Shown here piece by piece: positions 1 through 64,000 of a stretch of DNA of 64,000 nt (within the stretch, counting starts at the first letter, position 1; every line of letters starts with the position of its first letter). The translations under genes were made by a program, and so were the position numbers. The notes beneath the pieces are model-generated. The model was not told where the DNA came from and ran no database searches. It was given only the letters and a program-made list of their open reading frames with translations. Location: assembly GCA_934234055.1 (NCBI GenBank), contig CAKQGY010000004.1, forward strand, positions 44,631 through 108,630, read 5' to 3'. Source of the stretch: an uncultured Alphaproteobacteria bacterium (GTDB taxonomy: Bacteria; Pseudomonadota; Alphaproteobacteria; CAAHEQ01; UBA3637).

Positions 1-274
1 CCAAGGCTTGCGGATACAGGTTCTTGACCGCTTGAGCCAGCACATGCGCCGCCGTATGACGCAGGATCGCCAGGGCTTCCGGCATTTTTGTTGTGATGAT
101 TGAAACCGTTGCGTTTGTTGTAATCGGAGTGTTCAGGTCCGTCATTGTTCCGTTCACTTGGGCGGCTACAGCATTCTTGGCCAACCCGTCGCTGATTTTT
201 TGCGCAATTTGTAGGCCCGACACCGGCGAATCAAACTGCATTTTTGCCCCATCGGGCAGCGTTATTTCAATCAT
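1..274 (-). CDS. thrS: threonyl-tRNA synthetase, N-terminal fragment (gene runs off window start)
   Basis: Hand translation of minus strand from ATG at 274: MIEITLPDGAKMQFDSPVSGLQIAQKISDGLAKNAVAAQVNGTMTDL...ILRHTAAHVLAQAVKNLYPQ. This is a TGS-domain N-terminus typical of ThrRS. Absent from the ORF track because it is truncated. Confidence 0.75.
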   Translation of the reverse strand, partial: MIEITLPDGAKMQFDSPVSGLQIAQKISDGLAKNAVAAQVNGTMTDLNTPITTNATVSIITTKMPEALAILRHTAAHVLAQAVKNLYPQAL

Positions 275-290
275 AGTATAATCCTTTTGT

Positions 291-324
291 TAAAAAATAA
301 ACCGACCCAAACAACGGGCCGGTT
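291..324 (-). terminator. intrinsic terminator after 362..1561
   Basis: On the minus strand, hairpin ACCGGCCC-loop-GGGTCGGT is followed by TTATTTTTT, about 38 nt past the stop codon. Confidence 0.5.
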
Positions 325-361
325 CGCATTATAGACCATTTTCGGTTAAAAGTCAAAGACT

Positions 362-1561
362 TTATGCGCGCTCATAGTCAAAATCATTCAAGCGTTGTTG
401 CATAAGCAAAGTTTGCGCTTCCTGATGCCGGATTTTTCGCCGATTATATTTCAGGTTTTTGACTTTCTTTAATTTTGTCACGTGTCCCAAATCCACGGTC
501 GGCGACACATAGGCCGTCAATGGGATCGGCAGTTCAAAGTAAATATCTTTATCTTTAAACTTGCGTGCTTTCAAATGCGGATTTTCGCGTAAAAAGTTTT
601 TTAACGGTAATTCAATCGCTTTGTTAAACCGCAGATGCACTTCCGGTGCCACCAAGCACAAGTTTGTCAGGGTGTTTTTACCTCCAAATTCCAACGGCAA
701 AATATGGTGGTATTCAAAGTGCAACCTCTTGGGATATTGCCCCATACGGAACATAATGCCGCGTTCTTTGGCACTCAGTTTTTTTAACAGTGAGGCATCC
801 CGACGGCACACTTTTGTCTTTAATTTCAAATCGTCATTAAACTCTTGTCGCGCATTTGGTTCGGGATCGTCCAGCTGAACTGTCCATACGGGGCAACAAA
901 CAAAGGGATGACTTTTCATTCTCACGATAACCGCTTGACCTTTTTCTTCTATATCAAAGTATGTTTGTGATTTCAAGATTTCTTTTCGGTGCTCGGTGCG
1001 TCGACATTCACCTTGGTTGCTGGCGATAAACTTGTCCCACGCTTCCAAGTCCAAAAACCGCGGAAATTGAGGCAATTGCATTGTGATTGTCTGATATTTT
1101 CCGGTGGCCATGGCTGCGTCCATTTGCTGCTTTAACGGCACCCAAATCCGATGCAGCATTTCGTATCGAGCAAAGTTATGCACCAGGTGCACATTCTTCA
1201 TTTCTTCGGCACCCCCCAGATCCAACGGCACAATCCACGAGCATCCGAACAGGTCGCTTTCCAATTCTCCCATATGTCCGTTTCGGATCATTTCGGCAAT
1301 TTCCGGCTTTCCGCAACGACTGACGATATTATGATTAACCAAGTGCGTCAGCATCTTGGCTTTTTCGTCTTTGGATACAAACCGATGCGAGGTGGGCTTG
1401 GGCTCATAGCGTAAAAAAAGAGGGCGTTGCTTTTCGCAAAACTGCCCCACCACATGGAACACCAGGTTCTTTCCGTGATCATACGATTTGAAAAAAAGCG
1501 GTTCACAACTGTTTGCGCTTCGTTCTTCGTGCAATTTTTGCACATAGCTGAAATCTGCCAT
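362..1561 (-). CDS. hypothetical protein with two degenerate HNH-like boxes
   Basis: 399-aa ORF. C-terminal box HFEYHHILPLEFGGKNTLTNLCLVAPEVHLRFN resembles an HNH nuclease motif. An internal paralogous box, SWIVPLDLGGAEEMKNVHLVHNFARYEMLH, lacks the first His. Confidence 0.55.
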   Translation of the reverse strand: MADFSYVQKLHEERSANSCEPLFFKSYDHGKNLVFHVVGQFCEKQRPLFLRYEPKPTSHRFVSKDEKAKMLTHLVNHNIVSRCGKPEIAEMIRNGHMGELESDLFGCSWIVPLDLGGAEEMKNVHLVHNFARYEMLHRIWVPLKQQMDAAMATGKYQTITMQLPQFPRFLDLEAWDKFIASNQGECRRTEHRKEILKSQTYFDIEEKGQAVIVRMKSHPFVCCPVWTVQLDDPEPNARQEFNDDLKLKTKVCRRDASLLKKLSAKERGIMFRMGQYPKRLHFEYHHILPLEFGGKNTLTNLCLVAPEVHLRFNKAIELPLKNFLRENPHLKARKFKDKDIYFELPIPLTAYVSPTVDLGHVTKLKKVKNLKYNRRKIRHQEAQTLLMQQRLNDFDYERA

Positions 1562-1799
1562 AGGCCCTCCGAAATAAGTGATGTCTTTATTTTAACGCGA
1601 AAGGAGTTAAATGTCAATAAAAAAGTATGACAAAAATACAATATGCTGAAAATAAATAATAATTTTGCATAAAAACGATTTAAAAAGATTGATTTGCGAA
1701 AATAATTTTTCGCACCCTATATGTTTTTTCGGTTCAAGTGTATTTTTTTCTTTTCATTTTGGAAAAAATTGAGTAAGATAAGAAAAAAGGATTGTCAAT

Positions 1800-2096
1800 A
1801 TGAGAGAACCGATATTAAAAGCTGTTGCCATGCCGCCCAAAGTTTTCTGGGCGCCGATGTTGCCGATGGTGGTCAATTTCTCTATTCAGATGGCCATCAT
1901 GGTAATGTTGCAGGGGGCTGCGCCGGGGACGGTGAACCCGCTGATGTTTATTTTTACATTTTTGATTGTGCATGTGATATTGATTATCTATGGTGTGCGT
2001 GAGCCGCATATGTCCAAGATTATGCAATCCCAAGGCCCGTTTATCAAGATGTATTATAATGTTTATCGGGCCCGCGGTAAAAAATTGGCGTCCTAG
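1800..2096 (+). CDS. virB3: type IV secretion protein VirB3-like
   Basis: 98-aa two-TM protein (ILKAVAMPPKVFWAPMLPMVVNF...HVILIIYGVREPHM), immediately upstream of virB4, which is the canonical order. Confidence 0.75.
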   Translation: MREPILKAVAMPPKVFWAPMLPMVVNFSIQMAIMVMLQGAAPGTVNPLMFIFTFLIVHVILIIYGVREPHMSKIMQSQGPFIKMYYNVYRARGKKLAS

Positions 2097-2114
2097 GGGT
2101 GAAAGGGTTAGCGT

Positions 2115-4547
2115 ATGGAAGATAGTTTATTTTATATGCTTTGGCAGACGGCCGGTGCGCCTTCCACATGGTTGTTGGTGATCGGTATTGTGGCGGCAAT
2201 GTTGATTGCCTCTACATTTGTGTCCAAGCTGGGCGATCGGATTTTGCCGCGTCCCAAGGAATCGCGCGTGGCCGACTTTTTACCGTTCAGTCGCTTGGAC
2301 GAAGACGGCGCCACCATTCACCTGCGCAATAATGCGTTGGCGCGTGTATTGGAAGTGGAGGGGGCCGATACCACTTTGGTTTTACCCGAAGAGCGTGCCG
2401 CTTTTGCCGCCGCGCGCAAACAGTGGATCGATTCACTGGCCGAGGTTGAGGTTGTCGCGCGTGTCATTACCATTCGCGAGCGGGTGCCTCTGTCCGAAAA
2501 AGAGGCTTTCCGTAACGAGCCGTTATTAAAGGCTATTTCCATTCGCTGGCTGGACAGTCTGCATCGGATTTTTAAGAATCGGCATTATATTATTTTATCG
2601 GTGAACGATCGCAAAAATGCGCTTAAAGATTTGGATCAGGCCACCAACGCCACGACAACGATTTTGGATATGTATCACCCGGTTGTGATTTCCGAAAAGA
2701 CGCCCGAGCGCAATAATGACAAAAGCCCGTTTTGGGTCTTTGCACATTTGATGAGCCCTGTCACACGCCCCAAGCCGATGATTCACGGTGAAAACGGTCA
2801 AACGTTGAATGACCTGATCACGGCCGATTACATCCATTTTACCAAGGACGAGGGGATTATCCGTTTCTTTTCGGGCGACAAGGAAAAGCTCGGTATTGTG
2901 ATGAGTATCCGCAAACCCGGTGATTTTATGGACGAGCAAATGATTGCCGACATTATGTCCATTGATTGCGAACTCAACATTTTGCATAATGTCAAGGCGA
3001 TTCCCACCACCAAGGCTAATATGCTTTTGATTCAACAGCGTAAAATGGCCTATTTAACCACTTTTTCTCAGAATGTGTATAACCAATACACCACCGCCTT
3101 GGAATGGATGGATCAATCCGATGCTGATGGCCAGACCTTGAATGAATACGCCATGACGGTGTTTATTTTCGGCGACAGCAAAGAAGAACTCAAATTCGGC
3201 CAAGAGGAGGTTGAAAAGATTTGCCGCATTCACAATGTGACACCGGTGCGCGACGGCTGGTCGGCACAGGCATCTTTCTTTGCTCAACTTCCCACTTACG
3301 AGGTTTATCCCCGCACATTCCTGTATTTATCGCGGGTGGTGGCTTGTGCCATTTGTGTGGATCGCACGGCCGAGGGGCGTCAAAAATCTGACTGGGGTCC
3401 GGTGCCTTTGTCATATTTCCGGACCATTACCGGCACGCCGTATGCGTTCCAGTTCCATGTGTCCGAGGACGCCTATGCCGTGGCTCACACCGCGCTGATC
3501 GGTCCCACGGGGCAGGGGAAAACAACATTTTTCTCGTTTATGGCGGGTCAGTCGCTGCGTATTCCGGATTTGAATGTCTATTTCTTTGACCGGAACAACG
3601 GTGCCAAAGTTTTTGCGCGTATGCAGGGTGCTCCGTATGTCAAGTTTGACGGTGGTGCGGATTCGGTGTCGCTCAACCCGTTTGCCATTCCGGACAGCCC
3701 CGACAATCGCGCGTTTTTGCGCACTTGGTTGCGGGACATTACCGGGGGCACCGATGCTGTTTCCGAGCAGGAAATTGCCCGGGCTGTTACGACTTCTTTT
3801 GAGTATTTAAAACCCAAAGAACGCCTGCTTAAAAATCTGTATAAAAGCTGTTTTTCCAACGGCGGGTTTATGCGGCGCGAGTTGTTGCGCTGGATTGATG
3901 ACGAGCAATACGGCCGTGTTTTTAACTCTCCGGACGATAATTTGGACTTGGAGTCGCGCTATATGGGCTTTGACTTTACCACCATTTTCCAAGATGCTAC
4001 GCTTGCTCCCGCGGTGATCAGTTATGTGATGCACCGGATTCACACACTGGCCACGCAAAAGGGCACGCCGACCATGATTATGATTGACGAAACCGCCCCG
4101 ATGTTAGAGCACCCGATGTTTAAGGATCAGTTCATCGTCGGTCTGCGCGAAGGGCGTAAAAAGCGGCAGGCTTTCCTTTGCGCATTCCAGCAGCCCAAGT
4201 TTTTGGACGACCACGGCCTGGGCGATGTGATTCGGGGTCAATGTCAGACAGTTGTGTTCTTCCGCAATCCGCAGGCCAATCCTGCCGATTATGCGTCATG
4301 GAATCTGTCGCCCCGTGAAATGAATTTTGTAATGGGTAAAGAGTTCACCGACCACAAATACGCTATTTTGGTCAGTCGGCCGGCCATTCACGAGTCAGTC
4401 ATTTTGGACATTGACTTATCCGGTTTGGGTCCGTATTTGAAGGTTTACTCTTCCGGTAATAAAAACGTTTTGCTGGCTGATCAGCTGGCCGCACAGTTGG
4501 GCGATACGGATGCGCTGGTTCAGGCGTATTTGCAGCGTGCCCCCTAG
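2115..4547 (+). CDS. virB4: type IV secretion ATPase VirB4/TrbE family
   Basis: 810 aa. Walker A LIGPTGQGKTTF, Walker B TMIMIDE. Size and position after virB3 fit. Confidence 0.9.
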   Translation: MEDSLFYMLWQTAGAPSTWLLVIGIVAAMLIASTFVSKLGDRILPRPKESRVADFLPFSRLDEDGATIHLRNNALARVLEVEGADTTLVLPEERAAFAAARKQWIDSLAEVEVVARVITIRERVPLSEKEAFRNEPLLKAISIRWLDSLHRIFKNRHYIILSVNDRKNALKDLDQATNATTTILDMYHPVVISEKTPERNNDKSPFWVFAHLMSPVTRPKPMIHGENGQTLNDLITADYIHFTKDEGIIRFFSGDKEKLGIVMSIRKPGDFMDEQMIADIMSIDCELNILHNVKAIPTTKANMLLIQQRKMAYLTTFSQNVYNQYTTALEWMDQSDADGQTLNEYAMTVFIFGDSKEELKFGQEEVEKICRIHNVTPVRDGWSAQASFFAQLPTYEVYPRTFLYLSRVVACAICVDRTAEGRQKSDWGPVPLSYFRTITGTPYAFQFHVSEDAYAVAHTALIGPTGQGKTTFFSFMAGQSLRIPDLNVYFFDRNNGAKVFARMQGAPYVKFDGGADSVSLNPFAIPDSPDNRAFLRTWLRDITGGTDAVSEQEIARAVTTSFEYLKPKERLLKNLYKSCFSNGGFMRRELLRWIDDEQYGRVFNSPDDNLDLESRYMGFDFTTIFQDATLAPAVISYVMHRIHTLATQKGTPTMIMIDETAPMLEHPMFKDQFIVGLREGRKKRQAFLCAFQQPKFLDDHGLGDVIRGQCQTVVFFRNPQANPADYASWNLSPREMNFVMGKEFTDHKYAILVSRPAIHESVILDIDLSGLGPYLKVYSSGNKNVLLADQLAAQLGDTDALVQAYLQRAP

Positions 4548-4568
4548 GATAACAGAAAAGGAAATATT

Positions 4569-5117
4569 ATGCACCCTTGGCATCAAGTTGCTTTATACCC
4601 CGAAAATCCGGACATTATTCCGGCGATTATTGAGGTTCCCAAAGGCTCTCAAATCAAATACGAACTGGACAAAGCCAGCGGCCTTGTCAAAGTAGATCGG
4701 ATTTTATACAGTGCCGTTCACTATCCGGCCAATTACGGCTTTATTCCTCAGACCTACTGCGCGGATAATGATCCGCTGGATGTTTTGGTTTTGGGGCAGG
4801 AAAGTGTTGCACCGCTGTCCATTATGCGGGCTCGTCCCATCGGCGTGATGAAGATGATTGACGGCGGAGTCGCTGATGATAAAATTATCGCCATTCACGA
4901 AGACGACCCCCAATACAACTGCTATCACCATATTGATGAATTGCCGCCACACACCTTGCGCACGCTGCAACGTTTTTTTGAGGATTACAAAATTTTAGAG
5001 CAAAAGCAAGTCAAAATCGAATCGTTCCTGGGTCCCGACAAAGCCAAGGAAATTATCAAAAAAGCCCTTGCTTTTTATCAAAAGAATAAAGAACATTTAA
5101 CGGGGTATCAACCATGA
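4569..5117 (+). CDS. ppa: inorganic pyrophosphatase
   Basis: 182 aa. [19 protein letters not shown]...[11 protein letters not shown]...DPLDVLVL matches family I PPase signatures. Confidence 0.9.
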
Positions 5118-5551
5118 GTTTTGAATTAAGCGCGGGTCTGGCCCGTAAGGATTTTGTCTGTGATTTACCGTTTTGTCGGGTCTTGCTTGAAGATAATGCC
5201 GATTTTCCGTGGATTATTCTGGTCCCGCGCAAGGCCGATACGAAAAATATGTGTGCCCTCACAACGGACGAACGCCTGACATTGATGCGTGAAATAGAGG
5301 TCTGCGAAAAAGCCATGGTAGAGTTATTTCACCCGACCCAAACAAATGTAGCGATGATCGGGTGCAAGACGGTTCAACTGCATGTCCATATTATTTGCCG
5401 ATACAAGGGCGATATGTATTGGCCCGATACGATTTGGGACCGGCCTTCGCGCACTTATATTTCGCTGATTAAGGATGCGACCATTGAAAAAATTAAAAAG
5501 GAGATTCAAAACCAATGTCAAAAGTTGCAGTACTCATTCCGACCCGTTTGA
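5114..5551 (+). CDS. HIT-family protein
   Basis: 145 aa. PWIILVPR...QLHVHIICR is a histidine-triad-like motif. Start overlaps the ppa stop (ATGA). Confidence 0.6.
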
Positions 5552-6288
5552 AGTCCACGCGCCTGCCGAACAAGCCGTTGGCCATGATCAATGGCAAGCC
5601 GTTGATTCAGCATGTTTACGAGCACGCCATTGCGGTTCACCCTGCGGCCGATGTGTATATTGCGTCGGGTGATGCCGAGATTTTAGAGGCTGCTCAATCT
5701 TTCCATGCGCAGTGTATTTTAACGGATCCCTCCCTGCCGTCCGGCACGGATCGGATTGCGGCCGCGTTGCAGCAAATTGATCCCAACGGCACAAAATACG
5801 ACATCGTTGTCAATTTTCAGGGCGACGGAATTAATGTTGACCCGCGCCTCAATTTACAATTGGTGGACATTATGGAACGCTCCGGTGCCGATATGGTGAC
5901 GGTTGGTATTAAAATCACCGATGCAGGCGCCATTCAAAACCCCAACTATGTCAAGATTGCCATGGGCCTGCGCGAGGGAGAGACTTTTGGTCGCGCGCTT
6001 TATTTTTCGCGTTCACCTGTGCCGTATAATCGTGACGGCGTGCCCGCGTATGATTTTGCATATTGGCACATTGGGATTTATGTGTATCGGGCTTCGGCCT
6101 TACAGCGGTTTGTATCGGCTCCGGTCGGTGTTTTAGAGCGAACGGAAAAGTTAGAGCAGCTGCGTGCGCTGGAAAACGGGATGAGTATTTATGCGCTGAT
6201 TGTTCCCGGCATCAAGCTGATTGACGCTGCGCCGGCCGACATCAACACCCCCGAGGAACTGGTGGAAGCTCAAAAATATATGCGCTGA
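5515..6288 (+). CDS. kdsB: 3-deoxy-manno-octulosonate cytidylyltransferase (CMP-KDO synthetase)
   Basis: 257 aa. N-terminus [31 protein letters not shown] is typical of KdsB. AGGAG RBS. Confidence 0.85.
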   Translation: MSKVAVLIPTRLKSTRLPNKPLAMINGKPLIQHVYEHAIAVHPAADVYIASGDAEILEAAQSFHAQCILTDPSLPSGTDRIAAALQQIDPNGTKYDIVVNFQGDGINVDPRLNLQLVDIMERSGADMVTVGIKITDAGAIQNPNYVKIAMGLREGETFGRALYFSRSPVPYNRDGVPAYDFAYWHIGIYVYRASALQRFVSAPVGVLERTEKLEQLRALENGMSIYALIVPGIKLIDAAPADINTPEELVEAQKYMR

Positions 6289-6299
6289 TCAGAAAAAAC

Positions 6300-6328
6300 T
6301 TGACAAATTATCCTTTTCGCGGTATTCT
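6300..6328 (+). promoter_or_regulatory. sigma70-type promoter for 6353..7742
   Basis: TTGACA (6300-6305), 17-nt spacer, TATTCT (6323-6328), about 25 nt upstream of the ATG at 6353. Confidence 0.55.
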
Positions 6329-6352
6329 ATTTCGGAAAGGATCTGTGTTTAT

Positions 6353-6937
6353 ATGTTTCAGAAATTAGCCACCGGTTTATCGCATTTCCATATTTTGCGG
6401 TTTAAGATTCAGGCTTGGCGCGCCGGGTATCAGTTGTTGCGTGCTGCACGTCAGATAGAGCGTGATCGTCGTCAAAGTGAAGGGTCGCCCTTATCAGAGG
6501 CGTATAAAATCGGCATTCACGGTTATTATATCCGCTATGCCGAGCGTATTTTTGATCGATTAGAGGCCTTGGACACCGTGCCTGATAAGGTCGGTAATCT
6601 GCTGGATAATATCAGTATTTCGCCCGAGGAAGTTCAAAAATTTGCTCCTGATTTAACCTTTCATCAAGCCTTGCGCATTCAATATCAGACTCGTCCAAAC
6701 GACTTGTCCGCAGTCCCCGTGGATCAGATGATTGCCGCGGTGTCGTCTATGCACCGTGTGGCGCAAATGGGCTTGACCTATCATTATTTCAAGCAGGAAA
6801 TCGGCCGTTCCAAGTGCCTGCTTTGGCACCCGTCCTATATGCCCGAAATCGGACCGACCATAGCGTTCGTCAAGATAGCCCGTCATCTTCAAGTCAAACA
6901 TTATACGGTGCAGTCGCCTCAAAATATACATAGTTAA
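6353..6937 (+). CDS. hypothetical protein
   Basis: Internal ATG of track ORF 6221..6937. The longer start would overlap kdsB and precede the promoter. No family recognised. Confidence 0.6.
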   Translation: MFQKLATGLSHFHILRFKIQAWRAGYQLLRAARQIERDRRQSEGSPLSEAYKIGIHGYYIRYAERIFDRLEALDTVPDKVGNLLDNISISPEEVQKFAPDLTFHQALRIQYQTRPNDLSAVPVDQMIAAVSSMHRVAQMGLTYHYFKQEIGRSKCLLWHPSYMPEIGPTIAFVKIARHLQVKHYTVQSPQNIHS

Positions 6938-6947
6938 AGGAGATTTT

Positions 6948-7742
6948 ATGGAACATACCTTTTTCCACATCAGTGCCAACGCTGATTTTGCTTCTGTTTT
7001 TTTGAATACCGGCGCGTGCAGTATTGGCCACGGGCAGGGGGGACAGTCTGACGGTTTTTATGTCTGGACGAATCGTAAGGCTGCTTACAAGCATATTATT
7101 TTCAAAAATCGGACGACATTATTCAAACCGAACAGTGATTTTCAGGATGGCACCGGCTTGATTGTGGGAATAACCGTTCCTGTTGCGACGATAAAATACC
7201 CCACTTGGCAGTTGGATTTAGAGTCGGTTTCAGGTCTGGAAGAATTGTGGTATAAGCATCATGCTTTTTTGAACAAAGCGGCTCATAATTTGCGTGTTCC
7301 GCTGAATGCCGATCAAAGTGAGAACGGCAAGTTCACGTATCTGACGGGTCTTTCTTGCTCCTTTTGTGCCGGAGAAGATTGCTGCCCCGTTATTTGGGTA
7401 GAGCGTCAGCATTACACGGGAGGCTATGGGATTAAAAAGGTGCGGTTGGGCTATTTTGAAAACACGGTGCATAACAGTGGAATCAGCCAGATTATTACAG
7501 ATTTTTTCTGTCAAAACAATCATGCTTTTGTGCGTGATTATAATGCGTTAATGCAGTCCAAATTAAAAACCTCTGCCGGTGCGGCTTTGAAATATACGGG
7601 TAGGGAGACATTGCCGATTTCATCATTAGATCGTATCAAAATTATTGATCACGCTTCATTTACATATCAGTCGCTTTATCCTCATCAAGGTCGGACACAC
7701 AAACTCCTTGTTTTTATGAATAATCAAAATCAGCATCAATAA
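6948..7742 (+). CDS. hypothetical protein (Cys-rich central segment CSFCAGEDCC)
   Basis: 264-aa ORF with AAGGAG RBS. No family recognised. Confidence 0.65.
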   Translation: MEHTFFHISANADFASVFLNTGACSIGHGQGGQSDGFYVWTNRKAAYKHIIFKNRTTLFKPNSDFQDGTGLIVGITVPVATIKYPTWQLDLESVSGLEELWYKHHAFLNKAAHNLRVPLNADQSENGKFTYLTGLSCSFCAGEDCCPVIWVERQHYTGGYGIKKVRLGYFENTVHNSGISQIITDFFCQNNHAFVRDYNALMQSKLKTSAGAALKYTGRETLPISSLDRIKIIDHASFTYQSLYPHQGRTHKLLVFMNNQNQHQ

Positions 7743-7802
7743 AAGATTGCATTTTTGAAAAATGTCGTGTAGACTCTGTTCATATTTTATTGAAAGGGAT
7801 CT

Positions 7803-9047
7803 ATGTTTTCTCGGACAGAAAGATTATTGGCATTTCGTTATTTAAAGTCGCGCAAGCGCACCGGTTTTGTGTCGGTGATTGCGGGTTTTTCCTTTTTAGG
7901 GATTATGCTGGGAGTAGCCACCCTGATTATTGTGATGAGCGTTATGAATGGTTTTCGGGCCGAGTTGATGGGGCGCGTATTGGGTCTGAACGGCCAACTG
8001 GGCGTGTATCCCGAATGGGGAGATGTATTGCCCGATTATCAAAAAAACGCAGCTGCCGTATTGACGCTCCCGAACATTGAGTCGGTTGTCCCCGTCGTTG
8101 ATGCCCAGGTGATGATTACCGCCCATGATACCAGCACCGGCATTATGGTTCGCGGTATGAGCCCCGGGGATTTTGCAGCGCGTCCGATTTTAATGGATCA
8201 TTACAAGGGGCTGCCCTTTACCGAATTCGTCCATCGCCAAGTTATCTTGGGCTATCGTTTGGCGCGACGTCTGGGTGTGCGTGCCGGAGACGAGGTAATG
8301 CTGGTTTCGCCCAAAGGCAACATCACGGCATTCGGCACAATTCCCAAGATGAAAAGCTATACCGTTATTGGCACTTTTGATACGGCGATGTTTCAATATG
8401 ACGATAATTATTTGTTTATGCCCCTGGCCGAGGCTCAATCGTTCTTCAAAATGCCCGACGCCGTTTCGCATTTGGAAGTTTTTGTGCGTGATTCTAAACA
8501 ACTGGATAACACCATTCGCCAGGCATTTGATGTCATTACCCCTGACTCTGTCGTTTATGATTGGCGCCACACGAACCAAGCCTTTTTCAACGCCATAGAG
8601 GTAGAGCGCAATGTGATGTTTTTGATTTTAACGCTGATTATTTTGGTCGCGGCATTTAATATGATTTCGGGTTTGATTATGCTGGTTCAGGATAAAACAA
8701 AAGACATTGCGGTGTTGCGCACGATGGGTTTGTCGCGCGGCGGAGTTCAGCGGGTATTTTTAATGGCTGGTTTGATGGTCGGTATGGTTGGCACGGCGGC
8801 GGGAGTTGCTTTGGGTTTGGCGTTCAGCTATAACATTGACGCGATAAAGGGCTGGCTGGAAAGCCTGTCGGGTCAAGAGCTCTTTTCGGCCGAGATTTAC
8901 TTCCTGTCCCATTTGCCGGCGCAGGTTGATTTGAACGAGGTGTGTGTCGTCGCGGGTATGTCGCTGGCATTGGCGTTATTAGCCACCCTTTACCCGTCGT
9001 GGAAAGCCGGCCGCACCGATCCGGTGGAGGCATTGCGCTATGAATAA
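7803..9047 (+). CDS. lipoprotein-releasing system permease LolC/LolE family
   Basis: 414 aa. N-terminus AFRYLKSRKRTGFVSVI, FtsX-type C-terminal TM bundle, ends DPVEALRYE. Followed by lolD. Confidence 0.85.
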   Translation: MFSRTERLLAFRYLKSRKRTGFVSVIAGFSFLGIMLGVATLIIVMSVMNGFRAELMGRVLGLNGQLGVYPEWGDVLPDYQKNAAAVLTLPNIESVVPVVDAQVMITAHDTSTGIMVRGMSPGDFAARPILMDHYKGLPFTEFVHRQVILGYRLARRLGVRAGDEVMLVSPKGNITAFGTIPKMKSYTVIGTFDTAMFQYDDNYLFMPLAEAQSFFKMPDAVSHLEVFVRDSKQLDNTIRQAFDVITPDSVVYDWRHTNQAFFNAIEVERNVMFLILTLIILVAAFNMISGLIMLVQDKTKDIAVLRTMGLSRGGVQRVFLMAGLMVGMVGTAAGVALGLAFSYNIDAIKGWLESLSGQELFSAEIYFLSHLPAQVDLNEVCVVAGMSLALALLATLYPSWKAGRTDPVEALRYE

Positions 9048-9723
9048 GATCCCCGTGTTGCAATTAGATAAAATCGAACGCATTTATGGCAAAGGCCCGA
9101 CAGCATTACCTGTTTTACGTGGTATAGATCTGTCCGTTCATGCCGGTGAAGTTGTGGCATTGGTTGGACCATCGGGTTCGGGCAAGTCCACGCTGCTGCA
9201 TATTGCGGGATTGCTGGATACACCTACGCGCGGCCATATTTTTGTTCAGGGGCAAAATGCCACCCGGCTGGGCGACAACGGTCGCACGCGCCTGCGTCAA
9301 CGGACGATGGGTTTTGTGTATCAATCGCATTTGTTGCTGCCCGATTTTTCGGCGCTGGAAAATGTGATGCTACCCCAATTGATTGCGGGCACATCGTTTT
9401 CATCGGCCCGCACCCGTGCCTTGGAATTGCTGGAACAGGTCGGTCTTAAAAATCGAGCCGGCCATCGTCCCGGTGCTCTGTCGGGTGGTGAGCAACAGCG
9501 CGTTGCGATTGCCCGGGCACTTGCGAATCGTCCGGCACTGCTGCTGGCGGACGAGCCGACCGGCAATTTGGATCCGCAAACAGCCGCCAAAGCCTTTACG
9601 CTTTTGATGACCTTAGTGCGTCAGACGGATCTCTCGGCGTTGATTGCAACCCATAATCCCGAATTGGCTGCCCAAATGGATCGGCGTGTCAGCGTTCAAG
9701 ACGGTCTGCTTGTCGAGGTTTAA
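9040..9723 (+). CDS. lolD: lipoprotein-releasing system ATP-binding protein
   Basis: 227 aa. Walker [10 protein letters not shown], signature [15 protein letters not shown], Walker [10 protein letters not shown]. Overlaps the permease gene end. Confidence 0.9.
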
Positions 9724-9726
9724 TCG

Positions 9727-10509
9727 CTATTCATACACACGCCCGTTCCAGATCAGGCGTGTAATATAGATTTGCTTGCACAATCCCGCTCCGGGTCTTC
9801 CGCCCGCCAGGCGCGGATAAAGTTCCCCGCGATACAAAGCCGATCGAAACTCATTTCTTGCCAGAGTCCCTGTCCCGCGCCAATGTGCCAACAGGCCTTC
9901 AATCTGCACATCATCCCCGTGTTTCAAGATGCTGAGAACTTGGCGTATAGAAGTCTTTGGCACGATGATGTGAAAATTGGATATATCATCATAGTCCACT
10001 TCTACATTGGACGAATTTCTTATCCAACATGCATTTTCTTCATGCTCGATGTCCAGATATTTCATCACTTCTGGCCGCGCCGCCGCACCAAAGACCAAGC
10101 ACAAATCATACGGCGCAATTTTCTTGTATTGTGCCGAATAGTCATCTCCCGCCGTCAAGTACCACCCTTTTAACAGAGAATCATTAATATCCAGGTATCC
10201 GACCGTTCCTCGCACGCGATAGGTTTTAAGGAAAGTGTTTTGCACTTCATATCCCTTCCAGTGATAAATTTTTCCTGCCTGCGGATCGGTATAGTCCGCA
10301 TACACTTCATCGGAATACAGGGGCATCATCGGGTTAGTATTGGGCTTGCCCAGTAACCACACAATCGGTCGTTTTACCCATAGTATCGGCGCGCGTATAG
10401 TTGGCGAGCACGCTCCGATCTGCGTCATTAAAAACAGGATTATCAAGCCGACAATCACTTTTAACATATGTCGTTTGATGGTCAATTCCGCTAAATAGGG
10501 ATCAATCAT
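9727..10509 (-). CDS. hypothetical lipoprotein
   Basis: 260 aa. Signal peptide with lipobox-like LMTQIGAC. No family recognised. Confidence 0.6.
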   Translation of the reverse strand: MIDPYLAELTIKRHMLKVIVGLIILFLMTQIGACSPTIRAPILWVKRPIVWLLGKPNTNPMMPLYSDEVYADYTDPQAGKIYHWKGYEVQNTFLKTYRVRGTVGYLDINDSLLKGWYLTAGDDYSAQYKKIAPYDLCLVFGAAARPEVMKYLDIEHEENACWIRNSSNVEVDYDDISNFHIIVPKTSIRQVLSILKHGDDVQIEGLLAHWRGTGTLARNEFRSALYRGELYPRLAGGRPGAGLCKQIYITRLIWNGRVYE

Positions 10510-10590
10510 TTTTGCCTCCGTTTGCGGGCATCATATCACACACTCCGTCCCGCGTCAATAAAATAAAAGCGCCCGCGCCGCAAAAAAATG

Positions 10591-10619
10591 TTGACATTTC
10601 CGAAAAAGGACTGTATGAT
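10591..10619 (+). promoter_or_regulatory. sigma70-type promoter for tRNA-Ser
   Basis: TTGACA, 17-nt spacer, TATGAT, ending about 15 nt before the tRNA 5' end. Confidence 0.6.
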
Positions 10620-10634
10620 AGCACTGATTAGTAT

Positions 10635-10723
10635 GGAGCGTTGGCAGAGTGGTAATGCAGTGGATTGCTAATCCATCATCCTGTTAAAGGGATGCAGAGG
10701 TTCAAATCCTCTACGCTCCGCCA
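10635..10723 (+). tRNA. tRNA-Ser (anticodon GCU)
   Basis: Acceptor stem GGAGCGT/ACGCTCC plus GCCA. Anticodon loop TTGCTAA, long variable arm CATCCTGTTAAAGGGATG, T-arm GAGGTTCAAATCCTC. Confidence 0.9.
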
Positions 10724-10771
10724 CAATGGCCGACCGGCTTTGCCTGCCAAAGCATTTTTGGGATTCAGAAC

Positions 10772-11983
10772 ATGGATATACAAAATACATTAAAGATTAT
10801 GTTAAAGGGGGCCGCCGACGGCAGTTCTCCCGCTGAAATTATTGAAAAGTTAGAGCAGATTCAAAAAGAGAATCGTCCCATGCGGATTAAACTGGGGCTG
10901 GATCCGTCGGCGCCGGATATTCACCTGGGCCACACGGTTGTCTTGCGCAAGATTAAACAGCTTCAAGATCTGGGCCACCAGGTCATTATTGTCATCGGTG
11001 ATTTTACGGGTATGATCGGTGATCCGACCGGCAAAAGCAAGACCCGCAAACAGCTGACGCGCGAACAGGTCATTGAAAACGCCGAAACTTATCAAAAACA
11101 GATTTTCAAGGTTTTAAACCCCGCTCAAACCACGGTCCGGTATAACAGCGAATGGCTCTCCAAACTGACTTTTCGTGATGTGATAGAATTAGCCGCCAAA
11201 ACAACGGTTGCCCGTATGCTGGAACGTGATGATTTTCAAAAGCGCTATCAGAACAAACAACCCATTGCCATTCACGAATTTTTCTATCCGTTGATGCAGG
11301 CGTATGATTCGGTTGTGTTGCACGCCGATTTAGAGTTGGGCGGCACGGATCAAACCTTTAACATTTTAATGGGTCGCACGATTCAAAAGGATTTCGGCCA
11401 AACCCCGCAAATCACGCTTTTTATGCCGTTGTTAGAGGGGCTTGACGGGGTTGAAAAGATGAGTAAAAGTCTTGGCAACTACATCGGTATTGACGAACCG
11501 GCCACGGTTATGTATGAAAAGGCGATGAAGATTCCCGACAACCTGATTATCAAATACTATGATTTGGTGACGGATGTTCACCCCGACGATGTAGCCAAGG
11601 TCAAGGCTCGTTTGGATGCCGGTGCGAATCCTCGGGATATTAAAATGGAGTTGGCGCGCGAGATTGTCCGCCTCTATTATTCCGAGGAAGAAACGCTCAA
11701 AGCCGAAGAATACTTCAAAACGGCTTATCAAAAGCAGCAAGCCCCGGACGAGGCTATGGTTTTAACGATTCCGACGACCCCGGGCTTGGACAACGGTATG
11801 CTTTTACTGGAAGCCTTGTTCAGCAGCGGCAAGTATAAGTCCAAATCCGACATTCGCCGACTGATTGCCCAAGGCGCCGTTAAACTCAACGGCACTCGGA
11901 TCACGGATATCAAGGCCGTCCCCGCTCTAAACAACCAATCGGTTGTTCAGGTCGGCCGGGGCACTTTCTTCCGCATGTCCTGA
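10772..11983 (+). CDS. tyrS: tyrosyl-tRNA synthetase
   Basis: 403 aa. HIGH-type motif DIHLGH, KMSKS present, C-terminal S4-like domain. Confidence 0.9.
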   Translation: MDIQNTLKIMLKGAADGSSPAEIIEKLEQIQKENRPMRIKLGLDPSAPDIHLGHTVVLRKIKQLQDLGHQVIIVIGDFTGMIGDPTGKSKTRKQLTREQVIENAETYQKQIFKVLNPAQTTVRYNSEWLSKLTFRDVIELAAKTTVARMLERDDFQKRYQNKQPIAIHEFFYPLMQAYDSVVLHADLELGGTDQTFNILMGRTIQKDFGQTPQITLFMPLLEGLDGVEKMSKSLGNYIGIDEPATVMYEKAMKIPDNLIIKYYDLVTDVHPDDVAKVKARLDAGANPRDIKMELAREIVRLYYSEEETLKAEEYFKTAYQKQQAPDEAMVLTIPTTPGLDNGMLLLEALFSSGKYKSKSDIRRLIAQGAVKLNGTRITDIKAVPALNNQSVVQVGRGTFFRMS

Positions 11984-12015
11984 TTTTTCGGACAATTCTC
12001 TAATTCTCCTGTTTT

Positions 12016-12039
12016 TCCCCGCTGCTGCGGGGATTTTTT
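12016..12039 (+). terminator. intrinsic terminator after tyrS
   Basis: CCCCGC-tgct-GCGGGG followed by ATTTTTTG. Confidence 0.7.
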
Positions 12040-12123
12040 GTGTGTTCCTTATACTTTTGCTTGACAAGCCTACAATCGTATGATAAAACATACAATCATA
12101 TATCATTTTATAGGAGGATTCTC

Positions 12124-12942
12124 TTGCCGCCGAAGTTATCCGTTATCACTATTTGCTACAACGCTCCGCGTCTGACGGCCACTTGCGACAGCATTTTGGC
12201 CCAAACTTTCCGTGATTTTGAGTGGATCGTCATTGACGGTGGCAGCGGTCCTGAAACCCAACATATTTGGGACAAGTATAAAGCGCACATCACTCGTTTT
12301 GTATCCGAACCCGACACCGGTATTTATAATGCCATGAATAAAGGTATTCGTTTGGCACGCGGCACTTATGTGTGCTTTATGAATGCCGGGGATTCATTCC
12401 ATGACAGCGCGGTGTTTTCGGACATTTTCGGTGGTGCGATGCCAACGGCCGATGTGGTGTATGGCGATGCGTGCTATCTCAAAAAGTGGGGTTCGAAAAT
12501 TGCTCATTATCCCGATCGGGCAGATCTGATGTATTTTATCAATCGCTCCATCAATCACCAGGCCTCCTTTATTCGCCGCGATTTGTTCACGAAATACGGT
12601 CTTTATGATGAAAGCTACAAAAACGCCGGTGATTATGACAAATGGTTGTGCTTTGCCAAAAACGGCGCCACCTTTCAGCACACGGATCGTGTGGTGGCGG
12701 ATTTTCTGATGGGTGGTCGTTCCAGCGACAAGAAACACACGACCGAGGCCGAGACCGAGTGTTTACGCGCTCTCACCACACATATCAAGCCCGCTCTTTT
12801 GGCGCGTTATCGGTGGCCCGGGGTTCAATATCATTTTTGGGATCGGATTTTCTCTGTCAAAACGGATCGCAAACGCACACACAAGATCATTGCTATTTTG
12901 GGCATACGGTTCAAAGTTCGCTATAATAACACGAAAGGATAA
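12124..12942 (+). CDS. family 2 glycosyltransferase
   Basis: LSVITICYNAPRL...FEWIVIDGGSGPET...YNAMNKG. Probable TTG start after TAGGAGGA; the track start at 12040 is likely too long. Confidence 0.75.
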   Translation: MPPKLSVITICYNAPRLTATCDSILAQTFRDFEWIVIDGGSGPETQHIWDKYKAHITRFVSEPDTGIYNAMNKGIRLARGTYVCFMNAGDSFHDSAVFSDIFGGAMPTADVVYGDACYLKKWGSKIAHYPDRADLMYFINRSINHQASFIRRDLFTKYGLYDESYKNAGDYDKWLCFAKNGATFQHTDRVVADFLMGGRSSDKKHTTEAETECLRALTTHIKPALLARYRWPGVQYHFWDRIFSVKTDRKRTHKIIAILGIRFKVRYNNTKG

Positions 12943-12948
12943 TCTTTA

Positions 12949-14025
12949 ATGAAACACGCGTTGATTACCGGTATCACGGGTCAAGATGGCTCTTATTTAA
13001 CTGAATTGTTGCTGGCCAAGGGGTATGCGGTTCACGGCCTGGTTCGGCGCAGTTCATCTCCGAACACCGGTCGGATTGCCCACCTGATCGGGAATCCGAA
13101 TCTGACCTTACACTATGGTGATTTGATGGACTCGTCGGGTCTCAATCGGTTGGTCGGTGAAATTCATCCCGACGAGATTTACAACCTCGGTGCGCAAAGC
13201 CATGTCAAGATCTCATGGGATTGCCCCGAGTTCACGGCCGAAAGCGACGCTTTGGGCACGCTTCGGTTATTAGAGGCCGTTCGCACCAACCGTTTGGAAA
13301 CTGCGACCCGCTTTTATCAAGCCTCCACTTCCGAGTTATTTGGCCTGATACAAGAGCCCGTCCAAAAAGAGACCACGCCCTTTTATCCGCGTTCGCCCTA
13401 TGGCGTTGCCAAGTTGTATGCGTATTGGATTGTGGTGAATTATCGTGAAAGTTTTAATCTGTTTGCCTGCAACGGGATTTTGTTCAATCACGAAAGCCCG
13501 CGCCGCGGTGAAGATTTCGTCACGCGCAAGATTACCCGAGCCGCCACGCGCATTTTGTTAGGACTTCAAGATCGCCTGTATCTGGGTAACTTGGATGCCC
13601 GGCGCGACTGGGGTCATGCCCGTGATTATGTAGAGGGTATGTGGCGTATGTTGCAGGTCGATAAACCCGCAGATTACGTGCTGGCTACGGGCACGACAAC
13701 TGCCATTCGTGATTTTACAACGCTTGTTTTTCGCGAGCTTGGAATTGATTTGGTCTGGCGTGGCACCGGCATGGACGAGCAGGGGATTGACGCAGCCACC
13801 GGTCGTGTATTGGTTGCGGTGGATTCACGCTTTTTCCGTCCGGCTGAGGTAGATTTACTGCTGGGTGATTCGACCAAAGCCCGCACCGAGTTGGGGTGGC
13901 AGCCTCACACAGATTTAGCGACGCTGGTGCATGAAATGGTTGCCGCGGATTTAACTCTGGCTCGACAGGAAAAGCTGCTCGCTGACAACGGCTTTGACCC
14001 AACGATGTCCGGGGAGGTGCTATGA
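12949..14025 (+). CDS. gmd: GDP-mannose 4,6-dehydratase
   Basis: 358 aa. [23 protein letters not shown]...[10 protein letters not shown]...[10 protein letters not shown]. Confidence 0.9.
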
Positions 14026-14825
14026 AACTTGGAATTACGGGTGCCTCCGGTGTTTTGGGCACGCTTTTGTGTCCCCGCCTGGATCGTGCCGGCATCACTT
14101 ATTCCTGCTTTACGGGTGATATCCGCAGCCCTGCTGATTTGGCTGCCTGGACAGCCGATAACGACTGGGACGGTGTGATTCATTTGGCGGCGATTGTTCC
14201 GACTTCTCAGGTGCGCAGTGATCCGTTGACGGCGTATGAAGTGAATGTCTCCGGCACGATCAACCTGATGAATGCTTTGAAATCCGCATGGCAGGGTCGC
14301 CGCGGCTGGGTCTTTTACGCCGGTTCATCGCATGTGTATCAAAGTTCGGATCGTCCTTTACGTGAAGACTCACCTCTGAATCCCGTATCGCTTTACGGCC
14401 AAATGAAGCTGATGGCCGAGCAGGTTGTGGCTACCTGTGGCACGACGAAAGCCTATCCCTTTGATACTTGTATCGGCCGGATTTTCAGTTTTTATCATGA
14501 TACGCAACAGCCGCCGTTTTTGTATCCGAATATCCGACATCGCCTGGCGACCGAAGATTTGGCTCAGCCTTTTATTCTTCCCGGTGCCGACAGCGTGCGT
14601 GATTTCCTGAATGCCGAGCAGGTTGTTGACATTATCACCCGCCTGGCTTTGTGTCGTGCAACGGGAGCGGTGAATATCGCCTCGGGTCGCCCGCAACGCA
14701 TTCGTGATTTTGTGCAGGTGCTTTCTCCCGCACCGCTCACGATTCAAGCCACCGGTACGCCGGATTATCTGGTTGCCGATATCACCCGATTAAAAACAAT
14801 TTTAGGAGAGACAAATGACCAATAA
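14022..14825 (+). CDS. NAD-dependent sugar epimerase/reductase (possible ColC-like GDP-sugar reductase)
   Basis: 267 aa. GASGVLG Rossmann motif, YGQMK catalytic YxxxK. Translationally coupled to gmd. Confidence 0.6.
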
Positions 14826-15705
14826 AGTAACGATTGTTATTCCGACTTTTAACCGTGCGCACCTGGTCTGCGATACCATAGACAGCGCCTTGGCGCAAAC
14901 CGAGCCGTGCGACATTATTGTCTGCGATCACGGCAGCCGCGACAACACCCCGCAAGTTGTCCGAAAATATGGCGATCGGATCACCTATATCCGTCGCGAG
15001 CGCGACTTTGGCCCGCATTTTTGCTGGTTAGAGGGTATATTGAATGCCAACACCGATTTGGTGCATATTCATTACGATGATGACCTGATGGATCCGCATT
15101 TCATAGAGGAAACCCTGCGCTATATGCAGGACGATGTCGGTATGGTTTTCACTGACGCGTGTATGATTGACCGCACCACGGGTAAAACCACCATTCCCGA
15201 GATATTTCAGTTTTCCAAGACTCTTGAAACCGGCATCATGCCCTCCCGAAACTTAGAGAAAATGTTGCTGGACGGCTTGATGCTGTCGCCCGCGATGTGC
15301 CTGTATCGCCGCCGCGATGTGATAGACGCGATTTTGCCGGGCAACCTGCCGATCAATTTCGGTGGCGCGTATCATGGTGTCGGCCCGGATCTGTTGATGA
15401 GTTTGCTGGTCTGCCTGCGTTATCCGAAATGCGCCGTGATTACCCGGCCTTTGGCGCGTTTTGGCACCCATGCGGGCTCTATTACGATTGATGCCGCCCA
15501 CGACCCGGCCAAGCAGCACGCGCTTACCGACGGCTATAATGCGTTTCGCACGTATTATCGGCTGATTAAATTGTATCAGACCAACCCGCTGGTGCGTCAT
15601 GCCACCTTTGTTTGCTCGTCATACAAGCGTTGGAATAAACGCTTGGAACGCCGGGTTAAATTATTCTTAAAAGCGATCGGTTTGCGTCGCAAGGAGGTTC
15701 AATAA
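14815..15705 (+). CDS. family 2 glycosyltransferase
   Basis: VTIVIPTFNRAHLVCDTIDSALAQT...CDHGSRDNT. AGGAGA RBS. Confidence 0.75.
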   Translation: MTNKVTIVIPTFNRAHLVCDTIDSALAQTEPCDIIVCDHGSRDNTPQVVRKYGDRITYIRRERDFGPHFCWLEGILNANTDLVHIHYDDDLMDPHFIEETLRYMQDDVGMVFTDACMIDRTTGKTTIPEIFQFSKTLETGIMPSRNLEKMLLDGLMLSPAMCLYRRRDVIDAILPGNLPINFGGAYHGVGPDLLMSLLVCLRYPKCAVITRPLARFGTHAGSITIDAAHDPAKQHALTDGYNAFRTYYRLIKLYQTNPLVRHATFVCSSYKRWNKRLERRVKLFLKAIGLRRKEVQ

Positions 15706-16871
15706 TGCAACATATCCATTTGGCCGAAGACACCATTTCCCGGGACGAGTTAGCCGCTCTGTCCGATTGGATTCGGGACGATCACCGCCTCACCAAAGGC
15801 CCGCTGTGTCGTCAATTTGAGGCCGAGTTTGCTGCGTGGCAGGGATCCAAATATGCGGTTTTTGTCAATTCGGGCAGTTCTGCGAATTTACTGATGACCT
15901 GGGCTTTGCGTGAAAGCGGGCGTCTCAAAAACAACCGCGTGATTGCGCCGGCTGTGTCGTGGTGCACCACGGTCACGCCCTTTTTACAGCTGGGTTTTGA
16001 TGTATCGCTGTGTGATTGCAGCACCGACGACCTGGGGCTGGATTTGGATCATTTTGAGCACCTGTGCGCAACCGTTCGTCCGGCGGTGGCGATTGTCGTG
16101 CATGTGCTGGGGCATCCCAACAAGATGCGCGAAATCCAAGCACTTTGCCAAAAATACGATATTATTCTGCTGGAAGACAGTTGCGAAGCCCTGGGCAGCG
16201 TTTATGCCGGTAAAAAGTGCGGCAGCATGGGTCTGGCCGGATCGTTTTCATTTTATTACGGCCACCATATTTCCACCATCGAGGGCGGTATGGTTGTCAC
16301 CGACGATCAGGATTTATACAACCTGATGCTGTCCATTCGATCGCACGGCTGGGCTCGGGATTTAGAACCCGCCTACCACGACGCCTGGACGCAGGAATAC
16401 GGCATAGACGCCATTCGGGATTTGTATACTTTTTATTATGCCGGGTTTAATTTACGCTCCACCGACCTGAATGCCTTTTTGGGATTGTCCCAGATTCATA
16501 AAATTGATGCTTACGCCCGCATTCGGAATCGCAACTATCACCTTTATCGCGACAGGTTGCCTGATTTTTGGGCTCAGACCAGCACCCACGATTTTCTGTC
16601 GCATTTTGCCTATGGCGTGATTGTGGACAATCGGTTAGAGGTTTATCGCCACTTGACTCAGAACGGCATAGAGTGTCGTCCGCTGATTTGCGGGAACATC
16701 GGCCTGCATCCGTTTTGGATTAAAACTCACGGCGCAACGCACCTGCCGCATGCGGATTTGGTTCATACGAACGGATTGTATTTACCCAACCATGCGCAAC
16801 TGACACCGGAACAAGTGGACGACATCACGACCTGCTTCCGTTCAGTTGCCCGCCCTAAAACATTTGGCTAG
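15705..16871 (+). CDS. PLP/PMP-dependent sugar 3-dehydratase of DegT/DnrJ/EryC1 family (ColD-like)
   Basis: 388 aa. NSGSSANLL motif. The position of the usual Schiff-base Lys reads FSFYYGHHISTIEGG (His instead of Lys), as in ColD/E1 dehydratases. gmd lies in the same cluster. Confidence 0.6.
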   Translation: MQHIHLAEDTISRDELAALSDWIRDDHRLTKGPLCRQFEAEFAAWQGSKYAVFVNSGSSANLLMTWALRESGRLKNNRVIAPAVSWCTTVTPFLQLGFDVSLCDCSTDDLGLDLDHFEHLCATVRPAVAIVVHVLGHPNKMREIQALCQKYDIILLEDSCEALGSVYAGKKCGSMGLAGSFSFYYGHHISTIEGGMVVTDDQDLYNLMLSIRSHGWARDLEPAYHDAWTQEYGIDAIRDLYTFYYAGFNLRSTDLNAFLGLSQIHKIDAYARIRNRNYHLYRDRLPDFWAQTSTHDFLSHFAYGVIVDNRLEVYRHLTQNGIECRPLICGNIGLHPFWIKTHGATHLPHADLVHTNGLYLPNHAQLTPEQVDDITTCFRSVARPKTFG

Positions 16872-16874
16872 ACC

Positions 16875-17840
16875 ATGCACACAGCTGTTTTATTTTTGTT
16901 TTTCAATCGTCCTGATACCACCCGTGCGGTTTTTGAACGCATTCGTGCCGCCCGTCCGCCGCGTTTGTATTTGGCCGGCGACGGCCCGCGTGCCACCCGC
17001 CCCGGCGAGGATAAAATCGTTCAAGACTTGCGCGATTGGATTGTGTCGCATATTGATTGGCCGTGCCAGGTATTCCGGCATTTTAATCCCACGAACCAAG
17101 GCTGCGGGCACAGTGTTTCGGGTGCCATTACCTGGTTTTTCCGGCACGAACCTCAGGGGATTATTTTGGAGGATGATTGCGTGCCTCATCCGGACTTTTT
17201 CGGCTATTGCGAACAGTTGCTGAAAAAATACCGCACGGATCACCGTGTTTGGCATATTTCCGGTATGAACCCGATCTTGCCGGAAGAGGGGCACCCCGAT
17301 ACTGACAGCTATTATTTCACGCCCTTTATGCATTGTTGGGGCTGGGCTTCGTGGGCGGATCGGTGGTCGCAGTATACATATGATCTGTCGGACTACGATC
17401 CGGCGCATCTGGATCGGATTTCGCCGACCCCTGACGCCTGCCGGTATTGGAGGGATATCCTTGCCCGTGTTTCGCAAATGGATACTTGGGATTATCAGTG
17501 GTTGTTTCAGATCGTTGCCCAACAGGGCTTGTGCATTTGTCCGACCCGAAATTTGATCAGCAACATTGGTGATGACGGTGCGCATATCCGGGGCAACAGC
17601 GACGCCCTGTTTCGCCGGACGTATCCCTGCCTGCCGCTGAAACACCCCGCTGCTGTCGCCGTGGATCTCGCGCGTCTTTCTTGCCAAGAGCGTCTTTTTT
17701 CGGCATTGCAACATCCCAGCCGTCGGACATGCATTTTGCTGTTTGGCATTTTGCCGTTTTTGAAGGTTAAGACCAAACGCCGCACCACTTGGATTTACCT
17801 GTTCGGCCTGCCGCTGCTTCGCCTGAAATCCGATAAATAG
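16875..17840 (+). CDS. putative glycosyltransferase-like protein
   Basis: 321 aa. N-terminus LFLFFNRPDTTRAVFERIRAARPPRLYLAGDGPR recalls a nucleotide-diphospho-sugar transferase fold family. Last gene of the sugar cluster. Confidence 0.45.
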   Translation: MHTAVLFLFFNRPDTTRAVFERIRAARPPRLYLAGDGPRATRPGEDKIVQDLRDWIVSHIDWPCQVFRHFNPTNQGCGHSVSGAITWFFRHEPQGIILEDDCVPHPDFFGYCEQLLKKYRTDHRVWHISGMNPILPEEGHPDTDSYYFTPFMHCWGWASWADRWSQYTYDLSDYDPAHLDRISPTPDACRYWRDILARVSQMDTWDYQWLFQIVAQQGLCICPTRNLISNIGDDGAHIRGNSDALFRRTYPCLPLKHPAAVAVDLARLSCQERLFSALQHPSRRTCILLFGILPFLKVKTKRRTTWIYLFGLPLLRLKSDK

Positions 17841-17872
17841 CTTCCCGCCTCCATTTCGCTTTTCTTAAAAAT

Positions 17873-17914
17873 AGGAAAATAATCCTTGACATTTGCTCCA
17901 AAATGTGATATAGT
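17873..17914 (+). promoter_or_regulatory. consensus extended -10 sigma70 promoter, copy A (tail-fibre locus)
   Basis: AGGAAAATAATCC-TTGACA (17886-17891), 17 nt ending in TGA, then TATAGT (17909-17914). 47 of 54 nt identical to copy B at 28989. Confidence 0.7.
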
Positions 17915-17973
17915 GTTTTTTGGTTAAAAGGCACCCGTGTATTTGTTGCGCGCGGTGTCTTTTGCTATGTGTG

Positions 17974-18001
17974 CCTTGACCGCCCGGTCGAGGTTTTTTT
18001 T
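17974..18001 (+). terminator. intrinsic terminator inside the leader of the tail-fibre operon
   Basis: CCTTGACC-gccc-GGTCGAGG (one G-U pair) followed by T8. Lies between the promoter and the RBS/GTG at 18026. Confidence 0.65.
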
Positions 18002-18025
18002 AATCCCAAAACAAAGGAAATTATC

Positions 18026-19051
18026 GTGTCTCAACACATTTCTATCAAAAGCATTCCGCCGCGAATTCGCTATGTTTCGGACGGTGTGCGCACCACTTAT
18101 ACTTTCCCGTTCGCGATTTTCAAGGCATCAGATCTGACCTTGTATCTGGACAGCACGGTGCAGCAGGCCGGCTCATTTTCGGTTGCCGGTGTCGGGGACA
18201 GCGACGGCGGGCAGATTACCCTGAGCCAACCGCCGGCTGCGGGTGTCATTATCACTTTGGCGCGCGAATTGACCATAGAACGCACCACCGACTTTCAAGA
18301 GGGGGGTGTGCTGCGTGCCGAGGCTTTGAATCACGAATTGGATTATCAAATTGCGTGTCAACAACAGATTGCCGACAGTCTTAATCGGTCTATGGTTTTA
18401 CCGCCTTATGTGACGGATACAGGCGTGAACCTGACGCTTCCGATACCCAGTGCCGGTAAAGCGATTGTCTGGAACAGCAACGGGACGAATCTGGAAAATT
18501 CAGCAGTTGCAGTTAACGCCCTAGAGTCCACTATTAAGGGGTATCGCGATGAAGCCAAAGGGGCAGCTGCCGTTTCGGCTGCCAAGGCCGACGAAGCCGC
18601 GCAGCAAGCCCAATCCGCCACAGCCTCTGCCGCTACGGCCACAGCCCAAGCGCAACTGGCCACCGGTAAAGCCACCGAAGCTGCCGGAAAGGCTGCCGAA
18701 GCCGCAGCAGTTTTATCTGTCAAAGCTGATGTCGGCCTGGGGAACTTGTCCCAATCCGGTAAAGCCGTTATTGCCGCACTGGGTGTGCCGGATTACAGTG
18801 CTGCCGAATCGCGCACCAAAGGCACCACTTACACCGCCGATCGTCCCGGTGTGCTCAAAGTCTATGTCTCGGGTGTTGGAGGCGAGGGCAAAACCGTCAT
18901 CAACGACATTGAATTTTTGAACAACGGCAACACGATGACGATGACATACCTGCTACCGGTTGCGACGGGCGATACTTATTCGTTTGTCGTGAACAGCGGT
19001 TATGGTTCTAATTTCAGTTTTATCCCGTATAAAGGAGTGTCCAATGATTAA
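18026..19051 (+). CDS. phage tail fibre protein
   Basis: N-terminus IRYVSDGVRTTYTFPFAIFKASDLTLYLD...TIERTTDFQEGGVLRAEALNHELD resembles podoviral fibre N-terminal domains. Ala/Gln-rich coiled coil in the middle, then a distinct C-terminal domain. GTG start after AAAGGA. The track start at 17969 lies inside the terminator. Confidence 0.65.
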   Translation: MSQHISIKSIPPRIRYVSDGVRTTYTFPFAIFKASDLTLYLDSTVQQAGSFSVAGVGDSDGGQITLSQPPAAGVIITLARELTIERTTDFQEGGVLRAEALNHELDYQIACQQQIADSLNRSMVLPPYVTDTGVNLTLPIPSAGKAIVWNSNGTNLENSAVAVNALESTIKGYRDEAKGAAAVSAAKADEAAQQAQSATASAATATAQAQLATGKATEAAGKAAEAAAVLSVKADVGLGNLSQSGKAVIAALGVPDYSAAESRTKGTTYTADRPGVLKVYVSGVGGEGKTVINDIEFLNNGNTMTMTYLLPVATGDTYSFVVNSGYGSNFSFIPYKGVSND

Positions 19052-19352
19052 ATACGCAAAAATAGAAAATGAAACAACGAAATCGTGCATTGTGGGCTTG
19101 GGCAATAACGCAGCCGCCTATCAGGCCCGTGGTATGACTTTGCAAGAGGTAGAGCAGGGCCCTGATGGGAACTGGTATTTGTCCGGATTTGCGCCCGTTG
19201 CCCCGACGCCCGATTATCAAGATTTGCGCCGTGCTGCCTATCCGGCGCTGACCGATCAACTGGATATGATCTATTGGGATCAAGTGAACGGCACGACGAT
19301 TTGGCGTGATACAATTGCCGGCATCAAAGCCGCATACCCCAAACCGGTCTAA
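19044..19352 (+). CDS. tail-fibre chaperone/assembly-like protein (hypothetical)
   Basis: 102 aa (MIKYAKIENETTKSCIVGL...YPALTDQLDMIYWD). ATG overlaps the fibre stop. Pattern resembles small phage fibre-assembly proteins. Confidence 0.45.
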   Translation: MIKYAKIENETTKSCIVGLGNNAAAYQARGMTLQEVEQGPDGNWYLSGFAPVAPTPDYQDLRRAAYPALTDQLDMIYWDQVNGTTIWRDTIAGIKAAYPKPV

Positions 19353-19427
19353 CTCTTTCGGGGCGTGGATTGAACTTTTTTCTCCTCGCCCCGTATTTCC
19401 TGCTGTGTTATTTTTTCTTCCTCTTCC

Positions 19428-19473
19428 GTCATTGCCGGAGACGTCTGACATCTTGTGCCAATCCGCAAGGCAC
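19428..19473 (+). repeat. hairpin repeat family copy (GTCATTGC...CCAATCC type)
   Basis: GTCATTGCCGGAGACGTCTGACATCTTGTGCCAATCCGCAAGGCAC, preceded by a CT-rich tract. Confidence 0.55.
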
Positions 19474-19535
19474 TTAATTCTGTATTATTTCACCACCGGC
19501 CAAGATCGGGCACTTTTCCCTTCTAAAAAAGGCCA

Positions 19536-19567
19536 TAAAAAAACCCCGATGCGAATCGAGGTTTTTC
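19536..19567. terminator. bidirectional intrinsic terminator (fibre operon / rpsU)
   Basis: AAAAAACCCCGA-tgcgaa-TCGAGGTTTTT, with A-run and T-run flanks. Sits between convergent genes. Confidence 0.65.
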
Positions 19568-19584
19568 AAACACAGTGCCAAGGT

Positions 19585-19785
19585 CTAACCTTCATTAAAG
19601 CGCTTGCGTTGTAATTTCCGCGAGCGGCGCAGGCCTTCTGTTTTCTTGCGCAGTTTCTTTTCCGACGGTTTTTCGTAATAGCGGCGGAGTTTCATTTCGC
19701 GCAGACTGCCTTCGCGTTGCATTTTTTTCTTTAACACGCGCAAAGCCTGTTCCACATTGTTGTCATGAACAACGATAGTTACCAT
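19585..19785 (-). CDS. rpsU: 30S ribosomal protein S21
   Basis: 66 aa. [34 protein letters not shown]. Confidence 0.9.
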
Positions 19786-20140
19786 AAAAATTTCACCTCT
19801 TTCCGGTTTTTTGGAATTAAAATTGCATATACTATACCATAAAGAGACGGCAAAATCAAGTTATTTTTTTACTTTTTTACTTTTCTCTCATCATTACACT
19901 GTGCAGCCTCATCCTCACGCTGTCTTTATACCTGTCGTTTCGGGCCCGAGTGAAATTGAGCTCGGCGATTAAAAAATATCATTATGGCCTCGGTGAGACA
20001 ATCAAGAACGCCCGCAATGCCACCGGTATGATAACCCGCGAATTAAAGCGTCAATATATCGCCGGAACAGCAAGAGGGGTGGGGCAGTGACAGTTTCCGT
20101 CCCCACCGCCATTCTTGTCTTTGTCGTTTTTTATTCTTTT

Positions 20141-20419
20141 TTATATCGCACCCAACAGGACTTCCGGGTTATATTCCGGCGGCACGATGAAGGCGGGCTT
20201 TTGATATTTGTTCAACTCGGCTCTGAAATAGGTCAATACGAACAAACGTGTTGCCGATGACAGGCCGGTTTTTCCCCGCACTTTATCAATTTTTGAGCAC
20301 AATTCGTGTATACTCACGCGTTGGCGATGGCAGATATCCGCGATAGAAATCCAAGTTTCCCTGTCCAAGCGCATACTGGTGCGACGTCCGTTGACGATCA
20401 CATTTTTACAGATCAACAT
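20141..20419 (-). CDS. ribbon-helix-helix domain protein (RHH_4-like)
   Basis: 92 aa. VNGRRTSMRLDRETWISIADICHRQRVSIHELCSKID resembles the alphaproteobacterial RHH family. Confidence 0.55.
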   Translation of the reverse strand: MLICKNVIVNGRRTSMRLDRETWISIADICHRQRVSIHELCSKIDKVRGKTGLSSATRLFVLTYFRAELNKYQKPAFIVPPEYNPEVLLGAI

Positions 20420-20527
20420 TTTTATTTTCCTTTCATTTTGCGGGGAATATATTCATAAATAGGTATCTTTTGGGTAAAATGCAACCTACCATACGATGTT
20501 TTCCCCACAATTCCCCGAATCGGTATC

Positions 20528-20607
20528 GTCATTCTGAATTTTCCCGTTATTCGGATAACTGCACAACCTCGGACTTGTCCCCCCGAAGAACCCATTAGAC
20601 AAAGAGT
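20528..20607 (+). repeat. hairpin repeat family copy (long-loop variant)
   Basis: GTCATTCTGAATTTTCC...GGACTTGTCCCCCCGAAGAACCCATTAGACAAAGAGT. Confidence 0.55.
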
Positions 20608-20613
20608 TTGAAT

Positions 20614-20665
20614 GTCATTGCGCGGGGTGGACTGCTTTTGTCCGCCCCGTGGCACTCCGCCGGAC
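20614..20665 (+). repeat. hairpin repeat family copy
   Basis: GTCATTGCGCGGGGTGGACTGCTTTTGTCCGCCCCGTGGCACTCC. Confidence 0.6.
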
Positions 20666-20688
20666 GCCCGATTTCGAATTACCGCTTC

Positions 20689-23019
20689 CTAAATCGGCAG
20701 GGGCGTCAACTTCTTTTTCAGTGCGATTTTCAAGACTTCTTCAGCCTTACTGACCGGCATGATGCGGATTTTTTGCTTGACCTCATCGGGTATTTCTTCC
20801 AAGTCTTTTTTATTTTCTTCCGGAATGATTACCGTTGTGATTCCGGCCCGCAGCGCCGCCAGCAGTTTTTCTTTTAATCCCCCGATCGGCAGCACATGCC
20901 CCCGCAGGGTAATTTCGCCGGTCATCGCCACATTTTTGCGCACGGGAATTCCCGTCAAAGCCGATACCAGAGAGGTCATCATCGCAATCCCGGCCGAGGG
21001 TCCGTCTTTCGGAGTTGCTCCTTCCGGCACATGCACATGGATGTCGTTCTTTTCAAAGACTTCCGAGGCAATCCCGAACTGCGTATGCCGCGACCGCACG
21101 AACGAGCGCGCCGCTTCAATAGACTCTTTCATCACATCGCCCAGTTGCCCGGTCAAAGTAATTGTCCCTTTTCCCGGCATTGTCACGGCTTCAATGGACA
21201 AGATCTCGCCACCGACTTCTGTCCAAGCCAACCCGGTTGTTGTCCCGACCTGATCTTCTTCTTCTGCGATGCCATAGTTAAATTTCTCAATTCCTGCGTA
21301 TTTTTTCAGGTTTTTGGGCGTGATTGTCACGGATTTAATGTCGCCCAGTTGAATTTCCTTCACGACCTTGCGTGCGATATTTGCGATTTCGCGCTCCAAG
21401 TTCCGCACCCCCGACTCGCGCGTATAGTGTCGGATCAGGGTCAGCAGCGTCTCATCCGTGATTGTCAGTTCACCGTCCGCCAGCCCCGCCAGTTTCAGCT
21501 GCTTGCCGATCAAGTGCCGTTTAGCAATCTCCACTTTTTCGCGTTCGGTATAGCCCGACAGTTGGATAATCTCCATTCTGTCCAGCAACGGCCGCGGCAT
21601 TTTCAAGGTATTTGCCGTCGTGATAAACATCACATGCGACAGGTCATAGTCCACTTCCAAATAGTGGTCGTTAAAGGTCGTATTTTGCTCGGGATCCAGC
21701 ACTTCCAGCAACGCCGACGACGGATCCCCGCGATAGTCATTCCCCAGCTTGTCAATTTCGTCCAACAGGAACAGCGGATTGATTGTCTTGGCTTTTTTCA
21801 TGTTTTGGATAATTTTCCCGGGCATAGATCCGATATAGGTGCGCCGATGCCCGCGGATTTCCGCTTCATCACGCATACCACCCAGGCTGGCGCGCACAAA
21901 GGTCCGTCCCGTTGCGCGTGCGATAGACCGCCCCAGCGAAGTTTTCCCCACCCCCGGCGGTCCCACCAGGCACAGGATAGAGCCTTTCACGCTGTTCGTC
22001 CGTTTTTGCACGGCCAGGAATTCCAAGATCCGCTCTTTCACCTTTTCCAGACCATAATGATCTTCGTCCAGGATTCGCTTGGCTTCCACCAGGTCCGTTT
22101 GCAATTTATCTTTCTTTTGCCACGGCAGAGCCAACAACCAATCCAGGTAATTCCGGATTACGCCCGCTTCGGCGGACATCGGCCCCATCATGCGCAGTTT
22201 TTTCAGTTCCGCCAAAGCCTTTTCCGTCGCTTCTTTGGACATACCGGCTTCTTTGATTTTGGCTTCCAGTTCATTTGTTTCGCCGCCTTCTTCATCGCCC
22301 AGCTCGTGCTGAATAGCCTTCATCTGCTCGTTCAAATAGTATTCGCGCTGACTTTTTTCCATTTGTTTTTTGACGCGCTTGCGGATTTTGCGTTCTACTT
22401 GCAGGACTTCAATTTCCTTTTCCATCAGCTTAAACAGCATTTCCAACCGCCCCGCCAACGAGGTTTGTTCCAGCAACTTTTGCTTATCTTCCAATTTGAT
22501 ATTCAGGTGCGTTGCGATAATATCGGCCAACTCGTCCGGCTTTTGGATTTTTTCAATCGCGCCCAAGATTTCCGGATTGATTTGTTTTTCCAACTGCACA
22601 TAGTCGGTAAAGGAATCCCGCACCGACCGCGCCAAAGCCTCAATTTCATTTTCGCGTGTTTCCTTATCCGTCAGGATTTCGGTATAGGCCTCAAAGAACA
22701 CCTCATTTTGGGTCCAATCTTTCACCCGTGCCCGATTTTTTCCTTCTACCAGGATTTTAACCGTCCCGTCGGGCAGTTTGACCATTTGCAGAACGGTTGC
22801 CAAAGTCCCCACGGGGTACAGGTCGCCCGTGTGAGGCGTGTCCATTTGCGAGTCGGTTTGCGCCACCAACAGGACCGGTTTGTTAAAAGTAATTGCGTTA
22901 TCCAAAGCCGCGATAGATTTATCGCGTCCCACGAACAGCGGTGCCACCACATGCGGAAAAAGGACAATATCCCGCAGCGGCAGGACCGGATAAACACCAT
23001 CAGTAATTGTCACAGCCAT
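20689..23019 (-). CDS. lon: ATP-dependent Lon protease
   Basis: 776 aa. Walker A GPPGVGKTS, LDEIDK, protease motif PKDGPSAGIAM. Confidence 0.95.
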   Translation of the reverse strand: MAVTITDGVYPVLPLRDIVLFPHVVAPLFVGRDKSIAALDNAITFNKPVLLVAQTDSQMDTPHTGDLYPVGTLATVLQMVKLPDGTVKILVEGKNRARVKDWTQNEVFFEAYTEILTDKETRENEIEALARSVRDSFTDYVQLEKQINPEILGAIEKIQKPDELADIIATHLNIKLEDKQKLLEQTSLAGRLEMLFKLMEKEIEVLQVERKIRKRVKKQMEKSQREYYLNEQMKAIQHELGDEEGGETNELEAKIKEAGMSKEATEKALAELKKLRMMGPMSAEAGVIRNYLDWLLALPWQKKDKLQTDLVEAKRILDEDHYGLEKVKERILEFLAVQKRTNSVKGSILCLVGPPGVGKTSLGRSIARATGRTFVRASLGGMRDEAEIRGHRRTYIGSMPGKIIQNMKKAKTINPLFLLDEIDKLGNDYRGDPSSALLEVLDPEQNTTFNDHYLEVDYDLSHVMFITTANTLKMPRPLLDRMEIIQLSGYTEREKVEIAKRHLIGKQLKLAGLADGELTITDETLLTLIRHYTRESGVRNLEREIANIARKVVKEIQLGDIKSVTITPKNLKKYAGIEKFNYGIAEEEDQVGTTTGLAWTEVGGEILSIEAVTMPGKGTITLTGQLGDVMKESIEAARSFVRSRHTQFGIASEVFEKNDIHVHVPEGATPKDGPSAGIAMMTSLVSALTGIPVRKNVAMTGEITLRGHVLPIGGLKEKLLAALRAGITTVIIPEENKKDLEEIPDEVKQKIRIMPVSKAEEVLKIALKKKLTPLPI

Positions 23020-23044
23020 ACAAGCCTCCTCAAATAAGTTGGAC

Positions 23045-23076
23045 TATATATATGTATGCGCCCCCCCGCCTGTCAA
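23045..23076 (-). promoter_or_regulatory. sigma70-type promoter for lon
   Basis: On the minus strand, TTGACA, about 17 nt, then an ATATAT/TATATA run, followed by GAGGAGG RBS and ATG. Confidence 0.45.
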
Positions 23077-23182
23077 GATCTTTTCCCCATTCTCCCCTAA
23101 CTATTTATCCACACCCCTTTTCTCTGTTTGTCTTCCATCTTTCTTCCGTTATTCTTCCCCCGCCGCCAACCCTCTCTCCCCT

Positions 23183-23258
23183 GTCATTGCACTGCGTAAA
23201 CGAGGACCTGCCAGTGGCCGGTCCAAGTGCGCAAAGCAATGAACCTTGCCTTGAACAA
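23183..23258 (+). repeat. hairpin repeat family copy (expanded loop)
   Basis: GTCATTGCACTGCG...GCGCAAAGCAATGAACCTTGCC, preceded by a CT-rich tract. Confidence 0.5.
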
Positions 23259-23292
23259 GTCCGCCCCTGCGCACGCCGTTCAAGGCTTAGGT

Positions 23293-23336
23293 GGAATTGC
23301 CCATCCGGGGCGTGGCAATCCATTAAATAAGGAGTC
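23293..23336 (+). repeat. hairpin repeat family copy (3' half)
   Basis: GGAATTGCCCATCCGGGGCGTGGCAATCCATTAAATAAGGAGTC. Confidence 0.55.
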
Positions 23337-23341
23337 AATAT

Positions 23342-23370
23342 AAAAACCCCTCCCAAGAAATTGGGAGGGG
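23342..23370 (-). terminator. intrinsic terminator after the pilin-like gene
   Basis: On the minus strand, CCCCTCCCA-atttct-TGGGAGGGG followed by TTTTT. Confidence 0.75.
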
Positions 23371-23389
23371 TAGCAGTCAATCGTAGAGA

Positions 23390-23800
23390 TTACTTTGTTG
23401 CTGCTTTCGTGTCAATTGTAATTGTAGAGTTCGCAGCGTCACCACAATCACCAGAGGCACGGTTGCCTGACAATGTTTTGACTAAATCGCAAACATCTTT
23501 ATAGTCCTTCAGAATTACGACCTCCACAGTACCATCGGTTTTACCGGTAATGGAATCAGCCCCTGTCGGATTGGAAACACCGCCCAAATCCGTATACAGC
23601 ACATCGGCGCCGGCCCCAGTGGCAGCACGAGCGACGGCTTCAATAGCAACCATAGAAGCAGCGTTCAAGATTTCGTTAGCACGATAGCGGTTCATAGCCA
23701 AAGTATAACCGGCAATACCACCGATAGACAGCACACCGATAATCGCCAACACGCCCAACATTTCAACCATTGAACGACCAGATTCATTTACATTTTTCAT
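23390..23800 (-). CDS. type IV pilin / pseudopilin-like protein
   Basis: 136 aa. Class III signal MKNVNESG/RSMVEMLGVLAIIGVLSIGGIAGY, with Glu at +5 after Gly and a hydrophobic helix. Confidence 0.7.
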   Translation of the reverse strand: MKNVNESGRSMVEMLGVLAIIGVLSIGGIAGYTLAMNRYRANEILNAASMVAIEAVARAATGAGADVLYTDLGGVSNPTGADSITGKTDGTVEVVILKDYKDVCDLVKTLSGNRASGDCGDAANSTITIDTKAATK

Positions 23801-23961
23801 TTTTGTATCCTTCTTAAAATAATGTTAACATTTTGTAATTTATATGAGGTGTATTAACACCCTCACGAATTAAGACCTAGCACAACTTTTTGGGAAATGC
23901 AAGCACTATTTTACTATTTTTAACGATTTTTTCTTTTTTTTATAAATTTTGTCATAAATCC

Positions 23962-24027
23962 GTCATTTTTTCTTCGCCGTTGCAAGTGTTCGCTCCGGAT
24001 GCGTGGCAATCCATTCAACAAAGAGTC
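23962..24027 (+). repeat. hairpin repeat family copy
   Basis: GTCATTTTTTCTTCGCCGTTGCAAGTGTTCGCTCCGGATGCGTGGCAATCCATTCAACAAAGAGTC. Confidence 0.55.
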
Positions 24028-24131
24028 ACCATATCACCGATCCGGCACATCCCGCGCCGGCCGGGTCTCTGCGTCCTGTCGAACAGGCCTCTTTTGCGTT
24101 TTATCTTTCAACACGTCTCTTCGCGCACACG

Positions 24132-24157
24132 AAAAAAGCCACCCGCACGGAGTGGCC
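24132..24157 (-). terminator. intrinsic terminator after rpmJ
   Basis: On the minus strand, GGCCACTC-cgtgc-GGGTGGC followed by TTTTTT. Confidence 0.65.
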
Positions 24158-24185
24158 TTTCAACGATAGAAAACTTGTTCAACAC

Positions 24186-24311
24186 TTACCCTTGCCGAGC
24201 TTTCAGCTTGGGTTTTTTCTTGTTGATAACATAGACACGCCCTTTCCGGCGAACAACTTTGCAATCTTTATCACGCGCTTTGGCGGATTTTAACGAACAA
24301 CGAACTTTCAT
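24186..24311 (-). CDS. rpmJ: 50S ribosomal protein L36
   Basis: Hand translation gives [41 protein letters not shown] (41 aa). Below the ORF-track size cut-off. Confidence 0.9.
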
Positions 24312-24369
24312 AGCATATTCCTTTCCACGATAAAAAGATAGCCCACTATACTCGATTTTTTCCCCGTTG

Positions 24370-25854
24370 TCAAGGCTTTTTTCGCATTATCCCCAAAAAA
24401 AGTAATATCCCCCCCATCAGAGCCAGCGGGATTCCCACACCGCCCCGGGCGTAAATCGTCCGCGCCAAGGGCATCGGCAAAGCGGTATCCAGCACACCCT
24501 CGCGTCCCAGTTCCAGCCGCCCCAGCGTCCGCCCATAGCCGTCAAAGACCGCGCTGATTCCGGTATTGGCCGCGCGTGCCAGGGGCAGACCTTCTTCCAC
24601 GGCGCGCATTTTCGCCATGCCCAGGTGCTGATAGGGCCCCGCGGACAGACCATACCACCCGTCATTCGTGATATTGATCAGCCAATCCGGCCGCCGCCCG
24701 CGTTCCACCACTTGCCCCGAAAAGATGACCTCATAGCACACCAAGGGCCCCAGTGCCGGCGTGCGTCTGGTGCGGATGGTGCGGACATGCGCTCCGGCTT
24801 CAAAGTCAAACGGCAGCGGCACGATTTTCGTCCGCCCCAGGATTCCCCGCATCGGCACATATTCGCCAAAGGGCACCAGGTGCGCTTTATCATAGGATGC
24901 CACAATATTCGCCAAATCATCCAGGATAAACAGGCTGTTTGCGATGGGAGTCTGCCGGTTGCCGGTTGCCCGCATGCCCCCCAGGATTAATGTTCCCCCC
25001 TGTCGCACCGCTTGCATCAGGCGCGCGCGCTCGGTCTCATCGGTATTTATGATAAAGGGCACAGCCGATTCAGGCCAGATCACATGCGTGATTGCGTCAT
25101 TCTTTTCGCGCGACAGGCGGATCAGTTTATCCACATTTGCATCGGCTTCTTGCGGATCCCATTTCAGGGTCTGCGGGATATTCGGTTGCACCAGGCGCAC
25201 CCTTACCCCCGCCGCTTGCGAATCGCTTGCCTGATACAGCCGCAACGCCCCCGCGCCATACAGGATTACCAAAGCCATCCCTGCCGCGATGACGGGTTTT
25301 TTATTCGGCCACAAAGCCGGACTTGCCCCCACTGTCAAAGTCATAAACGACAGGCCATAGACCCCCCAGACCGACGCGGATTGCAGGATCGGCAGGCTGT
25401 TTTCCCACACCGATCCCATCAGGTTCCACGGAAAGCCCGTCAGGATCCAACTGCGTCCCCATTCAAAGATAACCATGATCGCCGCCCACGCCAGCAATCG
25501 CTGTCCGCCCGCGCGTCCGAATCGGCACAGCACCGCCGGCACAGCCCAGAACAGACCGAACAAAGTCCCCATCCCCAGCCAGCACAGGGGAATCAGATAC
25601 GCGAAACTCCCCCCGTCAATCATCAAGGCATTTGTGATCCAGTTTGTTGAGCACACGCCCAGCCCCGCCGCGAACCAGAACGCCGTCCCGAACGCGGTTT
25701 TGCGGTTTTCCGCACGGTTGATTCCCCGAAACACAAGCGTCAAGGTGAACGGCAATATATATATAGCATAATATGGTGCAAAGGCCAGTGCCGTTATGCC
25801 GCCCGCGACGAACAAAGCGATTCGCTTGACAATCGGCTGTCCCGACAATTTCAT
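24370..25854 (-). CDS. lnt: apolipoprotein N-acyltransferase
   Basis: 494 aa. Multi-TM N-terminal half plus CN-hydrolase domain ([10 protein letters not shown]...WPES...VCYE). Confidence 0.85.
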
Positions 25855-25863
25855 TTCGGCCTC

Positions 25864-26499
25864 CTATTGACTAACCCAGATCACGCGTGCCATCCACATG
25901 ACTTCCGGTGTGTCCAGTGCGATATCATCGCATGCCGGGTTTAAGGATTTCAGGATCACCTGCCGTGCCGATCGATGTTCTAATTCTTTAACCATCACTT
26001 CCCCCTTTCGGGTTTTCAGGACGATTCGATCTCCTTTGCGCACTTCCGCATCCGGCGAGACGACCAATTTATCCCCGTCGCGATAGGCAGGCTCCATACT
26101 GTTGCCCGACACTTCCAGGGCATACACCCGTTGTCCCAGATCAAAGGGGAATTCAATACCGTCCCAATCTTCACTGCCCAGCGGATAGCCGTTTGCATCA
26201 AAGTATCCGGCGCGTCCCGCTTTGGCCAAGCCCAACAGGGGGATGACATGCGGTTTTGGGCGATAGGGCTCTCCTGCCAGTTCCATAAATTCAAAGATTG
26301 TCGTATTTGTTGCATTCAGGATTTTATTCATACTTTCCGTCGAGGGCCAGCGTTTTCGCCCGTCCGCGCCGATTCGTTTGGATTTATTAAAGCTGGTTGC
26401 GTCCAAGCCGGCCTTGACTGCCAGCCCCGACAAGGACAACCCCTTGCTTTCCGCCAGGTTTTCAATTCCTTTCCATATTTCCGCATATGTCAGTTGCAT
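25864..26499 (-). CDS. XRE-HTH / S24 peptidase repressor (phage CI-like, LexA-type self-cleaving)
   Basis: 211 aa. N-terminal HTH (GLSLSGLAVKAGLDATSFNKSKR) and C-terminal S24 domain with GNSMEP catalytic Ser motif and a downstream Lys. Confidence 0.8.
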   Translation of the reverse strand: MQLTYAEIWKGIENLAESKGLSLSGLAVKAGLDATSFNKSKRIGADGRKRWPSTESMNKILNATNTTIFEFMELAGEPYRPKPHVIPLLGLAKAGRAGYFDANGYPLGSEDWDGIEFPFDLGQRVYALEVSGNSMEPAYRDGDKLVVSPDAEVRKGDRIVLKTRKGEVMVKELEHRSARQVILKSLNPACDDIALDTPEVMWMARVIWVSQ

Positions 26500-26787
26500 A
26501 ATGCCACTCCTTTTGTTTTTACACAGACCCGTTTCATCACTTTTTTCTTTCGGTATATTCCTATCCTTCGGGGGTGATATCCGCTTTTTATCCTAATTCC
26601 TTTTTACCACACCCACCCGTTTTCGTCAACATATTTTTCACACTTTCCCCACTTTTTTACTCCTTTTCCCCTCTTTTTGGCAAATATCCCCCGCTTTTTC
26701 TAAAATCCTCTTTTCTTATTCTCCCCACTCTCGTCATTTTATTATTATTTAACCATTCCACCCATCCGCCAATCACCTCACCCACCT

Positions 26788-26838
26788 GTCATTGCGATCC
26801 CCCTTGCGGGGCGTGGCAATCCACCCGGCACGAATGCA
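26788..26838 (+). repeat. hairpin repeat family copy
   Basis: GTCATTGCGATCCCCCTTGCGGGGCGTGGCAATCCACCCGGCAC, preceded by about 280 nt of pyrimidine-rich sequence. Confidence 0.6.
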
Positions 26839-26920
26839 ATGTATAGAATCACCCATCCCAGAACAAAAAAACTTGCAAAAAATCCGCAAATTGTTTAAAC
26901 TCAACATATCGGAGGTATAA

Positions 26921-27208
26921 ATGGCCCATAAGGAAAAACAGCCGCCCAAAAGTGATGCTTTAAGTATCCTGTATTTATTGCTAGGGATTCCATATGCTTT
27001 TATAATTGTCATGACCGGAATGTCAAGAGCTAAAACCCTTGATGATATATTTGGTTTATTGACCTTTTTTACGCCGGCGGTTTGCTTATGCCTTTTTGCT
27101 TTTTTCTCCGAAAGGACTTATACGCTGATTAAAGCCCTGTCTGTTATTTTTCTTGTAGTCATAGTAATTGTCTCAGGTGCCCATTTGACTTATTTTATTA
27201 CACACTAA
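26921..27208 (+). CDS. small hypothetical membrane protein
   Basis: 95 aa, 3 predicted TM segments, GGAGG RBS. AT-rich compared with its neighbours. Confidence 0.55.
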   Translation: MAHKEKQPPKSDALSILYLLLGIPYAFIIVMTGMSRAKTLDDIFGLLTFFTPAVCLCLFAFFSERTYTLIKALSVIFLVVIVIVSGAHLTYFITH

Positions 27209-27223
27209 GCGCAACTGCAACTT

Positions 27224-27272
27224 GTCATTGCGAGCCGGCTTGCCGGCGTGGAAATCCATTCAACAAGAAGTC
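27224..27272 (+). repeat. hairpin repeat family copy
   Basis: GTCATTGCGAGCCGGCTTGCCGGCGTGGAAATCCATTCAACAAGAAGTC. Confidence 0.65.
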
Positions 27273-27276
27273 AACT

Positions 27277-27325
27277 GTCATTCTGAGTGGGGCTTGTCCC
27301 CCGAAGAATCCACTAAACATTATAT
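27277..27325 (+). repeat. hairpin repeat family copy (ATTCT/AGAAT variant)
   Basis: GTCATTCTGAGTGGGGCTTGTCCCCCGAAGAATCCACTAAACATTATATC. Confidence 0.65.
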
Positions 27326-27330
27326 CCTTA

Positions 27331-27385
27331 TGCCATTGCGAGGGGCGCAGTGTGCCCCGTGGCAATCCACTGAACACTTAAATCA
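27331..27385 (+). repeat. hairpin repeat family copy
   Basis: TGCCATTGCGAGGGGCGCAGTGTGCCCCGTGGCAATCCACTGAACACTTAAATC. Confidence 0.65.
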
Positions 27386-27423
27386 ATATATTCTTGCACA
27401 CATTTTCCCCCAAAAAAAGAGTA

Positions 27424-27990
27424 GGCCGGCACACTCCGCACCGTCCCCACACCTCACCACCGGCCGGCACATTCTGCGCCGCCCGGCACACCCCACGCCG
27501 TCTCCGCACCACACCACACCTCACCACCGCCCGCCACACCCTGCACCGCTCCCCGCACCGCACCCCACCACCGACCAGCACATTCTGCGCCGCCCGGCAC
27601 ACCCCACGCCGACCTCTGCGCGCCACCGCCCCGGCTGCTGTCTCTCCTCTTTTTTTAAATTACCTCCACCGGCCCTTCCGCTCTCATTCCTTATCCTCGG
27701 CTTCCATTTTTTGGGAGGAGGGCGCCTCTATCCCCCCCCTCACACTCCTTTCTTATCCCTCGTCTTCTCGTCCCCACTGTTCCTCTCTGGCCAGCACACC
27801 CCTATCCATCTCCCGCGCCACACTTCACCACCGCCCGCCACACCCTGCGCCGTCCCCACACCGCACCCCACCACCGACCGCCACACCCTGCGCCGCTCCC
27901 CACACCGCACCCCACCACTGGCCGGCACATTCCGCGCCGTCCCCGCTCCCTACTTCGCCACACCGACCGACACATCTGCGCCGACCTCTC
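27424..27990 (+). repeat. C-rich degenerate tandem repeat tract (two arrays separated by a CT-rich spacer)
   Basis: Units of roughly 45-55 nt of the type CACCACCGCCCGCCACACCCTGCGCCG(Y)CCCCACACCGCACCC. An exact 34-nt direct repeat occurs at 27467-27500 and 27578-27611. A near-identical ~56-nt block occurs at 27521-27576 and ~27824-27878. Confidence 0.75.
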
Positions 27991-28228
27991 ATCGCCTCCT
28001 CGGTCGCCCCTTTGATCCCCGGCCCCGTGGCGCGCCTTTCGCCGCCTGAAATGCGGCCTTTGCCGGCCTCTCCCGCCCCTTCGATCTCCCCACTCTTTTT
28101 AGTTGTCTCGCCTATACCATATCCTTTTTGTCCTGTCAATAGGTTTTTTTTCTTATTTTTAGTCTTGACAATTCATTTTTTTTGATTTACTTCTATTTTT
28201 GTGTTTAATTTTAACGAAAGGATAGATT

Positions 28229-28597
28229 ATGAGGAATAAATACCAAACACAAACAGATACTCGCAAAACCGTGCCTTTTGAGACGCCCGAGGACGCCTGG
28301 TTCTGGTTTTGCCTGTGCGAACAATTGGGTCAAACGCGGGCTCGCGGTGGCGAGTCGCGAATCGCTCGCCCGTGCGAGTCGTCGGACATTATTATTGCCG
28401 TCAAGCGGTTGATGAATCAGGGGCTCTTAAAGGCCGAGCACATTCGGATTTTAGAGCACTACGGCTTTGACCAAGCCCCGCCTCATCCGAACTTCGGAGC
28501 CACCGCCCGCGTGTGTCGTCTGTGGCGCGAAGCCATGAGTTTTTTAGAGATGATTCTGCGCCGCAAAGGAATCGTCGCGTGCCTGTTATGTATATGA
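28229..28597 (+). CDS. hypothetical small protein, candidate regulator of the phage-like element
   Basis: 122 aa, AAGGA RBS. C-terminal part (LLKAEHIRILEHYGF) loosely resembles a sigma region-4/HTH segment. No family recognised with confidence. Confidence 0.5.
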   Translation: MRNKYQTQTDTRKTVPFETPEDAWFWFCLCEQLGQTRARGGESRIARPCESSDIIIAVKRLMNQGLLKAEHIRILEHYGFDQAPPHPNFGATARVCRLWREAMSFLEMILRRKGIVACLLCI

Positions 28598-28610
28598 AAG
28601 GAAATGAAAA

Positions 28611-28985
28611 ATGAAAGATTTAATTGCCACCGGCTATCGTTATCCGTATGCGTATGTTGCCTTTGGCGGCCGCCGCACGAAATGGTGGATGCGTTTTTTG
28701 AAAAGCGGCTTTTATCATTGCGCTTTGGTCTTGGGCAACGGGCGCGAGTGGGTGCTGATAGATCCGTTGATTCACTTCACGGATTTGATTGTGTTAAAGA
28801 ACGCCCCCGTGTGTGCCACCTTGCGTGCCCGGGGCTATCGTCTGGTGCGCACCACGCCCAAAGTGCCGCCCTTGTGCCACACGCCGTTCCGACCGCTCAC
28901 CTGCGTTGAAATCGTCAAGCGTTTTTTGGGTATTAACGCCCCGAAAATCTGGACTCCTTATCAACTTTTTAGATTTTTAACCTAA
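28611..28985 (+). CDS. hypothetical protein
   Basis: 124-aa ORF directly upstream of promoter copy B. No family recognised. Confidence 0.5.
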   Translation: MKDLIATGYRYPYAYVAFGGRRTKWWMRFLKSGFYHCALVLGNGREWVLIDPLIHFTDLIVLKNAPVCATLRARGYRLVRTTPKVPPLCHTPFRPLTCVEIVKRFLGINAPKIWTPYQLFRFLT

Positions 28986-28988
28986 AAA

Positions 28989-29030
28989 AGGAAAATAATC
29001 CTTGACATTCGCAAAAAAGTGTGATATAGT
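28989..29030 (+). promoter_or_regulatory. consensus extended -10 sigma70 promoter, copy B (portal operon)
   Basis: AGGAAAATAATCC-TTGACA (29002-29007), 17 nt ending in TGA, then TATAGT (29025-29030). 47 of 54 nt identical to copy A. Confidence 0.7.
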
Positions 29031-29037
29031 GATTTTT

Positions 29038-29073
29038 AGTTAGCGGCTGGGACTCTATCCGCTGACTTTTTTT
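29038..29073 (+). terminator. intrinsic terminator 1 in the portal-operon leader
   Basis: AGTTAGCGG, 12-nt loop, CCGCTGACT (9 bp, one G-U), running into T7. Confidence 0.6.
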
Positions 29074-29075
29074 AT

Positions 29076-29107
29076 CGGGTTAGCCCACCGGCCGACCCGT
29101 TTTTTTT
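29076..29107 (+). terminator. intrinsic terminator 2 in the portal-operon leader
   Basis: CGGGTTAGCC-cacc-GGCCGACCCG (10-position stem with one mismatch and one G-U) followed by T8. RBS AAGGAG and ATG at 29128 follow. Confidence 0.7.
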
Positions 29108-29127
29108 ATATCAGAAAAGGAGATTAT

Positions 29128-30594
29128 ATGACGGATATACAACATTTGTATCATCGTTTCCGACGTGCTCAGGCGATTCGTGCCGATTGGGAGCCCGTTT
29201 GGCAGTCGTGTTATGAATACGCCCTGCCGCATCGTGAAAGTATGTTCAACCCCACGCACACGCCGTTGGGTCATTTGTTTGACGGCACGGCGCCCGATGC
29301 CGTGGATCAGTTGGCCGCGCTTATGCTGTCCGAGCTCACGCCTCCCTGGCTGCGTTGGTTTCGCTTGACTGCCGGCACGGATTTGTCGGCCGATTCGGGC
29401 ACCCGCATTGCGCCGGATTTAGAGCACATTTCTCAGGTTGTTCAGACTCATTTTGACCGATCCAATTTCGCGTTAGAGGTGCACCAGTGTTATTTTGATC
29501 TGATTACAGCCGGCACGGCCTGCCTGTTGTTCGAGGAGGCTCCCGTCGGGTCATCTTCGGCGTTTCTGTTCACGGCGGTTCCGTTGTCTCAGGTTTATTT
29601 ATCCCAAGGTTCTTCCGGCCGCCTGGACACGACTTTCCGCCGGTGTTCACTGGATTTTGAGGCTTTTTGTGCCCGTTTTCCCGAGTTTCACTTGCCCGAT
29701 CGTCTTCCGCGCTCAGCCAACCCCGACGATGTCAAGCTGGACATTTTGGAGTCGGTCGCGCCGGCGCCGGGGGGTGGCTTTACCTACACGGCGTTTTTGA
29801 ATCCCGAGACTTTGCCGGATTTTCTGCCTCGCACGGATCTGTTGTTGCGCGAGTCGCATTATACGACATCGCCGTTCATTGCGTTTCGTTGGCTCAAAGC
29901 CCCGGGCGAGGTTTACGGTCGTTCGCCGGTGATGAAGGCACTGCCCGATATCAAGACCGCCAACAAAGTGGTTGAGTTGATTTTAAAGAACGCCTCTATT
30001 TCCGTCACGGGCATTTGGTTGGCCGAGGACGACGGCGTCTTGAATCCGGCGAACATACATTTGACTCCGGGCGCGATTATCCCCAAGGCCGTCGGTTCCA
30101 AGGGTCTCACGCCGCTGGAAGCCCCCGGCAAGTTTGATGTGTCCCAACTGGTGATAGAGGATTTGCGCAAGCGGATTCGCCACGCGCTATTGGGCGACAA
30201 ACTGGGCGAGGTCGCGACCCCCGCCATGACGGCGACCGAGGTCCTAGAGCGTTCTGACGAAATGATGCGCATATTGGGTGCGACATACGGCCGCCTGCAA
30301 ACCGAGCTGCTGACGCCGCTTTTGGCGCGTGCGGTTCAGATTTTGCGTCGTCGTGGTGAGATTCCCGAGGTGTATCTGGACGGCCGTCTGCTTGCCGTCG
30401 CGTATCAGTCTCCCCGCGCGGCCAAGCAAGGGCAGATTGACGCCAACAACGCGCTTTTGTGGCTGACGAATGTGGCCAAGCTCGGCGAGTCGGGCCTGTC
30501 GCAGATTGACATCGGCACATTTGTGCGGTGGCTGGGGGACAAGCTCGGCGTGCCTGATTCGGTTCTTTCCCCGCCGATGGGAGGGATTCAATGA
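29128..30594 (+). CDS. phage portal (head-tail connector) protein, podovirus type
   Basis: 488 aa, first gene of the operon. N-terminus LYHRFRRAQAIRADWEPVWQSCYEYALPHRE recalls T7-type connector proteins. Followed by scaffold-like and capsid genes. Confidence 0.6.
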   Translation: MTDIQHLYHRFRRAQAIRADWEPVWQSCYEYALPHRESMFNPTHTPLGHLFDGTAPDAVDQLAALMLSELTPPWLRWFRLTAGTDLSADSGTRIAPDLEHISQVVQTHFDRSNFALEVHQCYFDLITAGTACLLFEEAPVGSSSAFLFTAVPLSQVYLSQGSSGRLDTTFRRCSLDFEAFCARFPEFHLPDRLPRSANPDDVKLDILESVAPAPGGGFTYTAFLNPETLPDFLPRTDLLLRESHYTTSPFIAFRWLKAPGEVYGRSPVMKALPDIKTANKVVELILKNASISVTGIWLAEDDGVLNPANIHLTPGAIIPKAVGSKGLTPLEAPGKFDVSQLVIEDLRKRIRHALLGDKLGEVATPAMTATEVLERSDEMMRILGATYGRLQTELLTPLLARAVQILRRRGEIPEVYLDGRLLAVAYQSPRAAKQGQIDANNALLWLTNVAKLGESGLSQIDIGTFVRWLGDKLGVPDSVLSPPMGGIQ

Positions 30595-30797
30595 CCGCCG
30601 CCGCCTTTGCCCGCCTGTTTAACCGGCCCGAGGCCGCCGCGGTTTTATCCGCCCTCCGGCGCCTCACTCAGCAGCGTGTTTTGCCGCCCACCGCCTCCGA
30701 TCGCGAGGTTTGGTATCTGGAAGGCCAGCGCGCGCTTTTCGCAACCATTTTATCATTCATTCAACAAGGTCAACAACCCAAGGAGAAACAACCATGA
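30591..30797 (+). CDS. hypothetical phage protein
   Basis: 68 aa. ATGA overlap with the portal stop. Confidence 0.45.
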   Translation: MTAAAFARLFNRPEAAAVLSALRRLTQQRVLPPTASDREVWYLEGQRALFATILSFIQQGQQPKEKQP

Positions 30798-31489
30798 CCC
30801 AAACAAACCAACAACCGCAAACGCCGGCCGCCGTGCCGACATCTGACACACCCGTCCCGTCCAAGTTCCAAAATCCGGACGGCAGCCTCAATTCGGACGC
30901 GCTGTTAAAGTCCTATTTGGCGCTGGAAAAGAAGTTGGGCGATTCGGCCAAATCCCCGTCCGCTGCGGGATCGCGCCCGGACAAGCCGACCGATTACGAT
31001 ATCCGATTGTCCAGCGACCTGATGCATGTGGACGAATCGATCAACAAACGCCTGTTTGACCTTGGTTTCACCAACGCCCAGGCACAATTTGTCTATGACT
31101 TGGCGGCCGAGAAAGTCATTCCGCTGTTGCAAAATGTGATTCAGACATTCCAAACGGATCGTGCGTTATCGGATTTAGAGCAGTATTTCGGCGGAGCAGA
31201 TCGCTTCAACACGGTCGCGCGCCAGATTTCCGCCTGGGGAGAAAAGCACTTAAACCGCTCGGTTTTTGAAGCCCTTTCCGCCAGTAAGGACGGCATTCTC
31301 ACGCTTTACAAGATGATGACCGACGGGCGCGAGCCGGGCGTGCTGCCGCCCGCTGATTCGAGCGAACCGGCCGACACCGAAGAGTCTTTGAAACGCCTGA
31401 TGCAGGATCCCAAGTATTGGAAAAAGCAGGATCCCGATCTGGTGCGCCGCATAGAAAACGGGTTCAAGCGTCTCTATCCGGCTCAATAG
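30794..31489 (+). CDS. capsid scaffolding-like protein
   Basis: 231 aa from the ATG after AGGAGA. Gln/Pro-rich N-terminus, otherwise helical and charged. Position between portal and capsid as in T7 gp9. Confidence 0.45.
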   Translation: MTQTNQQPQTPAAVPTSDTPVPSKFQNPDGSLNSDALLKSYLALEKKLGDSAKSPSAAGSRPDKPTDYDIRLSSDLMHVDESINKRLFDLGFTNAQAQFVYDLAAEKVIPLLQNVIQTFQTDRALSDLEQYFGGADRFNTVARQISAWGEKHLNRSVFEALSASKDGILTLYKMMTDGREPGVLPPADSSEPADTEESLKRLMQDPKYWKKQDPDLVRRIENGFKRLYPAQ

Positions 31490-31639
31490 TTTCGGGCGGA
31501 TAACTCTTTCGAGCCCGCCTATGGGGCACCGTCCTCGTCGGGATTGTGCCTGTTTTGGGGATTCGTCCCCGCTTGTCGTGCGGCGACCTTTGGCCATAAC
31601 CGCCGACATTTTTTTTAACATTATGAAAGGAAAAAACTT

Positions 31640-32485
31640 ATGACAACAACAACGATTGATGCGTCATTCATCAAACATTTTGAAGCCGACGTGCACACCG
31701 CCTATCAGCAACAAGGCTCCAAACTCAAAAACACGGTCCGGTCCAAGACCAATGTCGCCGGTGCTTCCACGACTTTCCAAGTCATCGGCACCATGGCCGC
31801 CACGACCAAAACGCGTAATGCCCAGATTACTTCATCGGCTGTCACACACGCGCCGGTTGAATGCACACTGACGGATTATTATGCCGGCGAATGGGTGGAT
31901 CAGCTGGACGAATTAAAAGTCGGCCATGACGAGCGCAAAGCCCTGGCTTCGGCGGGTGCGTATGCCCTGGGGCGCAAGACGGACGACCTGATTATTGCCG
32001 CGCTCAACACGGCGACGCAAACGGCCGGCACCAAGGCCGAAGCGCTTACCAAAGACCGGATCTTACAGGCTTTCACGATCTTAAACGAAAACGATGTGCC
32101 AGACGACGGCGAACGGTATGCGCTGGTCGGACCGGATCAATGGAATCAACTGCTGTCTATTGAGGAGTTCTCGTCCGCCAACTATGTGGGCGATGCGTAT
32201 CCGATGCTGACCGGTTCCGAAAGTCGCAAGTGGATGGGGATTGTCTGGATTATGCACAATGCTTTGCCCAAGACAACCACAACCCACACTTGCTTTATTT
32301 ACCACAAATCCGCCGTCGGCCATGCTTCGGGTCAGGATATCCAAACCGATATCACCTGGCACGGCGACTATGCGGCTCACTTTGTCAATAATATGATGAG
32401 CCAAGGTGCCTGCCTCATAGATCCCAAGGGCGTCGTTAAAATGGAGTGCCTGGACACCCCGCCGACGACAACCGGCAACGGCTGA
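31640..32485 (+). CDS. major capsid protein
   Basis: 281 aa. N-terminus IDASFIKHFEADVHTAYQQQGSKLKNTVRSKTNVAGASTTFQVIG resembles P22-coat/HK97-fold podoviral capsids as I recall them. A strong terminator lies directly downstream. Confidence 0.6.
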   Translation: MTTTTIDASFIKHFEADVHTAYQQQGSKLKNTVRSKTNVAGASTTFQVIGTMAATTKTRNAQITSSAVTHAPVECTLTDYYAGEWVDQLDELKVGHDERKALASAGAYALGRKTDDLIIAALNTATQTAGTKAEALTKDRILQAFTILNENDVPDDGERYALVGPDQWNQLLSIEEFSSANYVGDAYPMLTGSESRKWMGIVWIMHNALPKTTTTHTCFIYHKSAVGHASGQDIQTDITWHGDYAAHFVNNMMSQGACLIDPKGVVKMECLDTPPTTTGNG

Positions 32486-32506
32486 TAGCAACCATGCAAC
32501 CACGGG

Positions 32507-32540
32507 GGAGGGGAGGGTTATCCTCTCCTCCTTTTTTTTT
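32507..32540 (+). terminator. intrinsic terminator directly after the capsid gene
   Basis: GGAGGGGAGG-gttat-CCTCTCCTCC followed by T9, 22 nt after the stop. Confidence 0.7.
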
Positions 32541-32557
32541 AACAGGAGTTTTTTGAT

Positions 32558-33127
32558 ATGACTTTTTCCGCAACAGATATTTGCTCGCATGCGCTGGTAA
32601 AATTGGGGGCCGGCACGATTTCGTCGTTTTCCGAGAACACGACCGGAGCCCGCATTGCCGAGCAACTTTACACCCCCACCACCGACGCGCTTTTGGCGTC
32701 TTATCCGTGGCGTTTTGCCTTGGCGCAAAGTGTGCTTGCGCGCCTGGCCGATACGCCGGCGTCCGATTATCGGTATGCGTATGCTCTGCCGGCGGATTGC
32801 CTGCGTGTGTTATCGGCCGGCACCGGCACGCACAGCCGCGGGCTCAACTACCGCTTGACCGGCCAGCAATTACACACTGACGCCGAGCAGGTCTTGCTGA
32901 CTTATATTTCCCGTCCGGCCGAGCGCCAATTCCCGGCCTTTTTCACCCAAGCCCTGACCGCCCAGCTGGCCGCCGAGTTTTGCCTGCCGCTGACCGAAAG
33001 CACGACCCGAACGGATTATTTGCGCAAGATTGCCACCGAGACGATTCAGCAAGCCCGCCTTGCCGACAGCCAGCAATCCGTTCCTTCGTCGTTTCAGGAT
33101 TTTTCATTGATTGAGGTGCGCCAATGA
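32558..33127 (+). CDS. tail tubular protein A / adaptor-like
   Basis: 189 aa. ICSHALVKLGAGTISSFSENTTGARIAEQLY...ASYPWRFA pattern. Size and position match T7 gp11-type proteins. Confidence 0.5.
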   Translation: MTFSATDICSHALVKLGAGTISSFSENTTGARIAEQLYTPTTDALLASYPWRFALAQSVLARLADTPASDYRYAYALPADCLRVLSAGTGTHSRGLNYRLTGQQLHTDAEQVLLTYISRPAERQFPAFFTQALTAQLAAEFCLPLTESTTRTDYLRKIATETIQQARLADSQQSVPSSFQDFSLIEVRQ

Positions 33128-35043
33128 CGAACCTGTTCACGACCAAGACAAATTTTTCCGCCGGAGCGCTTTCGCCGGATCTGCTGGGTCGCGTAGACCT
33201 CAAATCGTATGACAACGGCGCGCTGGTGCTTGAAAATGTGTTTATTCAACCAACTGGCGGGGTCTATCGGCGTTTCGGCACGCGCTACCTGGCGGATTTT
33301 GCGACTTCCGGCCGCCTGATTGCCTATACCAAAAGCGCGTCTGAATCCTATCTCATCGTGCTTCAAGATCAATCCGCCCGCATTTACCGCGACGGCGTAT
33401 TGCAAACCACGCTGGAAACCCCGTGGAGCGCGTCCCAAATAGCGTCGGTTTGTTGGTGCTCGGGGGGCGATGCGCTTTATTTCACGCACCCCGATGTCGC
33501 CCCGCAAAGGCTCACCGGCTCGGGCAACAGCTGGATCTTGTCCGCCTTTACTTTTTTGACCGAGGATCAGTGCCTGCGCCAGCCCTATCATCGATTTTCG
33601 GATGATTCCACGACTTTGTCCGCGTCGGCCGTCACGGGCAGTATTACGCTGACAGCCTCATCCGATGTGTTTTTGAATCGCCATATCGGCACGCCGTTCA
33701 AGGTTGCCGCGGGCTATGTCCAAATCACGGCGGTTGAATCGCCCCGTTCGGCCACCGCCACCGTGCTGAAAAAGCTGGTCGAGTCCGCCGGCGATACCGA
33801 CAGTCTTGCTCCGACGCGCAGTTGGGGCGAGCCGGCATTTTCCGCCGCATACGGTTGGCCGCGCACGGTTGCGTTTTATCAGTCGCGCCTGGTTTTCGGC
33901 GGTAGCAAAAGTCTCCCCAACCACCTGTGGTTCAGCCAATCCGGCGACCTCACGAACTTTGAGCTCGGCGACGGCTATGATTCCGAGGGGATTGAGTTTT
34001 CGCTGCTCTCTGATCAAGACAACACGATCTGTGCGTTATTTGCCGGCCGTCATTTACAGGTGTTCACCACGAATGCCGAGTGGATGGTTTCCGGCGATCC
34101 GCTGACGCCCACGAATATCCAGCTCAAACGCCAGACTCAGGTCGGTTCTCCCGCGGATCGTTTTGTGCCCCCCATCGGCATAGACGGCGCCACGATTTTC
34201 CCGGCTGCCAACGGGCGCGAGGTGCGCGAGTTCCTTTTTGCGGATATTGAGCAAGCCTACCAGGCCACCGACTTGTCATTATTGTCGTCGCACCTGATTG
34301 CCACGCCGGTGGATCAGGCGTATGACAAACATCATCGCCAAGCCTACCTTGTTATGGCCGACGGACGCCTGTGTGTGCTGACCAGTTTCCGAGCCGAGGA
34401 CATCCAAAGCTGGACCGACCAGACCACAGCCGGTGCGTTTTTATCCGTCGCCGTTGCGGGGGCTAAAACCTACCTGCTGGTGCGGCGCGGTGATCGGTAT
34501 TATTTAGAGGAGTTCACGCCGGATCTTCATACAGACTGCGGCTTTTTGCTGACGGCCGAAACCCCGACCACGACCTTTACGGGCCTGGCACCCTTAAACG
34601 GCCAAACGGTCAAGGTTCTTGCCGACGGCACGCCGATGCCCGACATGGTTGTCGCAAACGGACAAATCATACTTCCGTATGCGGCACGACGGGTTGAGGT
34701 GGGTCTTCCGTTCACACACGACATTACGCCCCTGCCGCCCGCCGTCGGAGCCAGCAACGGCGCCGCTCCCGTCTCGTCTGCGCGCTTGGTCAAAGCGGTG
34801 TTTCGCCTGATAGACACTTGTTCGTTTCAGGTCGACACCGGCACCGGTTTTCATCAAGAATTGGTGCCGACCTTGTCGGATTATCGGCTGGATACGCAAT
34901 TGCCCGCTCAAACGGCGGACATAGCCATACGATCGTTGGGGTGGCGAACGACACCCACGGCACCGTTATGGCACATTCGCGGGGATTTACCCCAATCATT
35001 CAAACTCGTCAGTGCCACCACTGACATACAAATCGGAGGATAA
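33124..35043 (+). CDS. tail tubular protein B / nozzle-like
   Basis: 639 aa. N-terminus NFSAGALSPDLLGRVDLKSYDNGALVLENVFIQPTGGVYRRFG. Position after the adaptor-like gene. ATGA coupling. Confidence 0.5.
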   Translation: MTNLFTTKTNFSAGALSPDLLGRVDLKSYDNGALVLENVFIQPTGGVYRRFGTRYLADFATSGRLIAYTKSASESYLIVLQDQSARIYRDGVLQTTLETPWSASQIASVCWCSGGDALYFTHPDVAPQRLTGSGNSWILSAFTFLTEDQCLRQPYHRFSDDSTTLSASAVTGSITLTASSDVFLNRHIGTPFKVAAGYVQITAVESPRSATATVLKKLVESAGDTDSLAPTRSWGEPAFSAAYGWPRTVAFYQSRLVFGGSKSLPNHLWFSQSGDLTNFELGDGYDSEGIEFSLLSDQDNTICALFAGRHLQVFTTNAEWMVSGDPLTPTNIQLKRQTQVGSPADRFVPPIGIDGATIFPAANGREVREFLFADIEQAYQATDLSLLSSHLIATPVDQAYDKHHRQAYLVMADGRLCVLTSFRAEDIQSWTDQTTAGAFLSVAVAGAKTYLLVRRGDRYYLEEFTPDLHTDCGFLLTAETPTTTFTGLAPLNGQTVKVLADGTPMPDMVVANGQIILPYAARRVEVGLPFTHDITPLPPAVGASNGAAPVSSARLVKAVFRLIDTCSFQVDTGTGFHQELVPTLSDYRLDTQLPAQTADIAIRSLGWRTTPTAPLWHIRGDLPQSFKLVSATTDIQIGG

Positions 35044-35044
35044 T

Positions 35045-35521
35045 ATGGAAGCTGCCCCAATCATCGCCGTTGCAGCAACGGCAACCGCTGCTTATTACAG
35101 CAAGAAGAATATGGATACCCAACGCAAGGAAGTCAAGGCCGCCCGTGCCGCCAATGCGCGCCAGTATGATCTGGACGCGGCTCAGGCCCGCCTGGCTCTT
35201 GAAGAGGAACAGCGCAAGAATCGCAATCTGCTGCGCCAACAACAATCCGCCTATCGGGCGCGATTGGGGGCGGGGGGAATGAGTGCGACTTCCGGCACCG
35301 GCCAAGCGGTTTTGGATTCGCTCCAAGCCGAGCACGATACCGAGGACAAGTATCTTGTCAATCAGGCCAACATCTCGCTGGAAGCGCTGCTCAACAGTGT
35401 GAATGCGCGCAACACGCAAAACCTGCTGTCGTTGTCGGCGTTGAATAATCGAACGAACGCCAACACCGCCTCGGCCATCAGCCGTATTTCCACATCGGCC
35501 GGCCGTTCGGTCTTAAAGTAA
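35045..35521 (+). CDS. internal virion / membrane-anchored coiled-coil protein
   Basis: 158 aa from the ATG after GGAGGA. N-terminal TM segment followed by a Gln/Arg-rich coiled coil. Confidence 0.4.
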   Translation: MEAAPIIAVAATATAAYYSKKNMDTQRKEVKAARAANARQYDLDAAQARLALEEEQRKNRNLLRQQQSAYRARLGAGGMSATSGTGQAVLDSLQAEHDTEDKYLVNQANISLEALLNSVNARNTQNLLSLSALNNRTNANTASAISRISTSAGRSVLK

Positions 35522-35534
35522 AGGAGAGCCCGCT

Positions 35535-35855
35535 ATGCCGGATCAGGAAGATACTTTTTCGGATTTGCGTGCCCCTTTAACCGAGGCTTTGCATCAGGCT
35601 TTGACTTCCTATCTGGCGTTTCGGGCAACCCCTGCGCCGCTGGATGATGCCAAAGCCTTTACCGCGCACCACAACGCGTGCAAGTCTGCTTTATTGCATA
35701 TGGCACTTTTGCTTAAACTGTCGTTGGCGTTGGATCGCCCGCGACAGGAAACAACGATGACTGATTGGCTGGATTTGGCCCGTCAGGCTCTTGAAAACGA
35801 GGATACAGATGACACAAACATCACATCGCCCGACACGCCGCTCGTCTTTGAGTGA
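35535..35855 (+). CDS. hypothetical protein (possible small terminase subunit)
   Basis: 106 aa, AGGAGA RBS. Its end overlaps the terminase large-subunit start. Assignment is by position only. Confidence 0.35.
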   Translation: MPDQEDTFSDLRAPLTEALHQALTSYLAFRATPAPLDDAKAFTAHHNACKSALLHMALLLKLSLALDRPRQETTMTDWLDLARQALENEDTDDTNITSPDTPLVFE

Positions 35856-37254
35856 GTTTGTCTGGATTTGGGATCGGACTCAGGGCTTGTCCATTCCCAA
35901 ACACCACCGCAAGATGATACGCTTTTTATCATTTTTGCAAGCCCCCGATTCGCCACGCAACGGGCTTTTAATGGCCTTTCGCAATTCCGGAAAATCGACA
36001 CTGGTGGGGTTATTTTGCGCGTGGCTTTTAACGCGCAACGCCAACACCCGTATTTTAATTTTATCGGCCGATTATGCGTTGGCCAAGAAAATGGTTCATC
36101 ACATTAAACAGGTGATAGAACACCACCCCCTGTGTGCGGGTCTCAAACCCCCGACACTGGAAGAGTGGGCTTCTGACCGTTTTACGGTGTGCCGCTCCAA
36201 ACACTTGCGCGATCCGTCTGTGTTGGCTCATGGCCTGATGGGGAATATAACGGGTTGCCGCGCCGATGTCATCATTTGCGATGATGTCGAGGTTCCCAAA
36301 ACCTGCGCCACCACGGCGCGCCGGGCGGATTTGCGGCAAAAATTGGGCGAGCTGGATTATATCCTGACCCCGGGCGGCATCTTTTTGTATGTCGGCACCC
36401 CGCATGCCTCGGATACGATTTACAATACCGAGGCCGGCGGATTTTTGGCCGATTGGCCGGTGCTGCGTGTGCCGCTGCTGACGGCCGACGGCACTTCGGC
36501 GTGGCCCGAACGGTTCAGTTTGGCGCGCATACAAAACCTGCGCCGCCGATCGGGCGCCACCCGATTTCGCAGCCAAATGCTGCTGGAACCAACGGCATGG
36601 ACCGCCTGTCGCCTGGATCCCGCCCGCCTGCATATCTATGACGGCGAGTTGAATTATCGCGAAGCCAACGGCCAAGGCATTTTAACCTTAAACGGCCGGC
36701 GATTGGTGAACGGGGCGTGTTGGTGGGATCCGGCGTTTGGGGCTCCCACCGGGGATCGCAGCGTCGTCGCCTGCGTCTTTTTTGACGAAGCCGGCAATGC
36801 CTATATCCACCGAGTGCAGTATTTAACCGTCCCGCCCGCGGCCGAGGCCACCGCCAGCCAATGTGCCCAGGTCGCGGGTCTGGTGGCGGAATGTTATATG
36901 CCCGCAGTGCATCTGGAAAGCAACGGCATCGGCAAGTTTTTGCCCGCCCTGTTGCGCCGGGAATTGACCCGCCGGCGGCTGCCCTGCACCGTGTTGGAAG
37001 AAACCAGCAGCCGCAGCAAAACCGAGCGTATTTTATCCGCCTGGGAGGCGCCGCTGATGAACGGGTCGCTGTTTATTCATCGCTCGATTCGGGAAACGCC
37101 GCTGTTGCGGGAAATGCAAGATTGGCGCCCGTTCGGCGACCGGGTCCACGATGACGGCCTGGACGCGGTGGCGGGTGCTTTGTTATCAACACCGGTGCGA
37201 CTGGGGCGTTTTCCGAACAGCACCCCGCAGGCACCGTTTTTATGGAGGATTTAA
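35809..37254 (+). CDS. terminase large subunit
   Basis: About 481 aa. Walker A FRNSGKST, Walker B DVIICDDVE, C-terminal nuclease-like half. ATG after GAGGA; the track start at 35791 is TTG. Confidence 0.75.
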   Translation: MTQTSHRPTRRSSLSEFVWIWDRTQGLSIPKHHRKMIRFLSFLQAPDSPRNGLLMAFRNSGKSTLVGLFCAWLLTRNANTRILILSADYALAKKMVHHIKQVIEHHPLCAGLKPPTLEEWASDRFTVCRSKHLRDPSVLAHGLMGNITGCRADVIICDDVEVPKTCATTARRADLRQKLGELDYILTPGGIFLYVGTPHASDTIYNTEAGGFLADWPVLRVPLLTADGTSAWPERFSLARIQNLRRRSGATRFRSQMLLEPTAWTACRLDPARLHIYDGELNYREANGQGILTLNGRRLVNGACWWDPAFGAPTGDRSVVACVFFDEAGNAYIHRVQYLTVPPAAEATASQCAQVAGLVAECYMPAVHLESNGIGKFLPALLRRELTRRRLPCTVLEETSSRSKTERILSAWEAPLMNGSLFIHRSIRETPLLREMQDWRPFGDRVHDDGLDAVAGALLSTPVRLGRFPNSTPQAPFLWRI

Positions 37255-37255
37255 G

Positions 37256-37666
37256 ATGGATACGGAAACAGATATTTTGGCGCGAACCCTGTATGGTGAA
37301 GCGCGCGGCGAGGGTCTGAAAGGGATAGAAGCCGTCGCCGCCGTTATTTTGAATCGGGTGCGGTATGCGGCCGCGGGCGGACCGCGCTGGTGGGGGCGCA
37401 CGGTGCGTGAAGTGTGCCTGAAACCTGCACAATTTTCGTGCTGGAACGCTGCGGATCCCAACCGGGTAAAATTGACGGGGGATTTGGCGGATGATCCGGT
37501 TTTTGCGATTTGTCGGCGGGTGGCGGTGCGCGCGATAAAAGGCATATTGCCGGATCCGACGCACGGCGCGACTCACTATCATGCGTTGTCGGTCAATCCG
37601 CGGTGGGCATCGGCTCTGATCCCGACGGCGCAAATCGGAAACCACTTGTTTTACACGTGTTTATAG
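37256..37666 (+). CDS. cell-wall hydrolase, SleB/CwlJ (Hydrolase_2) type endolysin
   Basis: LARTLYGEARGEGLKGIEAVAAVILNRV...QFSCWN...THYH motifs. GGAGGA RBS right after the terminase stop. Confidence 0.8.
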   Translation: MDTETDILARTLYGEARGEGLKGIEAVAAVILNRVRYAAAGGPRWWGRTVREVCLKPAQFSCWNAADPNRVKLTGDLADDPVFAICRRVAVRAIKGILPDPTHGATHYHALSVNPRWASALIPTAQIGNHLFYTCL

Positions 37667-37675
37667 GAGGAAAAT

Positions 37676-37981
37676 ATGGCAACACTGACCATAGAAATCG
37701 GTAAATTGATGGCGCAGGTGGAGACCCTGCAAAAGCAGTTGACCGAAATTAAAAAAGAAATCGGGCAGACAAAAAATCAGGTCGCCGATGTGCATAACGA
37801 ACTGTTGAATTTTATGACAACCGTTCAAACGAAAACCGCTTGCCAAGGTCTGCACGATAAGTTGGCGGCGGCGTATGTGCCTCGGGCCGAGATTGCGCCG
37901 TTAAAAACCGTGGCGGGGATGGTGGCACTGACCACCGTGACCGCGATCGGGGCGGCGTTTTTTAACCTCATCTTGAAATGA
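37676..37981 (+). CDS. coiled-coil protein with C-terminal TM segment (holin/spanin-like)
   Basis: 101 aa, AGGAGG RBS. C-terminus VAGMVALTTVTAIGAAFFNLILK. Confidence 0.45.
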   Translation: MATLTIEIGKLMAQVETLQKQLTEIKKEIGQTKNQVADVHNELLNFMTTVQTKTACQGLHDKLAAAYVPRAEIAPLKTVAGMVALTTVTAIGAAFFNLILK

Positions 37982-37995
37982 AAGGAGAAAATCAG

Positions 37996-38181
37996 ATGAT
38001 GACATTTATTATGACTTATTGGAATGAAATGCTGATTGCCGTATCGGGGATTATCAGCGGCGCCAGCGCGTTGGCCGCCTTGACGCCCACGCCGCGTGAT
38101 GATGCGTTTTGGTCCAAAATTAAAAAAGCCGTTGACTTGGTGGCCCTGAATGTCGGGTATGCCAAGCCGGCAACGGCCTAG
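37996..38181 (+). CDS. small phage membrane protein (holin-like)
   Basis: 61 aa. TM segment then TPTPRDDAFWSKIKKAVDLVALNVGYAK, a motif seen in small phage membrane proteins. Confidence 0.45.
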   Translation: MMTFIMTYWNEMLIAVSGIISGASALAALTPTPRDDAFWSKIKKAVDLVALNVGYAKPATA

Positions 38182-38188
38182 GGAAAAA

Positions 38189-38214
38189 ACAGCCCCGGAA
38201 CACCCCGGGGCTGT
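38189..38214. terminator. terminator hairpin between convergent genes
   Basis: Perfect 10-bp stem ACAGCCCCGG / CCGGGGCTGT. The A-run on the plus side gives T6 on the minus strand, downstream of 38220..39059. Confidence 0.7.
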
Positions 38215-38219
38215 GCCTG

Positions 38220-39059
38220 TTATAATTCGGGCTTTAAGATGGAGGGCGTATCCCAATACCCCTCGTTCGGGTGAATCAAGCGGGGAATCAGGGCGTAATC
38301 GATCATCTTGATTCCCAGCGGATTTTCAGCATTGGGTGCCCCGCCTAAAACCGTTTGGACATACCCCTTAAACCGCTGGTGTCCGCGGTTGTTTTTTAAT
38401 TGACATTCCAAGCATGCCCGCCCGGCATCATGGCAATTACAGATCGGATTAAACGGATCCAGCGGCGGCATATCAAACACATCAAACAGCACTTCCCACA
38501 GCCCTGACGGCGTGCGGTTGGCATAGTAAATATACACTCGGCGATCCAGACCACGCCCGCGGGTTTGGCCTTGCAGGACGCTGTTTTCTTTGTTATAAGC
38601 CTTGAAATCATCGTCAGAGGCCAGGTATTTAGTCGTCGCATTTATCAGGTTGCGTTGTTGAATCGAATCTACGGCGGCACTGTTGCGGGCGGTGATATAA
38701 TCGCGGACAGCCTTTTCCATCATTAACTCCATACCCGAAACCGTGCGTGCGGGCGGTTCGGCCCGACGAATGACTTTGCGCATCGGATCCATGGTATACA
38801 TATCCCAGCCCGTGCGAACGGCAATGTCCTGACGCGCGGCCAGATAAACATACCCGCACGCCAGTGCAATCAGCACGCCCAGATTGATAAAACTGAGCAC
38901 CGCCAGCAATCGCACCGTGCGTAAATAGCGACGCTCGGGAATAGCGGAAATTTGCATACGCAAGGGATAGGCTCCCAGTTCGTCCTGATTATTCGGGGTG
39001 GAGTCCTCGGGTCGTGAGAATCGTTTGAAAAAAGCAATGATTTTGGGTGAAACGGGCAT
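38220..39059 (-). CDS. VirB8-like type IV secretion component (tentative)
   Basis: 279 aa, bitopic (TM LAVLSFINLGVLIALACGYVYL). AVRDYITARNS segment and C-terminal NPLG motif as in the VirB8 family, with an extra Cys-rich insert PICNCHDAGRACLECQ. Confidence 0.45.
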   Translation of the reverse strand: MPVSPKIIAFFKRFSRPEDSTPNNQDELGAYPLRMQISAIPERRYLRTVRLLAVLSFINLGVLIALACGYVYLAARQDIAVRTGWDMYTMDPMRKVIRRAEPPARTVSGMELMMEKAVRDYITARNSAAVDSIQQRNLINATTKYLASDDDFKAYNKENSVLQGQTRGRGLDRRVYIYYANRTPSGLWEVLFDVFDMPPLDPFNPICNCHDAGRACLECQLKNNRGHQRFKGYVQTVLGGAPNAENPLGIKMIDYALIPRLIHPNEGYWDTPSILKPEL

Positions 39060-39068
39060 AACTTCCTC

Positions 39069-40286
39069 CTATTGATAACGCAGGGCTTCGATGGGGTCCA
39101 GCTTCATTGCCTTCATTGCCGGCATCAGGCCCGAGGCCACCCCGACAATCACCGCCACGGAAACCGATATAATCACCGACCAGACCGAAATGGGAACCTC
39201 TTTACCCAAGTAAATCCCGCCGATTTGCGAAAAAATAACACCCAGCAGCATACCGATAAAACTGCCGATAAACGAAATAAGCACTGATTCGGCCAAAAAT
39301 TGAAACATAATCCAGCGGTTGGGCGCCCCAAGAGCCTTGCGCGTGCCGATCTCACGCGTGCGCTCGGTGACGGAAACCAACATCATATTCATAATCCCGA
39401 TACTGCCCACAATCAGCGAAATGGACGCAATCGCCGCCAGCAAGATCGATAAAATCAGCCCGACGCTGCGCACTTTCTCGACCATCTCGGTCATCAGGCG
39501 GACGGTGAAATCATTGTCGGTGCCCTCCTTTAAGCGGTGCCGGGCACGAAGTTGATACTCTATGCGGTTGGCAACCGACTCCATTTTGGTCTCGTCCGTG
39601 ACCTTGACAAACGCAATGTCCGTGTATTGCGGGCGGTGCGATCCCCGCAAGCGTTGGCGCAAGGTGGTGGCAGGCATCATGATGATGTTGTCCTGATCGT
39701 CGCCCATTAACCCATCGCCCTTTTCCCGGAGCGTCCCGATGACGGTGAACGGTTGGCCTTTGAGGCGCAAAGTCTTGCCGATCGGGTCTTGGAGGCCGAA
39801 CAGCTCGTTGACGATCGTTTGGCCGATCACCACATACGGACGGCCGGATTTTAAGTCGCGATCGGTGAACATCGTGCCGCGATCAATCTCCCAATTGTTG
39901 ACAATTAAAAACTCGGGCGTTGTGCCGGCTACGCTGACACCGTAGTTGTTGTTGCCATAAACAGCCTGAACAGCGGCACTGACAATATAAGAGGCCGTTT
40001 CTACATCTTTCAGATTGCGCAGAGATTCAATATCGTCAAAACTGACACTGGGGCGACCGCGACCACCGCGCACACCGCCGCTGACGGTCTCGCCGGGGCC
40101 GATGATGATCAGGTTCGTGCCCATGGAGTCAAAAGTCTTGGTAATCTCGTTCTGGACCGTTTGGCCGGCGGCAACCATTAAAACCACCGCAGCAACCCCG
40201 ATCATAATCCCCAATACCGTTAAAAATGTTCGCATTTTATAGGCCGTGATGGAAATCCAAGCCTCGCGCAAAATCTGGCCTAGCAT
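39069..40286 (-). CDS. ABC efflux permease, MacB/FtsX family
   Basis: 405 aa. N-terminal TM, periplasmic MacB_PCD-like domain, FtsX C-terminal bundle, ends DPIEALRYQ. Confidence 0.85.
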   Translation of the reverse strand: MLGQILREAWISITAYKMRTFLTVLGIMIGVAAVVLMVAAGQTVQNEITKTFDSMGTNLIIIGPGETVSGGVRGGRGRPSVSFDDIESLRNLKDVETASYIVSAAVQAVYGNNNYGVSVAGTTPEFLIVNNWEIDRGTMFTDRDLKSGRPYVVIGQTIVNELFGLQDPIGKTLRLKGQPFTVIGTLREKGDGLMGDDQDNIIMMPATTLRQRLRGSHRPQYTDIAFVKVTDETKMESVANRIEYQLRARHRLKEGTDNDFTVRLMTEMVEKVRSVGLILSILLAAIASISLIVGSIGIMNMMLVSVTERTREIGTRKALGAPNRWIMFQFLAESVLISFIGSFIGMLLGVIFSQIGGIYLGKEVPISVWSVIISVSVAVIVGVASGLMPAMKAMKLDPIEALRYQ

Positions 40287-41023
40287 ACCTGATCCTCCCC
40301 GATGTAATCGGCACGCGGGCCGTCGTAGACCTTGCGACCGTCGCCGATCTTGATCATACGGGCGGCATAGTCGGCCACATCGTCCTCGTGAGTCACCAGC
40401 ACAACCGTAATGCCTTGGTGGTTGAGGGCGGTGAATAACTCCATAATCTCGTCAGAAGTTTTGCTGTCCAGGTTGCCGGTGGGCTCGTCCGCAAAAATAA
40501 TCTTGGGATTGTTGATCAGGGCTCGGGCAATCGCAACACGCTGTTGCATACCGCCGGAAATCTGAGTCGGCAGGCGGTCGGCATACCCGTCCAATTGCAC
40601 CTGATGGAGCATATCCGTCGCACGACGATAGCGCTCGGCCTCGCCAATGCCTTGATAAATCAAAGGGAGAGAGACATTGTCGGCAATGGTCCGTTTCATC
40701 AGGAGGTTAAAATTTTGAAACACAAAACCGATTTCTTGGCCGCGGATATGCGCCAACTCACTGTCGGATTTTTGGGAAATGTCCGTCCCGTCCAGCAAAT
40801 ACACGCCGGAAGTGGGACGATCCAAACACCCGAGAATGTTCATCAGCGTAGACTTGCCCGAACCCGAATGCCCCATAATCGCGACAAACTCGCCCGGACA
40901 GACCGAAAAAGAAATATGCTTTAAAACCGACTGACTGAGCCCGCCGGCCATAAAATAAGTCTTACACACATCTTGAACCTGAATCACAGGACGGGCAGGC
41001 GGTGATGTCGGTTTCTTGGTCAT
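40280..41023 (-). CDS. ABC efflux ATP-binding protein (MacB-type ATPase)
   Basis: Walker [10 protein letters not shown], signature [15 protein letters not shown], Walker [10 protein letters not shown]. The ATG shares one nt with the upstream stop (TGATG). Confidence 0.85.
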
Positions 41024-42144
41024 CAGCGCTTTTTCCCTTGCGAAATGAACTCGGTAATCACTTGGTCGCCCGCGGTGAGACCGGATTTGACCTGAACCCA
41101 CGACGTATCAGCAAGACCCCGCGTGAAAACGGTCGGAATAACTTTACCCCCTTGGAAACAGTAAACCATGGCCTCGTCGGGTTTCAGTTCCAGTTTGGAT
41201 TGGGGCAGAAAACGACGGACAAAGGCGTTGGGTTTGAACTGCAACGCGGCAGTGGGCAAGCGCGGCACATCGTTTAGTTCTTGAATCACAATCGTAACAA
41301 ACGCCGTCATACCGGGCAGCAACTTGCGCGAGGTGTTGTCAACCTCAATCACCACGGTATACATCACGACATTGGACTCCTCGGTCGGGGAGAGGCGAAT
41401 CTGACGCACGATGCCGTTGAACACATCGGTGGGATATGCGTCCACCGTGAAAGTGACAGGCATATCGGACTTGATGGAGCCGATGTCGGCCTCGGCAATG
41501 TTGGCCTCTATCTGCATCTTGGACAAATCTTCGGCCACCGTGAACAGAGTCGGCGTTTGCAACGATGCCGCCACGGTTTGACCCTGCTCAATCTCTTTGG
41601 AAATGACGGTGCCGGAAACGGGCGAAGTAATCTGGGCATAGCCGAAATTACGCTCGGCCTTGTTAAAATCAGCCCGGGCGGTCAGGACATTCGCGTCAGC
41701 GGTGGCCTGCGCTATTTCGGCCTCTTCCAGGGACGCCTGGGAAATGAGTTTGTCCTTGTATAACTTTTCAACACGGGTGTAGTTGAGTTTGGCAATTTTT
41801 TGTTGAACCAGCGCCAAATCCAGGCGGGCACGCGCGTCGTTTTTATTCTCGATCAAAACGGAGGTGTCCAGCTGGGCCAACAGTTGACCGGCGCGAACCT
41901 CGTCATTATAATCGGCGAGAACCTTTTCCACAATGCCGGAAACCTGAGTCCCGACGGAAATGGTGTTGATGGGCTGAATCTTGCCGGTGGCGGTGACAAC
42001 CTGTTTAATCGAGCCGTTTGCAACCGAGACGGTCTCAAAATCACGGGCGGTTAAAGTCGGATTCTGCGCCGTATGATAACGATAATAGCCAAAGCCCGAC
42101 AAAAGCGTTAAAATAATTAAAGCAATGGCTGTCTTTTTACCCAT
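41023..42144 (-). CDS. periplasmic adaptor, HlyD/MacA family
   Basis: 373 aa. N-terminal TM, coiled-coil hairpin, barrel-sandwich motifs (ITSPVSGTV). Confidence 0.8.
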   Translation of the reverse strand: MGKKTAIALIILTLLSGFGYYRYHTAQNPTLTARDFETVSVANGSIKQVVTATGKIQPINTISVGTQVSGIVEKVLADYNDEVRAGQLLAQLDTSVLIENKNDARARLDLALVQQKIAKLNYTRVEKLYKDKLISQASLEEAEIAQATADANVLTARADFNKAERNFGYAQITSPVSGTVISKEIEQGQTVAASLQTPTLFTVAEDLSKMQIEANIAEADIGSIKSDMPVTFTVDAYPTDVFNGIVRQIRLSPTEESNVVMYTVVIEVDNTSRKLLPGMTAFVTIVIQELNDVPRLPTAALQFKPNAFVRRFLPQSKLELKPDEAMVYCFQGGKVIPTVFTRGLADTSWVQVKSGLTAGDQVITEFISQGKKR

Positions 42145-42147
42145 AAC

Positions 42148-43485
42148 CTAGAACCTCCCGATCGCGCGATACAAGGCGGCCTTGCTGGTCAAAACATCAT
42201 AAAAGGCGACGATGACCTGCTGGCGCGCGGTGGCCAGTTGCGACCCGGCCGTCAATAATTCCAGAATGCTGCCCTTGCCGACCTGATACGAACGGAAAGC
42301 AACACGCTCGTTCTCGACGGCACTTTCCAGCATATTGGTGCTGAGGGTGTGAGCCTCAACGGCTGTGGTATAATCCTGATAACTGTTCCAAACATCGGCA
42401 CGCACGGAATCCTGAGTTTCAGCCACGGCAAGAGCCGCCTGGCGGTAATCAAACCGGGCGCGTGCCACCCGATACGTATCGGAAAAACCCGTAAATAAAG
42501 GGAATGATAGAGATAACCCCGACGATGTGCCGAACTGCCCGTTGTTATGGCGTTTCCAGCTGTCGTCCCATCCGGCTTTTGCAGAGGCGCTGAGGGAGGG
42601 TAAACCGGCCGCTCGGGCAATTTCTATGGCGCGCTCGGACGCCGTTAAATCACTTTGTTTGGCCTTTAATTCAGGGCGCAAAGAAAGCGCTGTTTCCATC
42701 ATATCGGAGACCGTTTCGTCCGTGGCGAGTGCGGTCAAATCGCGATCCTTAGGCGGCGTGGTAACTGTCAATGCGACATCAGGGTTTAAATTTAGGAGGA
42801 TTGATAGCGCACCCTGAGCTTTTTTCAGGGTGTTCTTGGCAGTCACCACGTCCAGCAGAGATTGATCATAACTGGTCTTGGCAAGCAACTTGTCACTGGC
42901 CGAAACAAGGCCGAGCTCAAAACGCTTGACAGACTCTTCGTATGATTTTTTAAAAGAAGCCGCGCTGCTTTCGGTGCTTTTCAGGACCTCTTGCGCGCTG
43001 AGTGAATCAAAATAGGCTTGATTGATTGCCAGCACCATGTCGTGCAGCTTGGCATTATAATTGAACTGCGCCGAATCTAAATACGCTTGCATCTGCGCGG
43101 TGGTGGCACTGCGGCCGCCGAAATCGTAAATCAACCACGATAAAGCAATATTCCCCGCATACGGGTAAGTATTGCCCGATTCGGTCGATTCTATGTGGGT
43201 GTGCGTTTGACTGATAGAACCGGTAGCCGTGAGCGTGGGTAAATAAGACGATAGAGCGTCTCCTTTATCCGCCTGCGCCGACCGGACAGCCATAAAACTG
43301 CGATTGAGAGCCGGATTGTTGCAAATACCGATCTGAATCAACTCGGGCAATGTGTAGGTGTCCCGATGCTCGGGCGCGGAAATGCACCCTTGGGGCGTCG
43401 CATCGGTATAAACCGAAAACGGATCCGGGTTGGCCAGCACCGGCGCTGCTGACAAAATTGTTAATAAAATCAATAATTTCTTCAT
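42148..43485 (-). CDS. TolC-family outer-membrane efflux protein
   Basis: About 445 aa. Signal peptide MKKLLILLTILSAAPVLA and duplicated OEP repeats. ATG after GAGG; the track start at 43500 is TTG. Confidence 0.8.
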   Translation of the reverse strand: MKKLLILLTILSAAPVLANPDPFSVYTDATPQGCISAPEHRDTYTLPELIQIGICNNPALNRSFMAVRSAQADKGDALSSYLPTLTATGSISQTHTHIESTESGNTYPYAGNIALSWLIYDFGGRSATTAQMQAYLDSAQFNYNAKLHDMVLAINQAYFDSLSAQEVLKSTESSAASFKKSYEESVKRFELGLVSASDKLLAKTSYDQSLLDVVTAKNTLKKAQGALSILLNLNPDVALTVTTPPKDRDLTALATDETVSDMMETALSLRPELKAKQSDLTASERAIEIARAAGLPSLSASAKAGWDDSWKRHNNGQFGTSSGLSLSFPLFTGFSDTYRVARARFDYRQAALAVAETQDSVRADVWNSYQDYTTAVEAHTLSTNMLESAVENERVAFRSYQVGKGSILELLTAGSQLATARQQVIVAFYDVLTSKAALYRAIGRF

Positions 43486-43611
43486 AAATCGCCTCTGCAA
43501 TATAATGCTAGTTTAGAATAAAAAAAGCAGAAATGCAAGGCTTTTTTCACTTAAAACGCGAAAAACGGAGAGAAGGGGAAATGTGGTGCAGTGGTGGTAT
43601 ATAAGGCATTC

Positions 43612-43656
43612 GTGTTTGGTGGATTCCTCGGTCGTTATGCTTTTTCAGAATGACGG
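43612..43656 (-). repeat. hairpin repeat family copy (minus orientation)
   Basis: The minus strand reads CCGTCATTCTGAAAAAGCATAACGACCGAGGAATCCACCAAACACG, flanked by CT-rich sequence on that strand. Confidence 0.55.
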
Positions 43657-43707
43657 AGAGGCGGGGAACGACAAGGGAGAAAAAAACGGGAAGAAGGCAG
43701 GTTTATG

Positions 43708-43737
43708 TTGACAGCGGGCGGGGATTCGGTGTATGAT
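43708..43737 (+). promoter_or_regulatory. sigma70-type promoter for the 43791/xseB/ispA operon
   Basis: TTGACA, 18-nt spacer, TATGAT. Confidence 0.5.
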
Positions 43738-43790
43738 GGCAAAAACAGAACTATATAGTAATGGCTAAATGCTCAAAACAGGAGAAAAAT

Positions 43791-44258
43791 ATGGCGCAAA
43801 TCAATGAACAAATCCGAAAACTGACGCAAATTGTGGAAAAAAGTCAGGATAAAAAATTACTGTGGGAGGAAATGGAAATCCTGTCCCAACGGGCTTTTGA
43901 AGTGCAGGACGCTATTATGGCGGAACTGGATCGCGTGGAGGCCGTGGAAACCGATATTACCAAAGTGCAGGCAGCCTTTGCGGCGCGGGAAGCAATCTGG
44001 GATATGATGGATCAAATTACGGCCAGAGAACTGGAACTGAAAGAAAAATCGCATCACAAAGAAACCGAAGCGGAACGCAAAGCCCGCCACAAAAAAATAC
44101 GGGAAGCTGTGGCTGAGGAAGAAGAACACTCCTGCTGCTGCGGACATCATCACGCAGGGAAAGAATGCGGGTGCGGGGGTCATCATCACGCGCCTCATCA
44201 CGAACATACCGGGGTATGCGGTTGTCAGAAAGGGGAAAAAACATGCAAAAAGAAATAA
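43791..44258 (+). CDS. coiled-coil protein with His/Cys-rich C-terminal tail (putative metal-binding)
   Basis: 155 aa from the ATG after AGGAGA. Tail EEEEHSCCCGHHHAGKECGCGGHHHAPHHEHTGVCGCQKGEKTCKKK. Its end overlaps the xseB start. Confidence 0.55.
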   Translation: MAQINEQIRKLTQIVEKSQDKKLLWEEMEILSQRAFEVQDAIMAELDRVEAVETDITKVQAAFAAREAIWDMMDQITARELELKEKSHHKETEAERKARHKKIREAVAEEEEHSCCCGHHHAGKECGCGGHHHAPHHEHTGVCGCQKGEKTCKKK

Positions 44259-44491
44259 ACGAATTGACCTTTGAAGAAGCGATGGACGAACTGGAAGCGG
44301 TGGTGCGGCAACTGGAAGGCGGGAAAATTAAACTGGATGAAGCTGTGGCCGTGTATGAACGCGGGGCGAAATTGAAAGCCCTGTGCGCGCAAAAGTTGCA
44401 GGACGCCAAAGCCAAAATCGATAAACTGGTGATTGACAAAAACGGCGCGATTGTCGGAAAAGAGGACTTTGATCATGACGTTACGGGATAA
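44243..44491 (+). CDS. xseB: exodeoxyribonuclease VII small subunit
   Basis: 82 aa. LTFEEAMDELEAVVRQLEGGKIKLDEAVAVYERGAKLKALCAQKL. Confidence 0.85.
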   Translation: MQKEINELTFEEAMDELEAVVRQLEGGKIKLDEAVAVYERGAKLKALCAQKLQDAKAKIDKLVIDKNGAIVGKEDFDHDVTG

Positions 44492-45359
44492 AATGGCCGG
44501 GGTGAGATCCCTGATGAATGAACGGCTGGACGCGGCGTTGGCCGTGCCGGAGGGGCGCGATGCCCGCGTGGTGGAAGCGATGCGCTATTCCGCGATCGGG
44601 ACGGGGAAAGCCCTGCGCCCGTTTTTGACCATAACGGTGGGAGAAATGCTGGGGACACCGGCGGCGACGGTTGTGCGAATTGCGATGGCAATTGAAATGT
44701 TGCATTCGTATTCCCTGATCCATGATGATTTGCCGGCGATGGATAATGATGCGCTGCGGCGCGGAAAGCCGACGAATCATATCCGGTTTGACGAAGCAAC
44801 CGCTATTCTGGCGGGCGACGGATTGCAGGCTAAGGCCTTTGAGACTTTGGCGGACGAGGCGACTCACCCGGACGGTGCGGTGCGGGCGCGGTTGGTGCAA
44901 GAATTGGCACGGGCGGCGGGGCCTGCCGGTATGGTCGGGGGGCAAATGCTGGACCTGATCGGTGAAAAATCGCCCCTGACCCTGGAAGAAACAGAACGTA
45001 TGCAAGCCCTGAAAACCGGGGCACTGCTGTATTTCTCGTGTTTGGCCCCTGCGATCGCGGCGGGAGCGGACGAGTCTGTGCAGCAGGCTTTGTCGCGGTA
45101 TGCCCAGGCGATCGGCCTGTTGTTCCAAATCACGGACGATATTTTAGATGTTGAGGGAGATCAAGAATTGGTCGGTAAAACTTTGGGCAAGGATTCGGCG
45201 GCGCATAAATCTACTTTCGTGTCGTTGTTGGGGATGGATAAAGCGCGGTCATTGGTGCAGCACTTGGCCAAGGAAGCCGATGAAGCGTTGGCGATGTTCG
45301 GGGAAAAAGCCGAGTGTTTGAAAGAGTTGGTGGCCTATATGGTTGAAAGGAAACGCTGA
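44475..45359 (+). CDS. ispA: farnesyl/geranyl diphosphate synthase
   Basis: Aspartate-rich motifs LIHDDLPAMDNDALRRG and FQITDDILD. Canonical position after xseB. Confidence 0.85.
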   Translation: MTLRDKMAGVRSLMNERLDAALAVPEGRDARVVEAMRYSAIGTGKALRPFLTITVGEMLGTPAATVVRIAMAIEMLHSYSLIHDDLPAMDNDALRRGKPTNHIRFDEATAILAGDGLQAKAFETLADEATHPDGAVRARLVQELARAAGPAGMVGGQMLDLIGEKSPLTLEETERMQALKTGALLYFSCLAPAIAAGADESVQQALSRYAQAIGLLFQITDDILDVEGDQELVGKTLGKDSAAHKSTFVSLLGMDKARSLVQHLAKEADEALAMFGEKAECLKELVAYMVERKR

Positions 45360-45361
45360 AC

Positions 45362-46003
45362 ATGATGATGACGGCAGGTGAACGGACGGCTTTTTGGCAG
45401 GCGCTGGCACGGGCCTATCCGAACCCGAAATGCGAACTGAAATGGTCGAATCCGTTCGCACTGCTGGTGGCGATTATCCTGTCGGCGCAAAGCACGGATA
45501 AAAATGTCAATGCCGTGACGGATCAATTGTTCCCCGTGGCCGATACACCGGCGCAAATCGCGGCCTTGGGCGAAGAGGGTGTGAAACAGTATACGCGCAG
45601 AATCAACTATTATAACAATAAAACCAAGCATATTGTCGCGTTGGCACGCGAAATCCTGAACCGCTACGGGGGGCAGGTGCCGACCGATTTTGAGACGCTG
45701 TTGACCCTGCCGGGGGTGGGACGCAAAACCGCAAATGTCTTTTTGAATATCGTGTTCCATACGCCGAATATCGGGGTGGATACACATGTGTTTCGGCTGT
45801 GTCATCGATTGAAAATCTGTGGCGGAAAGACGCCGGAAGAGGTGGAGAAAAACCTGAACAAACGGGTGCCGGCGGACTATAAGGCTGATGTGGGCTTGGC
45901 TTTGGTTCTGCACGGGCGGTATGTGTGCACGGCACGCAAGCCCAAGTGCGCCCTGTGCCCGCTGTATGAGGTGTGCCGGGCCGATGAAAAGGAGGCACGA
46001 TGA
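45362..46003 (+). CDS. nth: endonuclease III
   Basis: 213 aa. HhH motif LPGVGRKTANV and Fe-S cluster CTARKPKCALCPLYEVC. Confidence 0.9.
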   Translation: MMMTAGERTAFWQALARAYPNPKCELKWSNPFALLVAIILSAQSTDKNVNAVTDQLFPVADTPAQIAALGEEGVKQYTRRINYYNNKTKHIVALAREILNRYGGQVPTDFETLLTLPGVGRKTANVFLNIVFHTPNIGVDTHVFRLCHRLKICGGKTPEEVEKNLNKRVPADYKADVGLALVLHGRYVCTARKPKCALCPLYEVCRADEKEAR

Positions 46004-47451
46004 GCAAGTTTTGGGTGGGGGCTCTGATCCTGTTGTGGGCCGGAAGCGGAATTGCGCAAGGAGTGATGACAGACCTGTTGAACCCGCAAAATGCCGTGTC
46101 GGCAGGAACGGGGCAGACGGTGGTCTTTGACGGTAAGCCCGCCGTGTTGGTGGAAAAACCGGCGCCCGCGCCCGCTCCCAAACCCGAGCCTGTGCCTCAA
46201 ATGACGGTGGTGGCTCCGTTCGGGCAGGTGGGGCAGGTGCCCTATGTGACTCATATTGCGGATCGGCTGGTGCGGGTGCAAATCCTGGACAACGAGAGTG
46301 TCTGGGTGGAAGATCAGGTGTTGGCGGTCTTGACACAGGATAAAACCGATTGGGTGCGCATTCTGCCCAAGCAGGTGCAAAATCCGGCCGGCAAGCGAAT
46401 CGCGATGACTCGGCAAATCCTGGGGGTGTGGAATGACGGTAAACCTGTGGCCTATACGGTGCAGGAAGACGCCGATTCCGTGCAGGTGGCTTTGCGTAAG
46501 CCCCTGAATAAAGGGGCGCACCGCTTGGTGATGCAGCAGGTTATTACGGGTGTTATTCAAAAGAATAAATCCGTGGCGGAAGTTTTTGTGCCGGTGGGGG
46601 GCGGGGAAATGCCCCTGATGACCGAGCAATTCCATTTGAGTGTGGCCTTGCCGCGGGCAACAAAATTATACGACAAAGCCCTGTTGTTCGGGGGGAATAA
46701 TCAGGCCGTGGCGAACTATGAAGTGCGGGCGGGGACGCGCGATCTGCTGTTTGAAACGACGCATATCCTGCCGGCCTATACCGATGTGCGGTTGCGCCTG
46801 GTGAGTGAAGCGGATACGATCGCAGTGGCGGCGGGGAGCGGCTCGGCGGGCGGAAAAATCATCATATCGGTGTATGCGGGAATCTTGGCACTGTATGCGT
46901 TGGCTTTGGTGCTGGAAGGACGCCGGCGGCGGATTAAAAACCCGATGCGGGCGGGCTTGCGCCGAAATGTGATGTGGTGGGCCAGCGTGTCGGGTGTGCC
47001 GGTGTCGGAAGCCGATCGGATCCTGTGGGAGCGATTACTGCCGGATAAACTGCGCCCGTGGCGGCGGGGGGGAGTCCTGCGCGTCGGAGTGAGCCGGTGG
47101 GGCGAGCCGGTGGCGGGGGTTGTGTTGCTGATCCTGGGGACACTGTGGCTGGCAAAACTGCATACGATTATCTTGTCGGCGGGGATGGTGGTGTTGATGG
47201 TGGCCCTGGGTATCGGGGCGGTGATGATTGTGGTGCGCCTGGGAGCACGGGAAAAGCTGTGGCGGATGCGATTGGCATTTTGTCAGGAATTGCTGCAAAC
47301 ACCGGCGGGGCTGTGTCCGCCTGCGGGGCGCGTGGGGGTGTATTATGCCTATGCCATGAGCCTGGGAATCGGCGATAAATGGCGGCGCAAAGTGCTGGAA
47401 TGTAATCCGCATTATGCACGGCTGGATTTTTGGAAAAAGGAGACGCTATGA
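46000..47451 (+). CDS. hypothetical membrane protein (DUF2207-like architecture)
   Basis: 483 aa. Signal peptide, large extracytoplasmic domain and C-terminal TM segments. Confidence 0.5.
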   Translation: MSKFWVGALILLWAGSGIAQGVMTDLLNPQNAVSAGTGQTVVFDGKPAVLVEKPAPAPAPKPEPVPQMTVVAPFGQVGQVPYVTHIADRLVRVQILDNESVWVEDQVLAVLTQDKTDWVRILPKQVQNPAGKRIAMTRQILGVWNDGKPVAYTVQEDADSVQVALRKPLNKGAHRLVMQQVITGVIQKNKSVAEVFVPVGGGEMPLMTEQFHLSVALPRATKLYDKALLFGGNNQAVANYEVRAGTRDLLFETTHILPAYTDVRLRLVSEADTIAVAAGSGSAGGKIIISVYAGILALYALALVLEGRRRRIKNPMRAGLRRNVMWWASVSGVPVSEADRILWERLLPDKLRPWRRGGVLRVGVSRWGEPVAGVVLLILGTLWLAKLHTIILSAGMVVLMVALGIGAVMIVVRLGAREKLWRMRLAFCQELLQTPAGLCPPAGRVGVYYAYAMSLGIGDKWRRKVLECNPHYARLDFWKKETL

Positions 47452-48524
47452 AAAAAGAACCGGTAATTGTCGGGGTGCTGTTGGCAGGACTGGTGTGCGG
47501 GGCGGGGCGTGCGGGAGCGCAAACCGTGGCGGAGCAGGTGGCGGCAGAATTGGACGCCGGGAAAAGCCTGGACTGGACCGATGTGAAACGCGCCGATGTC
47601 GGGCAAAATGTGCTGGGAACCGAGACGGATCGGGTGCTGAATATGCTGCTGTCCATTCCGTTTGAACAACGGCAGTATATCTTTCCGGCTTTGTTTGAGG
47701 AAAATGACTTGCCGAAAAAAATTCGCTTGCACCCGGAAATTGCCGTTTGGGAGGGAAAGCGACCGACGCGAATCGCGCCCCAAATGCAGGCTTTTGCCGA
47801 TGAATACCTGGCGGATTTGAACCCGCGACTGTATCCCTATATCTCGCCGGATGCTTTCCCGGAGCCTGATGACGATCGGCCGATGTTGACGGATCAGGGG
47901 GAAGATGTGGCCCTGGACCTGCGGCGGGGGGTGTATGAGATATCGGACAAGCCCTATCGTGCCGTGGGGGAGTGGATCGTGCCGCGGGCGGAACTGCGCG
48001 ACAATCCGGACTATGGCGTTGTGAGTGAGGCGCAAATTGAGGGGTTGGGGCAAGGGATGGCGGCCTTTGATACCGCGATGAACGACATTATTGCGGGGGA
48101 TCGAAAATCGTGGTTGTTCCTGTCGCAATTCTATACCAGTCAACACGATGTGATGGTGAACCCGTTTCAAACTTGGTTGGGGAACCTGAAACGCATGGGG
48201 AAAGGCGCGGAAATGGATGCGGCCTTGAAACAAGCGGGGTGGGCAGACAGCGAAACCTTTGCCCGCGCGGCCGATACGGTGGCAAAAGCCTATCGCGCGA
48301 ACTATATGACGCTGCGGATCGCCTTTGATGTGCGGCGGTATCGGGGAAAAGAAGCAACCTCGGAAGCCGATAAAATGGGAATAACCGTGGCAAAAATGTA
48401 TGAAGCCTATCCGGCCGATGTGCGGCGGGTGGGGGCGCGGCGCGATCAAGTGCGCGAAGCCTTTATCAAAAACGGACATCAGGGAATCTTGAACGCAATA
48501 AGGATTGACGAATTGGAAAAATAA
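47448..48524 (+). CDS. hypothetical secreted protein
   Basis: About 358 aa. ATGA overlap with the upstream stop, AGGAGA RBS, signal peptide VIVGVLLAGLVCGAGRAGA. Confidence 0.5.
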   Translation: MKKEPVIVGVLLAGLVCGAGRAGAQTVAEQVAAELDAGKSLDWTDVKRADVGQNVLGTETDRVLNMLLSIPFEQRQYIFPALFEENDLPKKIRLHPEIAVWEGKRPTRIAPQMQAFADEYLADLNPRLYPYISPDAFPEPDDDRPMLTDQGEDVALDLRRGVYEISDKPYRAVGEWIVPRAELRDNPDYGVVSEAQIEGLGQGMAAFDTAMNDIIAGDRKSWLFLSQFYTSQHDVMVNPFQTWLGNLKRMGKGAEMDAALKQAGWADSETFARAADTVAKAYRANYMTLRIAFDVRRYRGKEATSEADKMGITVAKMYEAYPADVRRVGARRDQVREAFIKNGHQGILNAIRIDELEK

Positions 48525-48561
48525 GTGTATAATAGCACCAAAAACGCAAGGAGACACAAAA

Positions 48562-48966
48562 ATGGCTTGGACAGATGATAAAGTAAAACAACTGAAAAAA
48601 TTGTGGCTGAAAGGCAAAAGCACCAACGAAATTGCCAAAGCACTGGGCATGTCTAAAAACTCGGTGATCGGGAAAGTGCATCGGCTGGACCTGGAAGCAC
48701 GGCCGTCGCCTATTCGAAAAAAAGAAGTCGTGCCCGTCGCAGCCCCGCGCCCGGTGATGGGGGCTTGCAAACTGATGGAACTGCGCACGAATACCTGTCG
48801 TTGGCCGATCGGCGATCCGGCGGACCCGGACTTTCACTTTTGCGGGAAACAAATTGCAACCGGAAAACCCTATTGCCCGGAACATTGCGCCGAGGCGTAT
48901 ACATCGCTGAAAGAATTGTCGGAACAAAGCAGCAGGACTAAACTGCCCCGCCAACGTAAAGGATAA
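48562..48966 (+). CDS. gcrA: cell-cycle regulator GcrA
   Basis: MAWTDDKVKQLKKLWLKGKSTNEIAKALG...SKNSVIGKVHRL and C-terminal CRWPIGDP...FCG...PYCPEHC. This family is restricted to Alphaproteobacteria. Confidence 0.85.
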   Translation: MAWTDDKVKQLKKLWLKGKSTNEIAKALGMSKNSVIGKVHRLDLEARPSPIRKKEVVPVAAPRPVMGACKLMELRTNTCRWPIGDPADPDFHFCGKQIATGKPYCPEHCAEAYTSLKELSEQSSRTKLPRQRKG

Positions 48967-48972
48967 CCCCCT

Positions 48973-51741
48973 ATGGAAACGCGGCCGACGGTGTGCCTGG
49001 TAGACGGGTCGGGATATATCTTTCGGGCCTTTTATGCACTGCCCCCGATGACGCGCCCGGACGGTGTACCGGTTAATGCCGTGTATGGCTTTATGAACAT
49101 GATGATGAATCTGTCGCAGGATAACCTGTGCTCGCACATCGTGGTTATTTTTGATGCGAAACGACGCAACTTTCGCAACGATATTTATCCGGCCTATAAG
49201 GAAAATCGGCGCGAAGTGCCCGCAGACCTGATTCCCCAGTTCGCCCTGATTCGACAGGCGGCCGAAGCCTTGAATATCCCGTGGATTGAACAAGAAGGGT
49301 ATGAGGCCGATGACCTGATCGCAACCTATGCGCGGTTGGCCGTGGAGCGCGGCTGGCAAGCGCGGGTGGTGTCGGCGGATAAAGACTTGATGCAATTAAA
49401 ACGCACGGGAGTGGCGGTCTATGATCCGATGAAAAAAAAGGATATGACCGATGATGATGTTATCAAAAAATTCGGTGTGCCGCCGGCGCAAATGACCGAT
49501 GTGCAGGCCTTGATGGGAGATTCGACCGATAATATCCCGGGGGGCAAAGGTATCGGACCCAAGACGGCGGCCGAACTGATTATAAAATACGGGACGCTGG
49601 AAAACTTGCTGGCGCACCTGGATGAAATACCGCAACAAAAACGGCGGGAAGGTTTAATCCGTGATGCGGATCTGATCCGAATATCCAAGCGCTTGGTGGT
49701 GCTGGACGATCGGGTGGCGGTGGGAAAATCGCTGGACGAATTTGCCGCACGGGCACCGGACGAAACGCGCCTGAAAGCCTTTTTAAGCGAGAACGGTTTT
49801 ACCAGTCTGGTGGCACGGGTGCAAAATTGGTTGGTCAAGCGCGCGCAATCGGTAGGACGCTGTCAGGTGATGGAAACACAATCCGAAACGGCAGCACCCG
49901 TCAGTCAGGCGTTGCGGTATGATATGATTGATACGGCCGAGGCCCTGAAAGATCGGGTCGCCCAAATTCGGACGGCGGTGGCCGTCTCGGCCGAAGTGGC
50001 GCCGGACAGTGTCGGCAATAATGAGTTGGTGGGGGTGGCTTTGTGCCCGGATAACGGGCGTGCGTGCTATGTTCCCCTGCGCCACGGGGAGCGGGTGGCT
50101 GCGACGGACTTGTTCTCGGCAGGCACACAATTGTATGCGGGGCAAATGCCGGTGGCGGAGGCTTTGGCGATCCTGAAACCGCTTTGGGTGAACCCGAATA
50201 TCACGAAAGTCGGCCACCCGGTGAAAGCCGTAATGCATACTTTGTCGCGGGAATACGGCGGGCTGGAAATGGCGCCCATAGATGATACACAGGTGATGAG
50301 TGCGGTGCTGGACGGCTCAACGCATCGGCATGACCTGCCGGAATTGGCACGCCTGTATCTGTCGCATGAGATGATCCCGGACGAACAGGTCGGGCAGTCA
50401 GGTAAAGGGCAATTCCCTTTCCGTGAGGTGCCGATTGCCCAAGCGGGACGCTATGCCGCCGAAAAAGCCGATATGATTATGCGGCTGTATCGCTTGCTTA
50501 AAGAGCGCCTGAAAACCGAGGAAATCGGGCATATCTATGCGCAGGAAGATTGCCCTTTGATCCCGATTCTGTTCCGAATGGAAGAACGCGGAATCTTGGT
50601 GGACAAGGGGCACTTGAAGCAATTGGAGGGCGAATTCGCCGAACGTGTCGCAACTTTGACAAATGAAATCTATACCCTGGCGGGGCATTCGTTTAACATC
50701 AACTCGCCGGGACAGTTGGGGGCCGTTTTTTTTGAAGAACAGGGTCTGACCGGCGGGAAAAAAAGCGCGCTGGGGACTTGGATAACCGATGTGAAGGTGC
50801 TGGAAAACCTGGCGGCGGCAGGGTCGGAATTGGCCGAAAAAGTGCTGGAATACCGAAGCATATCAAAACTGAAAAGCACCTATGCCGATGCGCTGTTGGC
50901 GTTGGTAAAACGCGACAGGCGAATCCATACGACATTCTCTTTGACGGCAACGAATACGGGGCGGTTGGCATCGTCAGATCCGAACCTGCAAAACATACCG
51001 ATACGCACCGATGCCGGTAAGGAAATTCGACGCGCCTTTATCGCCAAACCCGGGTGTAAATTGGTGTGCGCGGACTACTCGCAAATTGAACTGCGCCTGA
51101 TGGCGGAAGTGGCGGGCGTGGCGGCTTTGATTGACGCTTTCCGGCATGGCGACGATATTCACGCACGCACCGCGGCACAGATCTTTGATGTGCCCCGAGA
51201 CCGGGTGGACGCCGATATGCGCCGGCGGGCAAAGGCGATCAACTTTGGCATTATGTATGGTATGTCGGCGTTCGGATTGGCGGAAAACCTGAAAATCGGA
51301 CGGAGTGAGGCCAAGCAATATATTGAGGCCTATTTCGCCAAATACCCCGAGATTAAAACCTATATGGAACGAACCGAACAGGAAGCCCGCGCGAACGGAT
51401 TTGTGATGACTCCGTTCGGGCGCAAGTGCTTTATTCGGGGCTTGGATAACGGACGAACGCGCGGGTTTGCTTTGCGCGCCGCAATCAATGCACCGATCCA
51501 GGGCGGGGCGGCCGATATTATTAAACGCGCGATGCGGGCAGTGGAGGCAGAACTGACGGCGTCGGGACTGGACGGGAAAATGCTGCTGCAAGTGCATGAC
51601 GAGCTGGTCTTTGAGGTGGCAGAGCGCGATGTGCCGGCGGTGCGGGACTTGGTCAAGCGCGTGATGGAGGGCGTCGTGGCAATGCGCGTGCCCTTGATCG
51701 TGGAGGTCGGCGTGGGTGAGAACTGGAAAGAGGCGCATTAA
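48973..51741 (+). CDS. polA: DNA polymerase I
   Basis: 922 aa. 5'-nuclease N-terminus (LVDGSGYIFRAFYA) and pol motifs DYSQIELR and QVHDELVFE. Confidence 0.95.
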   Translation: METRPTVCLVDGSGYIFRAFYALPPMTRPDGVPVNAVYGFMNMMMNLSQDNLCSHIVVIFDAKRRNFRNDIYPAYKENRREVPADLIPQFALIRQAAEALNIPWIEQEGYEADDLIATYARLAVERGWQARVVSADKDLMQLKRTGVAVYDPMKKKDMTDDDVIKKFGVPPAQMTDVQALMGDSTDNIPGGKGIGPKTAAELIIKYGTLENLLAHLDEIPQQKRREGLIRDADLIRISKRLVVLDDRVAVGKSLDEFAARAPDETRLKAFLSENGFTSLVARVQNWLVKRAQSVGRCQVMETQSETAAPVSQALRYDMIDTAEALKDRVAQIRTAVAVSAEVAPDSVGNNELVGVALCPDNGRACYVPLRHGERVAATDLFSAGTQLYAGQMPVAEALAILKPLWVNPNITKVGHPVKAVMHTLSREYGGLEMAPIDDTQVMSAVLDGSTHRHDLPELARLYLSHEMIPDEQVGQSGKGQFPFREVPIAQAGRYAAEKADMIMRLYRLLKERLKTEEIGHIYAQEDCPLIPILFRMEERGILVDKGHLKQLEGEFAERVATLTNEIYTLAGHSFNINSPGQLGAVFFEEQGLTGGKKSALGTWITDVKVLENLAAAGSELAEKVLEYRSISKLKSTYADALLALVKRDRRIHTTFSLTATNTGRLASSDPNLQNIPIRTDAGKEIRRAFIAKPGCKLVCADYSQIELRLMAEVAGVAALIDAFRHGDDIHARTAAQIFDVPRDRVDADMRRRAKAINFGIMYGMSAFGLAENLKIGRSEAKQYIEAYFAKYPEIKTYMERTEQEARANGFVMTPFGRKCFIRGLDNGRTRGFALRAAINAPIQGGAADIIKRAMRAVEAELTASGLDGKMLLQVHDELVFEVAERDVPAVRDLVKRVMEGVVAMRVPLIVEVGVGENWKEAH

Positions 51742-51747
51742 AAAAAA

Positions 51748-51771
51748 TCCCCCGATGCGGGGGACCTTTTT
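51748..51771. terminator. bidirectional intrinsic terminator (polA / TM2 gene)
   Basis: A8-TCCCCCG-atg-CGGGGGA-CCTTTTT between convergent genes. Confidence 0.75.
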
Positions 51772-51991
51772 AATTAAATGCTTTGCCGGTAGAATCTTTG
51801 GTAACTGTGCAGATGTCAACCAAAACCCATATAAATTCAATGAAAGGCGGAATAATCAGAATAAAGCCCGGGATAACCAGCAAAAGTTGTATGATTGCTT
51901 TCTTCTTGTAACCGGCATAAAAATTATGAATGCCCAAACCGCCCAAAAATAAGGCAAGTAAAATATAAATTAAACGAGATTTTTGTTCCAT
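51770..51991 (-). CDS. TM2 domain membrane protein
   Basis: 73 aa. ILLALFLGGLGIHNFYAGYKKKAIIQLLL. Confidence 0.7.
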   Translation of the reverse strand: MEQKSRLIYILLALFLGGLGIHNFYAGYKKKAIIQLLLVIPGFILIIPPFIEFIWVLVDICTVTKDSTGKAFN

Positions 51992-52200
51992 TTGATTCTT
52001 CCTGTTATGTTCGTGGTGCCGAACAATTGATTTCTGTGAAGAGTATGCACCAATACCTGCGCAAAAGTATAAACAGATTTTTAAGTGATTTCAAGTGAAA
52101 AGTAAGAAGAAGAGTATTTTTCGTGCGGGGCTTATTCGGTGTGTCGGAGACTCGATGAGGTGCAGGCTTGAGAAAAGGTGTGCGATGGCAAGAAGCATGA

Positions 52201-52247
52201 GTGCTTTTATGGATCGTTCGGAGAACACAACCGATTCAAAATGACAA
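52201..52247 (-). repeat. hairpin repeat family copy (degenerate, minus orientation)
   Basis: The minus strand reads TTGTCATTTTGAATCGGTTGTGTTCTCCGAACGATCCATAAAAGCAC. Confidence 0.45.
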
Positions 52248-52257
52248 TAAGGATATA

Positions 52258-52296
52258 GTGTTTTACGGATTGCTTCACTGTGTTTGTAATGACAGG
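52258..52296 (-). repeat. hairpin repeat family copy (minus orientation)
   Basis: The minus strand reads CCTGTCATTACAAACACAGTGAAGCAATCCGTAAAACAC. Confidence 0.5.
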
Positions 52297-52370
52297 AGAA
52301 GCAGAGAAAAAATAAGGGGACCGTTGACGATGCCAACAGTCCCCGTTGAAAAGAGAAAGACCTTGTGGGA

Positions 52371-54725
52371 TTATGAACGCAGGTCGGCACCGGTGTTGCG
52401 GTGCACCAGGTTGATAATCTGAGTGGATAAAGTCTCAATCTCGGCGTCCGTGAGGGTTTTGTCCCGCGGCTGAATCGTAACCTGAACCGCCAAAGACTTC
52501 TTGCCGGCGGGAAGGTGTTCGCCCTGATACACATCAAACACCGCCACATCGGTAATCAAATCTCGATTCACATTCTCTATCGTCGCCAAAACTTTGGCCG
52601 CGTCAACCGATTGATCCATCACAAACGCAAAATCTCGCGTCAAGGGCATCAATGTTGCCGGGCGGAAGGGCTTGACCTTTTTGCCCTTGCCGGCGGGGAC
52701 AGCGTCCAAATACACCTCAAACGCACAAACGGGAGTCTTTATCCCGAAGGCCTTTAACACCGCGGGGTGAATCTCGCCAAAAACAGCCAGAATATTCTTG
52801 CCCAGTTGCAGACTGCCCGAACGGCCGGGGTGATACCACGCAGGTGCATTGCGGAAAATCTGAACATTCGCGGGGGCGTCCACGGCCGCCAAAGCAGCCA
52901 GAGCGTCGGCCTTGGCATCAAATACATCAACTTCACGCGTTTGTTCCAGCCAATGCTTGGGTGTCCAAGAACCCGCCCGAACACCGCACGCAACCAACTG
53001 CTGCGCGCCGGGGGTGGCGTCGGAAAACTGCGGACCGACCTCAAACAACTGAACGTCGCGTGAGCCCATGGCTTGGTTGCGGACAACGGCCGACAACAAA
53101 TTCGGCACCAGGGACGGCCGCAACTCGTCCAAATCGGAAGCGATGGGATTGGCCAGTTTCACACCATGAGAGCCGAACAGTCCCGCCAGGCGTGAATCCA
53201 TAAAGGACCAGGTAATCGCTTGGCACAGGCCGCGAGCCGCCAAAACCCGGCGAACGGCAACTTCTTTGCGCTGATGCGGGAATAAAACGCCGGTGGGCAA
53301 GCGGTCGGCGCGCATCGGTGCATCGGGCAGTTCGTCCAGCCCGTAGACACGCACAATCTCTTCCACCAAATCGGCCGGCAATGACACATCGTGAATACGC
53401 CAACCGGGGACGGAAACTTGGTTCCCGGCAACCGTAAAGCCGAGCTTTGTTAAAATCTCGGTCATTCGAGCCGGCGCAATGTCCAAACCCGTCAGGCGTT
53501 TGACTTCGTTAAAGTCAAAGGTAATCGTGCGCGCTGTATCGGGTGCCTGACCGGCAATGACAATTTCGGAAGGCTCGCCCCCGCACAGATCCAAAATCAT
53601 TTGTGTGGCGCGGGCGTTGTCGGATTCGGCAGAAGCGGGGTCTATACCACGTTCAAACCGGCTGCGCGAATCGGAAAGAGCCCCGGTTTTGATGCCGGTC
53701 TTGGCAATCGCGGTCGGGGTAAAGTAAGCGCTTTCCAAAAACACATTCGCCGTGTCGGGTGATACCGCTGTATCCACGCCGCCCATAATGCCCGCAATGC
53801 TTTGCGCCGCGCGATCGTCGGCCACCACGCACATATCGGGTGTCAGAGTGTATTCTTTGTCATCCAGGGCGGTGATTTTCTCGCCGTCATATGCCGGTCG
53901 AACGGTGATGTTGCCGGTCAGCTTGTCCGCGTCAAACACATGTAGCGGACGGCACTCGGCAATGTTCAAGTAGTTCGTAATGTCCACCAACGCCGAAATC
54001 GGACGCAGGCCGGCCGCAATCAGGGCTTGCTGTAACCATTGGGGGCTGGGGCCGTTTTTGACACCGCGGATAAACCGGCCGGTGTAAATCGGGCAGGTCG
54101 AATCCGTAATCGTGACAGATACCGGAGAAGTATATTGTCCGGCAATCGTCGGGGTCGGGTTTTCAATCAAGGTGCCCATACCCGCCGCCGCCAAGTCGCG
54201 CGCAATCCCCCGCACGCCCAAACAATCGGGGCGGTTGGGTGTGACATTCACATCAAAAATCACATCGGCATTCAAGGCCGTTGCCGCCGGTGTGCCCGCC
54301 GGGTAATCGGTGGTTAAATCCACAATCCCGTTGTGGTCCGTGCCGATGCCAAGCTCGTCCTCGGCACACATCATACCGTTGGACTCGACACCGCGCAGTT
54401 TGCTGACCTGAATAGTCTCGTTAAACAAGGGGACATAGCAGCCGGGCTGGGCCAAAATGGACTTCATACCCACGCGCACATTCGGCGCACCGCAGACGAT
54501 TTGGACTTCCTCGCGTCCGTTAAAGACACGCAGGACATGCAGCTTGTCCGCGTTGGGGTGCTGCTCTACCGCGCGAATCTCGCCGACGATGTAGCCCTGT
54601 AAATTGGCGGCAAGGTCTTGAACTTCCTCTATTTCCAGGCCGAGCATCGTCATCTTGTCGGCCAGTTCGGCCACCGTGGCCGTCGTATCCAAATAGCGTT
54701 TGAGTGTTGATAAATTGAACTTCAT
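52371..54725 (-). CDS. pheT: phenylalanyl-tRNA synthetase beta subunit
   Basis: 784 aa. N-terminal tRNA-binding domain (HPNADKLHVLRV) plus B3/4 and B5 domains. Follows pheS. Confidence 0.95.
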   Translation of the reverse strand: MKFNLSTLKRYLDTTATVAELADKMTMLGLEIEEVQDLAANLQGYIVGEIRAVEQHPNADKLHVLRVFNGREEVQIVCGAPNVRVGMKSILAQPGCYVPLFNETIQVSKLRGVESNGMMCAEDELGIGTDHNGIVDLTTDYPAGTPAATALNADVIFDVNVTPNRPDCLGVRGIARDLAAAGMGTLIENPTPTIAGQYTSPVSVTITDSTCPIYTGRFIRGVKNGPSPQWLQQALIAAGLRPISALVDITNYLNIAECRPLHVFDADKLTGNITVRPAYDGEKITALDDKEYTLTPDMCVVADDRAAQSIAGIMGGVDTAVSPDTANVFLESAYFTPTAIAKTGIKTGALSDSRSRFERGIDPASAESDNARATQMILDLCGGEPSEIVIAGQAPDTARTITFDFNEVKRLTGLDIAPARMTEILTKLGFTVAGNQVSVPGWRIHDVSLPADLVEEIVRVYGLDELPDAPMRADRLPTGVLFPHQRKEVAVRRVLAARGLCQAITWSFMDSRLAGLFGSHGVKLANPIASDLDELRPSLVPNLLSAVVRNQAMGSRDVQLFEVGPQFSDATPGAQQLVACGVRAGSWTPKHWLEQTREVDVFDAKADALAALAAVDAPANVQIFRNAPAWYHPGRSGSLQLGKNILAVFGEIHPAVLKAFGIKTPVCAFEVYLDAVPAGKGKKVKPFRPATLMPLTRDFAFVMDQSVDAAKVLATIENVNRDLITDVAVFDVYQGEHLPAGKKSLAVQVTIQPRDKTLTDAEIETLSTQIINLVHRNTGADLRS

Positions 54726-55792
54726 TATTTTCTACCTCCGTTGCCAGATAAACCGCCGGTAATTGTGGGAATGTCCAACGGCAAAAAGCCATAGTGCCTG
54801 ATCCATTTCATATCGGCCTCAAACATCGGGCGTAAATCTTGAATCCCGTATTTCATCATCGCCAGGCGATCCAGGCCGATACCGAAAGCAAAGCCCTGGT
54901 ATTTGGCGGGATCTATGCCGCAGTTTTGCAACACCCGCGGGTCCACCATACCGCAGCCCAGCAATTCCAGCCACTCCTTGCCGATATTACGGGCCATCGC
55001 ACCGCCCAGATCCATCTCGTAAGAAGGTTCGGTGAACGGAAAGTAAGACGGACGGAAACGCACCGCGACATCGTCGGTCTCAAAAAAGAGCTTGAAAAAC
55101 TCAATCAGGCAGGAGCGCAAATTGGCAAGGTTCGTTTTCTCGTCAATGACCAGACCCTCAATCTGGTGAAACATCGGCGTGTGAGTCGCGTCGTAATCGC
55201 GCCGGTAAGTGCGCCCGGGACATACGATTTTAATGGGCGGCTTTTGCGTCTCCATCGTCCGAATCTGAACGCCGGAAGTTTGCGTGCGGAGCATATTATT
55301 GTTGTCAAAAAAGAATGTCGCCTGCATCTGACGCGCGGGGTGTTCTTTGGGCAGATTGAGCGCTTCAAAATTGTGCCAGTCGTCCTCTATATCGGGACCC
55401 TCGGCCAATTGAAAACCCATTTGAGCAAAGATCGTCAGAGTTTCCTCTATGGTCTGAGAAATCGGGTGAATCCGACCCGAGATCGTTTCGGGGCGCGCGG
55501 GCAGGGTAATGTCCACGCTTTCGGCCGCCAAACGCGCATTCAGAACCGCCGTTTCCAGCGCCTGCTTTTTCGCGTCCAAAGCCGCCGCAATCTCGTTCTT
55601 GAATGTGTTGAGCATTTGGCCGGCGGTTTTGCGTTCGTCCGCAGATAAAGCGCCCAAGCCCTTCATCAGAGCGGTAATCTTGCCGTTCTTGCCCAGTGCG
55701 GAAACGCGAATCTCGTCCAATGCCGGCAGGGTATCGGCCCCCTGAATCGCCCGCAATAAATCGGGCCGTAAAGTTTCTATTTGTTCTTGCAT
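54725..55792 (-). CDS. pheS: phenylalanyl-tRNA synthetase alpha subunit
   Basis: 355 aa. Class II motifs (HPARQMQATFF, FRPSYFPFTEPS, GFAFGIGLDR). Confidence 0.95.
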   Translation of the reverse strand: MQEQIETLRPDLLRAIQGADTLPALDEIRVSALGKNGKITALMKGLGALSADERKTAGQMLNTFKNEIAAALDAKKQALETAVLNARLAAESVDITLPARPETISGRIHPISQTIEETLTIFAQMGFQLAEGPDIEDDWHNFEALNLPKEHPARQMQATFFFDNNNMLRTQTSGVQIRTMETQKPPIKIVCPGRTYRRDYDATHTPMFHQIEGLVIDEKTNLANLRSCLIEFFKLFFETDDVAVRFRPSYFPFTEPSYEMDLGGAMARNIGKEWLELLGCGMVDPRVLQNCGIDPAKYQGFAFGIGLDRLAMMKYGIQDLRPMFEADMKWIRHYGFLPLDIPTITGGLSGNGGRK

Positions 55793-55867
55793 ATCGTGTC
55801 CTATTCTAAAATAAACGATAGCAGTCAGTTTAGCATACTTTGCGCCTAAAATAAAGTCTTTTTTTGA

Positions 55868-56509
55868 TTATTTTTGTGTGTCGGTGTCGGTGGCGGAATT
55901 GTCGTGGTCGCTTGGAGTGGTGGCCTTGGGGGTCGGCACAGGTGTATCGGGCGTCCTTGGGCGCGGGTGGCAGCCGCAGTAATTTTGGCGATACAGCCCC
56001 CATTCGCGCGACAGGCGGTTGGCCTTGGTCTCGCCTCCGTTCTTGCGCCAATTCGTGCCGGTGTAGGGTATGCCGACCCGAGACGCTGCCCTTTGGCCGG
56101 CGCGGGAAACTTGGGCGAAATCTTTATATCGCGAAATCCCCAGCACCGAATCAAAACGCGTGAAGCCGTGGGCGCGGGCGTAAAGAGCTGCTTGGTGCAA
56201 CCGGAGGAAAAAGCATTGATCGCAACGGCGGCCGCGTTCGGGCTCGGATTCCAGGCCGCGGGTGGCTTGGCGCCAGGTCTCGGGATCGTAGGGAAGTTCG
56301 ACAAACGGCACGCCGAGGGCTTGGCAAACGCGCTGATTCTCGTCGCGGCGGCGGGCGTATTCGGCGGGGGGCTGAATATTCGGATTATAAAACAACACGG
56401 TAAAGCGTTGGCCGGCCGCGTGCAGGTCGCTGATCACGCCGATGGAACACGGCGCGCAACACGAAAGCAGCAGTAAATTGTCAGATTGGGCTTCAGTCAT
56501 AGCAGGCAT
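55868..56509 (-). CDS. queH: epoxyqueuosine reductase QueH (DUF208)
   Basis: LLLSCCAPCS...VLFYNPNIQP...RCDQCFFLRL Cys motifs. Low-complexity Pro/Thr/Asp C-terminal tail. Confidence 0.75.
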   Translation of the reverse strand: MPAMTEAQSDNLLLLSCCAPCSIGVISDLHAAGQRFTVLFYNPNIQPPAEYARRRDENQRVCQALGVPFVELPYDPETWRQATRGLESEPERGRRCDQCFFLRLHQAALYARAHGFTRFDSVLGISRYKDFAQVSRAGQRAASRVGIPYTGTNWRKNGGETKANRLSREWGLYRQNYCGCHPRPRTPDTPVPTPKATTPSDHDNSATDTDTQK

Positions 56510-56538
56510 TATACCTCAAATGAACTGAAAGTGCAAGG

Positions 56539-57225
56539 CTATTTTAGAGGATAGAGTTGGGTGCGGGTGCGGGGGAGAGCGTGTTTAAGGGCGAAGGTCT
56601 GTAAAAAATAACCGGTAAGGTTGAGCCCGTTTTGAATGTCGGTGGCTGTGGCGGGGGAATCTTGCCACATAAAACGCGGTAAGGGCAGTAGCTTGGTTCG
56701 GTAAGGGGCTCCGACAGAACGGCTGACGGCACGGCCGGTTTTGGGCGAAATATATGCCAGATCCGTCGGGTCGCCCCCGCCCGCGCAACCCGATGTATCC
56801 AGGCCGAAACCAACCTCGGACAGCAGAGCTTGTTCAAAGCGGATATACCGCATTAAAAAATCATCTGTATCCAGTTGATTTAAAAAGGTAAAAACGGTAT
56901 CATACAAGTCGGGAAATGCTTGGTGCTCGGGCAGTAAATCGTCCAGCAAAGCGCATACACAAAACAGGCATGCCAGGCGTTGCCTGTCGTCCAAATAACG
57001 AGCGGCAAAAGAATGGGTCTCCTCCAAATAAAAATGTCCGAGTTGTTCGGCCAGGCGTGCTTGCCACCGGCCGGCCACAAAAGTGCCGGTGTTGGGCGGC
57101 TGCTTTTTATTCACAACGCCCAATGCCCGACCCTGCTCCCGGGTGAAAATGGCCGTGATAAATGACCGCTCGCCCAGGCGCCGGGACGATAAAACCAGTG
57201 CTTTCTCCCAGGTGAAATCAGGCAT
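56539..57225 (-). CDS. recO: DNA repair protein RecO
   Basis: Internal ATG (MPDFTWEKALVLSSRRLGERS...) overlaps the era stop. Canonical era-recO order. Confidence 0.8.
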   Translation of the reverse strand: MPDFTWEKALVLSSRRLGERSFITAIFTREQGRALGVVNKKQPPNTGTFVAGRWQARLAEQLGHFYLEETHSFAARYLDDRQRLACLFCVCALLDDLLPEHQAFPDLYDTVFTFLNQLDTDDFLMRYIRFEQALLSEVGFGLDTSGCAGGGDPTDLAYISPKTGRAVSRSVGAPYRTKLLPLPRFMWQDSPATATDIQNGLNLTGYFLQTFALKHALPRTRTQLYPLK

Positions 57226-58126
57226 TGAAATCCAAGCCCCAGTCCGTGTATTGGGCGGGGTCTTCCTGCCAGTTTTCTTTGACTTTGACGAACAAAAACA
57301 GGTGGACGGGACGCTCAAATAATTGCGCCAGTTCAAACCGGGCGGCGGCCCCGATTTTTTTAATCATTTTGCCGCCCTTGCCCAGCACAATGGAGCGTTG
57401 GGCGGTGCGCTCAACATAAATGGTTTGTTCAATCCGAATGCCGTTTTTCTGCTCGGTGAACGCGTTGGTTTCTACCGCGGTGGTGTAGGGGAGTTCTTGC
57501 TGTAAATTGAGGAAGAGCTTTTCACGCGTAATTTCGGCCGCAAATAACCGGTTGGGCAGGTCCGAAAGCTCGTCATCGGGGAACAGCCACAATCCCCGCG
57601 GCGCCAAGGAAATCAAGTGCTGTTTAAGGTCATCGGTGTTCTCGCCGGTTTGGGCCGAAATCAAAAATGTGTCCGTGAAAATCGGATAGGTATTGAGCCG
57701 TGCAATCAACGGGAGGAGTTTGTCCTTGGGCAAGAGGTCAATCTTGTTGAGCACAAGGATTGTCTTTTGTTTGTTCTGAATCAAAGATTGAATGATGGAT
57801 TCGGTGTTTTTATCCACGCCCTTGGTCGCGTCAACCAACAGCAGGCGAATGTCGGAATCCTGGGACTCGGCCCAGGCGGAGGCTACCATCGCGCGATCCA
57901 GGCGGCGGGAGGGCTTGAATATCCCCGGCGTATCGGCCAGAACCAGTTGGGTGTTGCCCTGAACCAAAATACCGCGAATGCGCGTGCGGGTGGTTTGAAC
58001 TTTGGGCGAAACGATGGAAACTTTGGCTCCGACCAAGCGATTGACCAACGTGGATTTGCCGGCGTTGGGTGCCCCCAGCACGGCGATAAAAGCAAAATGT
58101 TGTTGGCTGATGTCAGGTGTCGGCAT
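57218..58126 (-). CDS. era: GTPase Era
   Basis: G1 GAPNAGKST, G3 DTPG, G4 NKID, and a KH domain at the C-terminus. Confidence 0.95.
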   Translation of the reverse strand: MPTPDISQQHFAFIAVLGAPNAGKSTLVNRLVGAKVSIVSPKVQTTRTRIRGILVQGNTQLVLADTPGIFKPSRRLDRAMVASAWAESQDSDIRLLLVDATKGVDKNTESIIQSLIQNKQKTILVLNKIDLLPKDKLLPLIARLNTYPIFTDTFLISAQTGENTDDLKQHLISLAPRGLWLFPDDELSDLPNRLFAAEITREKLFLNLQQELPYTTAVETNAFTEQKNGIRIEQTIYVERTAQRSIVLGKGGKMIKKIGAAARFELAQLFERPVHLFLFVKVKENWQEDPAQYTDWGLDFNA

Positions 58127-58748
58127 GATTGATGTCCTCTAAAAAGTTGGTGGCGGCGGATTGTTCGGCCAGTTTTTTGTTGCTGCCGGTGCCGGTGATG
58201 GTCCGATCGCCGATTTGAACCTGAACCGTGAAGACCGGTGAATGATCGGGGCCGGTGCGCGAAAGCAAGGTGTAGGTCGGCAGAACTTTGAACTTCTTTT
58301 GCGCCCATTCTTGAAGCGCGGATTTGGCGTCCTGAGGAATCTGAACCTCGGCCTCAATCAGGCGCGACCAGATCGGCTCCATAAACGCTTGAACGGCGGC
58401 AAGCCCCTGATCCAAATAGAGCGCGGCAATTATCGCTTCGCACACATCGGAAAGCACGGAAGCGTTGTGGCGCAAGGCGGCCTCGTTCGTGGAAAGCAGC
58501 GCCGGCAGGCCGAGATCTTGGGCAACCCCGGCCAGAGTCTCCTCGCGCACCAGAGCAACGAATCGCTTGGCCATGGCACCCTCGCGCTCGTTCGGAAAAC
58601 GACGATACAGCATTTCGGCCACCACCAGCCCCAGCACCCGATCGCCCAGGAATTCTAAACGCTCGTATCCCGCGGGGCGTCCGTTGTGCGACAGGCGCAG
58701 GGCTTGCTTAAAAAGAGATTTATCGTGAAAAACCGGTAATTTGTTCAT
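58113..58748 (-). CDS. rnc: ribonuclease III
   Basis: Signature ERLEFLGD and a dsRBD C-terminus. The ATG overlaps the lepB stop (ATGA). Confidence 0.9.
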   Translation of the reverse strand: MNKLPVFHDKSLFKQALRLSHNGRPAGYERLEFLGDRVLGLVVAEMLYRRFPNEREGAMAKRFVALVREETLAGVAQDLGLPALLSTNEAALRHNASVLSDVCEAIIAALYLDQGLAAVQAFMEPIWSRLIEAEVQIPQDAKSALQEWAQKKFKVLPTYTLLSRTGPDHSPVFTVQVQIGDRTITGTGSNKKLAEQSAATNFLEDINHADT

Positions 58749-59485
58749 TTGTATAACCCCTTGAAAAACCGTTCCAGGCGCAGAGAATCGCCCCACTTCC
58801 AAAATTGCCACAGCGCGCCGGCGCCGTTGTTGGAATAGAAAATAAAGCGGGCTTTGCCCTCTAAATTTTGGGCTGGGACAAAGCCGAAGACGCGGCTGTC
58901 CTGGGAGTTGTCACGGTTGTCGCCCATCATAAAATAATGCCCCGACGGCACAACAAATAACGCCGTATCGTCCAGCATTTTGTGGTCGGATTGCTCGTAT
59001 ATATAATGTGATATACCGCCGGGAAGGGTTTCCAAATACTTGGTATAATGAACCAGACCTTCAACCTCTACAACCCAATCCTCGCGCGCAATTTCCCGGC
59101 GGGGGACAAGTTCGCCGTTGATGTAAAGGCGGCCGGCGCGCATCTGAATACTGTCGCCCGGCAGGCCGATGACGCGCTTGATGTAATCGGTGCTGTTGTC
59201 GGTGGGAACCTTGAAAATCACGATGTCGCCGCGCCGGGGCTCGCGTCCGAACAGGCGGCCGTGCGGAACGAACGGAACAGATAACGGGAACGAATGGCGA
59301 GAATAGCCGTAATCATATTTCGTGACGAAAATATAATCTCCGATCAGCAAGGTCGGCACCATAGAACTGGACGGGATATTATACGGCTCAAAAACGCAAG
59401 AGCGAATGGCCAGCGCAATCAGAACCGCCCAAAGAAGGCCTTTGGCCTCGGTCCACCAAGTGTGTTTTTTTTCTTGTTTTACCAT
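58745..59485 (-). CDS. lepB: signal peptidase I
   Basis: 246 aa. SSSMVPTL catalytic Ser box, KRVIGLPGD, GDNRDNSQDSR. Confidence 0.9.
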   Translation of the reverse strand: MVKQEKKHTWWTEAKGLLWAVLIALAIRSCVFEPYNIPSSSMVPTLLIGDYIFVTKYDYGYSRHSFPLSVPFVPHGRLFGREPRRGDIVIFKVPTDNSTDYIKRVIGLPGDSIQMRAGRLYINGELVPRREIAREDWVVEVEGLVHYTKYLETLPGGISHYIYEQSDHKMLDDTALFVVPSGHYFMMGDNRDNSQDSRVFGFVPAQNLEGKARFIFYSNNGAGALWQFWKWGDSLRLERFFKGLYK

Positions 59486-59538
59486 TGCAAAAAAATCCTT
59501 TATCTGATATAATGCAAAACATATTTTCGATAATATAG

Positions 59539-61174
<1,636 letters not shown>

Positions 61175-61261
61175 ACAGGTTTATATCGATCGGGGTATCG
61201 CAGGAGCACGGGTATATATGATGGGCGAAAAAGGCAAAGCCAGAAACCCTATGTCCTCCCC

Positions 61262-62923
61262 CTAGTCATCCAGATCGGTATTGTCTTCAACAGGCACTTC
61301 GTCGGAGGTTTCGACAGGCTTGTGTGGGCGAACCTTGTCAATTTTGGCGCCTGAAAACGCTGATAAAACAGCGTTGACGGTCGGGGTTTGTTTCAGCTCG
61401 GCAATCAGGGCGGATTGCTTGGCCTCTTTGACCTCGTGCAGGGTTTGACCGCCACCCGAAACCTGCGCCTGCAAGATCCAGTTGATACCGGTTGTTTTGG
61501 TTAAAAACTGCGTCAGGCGCGCCGATAAGTCTCGCGGAGAATCGGGCGTTAAAACACATTGAATTTGACCGGGCGACAGAGCCACCGGCCGAATGCCGGT
61601 TTCAACCTGAAACGCCAAAACACGTTCGCCTTTTTGCCGAGCCAGGGCCACAATATCCTGTAAGGTGTGAATGGCACATTGCGGTTGGGCGGGAGCCGAT
61701 TGCACCGGCGCCGGAGCCGGTTGAGCAGTTAGTGCCGGGGCGGGTTTAACCGCGGGCGGCAGGGTCAGTGATTTTTTTTTTGCCTCGGCCAATATCTCGG
61801 CCGGCGGGGGTAAATCGGATAAATACGCCAATCGGATCAACACCATTTCAAGCGCTTGGAGCGGTATGTCGGAGGAGCGAACCTCTTGCAGCCCTTTGAG
61901 CAAAACCTGCCACGCGATGTTGAGTGAGCCCATAGATAACTTTTTTGCCAAATCTTGACCCAGGGCGCGTTCGGCCTCGGACAAAGTAATGTCGGACGCC
62001 GTTTGCGGGATAATTTTGACTTTGGTCAACCAGTGTGTCAGATTGAGTAAATCCTGAACAATTTCAAACGGATCGGCACCCGCGGCGTATTGCGAATCCA
62101 ATTCTGTCAGGGCGGTGTTAATTTTGCCCTGCATCAGGTTGTCAAACAAGGTAAGCAGAGCCGTCTTGTCCGCCAGGCCCAGCATTTGCCGCACGCCCGT
62201 TGTGGTCAGGTTCCCTTGAAGTTGGGTCATGGCCTGATCCATCAGGGACAGCGAATCACGCACCGACCCGCCGCCGGCCTGTGCCAGCAATTTAAGCGCG
62301 TCGGGCTCGGCCGATACATTTTCCTTTTGCGCAATGGATGCCAAATGGTTGGTCAGCGTGGTCGTGTCCAGGCGTTTGAGGTCAAAGCGCTGGCACCGCG
62401 ATAAAATTGTAACGGGGACTTTGCGCACCTCGGTCGTGGCCAGGATAAATTTAATGCGTTCGGGCGGCTCCTCCAAAGTCTTTAACAGAGCGTTAAAGGC
62501 CGGTTTGGATAGCATATGGACTTCGTCAATGATGTAAATCTTGAACCGCGCGGAGACGGGATTATACTTGGCTCCCTCTATAATCTCGCGAATGTTGTCA
62601 ACGCCGGTGTTGCTGGCCGCGTCAATTTCAATCACATCAATGTGTGAATCGTTGGCAATGTCAATACAGTGCTGACATTTACCGCAGGGGTTGGCCGTCA
62701 TACCCCCCCGGCCGTCGGGACCGATACAGTTGAGCCCCTTGGCAATGATGCGGGCGGAACTGGTCTTGCCGACACCACGAATACCGGTCAGCAAATACGC
62801 ATGCGCCAATCGATTTGTGGCAATCGCATTCGTGATTGTGCGAACCAGCGCGTCTTGACCGATTAAATCGGCAAAAACCTGAGGTCTGTATTTTCGTGCT
62901 AAAACGTGTGATGTGCCCGCCAT
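61262..62923 (-). CDS. dnaX: DNA polymerase III subunit gamma/tau
   Basis: LARKYRPQVFADLIGQ, Walker A GIRGVGKTS, zinc module CGKCQHC, IDEVHML. ATG at 62923 preferred because the longer TTG start overlaps the SRP RNA. Confidence 0.9.
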   Translation of the reverse strand: MAGTSHVLARKYRPQVFADLIGQDALVRTITNAIATNRLAHAYLLTGIRGVGKTSSARIIAKGLNCIGPDGRGGMTANPCGKCQHCIDIANDSHIDVIEIDAASNTGVDNIREIIEGAKYNPVSARFKIYIIDEVHMLSKPAFNALLKTLEEPPERIKFILATTEVRKVPVTILSRCQRFDLKRLDTTTLTNHLASIAQKENVSAEPDALKLLAQAGGGSVRDSLSLMDQAMTQLQGNLTTTGVRQMLGLADKTALLTLFDNLMQGKINTALTELDSQYAAGADPFEIVQDLLNLTHWLTKVKIIPQTASDITLSEAERALGQDLAKKLSMGSLNIAWQVLLKGLQEVRSSDIPLQALEMVLIRLAYLSDLPPPAEILAEAKKKSLTLPPAVKPAPALTAQPAPAPVQSAPAQPQCAIHTLQDIVALARQKGERVLAFQVETGIRPVALSPGQIQCVLTPDSPRDLSARLTQFLTKTTGINWILQAQVSGGGQTLHEVKEAKQSALIAELKQTPTVNAVLSAFSGAKIDKVRPHKPVETSDEVPVEDNTDLDD

Positions 62924-62944
62924 AATCTTTTTCCCGTAATCAGA

Positions 62945-63029
62945 GGAAGACACGCGACCCGCCAACGGAAAATGGGCTGCTTCCTTCCGGACCTGACCCG
63001 CTGTTTTAGGTTGTCGTCCGCGGCCTTCC
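62945..63029 (-). ncRNA. ffs: signal recognition particle RNA (4.5S, small type)
   Basis: The minus strand contains GGTCAGGTCCGGAAGGAAGCAGCC (conserved domain IV) within a closing helix GGAAGGCCGCGGACG.../...GGGTCGCGTGTCTTCC. Canonical position upstream of dnaX. Confidence 0.85.
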
Positions 63030-63072
63030 GAACTTGATTATATCGGCTTTTTCAGAAAAAGTCAATGAAAAC

Positions 63073-63306
63073 TTATTCTTTGACAAATAAATTACAGTGG
63101 CAATGCCCCATTTCGGCAATTTCTTTTTCGTGTTCGCCGCACGGGCAATAGCCCCGCGATACATCGCACGGACAGTGGCCGTCGCACGCCGTCAGGCAAC
63201 GGTTGATAATCTTGTCCGCGTAAGGGGATAGTTTATACCCCTTGGCCCGCGCATATAATTCTACGACATGTTTGAAATGTTCTTTATCCATTTTTTTTCC
63301 TTTCAT
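63073..63306 (-). CDS. ferredoxin-thioredoxin reductase catalytic-subunit-like protein
   Basis: 77 aa. CPC...CPC...CHC arrangement (DGHCPCDVSRGYCPCGEHEKEIAEMGHCHCNLF). Confidence 0.6.
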   Translation of the reverse strand: MKGKKMDKEHFKHVVELYARAKGYKLSPYADKIINRCLTACDGHCPCDVSRGYCPCGEHEKEIAEMGHCHCNLFVKE

Positions 63307-63797
63307 TAAAATAAAAAACTAAACCCGAATAATACCAGCGCCGCATACATACCGGCAATGACATCATCCATCATCACACCGAAAGCCGTGTGTACCTGAC
63401 CGTCGAAATACGAGGCCGGCCAGACCTTGGCAATATCAAAAAACCGGAACAGTGCGAATCCGCAAATCAAATAATACCACGAAAATCCGCCGGACGCAAC
63501 CAAAACAAAAGTCAATAACTGACCGACGGTTTCGTCTATGACCACAAAGCCGGGGTCGGAGTCGGATTGAGAGCGCAACACGATGCCGGTGGCCCAGACG
63601 CCTGCGATAAATAAAACGGCCGCTGTCAGGAACAAAAAAGTCGGTCCCAGTCCTAATCCCAGTGCCGCCAGAGGCAGGGTGCAAAACGACCCGACGGTGC
63701 CGGGGGCCCGAGGAGACAAACCCGAACCCAGCCAGGTAGCCAGTGTCCAGGCCGCTGTTTCGCGTGGGGTTGAGCGGGCAAGAGTTGATAATTTCAT
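63306..63797 (-). CDS. pgpA: phosphatidylglycerophosphatase A
   Basis: 163 aa. GSGLSPRAPGTVGS, VVIDETVGQ, RFFDIAKVWP. Confidence 0.85.
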   Translation of the reverse strand: MKLSTLARSTPRETAAWTLATWLGSGLSPRAPGTVGSFCTLPLAALGLGLGPTFLFLTAAVLFIAGVWATGIVLRSQSDSDPGFVVIDETVGQLLTFVLVASGGFSWYYLICGFALFRFFDIAKVWPASYFDGQVHTAFGVMMDDVIAGMYAALVLFGFSFLF

Positions 63798-64000
63798 ACA
63801 GATCCTCCCGAAGGTAAAGTAAAGGGTGGAACGGGTGCGTCAGTCGAATCGGTGGGGGCGGGAGTGTCTTCTTCCTCGCCGGTGCGCACAACGGCGTCCA
63901 GTTCAAAAAACGAGCAAATGAAATCTGAAAAAAGCGGAATATCAGGAGCGTCAAACAACTCCATACGCACCAAAAAGACATTGTTCTTGCGGTAATAATC
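63794..64000 (-). CDS. C-terminal fragment of an unidentified protein (gene starts beyond window end)
   Basis: Hand translation gives ...DYYRKNNVFLVRMELFDAPDIPLFSDFICSFFELDAVVRTGEEEDTPAPTDSTDAPVPPFTLPSGGSV. The stop overlaps the pgpA ATG (ATGA). Confidence 0.4.
   Translation of the reverse strand, partial: DYYRKNNVFLVRMELFDAPDIPLFSDFICSFFELDAVVRTGEEEDTPAPTDSTDAPVPPFTLPSGGSV

Follow-up and report, generated by a model that had tools for sequence, protein, structure and literature searches.

The element and its genes

The element described here lies in a metagenome-assembled genome (MAG) of an uncultured gut alphaproteobacterium, of which a 64-kb window (the whole stretch of DNA that was analyzed, 64,000 nucleotides) was read. 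It comprises a fiber locus at 18026 to 19352, the genes o122 and o124 followed by a main operon (together 28229 to 38181), and an S24 gene at 25864 to 26499, with a coding span of 20.3 kb (17868 to 38181). The preliminary description of this DNA had delimited the element as the operon and the fiber locus, and that much stood; it had omitted the S24 gene and left o122 and o124 unnamed, and all three belong to the element, since comparison with relatives shows a recurring gene order. The features are as follows, with positions counted from the first nucleotide of the window.

17868-17926 (+), late promoter block of the fiber operon, 86% identical to 28984-29042
17921-18002 (+), fiber leader: hairpin with the conserved motif GTGTATT (17937-17943), then a terminator-like hairpin (17973-17994) and a T-run
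18026-19051 (+), tail fiber (PF03906, E = 2e-4; phrog_1640, E = 5e-21)
19044-19352 (+), small chaperone-like gene coupled to the fiber gene (phrog_9114 and phrog_1787, families without assigned function); start placed at 19044 by inference, with the mechanical ORF beginning at 19002
25864-26499 (-), CI-like repressor, S24 (PF00717, E = 3e-22; phrog_4, transcriptional repressor, E = 2e-25)
26500-28097 (no strand), species-specific insertion with a 95-amino-acid membrane ORF (26921-27208) and C-rich 44/54-nt repeats (27400-27960)
28098-28228 (no strand), ancestral divergent control region, recognized by visual alignment to the spacer conserved in relatives
28229-28597 (+), o122, four-helix protein without known family, invariably the gene that comes next after S24
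28611-28985 (+), o124, protein without known family; His36, Cys98, and Glu100 invariant in the alignment
28984-29042 (+), late promoter block of the main operon: -35 at 29002-29007, -10 at 29025-29030
29038-29107 (+), main-operon leader: hairpin with CTCTATC (29053-29059) and a T-run (RNAfold)
29128-30594 (+), portal, T7 gp8 type (PF12236, E = 1e-120)
30591-30797 (+), Bbp19-like small protein (PF25181, E = 9e-13)
30794-31489 (+), scaffold, T7 gp9 type (PF05396, E = 4e-13); start adopted from the gene call of the related locus L081
31640-32485 (+), major capsid protein (PF19821, E = 4e-74; phrog_3437, E = 3e-81)
32504-32534 (+), strong intrinsic terminator directly 3' of the capsid gene (14-bp stem, T9)
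32558-33127 (+), tail tubular protein A (ttA), gp11-type adaptor (phrog_394, E = 7e-51)
33124-35043 (+), tail tubular protein B (ttB), gp12-type nozzle (phrog_376, E = 1e-127)
35045-35521 (+), weakly matched gp14-like internal virion protein (phrog_418, E = 1e-6; PF24072, E = 0.004, under the Pfam cutoff)
35535-35855 (+), small protein, candidate small terminase (phrog_31793, family without assigned function)
35809-37254 (+), large terminase, TerL (phrog_38, E = 1e-76; weak PF22530, T7 terminase RNase H-like domain)
37256-37666 (+), SleB-type cell wall hydrolase, endolysin (PF07486, E = 3e-20; phrog_938)
37676-38181 (+), two small membrane proteins (hydrophobic segments in the translations; phrog_9685 for the second)

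The head, tail, and lysis content and the T7-like order first read from the sequence were confirmed by the Pfam and PHROG profile matches, and the translational coupling remarked on then is visible as 4-nt start/stop overlaps in the gene calls. The element shares with T7-like phages (Autographivirales) the gp8 portal, gp9 scaffold, gp10 capsid, gp11/gp12 tail, and the N terminus of the gp17 fiber; of their gp14, gp15, and gp16 core, it has only the weak gp14-like protein, and their single-subunit RNA polymerase and replication genes are absent from the window and flanks. For the ejection proteins gp15 and gp16, neither homologues nor a large ORF were found in the cluster here or in relatives, which, with regard to the entry of DNA into a recipient, counts against a gene transfer reading. 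The TerL translation contains Walker A (SGKST) and Walker B (IICDD) motifs. The gene at 35535 to 35855 always stands immediately 5' of terL and travels with it in a rearranged lineage, and from this position we infer that its product may be the small terminase; it has no detectable similarity to the protein at the equivalent position in Vibrio phage CKB-S2. The two membrane proteins, kept 3' of the lysin across the gut lineage, are holin or spanin candidates.

The tail fiber consists of a T7 gp17-type N-terminal tail attachment domain, an Ala-rich coiled coil, and a hypervariable C-terminal domain; in an alignment of 116 homologues, residues 1 to 180 are conserved and residues 260 to 341 hypervariable. 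An ORF of 94 to 102 amino acids occupies the site of the chaperone-like gene 3' of the fiber in six related loci (L089 to L091 and L173 to L175). As the preliminary description had it, the fiber locus lies about 10 kb from the operon with the core genes rpsU, lon, rpmJ, and lnt between them; an RHH_4 gene, a pilin-like gene, and the S24 gene lie there as well. In 9/9 genomes with an unlinked fiber gene, the fiber adjoins a surface polysaccharide locus.

A common late promoter and a conserved leader

The sharing of one promoter type by the two loci, proposed earlier, is real: the 59-nt blocks are both near-consensus sigma-70-type promoters of the form TTGACA-17-TGnTATAGT. At the fiber, TAGGAAAATAATCC abuts the -35 element TTGACA (17886 to 17891), which is followed by a 17-nt spacer and a TG-extended -10 element, TATAGT (17909 to 17914). 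The block has 2 matches in the window (0.00 expected) and 46 in 2.5 Mb of related loci, where 44/46 stand before portal/late operons or stand-alone fibers. Its position 5' of the portal/late operon is kept in the gut lineage relatives and in some GC-rich Rhodospirillales, and the unlinked fiber, in this and other species, has its promoter and leader in common with the main operon.

Each promoter is followed by a leader, which in the main operon has a second terminator-like hairpin with a T-run at 29076 to 29099. The layout of the fiber leader also precedes the stand-alone fibers of L087 to L089, and the leader motif and terminator are conserved in all lineages. The 5' arm of the leader covaries with the sequence downstream, and pairing between 5' and 3' arms is stronger in cognate than in noncognate combinations (means, -10.5 versus -7.8 kcal/mol; reached by 0 of 10,000 permutations). 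No Rfam family matched the leader. The intrinsic terminator after the capsid gene occupies the position of T7 T-phi, and a hairpin with a T-run is found in the capsid-ttA spacer of 35/60 relatives. Since transcripts meet the leader hairpin and an intrinsic terminator and then the terminator after the capsid gene, the sequence makes antitermination of the late operons likely. A promoter-proximal element with a terminator after it, a layout that might serve antitermination of the lambdoid Q or HK022 put type, is present and conserved here. Antitermination control has been described for the Caulobacter gene transfer agent (GTA) cluster, CcGTA (PMC11150451).

The control module

The S24 protein combines a DNA-binding region at its N terminus with a C-terminal S24 autopeptidase and is encoded divergently from the particle genes. 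Its position and orientation, in the order S24(-)/o122/o124/portal, are the same in 61 of the 64 best related genome loci with enough upstream sequence; these loci come from gut and rumen MAGs as well as from cultured members of Magnetospirillum, Phaeospirillum, Caenispirillum, Terasakiella, and Haematospirillum. The spacer between S24 and o122 measures 130 to 240 nt in relatives; here, a 1.6-kb insertion, which is outside the ancestral element, has come to lie between S24 and the ancestral promoter. Its repeat-rich part (about 27235 to 27850-27920) aligns poorly even between strains of the same species. The control region itself contains the -35 element of S24, TGTCAA (28134 to 28139, minus strand), and that of o122, TTGACA (28165 to 28170). 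A GTTC-N7-GTTC box that most gut loci, and also L024, L028, and L037, have in intact form is degenerate here (CTTC-N7-GTGT, 28190 to 28204). The altered control region of the window species counts against a working GTA-like system.

Homologues of o122 form 605 clusters at 50% identity (1.84 billion proteins). It has no Pfam, PDB, or phage match, and a fold search with its AF2 model (pLDDT, 82.6) returned sigma-region-4 and Q21 rows that were nonsignificant (E above 2); we regard it as a candidate for an activator of the late genes or an antiterminator. For o124, Pfam and PDB likewise gave no match; the temperate Vibrio podophage CKB-S2 has a homologue flanked by its terminase and portal genes, and o124 is an ancestral phage late gene.

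Relatives and flanking genes

At 54 to 73% identity, portal relatives are present in at least 590 species genomes of GTDB. The best 80 portal relatives have the same architecture and, save for a few otherwise labeled MAGs, alphaproteobacterial labels. The best 80 of 266 IMG/VR relatives also have this layout, and many of the longer predicted viral regions start at S24.

The element had been described as lacking an integration or replication module, and this holds in the window and for recurrent families in the flanks of relatives. A scan of 47 window ORFs turned up no integrase, recombinase, or phage replication gene; polA and dnaX belong to the host, and the other window genes are housekeeping genes. 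No flanking tRNA had been seen at first, which was incorrect: one tRNA-Ser gene lies at 10635 to 10723, followed by tyrS and not by an integrase. In the 161 related loci, taken with flanks of at most 10 kb, there was no recurrent family of integrases or replication proteins, and integrase, primase, and rep are absent from the 25 most frequent families among 269 flank ORFs from 56 loci; the flank families are exclusively housekeeping (lnt, atp operon, Cys/Met enzymes, LysRS, T2SS, and MatE). Nor did the relatives show a complete prophage: the Rhodospirillales clusters are contiguous, with the fiber inside, and still devoid of a mobility or replication module.

These data bear on the proposal that the element is still mobile, either as a helper-dependent satellite (like a capsid-forming PICI [cf-PICI]) or as an active prophage with its integration and replication genes elsewhere. 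A CI-like repressor beside morphogenesis genes is in the style of temperate phages, the nearest true phages are integrase-bearing temperate podophages, IMG/VR tools label the regions proviruses, and our flank survey reached 10 kb. Mobility is, however, quite improbable given the flanks and housekeeping surroundings just described and the way the element is built into its hosts: core genes split the fiber from the cluster, in several genera, host genes stand within the cluster (L084, L038, and L053), and the linkage to lnt persists across the gut lineage, with lnt and portal identities falling together. Synonymous divergence equal to that of neighboring host genes and fully ameliorated GC content (below) argue in the same direction. 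The cf-PICI/satellite class was rejected, as integrase, AlpA-type, and pri-rep families are not recurrent in the flanks and the element encodes its own tail; cf-PICIs have none.

Selection and composition

The ORFs had been called intact, and both close and distant relatives bear this out, with full-length genes (portal in 80/80, ttA in 59/59, ttB in 57/57, and capsid in 61/61) under strong purifying selection. Between species (9 informative pairs from four lineages), dN/dS was 0.01 to 0.2 for nearly every gene, the least diverged pair giving values as high as 0.3, with 0.06 to 0.07 for lnt as a comparison. Within the species, the element had omega values of 0.044 to 0.055 at a dS of 0.048 to 0.062, and the host genes lon, lnt, and macB (L081 and L082) had values of 0.02 to 0.04 at a dS of 0.05; synonymous divergence of element and host genes is thus equal. 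Over both comparisons, portal, scaffold, capsid, and TerL were among the most constrained genes (omega, 0.01 to 0.07). The GC content of the element follows that of its flanks from 0.33 to 0.69 (r = 0.987) and lies slightly above it in 43/54 loci.

That the element might be an inert cryptic prophage remnant, decaying neutrally and only apparently intact, would agree with the missing replication and integration genes and with the disrupted control region of the window species. It is already contradicted, and retains hardly any probability, in view of genes that are full length across the 161 related loci examined, dN/dS values of 0.01 to 0.2 in nearly all informative comparisons and 0.05 within the species, and noncoding promoter and leader elements kept at a distance of 54 to 73% protein identity.

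Selection could also have kept a domesticated particle whose function is not DNA delivery, such as stress-triggered altruistic lysis (with release of public goods or DNA), the killing of glycan-matched competitors by a bacteriocin-like or other killer particle, or a decoy or exclusion device directed at related phages. The lysis cassette and the CI/SOS-type control region would suit such roles, as would the missing gp15/gp16-type ejection proteins, and the linkage of fiber and glycan locus fits the targeting of competitors, too. However, the strong constraint on portal, scaffold, capsid, and TerL makes it hard to explain how DNA-filled heads could be unneeded. Tailocins, which are phage-derived killer particles, have neither heads nor terminases, unlike the present element. 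We consider a purpose other than gene transfer unlikely, while giving it real weight.

Comparison with known phages and GTAs

Vibrio phage CKB-S2, Pelagibacter phage EXVC031P "Hodr," and HTVC019P-type pelagiphages have homologous portals (30 to 35% identity) and the order terminase, o124-like gene, portal, small gene, scaffold, capsid, tubular protein A. They are temperate, with T7-type structural modules and no phage RNA polymerase, and judging from these sequences, phages of the CKB-S2/Hodr type are likely the ancestral type. They differ from the window element in having complete genomes of 32 to 36 kb with an integrase and many early genes, of which it has none; CKB-S2 (34.7 kb), for example, combines the order o124, portal, small gene, scaffold, capsid with an integrase. 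If the capsid holds about 35 kb, as in these related phages, all 20 kb of the span could fit into it, and the classical GTA criterion of a capacity smaller than the coding region may then fail.

VSH-1 of Brachyspira and BaGTA of Bartonella are likewise domesticated phage-derived particles with divided or dispersed coding regions; their phage ancestry and their host phyla or orders are different.

RcGTA and CcGTA (Rhodogtaviriformidae) resemble the element in their chromosomal, vertically inherited head, tail, and lysis genes, the absence of replication and integration genes, the jointly controlled accessory genes at separate loci, purifying selection, slightly raised GC content, and, as predicted for the element, host stress regulation. 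Their structural module is of the HK97 type and resembles that of siphoviruses, including a prohead protease and a long tail, whereas the present element is T7-type, podovirus-like, and structurally unrelated; the regulators, set apart by description, are GafA/GafYZ, CtrA, and RogA there and S24, o122, and o124 here. For the present element, the function is a prediction from its genes. An RcGTA-like cluster was rejected as an identification, the structural genes all belonging to T7-type families, with no prohead protease and no tape measure. The host clade is a different one as well, large RcGTA-like clusters being absent from Rhodospirillales (PMC5721377).

A 2026 paper named FpGTA of Faecalibacterium prausnitzii the first podovirus-like GTA-like element (PMC12946183). 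It, too, is GTA-like, resides in a gut bacterium, probably has podovirus-like morphology, and is divided into two operons, one for head and packaging and one for tail fiber, receptor binding, and lysis (PMC12946183). Its host is a Firmicute, and the likeness is drawn from description rather than from sequence; its packaging of host DNA is backed by experiment (PMC12946183), in contrast to the present element. Within the searchable literature (PMC5721377, PMC12946183), the suggestion that the podoviral gene order is new among alphaproteobacterial GTAs holds.

A putative podovirus-like GTA

As in GTAs, phage-like structural, packaging, and lysis genes are encoded in the chromosome; replication, integration, and excision genes of their own are absent from the window and do not recur in the 10-kb flanks of the 56 sampled loci; and synteny, dN/dS, and dS comparisons point to host-linked vertical inheritance and long-term purifying selection. 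The initial reading of a domesticated phage of the GTA type is thereby supported, and the possible refutations that were followed up all came out in favor of domestication. We conclude, with a probability of roughly 60%, that the element descends from a temperate podophage whose structural module was of the T7 type. In this reading, the remnant was domesticated in ancient times, is inherited vertically, and most likely works in a GTA-like manner; it retains the control module along with the genes for virion morphogenesis, DNA packaging, and lysis, and it no longer has those for integration, replication, and early functions. To judge by its gene content, it most likely encodes GTA-like particles of a type so far undescribed in Alphaproteobacteria and probably represents a new GTA lineage.

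In such a system, a stress signal would act on the control region with its CI-like, autocleaving S24 repressor and, in most relatives, an alphaproteobacterial SOS-type GTTC-N7-GTTC box before o122-o124. The two unlinked late operons, main and fiber/chaperone, would then fire from the same strong sigma-70 block, and their transcripts would pass the leader hairpin and terminator by antitermination, with o122 as the candidate factor. TerL would fill procapsids of portal, scaffold, and capsid with the available DNA, which would be chromosomal because nothing replicates the element; adaptor, nozzle, and fibers would be added, and the SleB-type lysin and the two membrane proteins would lyse the producer cell. 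The hypervariable fiber tip, encoded beside the cell's own surface polysaccharide locus, would steer the particles to cells with matching glycans.

More tentatively, and with the odds rather against the proposal as a whole, the Rhodospirillales (the genera named above) and the gut/rumen lineage may form a deep branch that lacks RcGTA and has a T7-derived GTA of its own, gated by the leader and o122. Its domestication would have been independent and its leader/terminator device new, and in the gut lineage the fiber would have moved beside the polysaccharide locus. If this is true, the specificity of the particle and the cell's own surface would be inherited together, since the fiber sits beside a hypervariable polysaccharide locus, and this would amount to built-in kin recognition for DNA exchange.

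Gene content and genomic setting

The preliminary description of the window, whose source is an uncultured MAG, had proposed a podovirus-type particle gene set in T7-like order on the plus strand at 29128-38181, and Pfam and PHROG profile matches bore out both the genes and their order. Several neighbouring pairs in the gene calls share 4-nt overlaps, in agreement with the translational coupling described earlier. The particle genes stand as they were delimited before, and comparison with relatives adds to the element a divergent repressor gene (S24) and two ORFs, o122 and o124.

Features of the element in the window
18026-19051: tail fibre with a T7 fibre N-terminus (PF03906, E 2e-4; phrog_1640, E 5e-21)
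25864-26499, minus strand (divergent): S24, CI-like repressor with an S24 autopeptidase domain (PF00717; phrog_4, E 2e-25)
28229-28597: o122, family unassigned, included by comparison with relatives
28611-28985: o124, family unassigned, included by comparison with relatives
29128-38181, plus strand, first gene: T7-type portal (PF12236, E 1e-120)
Same run, plus strand, after the portal: Bbp19-like small protein (PF25181)
Same run, plus strand, after the Bbp19-like gene: T7-type scaffold (PF05396)
Same run, plus strand, after the scaffold: major capsid protein (PF19821, E 4e-74)
Same run, plus strand: tail tubular protein A (phrog_394, E 7e-51)
Same run, plus strand: tail tubular protein B (phrog_376, E 1e-127)
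Same run, plus strand, after tubular B: gp14-like internal virion protein (weak match)
Same run, plus strand, between the gp14-like gene and the large terminase: o106, 106-aa protein without assigned function
Same run, plus strand: large terminase, TerL (phrog_38, E 1e-76; Walker A and B motifs visible)
Same run, plus strand, after the large terminase: SleB-type hydrolase (PF07486)
Same run, plus strand, at its end: two small membrane proteins

The fibre gene, the only one found, lies about 10 kb upstream of the main run, has a small chaperone-like ORF after it, and is separated from the run by rpsU, an RHH_4 gene, lon, a pilin-like gene, rpmJ, and lnt. The other genes of the window are housekeeping genes (tyrS, a polysaccharide operon, MacAB-TolC, nth, polA, pheST, queH, era, dnaX, ppa, kdsB, and a VirB4-like gene). 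No integrase was found within the 64-kb window, as had been stated, and no recombinase either. The accompanying statement that there is no flanking tRNA has to be amended, in that one tRNA gene (Ser, 10635) is present; its neighbour is tyrS, followed by the polysaccharide operon, which rules out an integrase beside it. Ejection proteins of the gp15/gp16 type were not found in the clusters examined, in the window or in its relatives.

Some other features of the window were noted. At its left end, the VirB4/TrbE-like ATPase (810 aa, 2115-4547) is encoded amid housekeeping genes. An intergenic repeat of 33 nt, GCGTGGCAATCCATT...GAGTCAA, occurs in five copies (20026, 23310, 24001, 26811, and 27246), is often preceded by TGTCATTGCGA, and resembles the REP-like elements dispersed in a genome. 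The type IV pilin-like gene between lon and rpmJ (23390-23800, minus strand) has a C-terminal part that cannot be aligned between same-species strains (unalignable stretch, 23119-23624), with products of 136 aa in the window and 145 aa and 133 aa in two other assemblies of the species (L081 and L082; L numbers denote fetched related loci).

Conservation and inheritance

Portal relatives of 54-73% identity are present in at least 590 GTDB species genomes, and the best 80 come from gut and rumen MAGs named "Alphaproteobacteria bacterium" and from cultured Rhodospirillales (Magnetospirillum, Paramagnetospirillum, Phaeospirillum, Caenispirillum, Terasakiella, Telmatospirillum, and Haematospirillum). 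The synteny that the preliminary description had proposed to look for in related genomes was found by tblastn with all window proteins as queries: the order S24 (minus strand), o122, o124, portal, Bbp19, scaffold, capsid, tubular A, tubular B recurs throughout the relatives, and S24(-)-o122-o124 lies upstream of the portal in 61 of the 64 loci with enough upstream sequence. Three architectures were distinguished.

Architectures among relatives
Window type: gut MAGs, cluster without a fibre gene
Rearranged gut type: o106, terL, lysin, and holins ahead of the portal, in a single operon
Rhodospirillales type: fibre gene inside the cluster, after tubular B

In the Rhodospirillales type, host genes often separate scaffold and capsid (those in L084 include a 2-hydroxyacid dehydrogenase and a gamma-glutamyl transpeptidase), and some other loci of this type are interrupted after the scaffold gene. 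A Pfam census of flanks of up to 10 kb (141 ORFs from the S24 side; 128 from the opposite side or from within breaks) returned only housekeeping content among the most frequent families, and integrase and replication families were absent from the 25 most frequent, a count that a rare single-locus integrase would escape. The element has 266 relatives in IMG/VR, of which the best 80 all keep the identical layout; in many of the longer loci among these 80, the predicted proviral region starts at the S24 gene.

Three additional proteins were noted in relatives. An 846-aa protein encoded after the scaffold gene in L084 (insertion 13019-16095, followed by a 179-aa partner) was considered as a gp16 substitute and rejected, being present in two other loci only (L023 and L066); it looks like toxin/immunity-type cargo inserted in the cluster of a few genomes. 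A small conserved ORF (∼65-100 aa, C-terminus ...K(K/T)LLGE) lies between leader and portal in most lineages (L020, L021, L024, L026-L028, L030, L034, L084, and others); it is absent from the window, and tblastn gave no match in the window's closest relatives, L001-L019. An extra ORF of ∼100 aa (...YANGFTLW.Y...), possibly a decoration protein, is found between capsid and tubular A, ahead of the terminator, in L026, L030, L034, and L042 and is absent from the window.

Matches to portal, tubular A, tubular B, and capsid are full length in all loci not clipped by a contig end. A minority of capsid tblastn alignments run across a stop codon (genome loci, 3 of 61; IMG/VR loci, 7 of 66); a frameshift of the T7 gene 10A/10B kind, errors in assembly, or run-over of the alignment may account for this. 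Purifying selection, likewise proposed for examination before, was apparent between species, with dN/dS of 0.01-0.2 for nearly every element gene and up to 0.3 in the least diverged pair (nine informative pairs from four lineages; one further pair was saturated), similar to the host gene lnt (0.06-0.07). Three further assemblies of the species match the window at 98.2-98.7% identity; compared with them, the element has an omega of 0.044-0.055 and a dS of 0.048-0.062, and lon, lnt, and macB together have an omega of 0.02-0.04 and a dS of 0.05 (two of the three assemblies). The matching dS values indicate that the element diverges in step with the chromosome. Its GC content tracks that of the flanks from 0.33 to 0.69 (r = 0.987), being slightly higher in 43 of 54 loci, and lnt identity drops alongside portal identity (63 to 41% versus 72 to 58%). 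Intact genes, dN/dS, dS, GC content, and codivergence with lnt fit neither a recent or mobile prophage nor a decaying remnant, and on these genomic comparisons we regard long-term vertical inheritance of the element under selection as shown.

Promoters and leaders of the late operons

The promoter that the fibre locus and the main operon had been described as sharing is a block of 59 nt, 86% identical between 17868-17926 and 28984-29042, in which TTGACA and a TG-extended TATAGT are spaced by 17 nt; the window contains two matches versus 0.00 expected. Its consensus, TAGGAAAA-N3-5-TCYTTGAC, forms an imperfect palindrome abutting the -35 element (the TAGGAAAATAATCC block), which several species carry in perfect form, AGGAAAATTTTCCT. 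The gut lineages and some GC-rich Rhodospirillales retain the block ahead of the portal or late operon, and 44 of its 46 occurrences in 2.5 Mb of fetched sequence precede the portal/late operon or a stand-alone fibre gene.

Leaders and terminator in the window
17921-18002: fibre-operon leader; hairpin with GTGTATT, then a terminator-like hairpin and T-run before the ribosome-binding site
29038-29107: main-operon leader; hairpin with CTCTATC, then a terminator-like hairpin and T-run before the ribosome-binding site
32504-32534: strong terminator after the capsid gene, at the position of T-phi in T7

The leader motif, with the family-wide form sTGYRTYC, is located in or beside the hairpin at the same position in L001-L091, and motif and downstream terminator are present in all lineages with differing terminator sequences. 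The leader hairpins were misaligned by MAFFT, so that RNAalifold gave no base pairs for the alignment, and structure was assessed by per-sequence folds and a cognate versus noncognate duplex test. The leader 5′ arm pairs with its own downstream sequence at -10.5 kcal/mol versus -7.8 kcal/mol with those of other loci, a value reached in 0 of 10,000 permutations; the 3′ arm covaries with the 5′ arm. No Rfam family matches either leader. The promoter-proximal leader is a candidate for a new antitermination or attenuation element, and from motif conservation and folding we infer a regulatory model for the unlinked late operons (see Discussion).

Control region and ancestry

In relatives, S24 and o122 are separated by 130-240 nt with back-to-back -35 elements, and in most (L001-L021, L024, L028, and L037) the o122 promoter is followed, ahead of the start codon, by a direct repeat, GTTC-N7-GTTC, that has the form of the alphaproteobacterial LexA (SOS) box. 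The window species has a degenerate version of this repeat (CTTC-N7-GTGT, 28190-28204) and a 1.6-kb insertion (26500-28097) that parts S24 from the ancestral promoter. Within the insertion are a 95-aa membrane ORF (26921-27208) and strongly C-rich repeats of 44/54 nt, both tandem and dispersed (27400-27960), and its repeat-rich stretch aligns poorly between strains that are otherwise 98% identical.

The o122 family comprises 605 clusters at 50% identity. It has no significant relative among Pfam, PHROG, and PDB sequence profiles (24- and 79-sequence alignments) and no phage homologue by tblastn against 50,697 phage records, and the best Foldseek hit of its AF2 model (pLDDT 82.6) in the PDB has an E-value of 1.7; fold matches to sigma region 4 and Q21 were nonsignificant and were discounted. 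For o124, Pfam and PDB searches gave no match, and a single-sequence AF2 model was set aside as too poor (pLDDT 44.5). The o124 protein has invariant His, Cys, and Glu residues, and about 50 temperate Vibrio podophages of ∼32-35 kb encode homologues between terminase and portal, which makes o124 an ancestral phage late gene. In one of them, CKB-S2 (L177), the order is integrase, small gene, terminase, o124-like gene (6950-7408), small gene, portal, small gene, scaffold, capsid, next gene. Based on these homologues and this order, the element resembles what would remain of such a temperate podophage, its late region, after loss of the genes for integration and replication and of the early genes. 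Among sequenced phages, the closest portals are those of pelagiphages, at only 30-35% identity.

Two other comparisons were set aside: o106 (35535-35855) has no similarity to the protein upstream of the CKB-S2 terminase, and MT838907 (human faecal "Bacteriophage sp.," 55% portal identity) is an unannotated 5-kb fragment that is uninformative on packaging.

Fibre locus and surface polysaccharide

Stand-alone homologues of the fibre gene (45-58% identity) were examined on eight other gut alphaproteobacterial contigs (L087-L091 and L173-L175), each as the lone phage-like gene, with a 94- to 102-aa partner in six and the promoter block ahead of it in five; leader and terminator are also present in the three that were read through (L087-L089). 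All eight directly adjoin a surface-polysaccharide biosynthesis cluster of varying gene content, and the opposite flank is different in each. In the window, the fibre gene comes after an operon for GT2, GDP-mannose dehydratase, epimerase, GT2, and DegT (region 12040-19352), making the adjacency nine of nine. Among 116 homologues, fibre residues 1-180 are conserved and residues 260-341 are hypervariable (14-26% identity to the window). This location, together with the hypervariable C-terminal 80 residues, leads us to hypothesize that particle specificity is genetically coupled to the cell's own glycan.

Discussion

Known independent GTA lineages are few, and, to our knowledge, the characterised alphaproteobacterial GTAs all derive from one HK97-type siphophage. 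The earlier statement that these do not use a podoviral gene order agrees with the literature, in which we found no report of a T7-type or podovirus GTA for Alphaproteobacteria or Magnetospirillum. The element differs from RcGTA-like clusters (Rhodobacter capsulatus type) in its structural module, which places it outside that class. A complete T7-like phage would have an RNA polymerase, replication genes, and gp15/gp16, and a PICI-type satellite would have integrase and rep genes; none of these was found in the window or recurs in the flanks examined (up to 10 kb), and the element is neither. In the properties that sequence can address, it agrees with GTAs, which it appears to resemble functionally.

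We propose that DNA damage or another stress would lift repression via S24 autocleavage and/or LexA, that o122 and o124 would then be expressed, and that the late promoters would fire, with RNA polymerase turned terminator resistant at the leader. Since nothing amplifies the element, the heads would take up chromosomal DNA; particles would be released by lysin and holins, and fibres would attach to a matching glycan. RcGTA delivers DNA into the periplasm for competence-type uptake, and the absence of gp15/gp16 would fit the same route; it equally weakens the transfer hypothesis. The terminator-resistance step, predicted here from sequence, would resemble lambdoid Q and put systems and the GafYZ-controlled Caulobacter GTA (PMC11150451).

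If the element is a second, podovirus-derived GTA lineage, domestication of a phage particle would have been repeated within one bacterial class. It is conserved across the Rhodospirillales, in which RcGTA-like clusters are not present (PMC5721377), and in an abundant uncultured gut and rumen clade. If true, it would be a candidate gene exchange route for bacteria without RcGTA. Several carriers are in culture, including magnetotactic model genera, making the prediction directly testable. The conserved promoter-leader-terminator unit may represent a new antitermination device, and linkage of the fibre gene to glycan loci may couple particle specificity genetically to the structure of the cell's own surface.

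Follow-up and report, generated by a model that had tools for sequence, protein, structure and literature searches.

A 54-nt block that occurs twice, 11 kb apart, in the chromosome of an uncultured Alphaproteobacteria bacterium is best explained, from its sequence and surroundings, as the promoter and initially transcribed region of a "late" control module that is used twice in this genome, once in front of a phage-type tail-fibre gene (copy A) and once in front of a T7-like structural and lysis cluster (copy B). The most likely mechanism of control, which we hold to be moderately probable, is antitermination by a factor encoded by the element itself, for which the small protein p122 is the better candidate. 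If this is true, the block identifies the regulon of a hitherto undescribed particle system of phage origin, which extends from uncultured gut and rumen Alphaproteobacteria to cultured Acetobacteraceae, and the coordination of GTAs by antitermination extends to a podovirus-type element with a factor family that is unnamed in databases. The window referred to throughout is the whole stretch of 64,000 nt that was analyzed (GCA_934234055.1, CAKQGY010000004.1:44631-108630).

The repeated block and the two loci it heads

A first-pass annotation of the window had aligned positions 17873-17926 and 28989-29042 by eye and counted 47 identities in 54 positions without gaps, a figure that is borne out by direct comparison. 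All the sub-blocks named at that time are present, i.e., AGGAAAATAATCC, TTGACA, a 17-nt spacer ending in TGTGA, TATAGT and GTG/GAT-TTTTT-G/A-GTTA, and both copies are indeed sigma70-type extended -10 promoters, each with an 11/12 match to the consensus and with the TG present. The flanks of the two copies are at chance level (36/100 identities in the 100 nt on the left, 22/100 in the 100 nt on the right), and the best score among 2,000,000 random pairs of 54-mers drawn from the window is 33/54. Sub-patterns of 18 and 23 nt taken from the block are found at no sites other than these two even when 3 mismatches are allowed, against 0.02 and 0.00 expected in the window. The absence of a third strong copy from the window was likewise confirmed by a module model built from 29 non-redundant modules, which scores 73.5 and 72.2 bits at the two copies, and by mismatch searches, which agree; with filters off, the next match of the model reaches 16.8 bits (E = 3e-4) at 23878-23922 on the minus strand. 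This site is a degenerate look-alike located upstream of a pilin-like ORF. The tRNA, SRP-RNA and rpmJ promoters of the window do not carry the block, so that the possibility of a generic housekeeping promoter, raised in the same annotation, fails there. The two copies are composed as follows.

17868..17885, plus strand: copy A, A-tract and GGAAAATAATCC (from the sequence and the module alignment)
17886..17914, plus strand: copy A, core promoter, TTGACA, 17 nt, TGTGATATAGT; 11/12 match, TG present
28983..29001, plus strand: copy B, A-tract and GGAAAATAATCC, approximately -53 to -36, a UP-like element or an imperfect dyad near -41.5; near-invariant in relatives retrieved by protein
29002..29030, plus strand: copy B, core promoter, TTGACA, 17-nt spacer with TGTG, extended -10 TATAGT; 11/12 match, TG present

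The genes around the two copies are those of a phage particle and of a small early region.

18026..19352, plus strand: tail-fibre gene, 341 aa, with an overlapping 102-aa phage-type ORF (19044-19352)
25864..26499, minus strand: S24 (LexA/CI-type) autocleavable repressor-like gene (rep), always divergent from p122
28117..28228, no strand: ancestral divergent control region with a rep-type promoter, the p122 promoter and a degenerate box
28229..28597, plus strand: p122, small helical protein of 122 aa, the first of two genes that always lie just upstream of the portal-type late promoter
28611..28985, plus strand: p124, small protein of 124 aa, ending 4 nt before copy B
29128..38181, plus strand: T7-like structural and lysis cluster headed by copy B
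32504..32543, plus strand: internal intrinsic terminator between the capsid and gp11-like genes, 14-bp stem followed by U9

The tail-fibre gene itself (18026-19051) carries a T7 tail-fibre N-terminal domain (PHROG tail protein, 5e-21). The cluster behind copy B encodes, in this order, a portal protein (PF12236, 1e-120), a Bbp19-like protein, a scaffold, the capsid, gp11-like, gp12-like and gp14-like proteins, a small ORF, TerL, a hydrolase, and ORFs of 101 and 61 aa; the gp11- and gp12-like products are tail tube proteins, the hydrolase is a cell-wall hydrolase, and the small ORF before TerL is possibly TerS. Core proteins of the gp15/gp16 type appear to be absent from the cluster, which is consistent with a reduced particle and by itself settles nothing. 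Between the two loci lie rpsU, an RHH gene, lon, the pilin-like ORF, rpmJ, lnt and then the S24 repressor-like gene. Since the particle cluster and the fibre gene each stand behind a copy of the block with host genes in between, the block links parts of one phage-derived particle system. These structural, packaging and lysis genes lie in a chromosome, and no integrase or replication genes occur within 10 kb of them in 9 lineages; judging from this gene content, we read the element as chromosomally fixed, T7-like and phage-derived, either GTA-like or a defective podovirus. A host polysaccharide gene cluster is found upstream of copy A.

Related contigs were retrieved through p122 and are hence unbiased toward the motif. 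The species recovered in this way (53-73% protein identity) share a common layout, with the S24 gene on the minus strand followed by p122, p124, an intergenic region and the cluster from the portal gene to the lysis gene. In diverged species, the same 10-kb cluster sits beside differing host genes, and none of these clusters holds an integrase, replication or fibre gene; the synteny with lnt and rpmJ is kept in the window and in three relatives (L011, L057 and L058), and other clades show other flanks. The suggestion of the first-pass annotation that the block is a shared regulatory unit is upheld, as the whole module is found at both locus types in approximately 35 species-level lineages of uncultured gut and rumen Alphaproteobacteria; among 61 related loci, every portal-type and fibre-type locus reaches 58-82 bits with the module model, and no other locus does. 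A search for the exact 21-mer AGGAAAATAATCCTTGACATT, which covers the upstream half of the module, gave matches in 36 stretches from species-representative genomes, in 29 from metagenomes and in 4 viral contigs. By blastx, 15 + 13 of these loci have the arrangement rep, p122, p124, motif and portal, and 5 + 2 carry the motif 130-180 nt upstream of a fibre homologue. Fibre homologues stand behind the module in L017, L018, L042, L046, L049, L068 and L079, and the MAG CB4 bin31 has one fibre-type and one portal-type copy on different contigs. At a third type of locus (L045), the genes downstream of the module have no PHROG match.

Cultured relatives share the layout of early genes, promoter and terminator. 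In Siccirubricoccus sp. G192, the S24 gene and genes for p122-like and p124-like proteins are followed by a 79-aa ORF and by portal, scaffold, capsid, gp11, gp12 and gp14-like genes, with a 760-aa pectate-lyase-like fibre gene inside the cluster; a TTGACT promoter, a G+C hairpin and a T-run precede the structural genes, and the 54-nt block is absent. This layout without the block indicates that the logic of early genes, promoter, leader terminator and late genes predates the block and is more widespread; a fibre locus that stands apart with a module of its own would then have arisen secondarily in the gut and rumen lineage.

Conserved positions and leader terminators

Alignment of the modules places GGAAAATAATCC at approximately -47 to -36, behind the A-tract, and defines the core promoter across species as TTGACA, a 17-nt A-rich spacer and T-R-T-G-n-T-A-T-A-n-T, with T-R-T-G-n-T-A-T invariant across the 29 modules. 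The upstream part, AAAAAAGGAAAATAATCCTTGACATT, is invariant or nearly so in the species retrieved by protein, the exceptions being one change just 3′ of the -35 in L058 and the variant GGAAAATTTTCC in L056 and L059, both of which were retrieved by protein and not by motif; this variant is a perfect palindrome by virtue of an AA>TT change. The dyad character (GGA-N6-TCC) that the first-pass annotation ascribed to this region is thus real, but it is imperfect in the window, where 4/6 positions pair. Readings of the motifs as DnaA-box, IHF, Fur or CtrA sites were dropped because the matches were poor.

Conservation had also been said to extend beyond the hexamers, and it does: downstream of the promoter, GTTA and TnTATC are kept at both locus types. 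Transcription likely starts at the purine (A/G) of (C)AGTTA, a position predicted near G17922 in copy A and A29038 in copy B. Counted from there, positions +6 to +15 vary freely between the -10 and TnTATC, and TnTATC itself has a fixed register in 26 modules (+17 to +22, i.e., 22-23 nt past the -10), with no wider variation in length; its equivalents in the window are the heptamers GTGTATT (17937-17943, copy A) and CTCTATC (29053-29059, copy B). From the aligned sequences, the specific part of the module is its downstream half, with GTTA and TnTATC in fixed register followed by terminators. A conserved NANNNT pause element of the -10-like kind was not found across the aligned modules: TnTATC has the invariant A, in most species TATCYN has no T at the sixth position of the hexamer, and hexamers of the GATTTT type just 3′ of the -10 occur in some species only.

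Both window copies have leaders in which one or two intrinsic terminators stand ahead of the first gene, a feature that is absent from the first-pass annotation.

17921..17967, plus strand: copy A leader, hairpin 1, from the predicted +1 near G17922 (leader fold)
17973..18002, plus strand: copy A leader, intrinsic terminator, 9-bp stem followed by U8 (fold); precedes the RBS and the GTG start at 18026
29038..29073, plus strand: copy B leader, hairpin 1 from A29038, in which AGTTAGCGG pairs with CCGCTGACT, followed by U7 (fold)
29076..29107, plus strand: copy B leader, terminator 2, G+C-rich hairpin followed by U8; precedes the RBS and the portal start at 29128

The presence of leader terminators behind both promoters points to antitermination rather than to a simple operator. 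The copy A leader folds with -39.3 kcal/mol (z = -4.6 against shuffled sequences), and the copy B leader has z = -3.0. Across species, one to three intrinsic terminators precede the RBS in essentially every leader, and a strict test for a hairpin and a U-run is passed by 36 of the 38 leaders. The two leaders that fail it (L019 and L064) were read by eye as near-misses. The terminator behind the capsid gene is kept in L011 and L014 as a feature and not as a sequence. This terminator could alternatively just set the ratio of the capsid to the downstream proteins.

The RNA structure differs between the two types of leaders. In most fibre-type leaders the heptamer forms the loop of a hairpin whose stem covaries (CGGTA/TACCG, GCGCT/AGCGT, GCACTG/CGGTGC). 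Portal-type leaders have a long-range helix that encloses the terminator, formed by their 5′ end with the U-tract and the sequence behind the terminator (e.g., GTTAACAG/CTGTTAAC, AGTT.GCA/TGC.AACT and AACCTAGAA/TTCTAGGTT). RNAalifold returned no consensus structure from the MAFFT alignment of the portal-type leaders, in which the 3′ strands were misaligned, and it was replaced by a comparison of cognate and non-cognate duplex energies, a weaker test, in which the means for portal-type leaders were -9.6 and -6.6 kcal/mol, respectively. Rfam has no match in the leaders of the window. In both window copies the heptamer is base-paired and not looped, so that what stays constant is its sequence and the register it keeps with the promoter. 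Such constancy argues for a role of the heptamer in the DNA or in the transcription complex, with or instead of a role as an RNA loop.

Early genes and a candidate antitermination mechanism

The first-pass annotation had proposed the products of rep, p122 and p124 for binding assays on the block, and all three are indeed conserved neighbours that would be expected to act on it. In 17 species, back-to-back TTGACA promoters lie between the S24 gene and p122; in the window, the rep-type promoter is found on the minus strand (TGTCAATAGG, 28134-28143) and the p122 promoter has its TTGACA at 28165. The -10/+1 region of the p122 promoter is covered by a GTTC-N7-GTTC direct repeat, which we take to be the SOS (LexA) box of Alphaproteobacteria and which is intact in 17 related species and in Siccirubricoccus; the box is degenerate in the window (ACTTC-N7-GTGTT, 28189-28205). 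A C-rich repeat of 1.6 kb is inserted between rep and the ancestral rep promoter in the window.

Of the two early proteins, p122 is the likelier factor, as a candidate antiterminator or activator. Its structure is modeled as a small helical protein (pLDDT 83.5). It has no match in Pfam, NCBIfam or PHROG, 10 distant relatives are likewise blank in Pfam, and a Foldseek search of BFVD gave nothing significant. The best fold matches in the PDB are Q21 chains, which are not significant (Foldseek E of ~2, TM 0.3-0.4), and neither p122 nor p124 has significant sequence or fold similarity to the Q-lambda, Q82 and Q21 families. A PDB profile search with p122 yielded nothing beyond a chance match to aldehyde oxidase. 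Homologues were at first pass confined to uncultured Alphaproteobacteria; an exhaustive profile search extends the family to 604 representatives at E<=1e-3 and at least 1,562 clusters at 90% identity, and it reaches the cultured Acetobacteraceae Roseomonas, Siccirubricoccus and Roseococcus. The model of p124 (pLDDT 87) gives weak matches to permuted papain-like cysteine peptidases, and its invariant residues are H36/C37 and C98.

A near-optimal promoter, leader terminators, an internal terminator, small genes just upstream and transcribed bases in fixed register together form the signature of late-gene antitermination. From this signature we infer constitutive firing, antitermination, the identity of the factor and SOS control, with the transcription start and the termination sites as predictions. 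The promoter, near the sigma70 optimum by its UP-like A/T element, TTGACA, 17-bp spacer and extended -10, would fire unaided, and its transcripts would end within approximately 35-85 nt at one or two leader terminators. Derepression of the early operon p122-p124, which in relatives lies behind the SOS-type GTTC-N7-GTTC box and beside the S24 repressor, would then supply a product, more likely p122, that renders RNA polymerase coming from the late promoter resistant to termination. The loading signal would consist of GTTA (+2 to +5) and TnTATC (+17 to +22), possibly together with the dyad at -41.5, and both loci, including the genes past the post-capsid terminator, would then be expressed together. 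Since the 21-mer serves as a half-promoter in taxa without p122 (see below), the upstream half need not be a site for the factor. The dyad, at -47 to -36, lies further upstream than known Q-binding elements, which counts against antitermination. The module is compact (~150 nt) and has mutable parts (the dyad, the motifs in fixed register and the tandem terminators) as well as two candidate proteins, which makes it testable by reporters.

The closest parallels are found in lambdoid phages and in GTAs. The PR′-tR′-Q units of lambda, 82 and 21 share with the module a strong sigma70 promoter with one or more intrinsic terminators close by (here at the level of the sequence), a regulator gene directly upstream of the promoter (here the candidates p122 and p124), conservation over the promoter and the first ~20 transcribed bases, and late structural and lysis genes downstream with further terminators within the operon. 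Unlike in these units, there is here no Q-family protein match and no conserved NANNNT pause element, the dyad lies upstream of the -35 instead of within or downstream of the promoter, and the module stands at two chromosomal loci. Judged by sequence, the promoter and the terminators agree with a Q-type unit and the proteins match no Q family; the module is not filed as a Q unit.

Antitermination has been shown in two GTAs of Alphaproteobacteria, which provides a precedent for reading the module in this way. In BaGTA of Bartonella, a leader terminator attenuates output from the constitutive promoter P_bgtA-K (TTGACA-N17-TATCAT), release comes from the Q21-like protein BrrG, a processive antiterminator encoded by the element, and antitermination integrates separate loci (10.1101/2024.11.20.624540). 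Like the element described here, BaGTA is an alphaproteobacterial domesticated phage element with a near-consensus TTGACA-N17 promoter and a leader terminator. However, its leader measures ~860 nt and has a demonstrated -10-like element, against ~90-110 nt here, BrrG is Q21-like by structure, against a factor that is here only a candidate, and its particle genes have another phage origin, against a T7-like particle here. In CcGTA of Caulobacter, GafY and IHF activate the cluster, and GafZ loads at a promoter palindrome and bypasses the terminators of the cluster (PMC11150451). The likeness consists of a two-tier regulation, accessory GTA loci elsewhere that are co-regulated, a promoter palindrome and cluster terminators that are bypassed, as is predicted here. 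On the other hand, the -35 of the CcGTA promoter is poor and GafY and IHF are required there, whereas the promoter of the module is near-consensus; the searches described above brought up no homology to GafY or GafZ; the GafZ site lies between the -35 and the -10, whereas the dyad lies upstream; and the CcGTA structural genes are of the RcGTA-like siphovirus type, whereas those described here are T7-like.

FpGTA of Faecalibacterium is presented as the first podovirus-like GTA-like element and has two operons (PMC12946183). It shares with the element described here a host from the gut, a ~10-kb operon of the short-tailed type with terminase, portal, scaffold and capsid genes, and a second, separate locus, which in FpGTA carries fibre and lysis genes; it differs in that its host is a Firmicute, its proteins are unrelated and its packaging of host DNA has been shown, whereas the present element is known from its genes alone. 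It was also the only podovirus-like GTA-like element found in the literature, in which no T7-like GTA of Alphaproteobacteria was found, and a literature search with the 12-mer GGAAAATAATCC gave one irrelevant match. On present comparison, the kind of control is known, and the element, the particular features of the module and the family of the candidate factor appear new. A bolder proposal, which we put forward tentatively and consider rather doubtful as a whole, is that the members of the p122 family are processive antiterminators that load at promoters and form a new class, without sequence relationship to Q, BrrG and GafZ; they would control a widespread, SOS-triggered GTA of T7-like podovirus origin, with the 54-nt block as their loading site in the gut and rumen lineage.

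The upstream half-promoter and alternative readings

The upstream half of the module has a distribution of its own. The exact 21-mer also heads approximately 14 loci in Hyphomicrobiales/"Afipia" MAGs, where it precedes a conserved, G+C-rich, highly structured noncoding region of ~450 nt that is found on two different contigs in three MAGs and has no match in Rfam. Other occurrences head a BlaI-like operon in two Firmicutes and lie on three unrelated phage contigs and at several single loci. At nearly all of these unrelated loci a -10-like hexamer can be read from the sequence 17 bp further on, and blastx detected none of p122, p124 and the portal protein nearby. The occurrences are far above chance, with fewer than one expected per collection by our own estimate. 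The half-promoter resembles the UP element of rrnB P1 (AGAAAATTATTTT) and the SELEX-derived UP consensus (GGAAAATTTT...), and a looser pattern of an A-tract, ~3 nt and TTGACA is found at the tRNA and rpmJ promoters of the window and at the rep promoter of the element. Its A/T-rich composition and its position directly upstream of the -35 fit those of UP elements such as that of rrnB P1, which lie at approximately -38 to -59 and work with RNA polymerase alone; however, UP elements are usually conserved in composition and not base by base, whereas the G/C arms described here do not vary and a palindromic form occurs.

Because the 21-mer stands at promoters of taxa without p122 and p124, it is explained at least as well by contacts with RNA polymerase as by an operator, and we consider it more likely, on the sequences compared, that the upstream half is a generic, strong UP-like/-35 half-promoter rather than a private operator. 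The proposal of the first-pass annotation that the block is a shared operator or factor-loading site is therefore retained in part: the unit is shared, but its half made up of GGA-N6-TCC and the -35 is not private to the regulon. The invariant G/C arms, the palindromic variant and the centre at -41.5 keep an operator standing as an explanation that is no longer required.

Such an operator would act at initiation, with a dimeric protein bound to the dyad near -41.5 switching both promoters and with the terminators only trimming leakage or ending the upstream operon; we consider this unlikely. The protein would be p122 as an activator, or the S24 protein as a repressor or CI-like activator, and the centre of the dyad would suit either kind of activator, -41.5 being the class II position and that of lambda CI at PRM. 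An activator is nevertheless unneeded at a core promoter that is already near-consensus, and the exact dyad with its -35 occurs at many promoters of organisms that lack these proteins. The dyad with its invariant G/C arms and the natural palindrome GGAAAATTTTCC are what an operator would lead one to expect, although the A-to-T swaps that create the palindrome would be equally neutral for a UP element. Additional hints come from the rep promoter, which resembles the late block, and from L014, in which GGATTATGTTCC lies over the -10 of the p122 promoter and is identical at 11/12 positions to the reverse complement of the dyad. Control at initiation leaves unexplained the one to three terminators present in essentially every leader at both loci, as well as the elements of the transcribed region that stand in fixed register.

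It is quite improbable that no dedicated factor acts on the block and that it is simply a strong promoter of a generic kind, which the fibre gene took along in copy on leaving the cluster and which polymerase contacts and descent have conserved, with any regulation coming from RNA structure itself or from global factors. Its downstream half, which is unneeded for promoter strength, is kept at two locus types only, and lysis and capsid genes driven by a strong promoter that is neither regulated nor blocked would kill the cell; the terminators would provide the block, and a release mechanism would then be needed. A generic promoter does account for the finding that unrelated taxa and phages have the 21-mer at sigma70-type promoters whose -10 lies 17 bp away, for its resemblance to the UP elements named above (rrnB P1, SELEX) and for the A-tract, ~3 nt and TTGACA of other strong promoters in the window, and the fibre gene still inside the cluster in Siccirubricoccus agrees with its later departure.

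Very improbable, finally, is a role of the RNA alone, either as a functional small RNA of ~35-85 nt ending at the terminators or as a leader acting in cis like the put RNA of HK022: the hairpin that starts at +1, the covarying stems, the long-range helix and the z-scores of -4.6 and -3.0 would suit it, but the heptamer is paired in both window copies instead of looped, no complement of the heptamer occurs in or near the element in 19 species, there is neither an Rfam match nor an RNAalifold consensus structure, and a leader that antiterminated itself in the manner of put would leave the terminators without a purpose and make expression constitutive. Why one exact 21-nt half-promoter recurs in bacteria and phages so distant from one another is a separate puzzle, of promoter optima or of promoter mobility.

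The T7-like cluster and its cultured relative

The T7-like cluster behind copy B of the promoter block (portal-to-lysis genes, 29128-38181) codes for a capsid protein of 281 aa and a gp12-like protein of 639 aa, and apparently contains neither large internal core proteins of the gp15/gp16 type nor polymerase genes. We read this gene content as consistent with a reduced, non-replicating particle. The same type of element is found in a cultured Acetobacteraceae strain, Siccirubricoccus sp. G192 (L089, JAHREN010000001.1:1946182-1966616), in which a fibre or spike gene lies within the cluster; this strain is a possible experimental model.

The region upstream of copy B

Across the -10/+1 segment of the promoter of p122, the first of two small genes preceding copy B, 17 related species and Siccirubricoccus carry GTTC-N7-GTTC, the pattern of alphaproteobacterial SOS boxes. 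The window copy is degenerate (ACTTC-N7-GTGTT, 28189-28205). The divergent, repressor-like S24 gene is cut off from its ancestral promoter by a C-rich, repetitive noncoding insertion of ~1.5 kb with a GC skew of -0.34. Assemblies may break in this repeat, since several metagenome contigs of the window species begin upstream of p122 by no more than a few hundred bases.

Features upstream of copy B
26600-28110: C-rich insertion
26921-27208: 95-aa membrane ORF within the insertion
27426-27520 and 27826-27944: tandem units of 44 nt and 14-19 nt within the insertion
28189-28205: box region at the p122 promoter (in related loci, L011:9940-9960, L014:9950-9975 and, in Siccirubricoccus, L089:9945-9970)

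The second small gene, p124 (28611-28985), codes for a product with invariant His36/Cys37 and Cys98. Permuted papain-like cysteine peptidases (3kw0, YiiX) came up as weak fold matches of this product. An enzyme is surprising at this position, where one would expect a regulator.

Promoter-type sites compared with the block

Two further promoter-type sites of the window bear comparison with the block.

23878-23922 (-): degenerate look-alike, AGTAAAATAGTGC-TTGCAT-17-TAGGTC (16.8 bits, E=3e-4)
24345-24373 (-): rpmJ (L36) promoter, TTGACA-17-TATAGT preceded by AAAAAAGCC

The latter shows that promoters combining an A-tract and TTGACA with TATAGT are typical of this genome. The former, perhaps a weak member of the regulon or else a match by chance, stands upstream of an ORF for a 136-aa type IV pilin-like protein (23390-23800, -), the product of which varies from 133 to 145 aa among contigs of the window species.

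Related modules in other genomes

A third type of locus (L045:660-3200), in another uncultured alphaproteobacterial MAG, has the module at its head, at 38 bits and together with a GTTAAAAG hairpin and U8. Downstream lie genes for small membrane proteins of 57, 64 and 194 aa and for a 365-aa protein, all four products without a PHROG match; it possibly represents a lysis or accessory locus in its own right.

In Hyphomicrobiales ('Afipia') MAGs, the exact 21-mer of the upstream promoter half is followed by a conserved, G+C-rich and strongly structured noncoding region of ~450 nt, which matches no Rfam family and could represent a large RNA not described before or the leader of a mobile element. 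Three of these MAGs carry it on two separate contigs each.

Loci with the 21-mer and the ~450-nt region
L022, L026, L030, L034 (example, 1403-1900), L038, L039, L043, L048, L051, L071, L075, L078, L085
L081: diverged form

What the first reader, a model, noticed from the sequence alone, without database searches (positions are those of the whole stretch)
29031..29127. Intrinsic terminators between the strong promoter and the first structural gene at both loci
At locus B, two canonical hairpin-plus-T-tract terminators (29038-29073 with T7, 29076-29107 with T8) lie between the -10 and the portal RBS. Locus A has one (17974-18001, 8-bp stem, T8) between the -10 and the fibre RBS. The order is gene stop, promoter, terminator(s), RBS, so these do not simply terminate the upstream genes. 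A constitutive-looking promoter followed by early terminators is how lambdoid late operons are built (PR'-tR' read through by Q). This suggests that a processive antiterminator, protein or RNA, switches particle genes on.
Basis: partly seen in the sequence, partly recalled or inferred. Interest (0 to 1): 0.75.

Follow-up and report, generated by a model that had tools for sequence, protein, structure and literature searches.

The report
Terminator-gated promoter cassette for particle genes
Two unlinked gene sets for a T7-like, phage-derived particle in a gut-type alphaproteobacterium each begin with the same strong promoter followed at once by transcription stop signals, and this layout is kept in dozens of related species, which points to a lambda-like antitermination switch whose factor is still unknown.

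Summary
Both loci carry one cassette: an AGGAAAATAATCC element, a near-consensus sigma-70 promoter, a conserved box in the first ~25 transcribed bases, then GC-rich hairpins with T7-T8 runs, then the RBS.

This is far from chance. 38 of 42 related leaders have a hairpin of -8 kcal/mol or better directly followed by at least 5 T. Shuffled leaders give 0.8 of 42. The stems are unrelated in sequence between clades.

The cassette follows a conserved S24-repressor / 122-aa / 124-aa gene trio in alphaproteobacterial chromosomes. It also precedes solitary fibre genes whose upstream neighbours point the other way, so it does not serve to end upstream genes. A second conserved terminator follows the capsid gene.

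Processive antitermination by an element-encoded factor is the best explanation (about 0.55), but it is not shown. The 122-aa protein is the better candidate, although its resemblance to Q21 is not significant. Homologues of the 124-aa protein sit between terminase and portal genes in Vibrio phages.

Known parallels are lambda Q, AlpA, GafZ and BrrG. I rate this a new variant of a known kind.

The parts
28989..29001 (+). Upstream element AGGAAAATAATCC (GGA-N6-TCC palindrome) abutting the -35, locus B
   Evidence: It is identical at both loci. GGAAAA and TCC are 70-99% conserved in 65 cassettes. It is the perfect palindrome GGAAAATTTTCC in several lineages.
29002..29030 (+). Late promoter B: TTGACA, 17 nt with TG, TATAGT
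   Evidence: Scores 11 of 12 with an extended -10. It is conserved in relatives. The transcription start near 29037-29038 is inferred, not measured.
29038..29060 (+). Conserved initially transcribed box B (AGTTAGCGGCTGGGACTCTATCC)
   Evidence: The box consensus is TCAGTTAAacGCCAGAAGTGTATCC in 65 cassettes. The sTsTAT motif lies 21-22 nt after the -10 in 37 of 40 leaders.
29039..29073 (+). Hairpin 1 plus T7, locus B (terminator-like or pause hairpin; the box motif is in its loop)
   Evidence: -15.6 kcal/mol, z -4.7. Most portal leaders of relatives have no local equivalent; there the 5' arm pairs beyond the terminator.
29076..29107 (+). Hairpin 2 plus T8, locus B: the conserved leader terminator
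   Evidence: -14.2 kcal/mol, z -3.6. Its position is conserved in 38 of 42 leaders, against 0.8 in shuffles.
29116..29130 (+). RBS and start codon of the portal gene
   Evidence: Read. The portal matches PF12236 at 1e-120.
17873..17885 (+). Upstream element AGGAAAATAATCC, locus A
17886..17914 (+). Late promoter A: TTGACA, 17 nt with TG, TATAGT
   Evidence: The same cassette lies upstream of solitary fibre genes in 6 of 6 relatives.
17922..17944 (+). Conserved initially transcribed box A (GGTTAAAAGGCACCCGTGTATTT)
17925..17964 (+).
   Evidence: -22.4 kcal/mol, z -5.4. It corresponds to the GGCACyGG-UGUAU-CCrGUGyy hairpin plus U-run in the fibre leaders of relatives.
17974..18001 (+). Hairpin 2 plus T8, locus A: leader terminator
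   Evidence: -14.4 kcal/mol, z -4.3. It is also found by the tool scan.
18026..19051 (+). T7-like tail fibre gene (GTG start)
   Evidence: PF03906 N-terminal domain and PHROG tail hits.
28229..28597 (+). 122-aa ORF, the best candidate for the trans-acting factor
   Evidence: Its position is conserved between the S24 gene and the 124-aa ORF in the 72 of 80 genome loci where it was detected (the rest lack upstream sequence) and in 80 of 80 viral contigs. The model is all-helical and its top PDB hits are Q21, not significant. It has no family.
28611..28985 (+). 124-aa ORF immediately upstream of the cassette
   Evidence: It is conserved in synteny. The model has pLDDT 88 and no PDB match. Homologues lie between terL and portal in Vibrio podophages.
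25864..26499 (-). S24 (LexA/CI-type) repressor-like gene, divergent from the early operon
   Evidence: PF00717. Synteny.
28163..28205 (+). Early promoter region (TTGACA at 28165) and a degenerate SOS-type box (TTACTTCTATTTTTGTGTT) upstream of the 122-aa ORF
   Evidence: Relatives have an exact GTTC-N7-GTTC 39-50 nt upstream of the ORF start in 38 of 72 loci.
32504..32540 (+). Internal intrinsic terminator between the capsid and tail-tube genes (T9)
   Evidence: -19.8 kcal/mol. A terminator occupies the same position in 28 of 43 relatives.

Best explanation
The two sites are copies of one regulatory cassette. It gates the structural genes of a chromosomally fixed, T7-like particle element.

**The cassette.**
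- A near-consensus sigma-70 promoter, flanked upstream by an AGGAAAAnnnTCC element, starts transcription.
- The first ~25 transcribed bases form a conserved box.
- One or two intrinsic terminators then stop unmodified RNA polymerase after roughly 35-80 nt, so the particle genes stay silent.

**The proposed switch.**
- On induction, the divergently arranged S24 repressor or an SOS-type box releases the early operon (the 122-aa and 124-aa ORFs).
- An early product, most likely the 122-aa protein, loads onto polymerase at the promoter or box and makes it terminator-resistant.
- The same factor switches on the unlinked fibre locus and carries polymerase through the conserved terminator after the capsid gene.

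**Shown:** the anatomy, its conservation and the synteny.
**Inferred:** that the hairpins terminate, that read-through needs a factor, and which protein that factor is.
For: - **Real structures.** Both loci have real hairpin-plus-T-run structures after 11-of-12 promoters with an extended -10.
- **Conservation beyond chance.** 38 of 42 related leaders have a hairpin <= -8 kcal/mol directly followed by >=5 T, against 0.8+-0.9 in dinucleotide shuffles. In the wider genome set, 51 of 63 do. Stem sequences are unrelated between clades, so the structure, not the sequence, is kept.
- **Conserved cassette.** 65 cassettes share the upstream element, the promoter and the box. The box motif sits at a fixed 21-22 nt from the -10.
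- **Not upstream-gene terminators.** Solitary fibre genes in 6 of 6 relatives carry the cassette, including two with divergent upstream neighbours. A trans-acting regulator is therefore needed.
- **Synteny.** The order S24 / 122 aa / 124 aa / cassette / late genes is conserved.
- **SOS-type box.** It precedes the early operon in 38 of 72 relatives.
- **Reciprocal pattern.** Lineages with a single promoter carry a full GAAC-N7-GAAC box at that promoter. 7 of 10 have no leader hairpin+T run; two of the other three have one of about -11 kcal/mol with only T4. The terminator appears where the late promoter is separate.
- **Internal terminator.** One follows the capsid gene.
- **Precedents.** These are BrrG in the Bartonella gene transfer agent (BaGTA: TTGACA-N17-TATCAT promoter, an attenuating leader and a Q21-like factor) and GafZ in the Caulobacter agent (CcGTA). 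In CcGTA a consensus -35 removed the need for an activator. This supports reading the promoter here as constitutive.
Against: - No transcript data and no in vitro test exist, so terminator efficiency is unknown.
- The candidate factor is unproven.
  - Q21 is the top PDB hit, but at E >= 2 and TM 0.3-0.4.
  - hhalign against the Q21-family protein QuuD gives 0.3% probability.
  - There is no Pfam, NCBIfam, PHROG or PDB sequence hit.
- No clear conserved -10-like NANNNT pause element is present. By my reading of the sequences printed (a hand count, not a tool result), AAsTsT fits in only about 27 of 42 leaders.
- The box resembles the right half of the SOS-type operator of single-promoter lineages. 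The upstream palindrome sits where a repressor or a class II activator would bind. Direct control of initiation is therefore possible.
- Hairpin 1 is not conserved as a local hairpin in most portal leaders.
Confidence: 0.55

Rival explanations
1. Initiation control plus damping. The late promoters are switched at initiation by a protein bound to the AGGAAAAnnnTCC palindrome and/or to the transcribed box, such as the S24 repressor, host LexA or an activator. The leader terminators are only partial attenuators that suppress leak and block read-in from upstream genes. The 5' hairpins stabilise the mRNA. No dedicated antiterminator exists.
For: - The palindrome is centred about 6 nt upstream of the -35, a position typical for class II activators or repressors.
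- The box (GTTA-N7-GAAC-TGTATC in many lineages) resembles GAAC-N7-GAAC-AACTGTATC at the SOS-controlled promoter of single-promoter lineages.
- The 5' segment always pairs with a partner, either before or after the terminator, as expected for a 5' stabilising helix.
Against: - The -35, the spacer and the extended -10 are near consensus, so an activator seems unnecessary (compare).
- GC-rich stems with T7-T8, in tandem at both window loci, would be costly if they only damped expression.
- The first half-site of the SOS-type box is not kept in the late cassette.
- The conserved early 122-aa protein would be left without a role.
Confidence: 0.2
2. Antitermination that is RNA-based or uses host factors. 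The conserved box acts in the nascent RNA, or in the non-template DNA strand, as a nut-, put- or ops-like signal. It recruits host Nus factors or modifies polymerase directly, with or without a small element protein.
For: - In many lineages the bases flanking the conserved sTsTAT / AATTG core pair with each other, and the arms differ between lineages. Examples are GGCACTGG/CCAGTGCC, GGGCG/CGCCC, CGGCGG/CCGCCG and GCGG/CCGC. This is a conserved loop with variable arms, as in boxB or ops.
- Low-GC boxes contain UUAACA, which also occurs in the boxA core (own knowledge).
- GafZ works with NusA, NusE and NusG.
Against: - The register of the stem relative to the core differs between lineages. Many portal leaders have at most 3 bp, so no single conserved hairpin could be defined.
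- A factor-independent, put-like element would make its own leader terminator pointless.
- No Rfam family is matched.
- The boxA resemblance is only 6 nt and is absent from high-GC lineages.
Confidence: 0.12
3. The short terminated leader transcripts (about 36-80 nt) are themselves functional small RNAs made from a strong promoter. Expression of the operon is a by-product of read-through.
For: The layout of a conserved 5' sequence, a terminator hairpin and a U-tail is that of many sRNAs. Weak, sub-threshold Rfam sRNA hits reflect this shape.
Against: - The conserved part is fixed relative to the promoter and includes upstream DNA.
- The two copies within one genome differ through most of the would-be seed.
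- The cassette always directly precedes particle genes with a good RBS.
Confidence: 0.05
4. The hairpins are ordinary terminators or insulators for the genes upstream (the glycosyltransferase operon at A, the 124-aa ORF at B). A promoter merely happens to lie in front of them.
For: There is no other terminator between the upstream stop codons and the promoters. The hairpins would also stop read-in transcription.
Against: - The promoter-then-terminator order is conserved in 38 of 42 leaders.
- It is present where the upstream neighbour is on the other strand (L207, L208).
- There is no room for another promoter between the last T-run and the RBS.
Confidence: 0.04

Closest known systems
Lambdoid late control: Q protein, PR' promoter and tR' terminator (lambda, 82, 21)
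   Same: A constitutive strong promoter is followed by an early intrinsic terminator in front of the head, tail and lysis genes. The regulator genes lie directly upstream of the late promoter. Induction runs through an S24-type repressor or SOS cascade. Read-through must persist across later terminators.
   Different: - No protein of the Q-lambda, Q21 or Q82 families is present.
- The terminators lie at about +30 to +70, not near +194 as for lambda tR' (own knowledge).
- There is no clear -10-like pause element.
- The conserved DNA element lies upstream of the -35, not between -35 and -10 as in lambda.
- The particle genes are T7-like, and a second unlinked locus is co-regulated.
BaGTA BrrG / PbgtA-K (Bartonella gene transfer agent; bioRxiv 10.1101/2024.11.20.624540)
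   Same: The host is an alphaproteobacterium and the element is domesticated. The promoter is TTGACA-N17-TATnnT and constitutive, the leader attenuates expression, and a small helical factor is encoded elsewhere in the element.
   Different: BrrG is clearly Q21-like, whereas the 122-aa protein is not at a significant level. The BaGTA leader is about 860 nt with a weak terminator (-6 kcal/mol). Here the leaders are about 90-105 nt with strong, canonical terminators. A NANNNT element 5 bp after the -10 is required there and is not conserved here.
CcGTA GafY/GafZ (Caulobacter crescentus; PMC11150451)
   Same: Regulation has two tiers, and an antiterminator reads through terminators inside a particle gene cluster. 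Accessory loci elsewhere share the regulators. A repressor controls the regulator operon.
   Different: The CcGTA promoter has a degenerate -35 and needs GafY and IHF. Its terminator lies after the first gene and is made of 150-bp GC-rich repeats. The GafZ site is a palindrome between -35 and -10. No relation between GafZ and the 122-aa protein could be tested, because no GafZ sequence was at hand.
AlpR-AlpA-alpBCDE of Pseudomonas aeruginosa (cited in PMC11150451; details from own knowledge)
   Same: A LexA-like S24 repressor controls a small factor that loads at a target promoter. The factor lets polymerase bypass an intrinsic terminator placed in front of the lysis genes.
   Different: AlpA belongs to the Phage_AlpA HTH family, and no such hit was found here. 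The targets there are lysis genes, not particle genes.
Lambda N / nut (boxA + boxB), HK022 put RNA and RfaH / ops
   Same: A short conserved signal early in the transcript confers terminator resistance. The box here often sits in a small hairpin with variable arms and a conserved loop.
   Different: No N-like, NusG-like or RfaH-like protein is encoded in the element. The hairpin register is not conserved. put acts without a factor, which would defeat a leader terminator. No Rfam match was found.
T7 Tphi terminator after gene 10 (own knowledge)
   Same: An intrinsic terminator directly follows the major capsid gene of a T7-like gene order.
   Different: T7 uses its own RNA polymerase and Tphi is only partly efficient. 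This element has no phage polymerase gene and uses host-type promoters.

Membership tests
Intrinsic (Rho-independent) terminator | GC-rich stem-loop immediately followed by a run of T (U) on the transcribed strand | tested here: met
   29076-29099 plus T8, 29039-29066 plus T7 and 17974-17993 plus T8. Energies are -14 to -16 kcal/mol and z is -3.6 to -4.7.
Intrinsic (Rho-independent) terminator | Structure kept by selection: the position is conserved and the stems change by compensatory replacement | tested here: met
   38 of 42 leaders against 0.8+-0.9 in shuffles, and 51 of 63 in the wider set. Stem sequences are unrelated between clades.
Intrinsic (Rho-independent) terminator | Releases transcripts in vitro or in vivo | not testable with these tools
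   This needs Term-seq, Northern blots or in vitro transcription.
Q-type antitermination system (lambda, 21, 82, BrrG) | A protein of a Q family (Q-lambda, Q21 or Q82 fold) | tested here: not met
   - The 122-aa protein has no Pfam hit in 70 family members and no PDB sequence hit.
- hhalign against the Q21-family protein QuuD gives 0.3% probability.
- Foldseek's top hits are Q21, but at E >= 2 and TM 0.3-0.4.
- The 124-aa protein has no fold match.
Q-type antitermination system (lambda, 21, 82, BrrG) | Strong, factor-independent promoter followed by a terminator before the late genes | tested here: met
   By sequence only. Promoter activity was not measured.
Q-type antitermination system (lambda, 21, 82, BrrG) | A factor-binding DNA element at the promoter | tested here: inconclusive
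   Conserved AGGAAAAnnnTCC abuts the -35. What binds it is unknown.
Q-type antitermination system (lambda, 21, 82, BrrG) | A -10-like (NANNNT) sigma-dependent pause element in the initially transcribed region | tested here: inconclusive
   By my hand count on the sequences printed, AAsTsT at about +12 to +18 fits NANNNT in roughly 27 of 42 leaders. High-GC lineages fit in a shifted register. There is no element 5 bp after the -10 as in BaGTA.
N / nut-type antitermination | boxA-like sequence plus a boxB hairpin with a conserved loop in the nascent RNA, and an N-like arginine-rich protein | tested here: inconclusive
   Small hairpins with variable arms around a conserved core occur in the fibre leaders, in window locus B and in many high-GC lineages. 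Their register differs, and many leaders have at most 3 bp. UUAACA is shared with boxA over only 6 nt. No N-like protein was recognised.
Known RNA families (Rfam 15) | Score at or above a family's gathering threshold | tested here: not met
   There is nothing at the loci with the gathering thresholds. The best sub-threshold hit is preQ1-II at 26 bits against a threshold of 47, which is chance level.
AlpA-type antiterminator | Phage_AlpA / MerR-like HTH protein | tested here: not met
   No Pfam hit for either ORF or for 70 relatives of the 122-aa ORF.
GafZ / GafA-type GTA regulator | Homology to GafZ or to the C-terminal domain of GafA | not tested
The paper reports a sigma-like HTH in GafZ.

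The most novel reading that the evidence does not exclude
The 122-aa protein would found a new family of promoter-proximally loaded processive antiterminators, with no Pfam, PDB or phage relatives and about 600 clusters at 50% identity. Its loading site would be the conserved AGGAAAAnnnTCC-promoter-box cassette. Together they would control a previously undescribed, vertically inherited T7-like particle element, a podovirus-type gene-transfer-agent candidate. This element is spread through Rhodospirillales-like and gut Alphaproteobacteria and includes unlinked satellite loci such as the fibre gene.
Probability: 0.3. Interest if true: 0.8.

Novelty: new variant of a known kind. Interest (0 to 1): 0.6.

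Why it matters
- If the reading is right, a compact and portable switch (about 130 bp of DNA plus one small protein) keeps a lethal particle-and-lysis programme silent and co-ordinates unlinked loci.
- It would be a third, sequence-unrelated case of antitermination control in alphaproteobacterial domesticated phage elements. That would support the proposal that antitermination is a general way of controlling such elements (bioRxiv 10.1101/2024.11.20.624540).
- The cassette is a precise sequence tag. It can be used to find every gene of the regulon in any carrier genome.
- Cultured carriers exist (Magnetospirillum, Caenispirillum, Terasakiella, Haematospirillum), so the hypothesis can be tested directly.
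- The element itself has T7-like heads without polymerase or replication genes and is conserved in more than 500 species-level genomes. I found no description of it in the literature searched.

Tried and rejected
- **Rfam.** Searches at gathering and permissive thresholds found no family at the loci.
- **Protein families.** Pfam, PHROG and NCBIfam gave nothing for either ORF. A Pfam scan of 70 family members gave nothing.
- **PDB sequence searches.** Profile searches found only chance hits.
- **Fold searches.** PDB gave no significant match for either model. The 122-aa model also found none among viral structures. The recurrent Q21 hits for the 122-aa model are a lead only.
- **hhalign against E. 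coli QuuD.** I first confirmed QuuD as a Q21 relative. The comparison was negative.
- **Metagenome scan with GGAAAANNNTCCTTGACA.**
  - Most hits were chance.
  - One recurrent class shares the spacer and box but lies on contigs without the 122-aa and 124-aa genes, so it could not be tied to this element.
- **A single conserved boxB-like hairpin.** I rejected this because the stem register differs between lineages.
- **'Terminators of upstream genes'.** I rejected this because of fibre loci with divergent upstream neighbours.
- **A phage-type (T7-like) polymerase promoter for the box.** I considered this and dropped it, because no gene of that size was seen in the element in the window or in the loci I mapped.
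- **Distant relatives in viral contigs.** The search with the wide alignment failed for lack of conserved stretches. The narrower alignment worked.
Full report
**The observation**

At locus B, the 124-aa ORF stops at 28985. After it come:
- an AGGAAAATAATCC element at 28989-29001;
- TTGACA at 29002-29007, a 17-nt spacer with TG at 29022-29023, and TATAGT at 29025-29030;
- a hairpin at 29039-29066 with T7;
- a hairpin at 29076-29099 with T8;
- AAAGGAG, and the portal ATG at 29128.

At locus A, a glycosyltransferase-like ORF stops at 17840. The same element and promoter follow at 17873-17914. Next comes a hairpin at 17974-17993 with T8, then an RBS and the GTG of a T7-like fibre gene at 18026.

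Each hairpin folds 3.6 to 5.4 standard deviations better than dinucleotide shuffles, and none of 200 shuffles folded as well.

The two promoters are two of only three 11-of-12 matches in 16 kb. The third drives rpmJ. Twenty bases around the -35 are identical at both loci, with no matches expected by chance.

**What the loci belong to**

Locus B opens a compact T7-like structural cluster. It holds the portal, scaffold, capsid, tube proteins, a gp14-like protein, a terminase-like protein and a cell-wall hydrolase.
- The fibre gene lies 10 kb away at locus A. Host genes (Lon, Lnt) lie between the two loci.
- More than 529 species-level genomes encode a portal that is 54-73% identical in the best 80. 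Most are Rhodospirillales-like and uncultured gut or rumen Alphaproteobacteria.
- The nearest named phages reach only about 35% identity (an unannotated 5-kb fecal-sample record matches at 55%).
- The gene order is the same almost everywhere: S24 repressor-like gene (minus strand), 122-aa ORF, 124-aa ORF, then the structural genes.

**Comparative test of the leaders**

- In the twenty closest genome loci the region between the 124-aa ORF and the portal is alignable by eye. It holds the same upstream element, the same promoter, a conserved box nAGTTAnn...GAAsTGTATCy, a GC-rich hairpin with a T-run, and the RBS.
- More distant loci have the same cassette in front of a small gene that precedes the portal, or in front of the terminase genes.
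- Six of six solitary fibre genes fetched from relatives carry it too.
- Across 42 leaders, 38 have a hairpin of -8 kcal/mol or better directly followed by five or more T. Dinucleotide shuffles of the same leaders give 0.8 +- 0.9.
- In the wider genome set the figure is 51 of 63, with T >= 4.
- The stems share no sequence between clades, so what is kept is a hairpin plus a U-run at that place.
- A MAFFT consensus of 65 cassettes is AAaAGGAAAATAATCCTTGACA-N17-TATAaT-...TCAGTTAAacGCCAGAAGTGTATCC.
- The sTsTAT core lies 21-22 nt after the -10 in 37 of 40 leaders.

**Do the hairpins merely end upstream genes?**

No.
- In L207 and L208 the gene upstream of the fibre cassette is on the opposite strand, yet both hairpins are present.
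- There is no room for another promoter between the last T-run and the RBS.
- They would also stop read-in from the early operon or from the glycosyltransferase genes. That is a likely side benefit, not the reason for the order.

**Structure beyond the terminator**

- In most portal leaders the 5' segment (GTTAnnnn) pairs with a stretch that lies after the terminator's T-run.
  - Own-species duplexes average -11.1 kcal/mol, against -8.2 +- 0.47 for cross-species pairings. None of 5000 permutations reached the observed value.
  - The arms change in a compensatory way (CAGGC/GCCTG, CAACCA/TGGTTG, CTAGAA/TTCTAG, CCCGGC/GCCGGG, AGGGAAA/TTTCCCT, CACCCG/CGGGTG).
- In the window's two leaders, and in the fibre leaders of relatives, the partner lies before the terminator. 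This gives a local first hairpin with the conserved core in its loop and a U-run after it.
- So only hairpin 2 of locus B corresponds to the widely conserved terminator. Hairpin 1 is a local variant of a conserved pairing. It may act as a second terminator, a pause hairpin or a 5' stabiliser.
- A helix whose 3' arm is made after the U-run cannot prevent termination. Its role is unexplained.

**The regulators**

- The early operon (122-aa and 124-aa ORFs) is preceded by an exact GTTC-N7-GTTC in 38 of 72 relatives, at a fixed 39-50 nt from the start codon. From my own knowledge, this is the alphaproteobacterial SOS box. The window's copy is degenerate.
- The 122-aa protein:
  - has no Pfam, PHROG or NCBIfam match;
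  - has no match in 50,697 phage records;
  - has no PDB sequence match;
  - belongs to a family of about 600 clusters at 50% identity;
  - gives a four-helix model (pLDDT 83.5) whose best PDB matches are repeatedly the Q21 antiterminator, but at E >= 2 and TM 0.3-0.4, which is not significant;
  - gives 0.3% probability by hhalign against E. coli QuuD, which I confirmed as a Q21 relative.
- The 124-aa protein gives a confident alpha/beta model (pLDDT 88) with no structural match. Its only phage homologues sit between terminase and portal in Vibrio podophages. That suggests a morphogenetic role rather than a regulatory one.

**An evolutionary argument**

- Some lineages in viral contigs have no cassette after the 124-aa ORF, and the late genes follow directly.
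- In ten such lineages the single promoter upstream of the 122-aa ORF carries a TAGGAA...TC element. It also carries a full GAAC-N7-GAAC box, followed by AACTGTATC-like sequence.
  - Seven of the ten have no leader hairpin followed by a T-run.
  - Two of the other three have a hairpin of about -11 kcal/mol with only T4.
- Where a separate late promoter exists, the first half-site is lost and a terminator is present.
- This fits a picture in which the terminator, together with an early gene product, replaces the operator as the off-switch of the late genes.
- It also shows that the transcribed box may descend from an operator. This keeps the direct-repression rival alive.

**Processivity**

- A strong terminator (32504-32540, -19.8 kcal/mol, T9) lies between the capsid and tube genes.
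- A terminator occupies this position in 28 of 43 relatives.
- Either it sets stoichiometry, as Tphi does in T7 (own knowledge), or the polymerase must already be terminator-resistant. The two are not exclusive.

**Comparison with known systems**

The logic matches four systems:
- lambda Q with PR'-tR';
- Pseudomonas AlpR-AlpA;
- Bartonella BrrG, which has a TTGACA-N17-TATCAT promoter, an attenuating leader and a Q21-like factor;
- Caulobacter GafYZ.

It differs in five ways:
- there is no recognisable Q, AlpA or NusG-type protein;
- the leaders are very short, with canonical terminators;
- the conserved element lies upstream of the -35;
- there is a conserved transcribed box of unknown mode of action;
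- the cargo is a T7-like particle with an unlinked, co-regulated fibre locus.

I found no description of this element in the library searched.

**Verdict**

I give 0.55 to factor-dependent processive antitermination. Of that, roughly two thirds goes to the 122-aa protein as the factor.
- It is a new variant of a known kind of switch, of moderate to high interest mainly because the factor and its loading signal look new.

Noticed in passing
window 29128-37981 and 18026-19051; loci L001-L080, L212-L291: The element is a compact T7-like structural, terminase and lysis cluster of about 9-12 kb with no polymerase, replication or integrase genes. It has the same gene order in more than 529 species-level alphaproteobacterial genomes, with portals 54-73% identical in the best 80, against at most 35% to named phages. 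This looks like a vertically inherited, domesticated particle, that is, a candidate podovirus-type gene transfer agent. I found no description of it in the literature.
   Followed up: partly
window 32504-32540 (+): A strong intrinsic terminator (GGGGGAGGGGAGGG...CCTCTCCTCC plus T9, -19.8 kcal/mol) lies between the capsid and tail-tube genes. Its position is conserved in 28 of 43 relatives. The placement matches T7 Tphi.
   Followed up: yes
window ~26530-28100: About 1.6 kb lies between the S24 gene and the 122-aa ORF, and relatives lack it. The stretch 27400-28000 is a C-rich, degenerate tandem repeat of about 44 nt (GC skew -0.40). The ORFs called there (90, 95 and 275/263 aa) have no family hits and look non-coding.
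   Followed up: partly
window 28187-28205; relatives 39-50 nt upstream of the 122-aa ORF: An exact GTTC-N7-GTTC (the alphaproteobacterial SOS-box pattern) precedes the early operon in 38 of 72 relatives. The window's copy (CTTC-N7-GTGT) is degenerate, so SOS control may be weakened in this genome.
   Followed up: partly
window 10772-17840 next to 18026; L204, L205, L206, L208, L209: The solitary fibre gene, usually with a small ORF of about 100 aa after it, sits beside glycosyltransferase or surface-polysaccharide genes in the window and in five of six relatives. The wider genomic contexts differ.
   Followed up: no
L210 (Vibrio phage 1.138.O) 1964-2437; window 28611-28985: The 124-aa ORF has homologues at about 30% identity in 49 Vibrio podophage records, always between the large terminase and portal genes. 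The 122-aa ORF has none in 50,697 phage records.
   Followed up: partly
metagenome loci L084, L086, L090, L093, L096, L100, L121, L124, L135, L147, L161, L167, L174, L185, L192, L195: A recurrent promoter class shares GGAAAAnnnTCCTTGACA. It also shares a near-palindromic spacer GCGTGACGCTGC, a -10 TAGGGT and a box CTCCACAATTGCGC that resembles the Magnetospirillum-type box. The genes downstream include an HK97-type portal, a terminase-small-like HTH protein, an Xre/ParS antitoxin and small membrane proteins. These contigs have no 122-aa or 124-aa homologues.
   Followed up: partly
L215, L216, L217, L219, L227, L228, L244, L266, L275, L286: These lineages have no late cassette. A single promoter upstream of the 122-aa ORF carries GAAC-N7-GAAC followed by AACTGTATC-like sequence. 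Seven of the ten show no leader hairpin+T run, and two have one of about -11 kcal/mol with T4. The late genes follow the 124-aa ORF directly.
   Followed up: partly
window 29040-29046 and relatives (box GTTAACA): Low-GC versions of the transcribed box contain UUAACA, the same hexamer as in the boxA core of rrn and lambda nut sites (own knowledge). The match is only 6 nt, it is absent from high-GC lineages, and I did not test it.
   Followed up: no
L201 5038-5244, L202 5040-5252; L021-L066 upstream of portal: Small genes flank the portal in relatives. One is a 68-70-aa Phage_Bbp19 (PF25181) gene between portal and scaffold. In other lineages a 60-80-aa protein ending ...KKLLGE lies between the leader and the portal. 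I did not check whether the window encodes either.
   Followed up: no
window 24345-24373 (-): The third near-consensus promoter of the region drives a short ORF beginning MKVRCSLK, which is ribosomal protein L36 (rpmJ). It shows that the late promoters are as good as a ribosomal-protein promoter.
   Followed up: no
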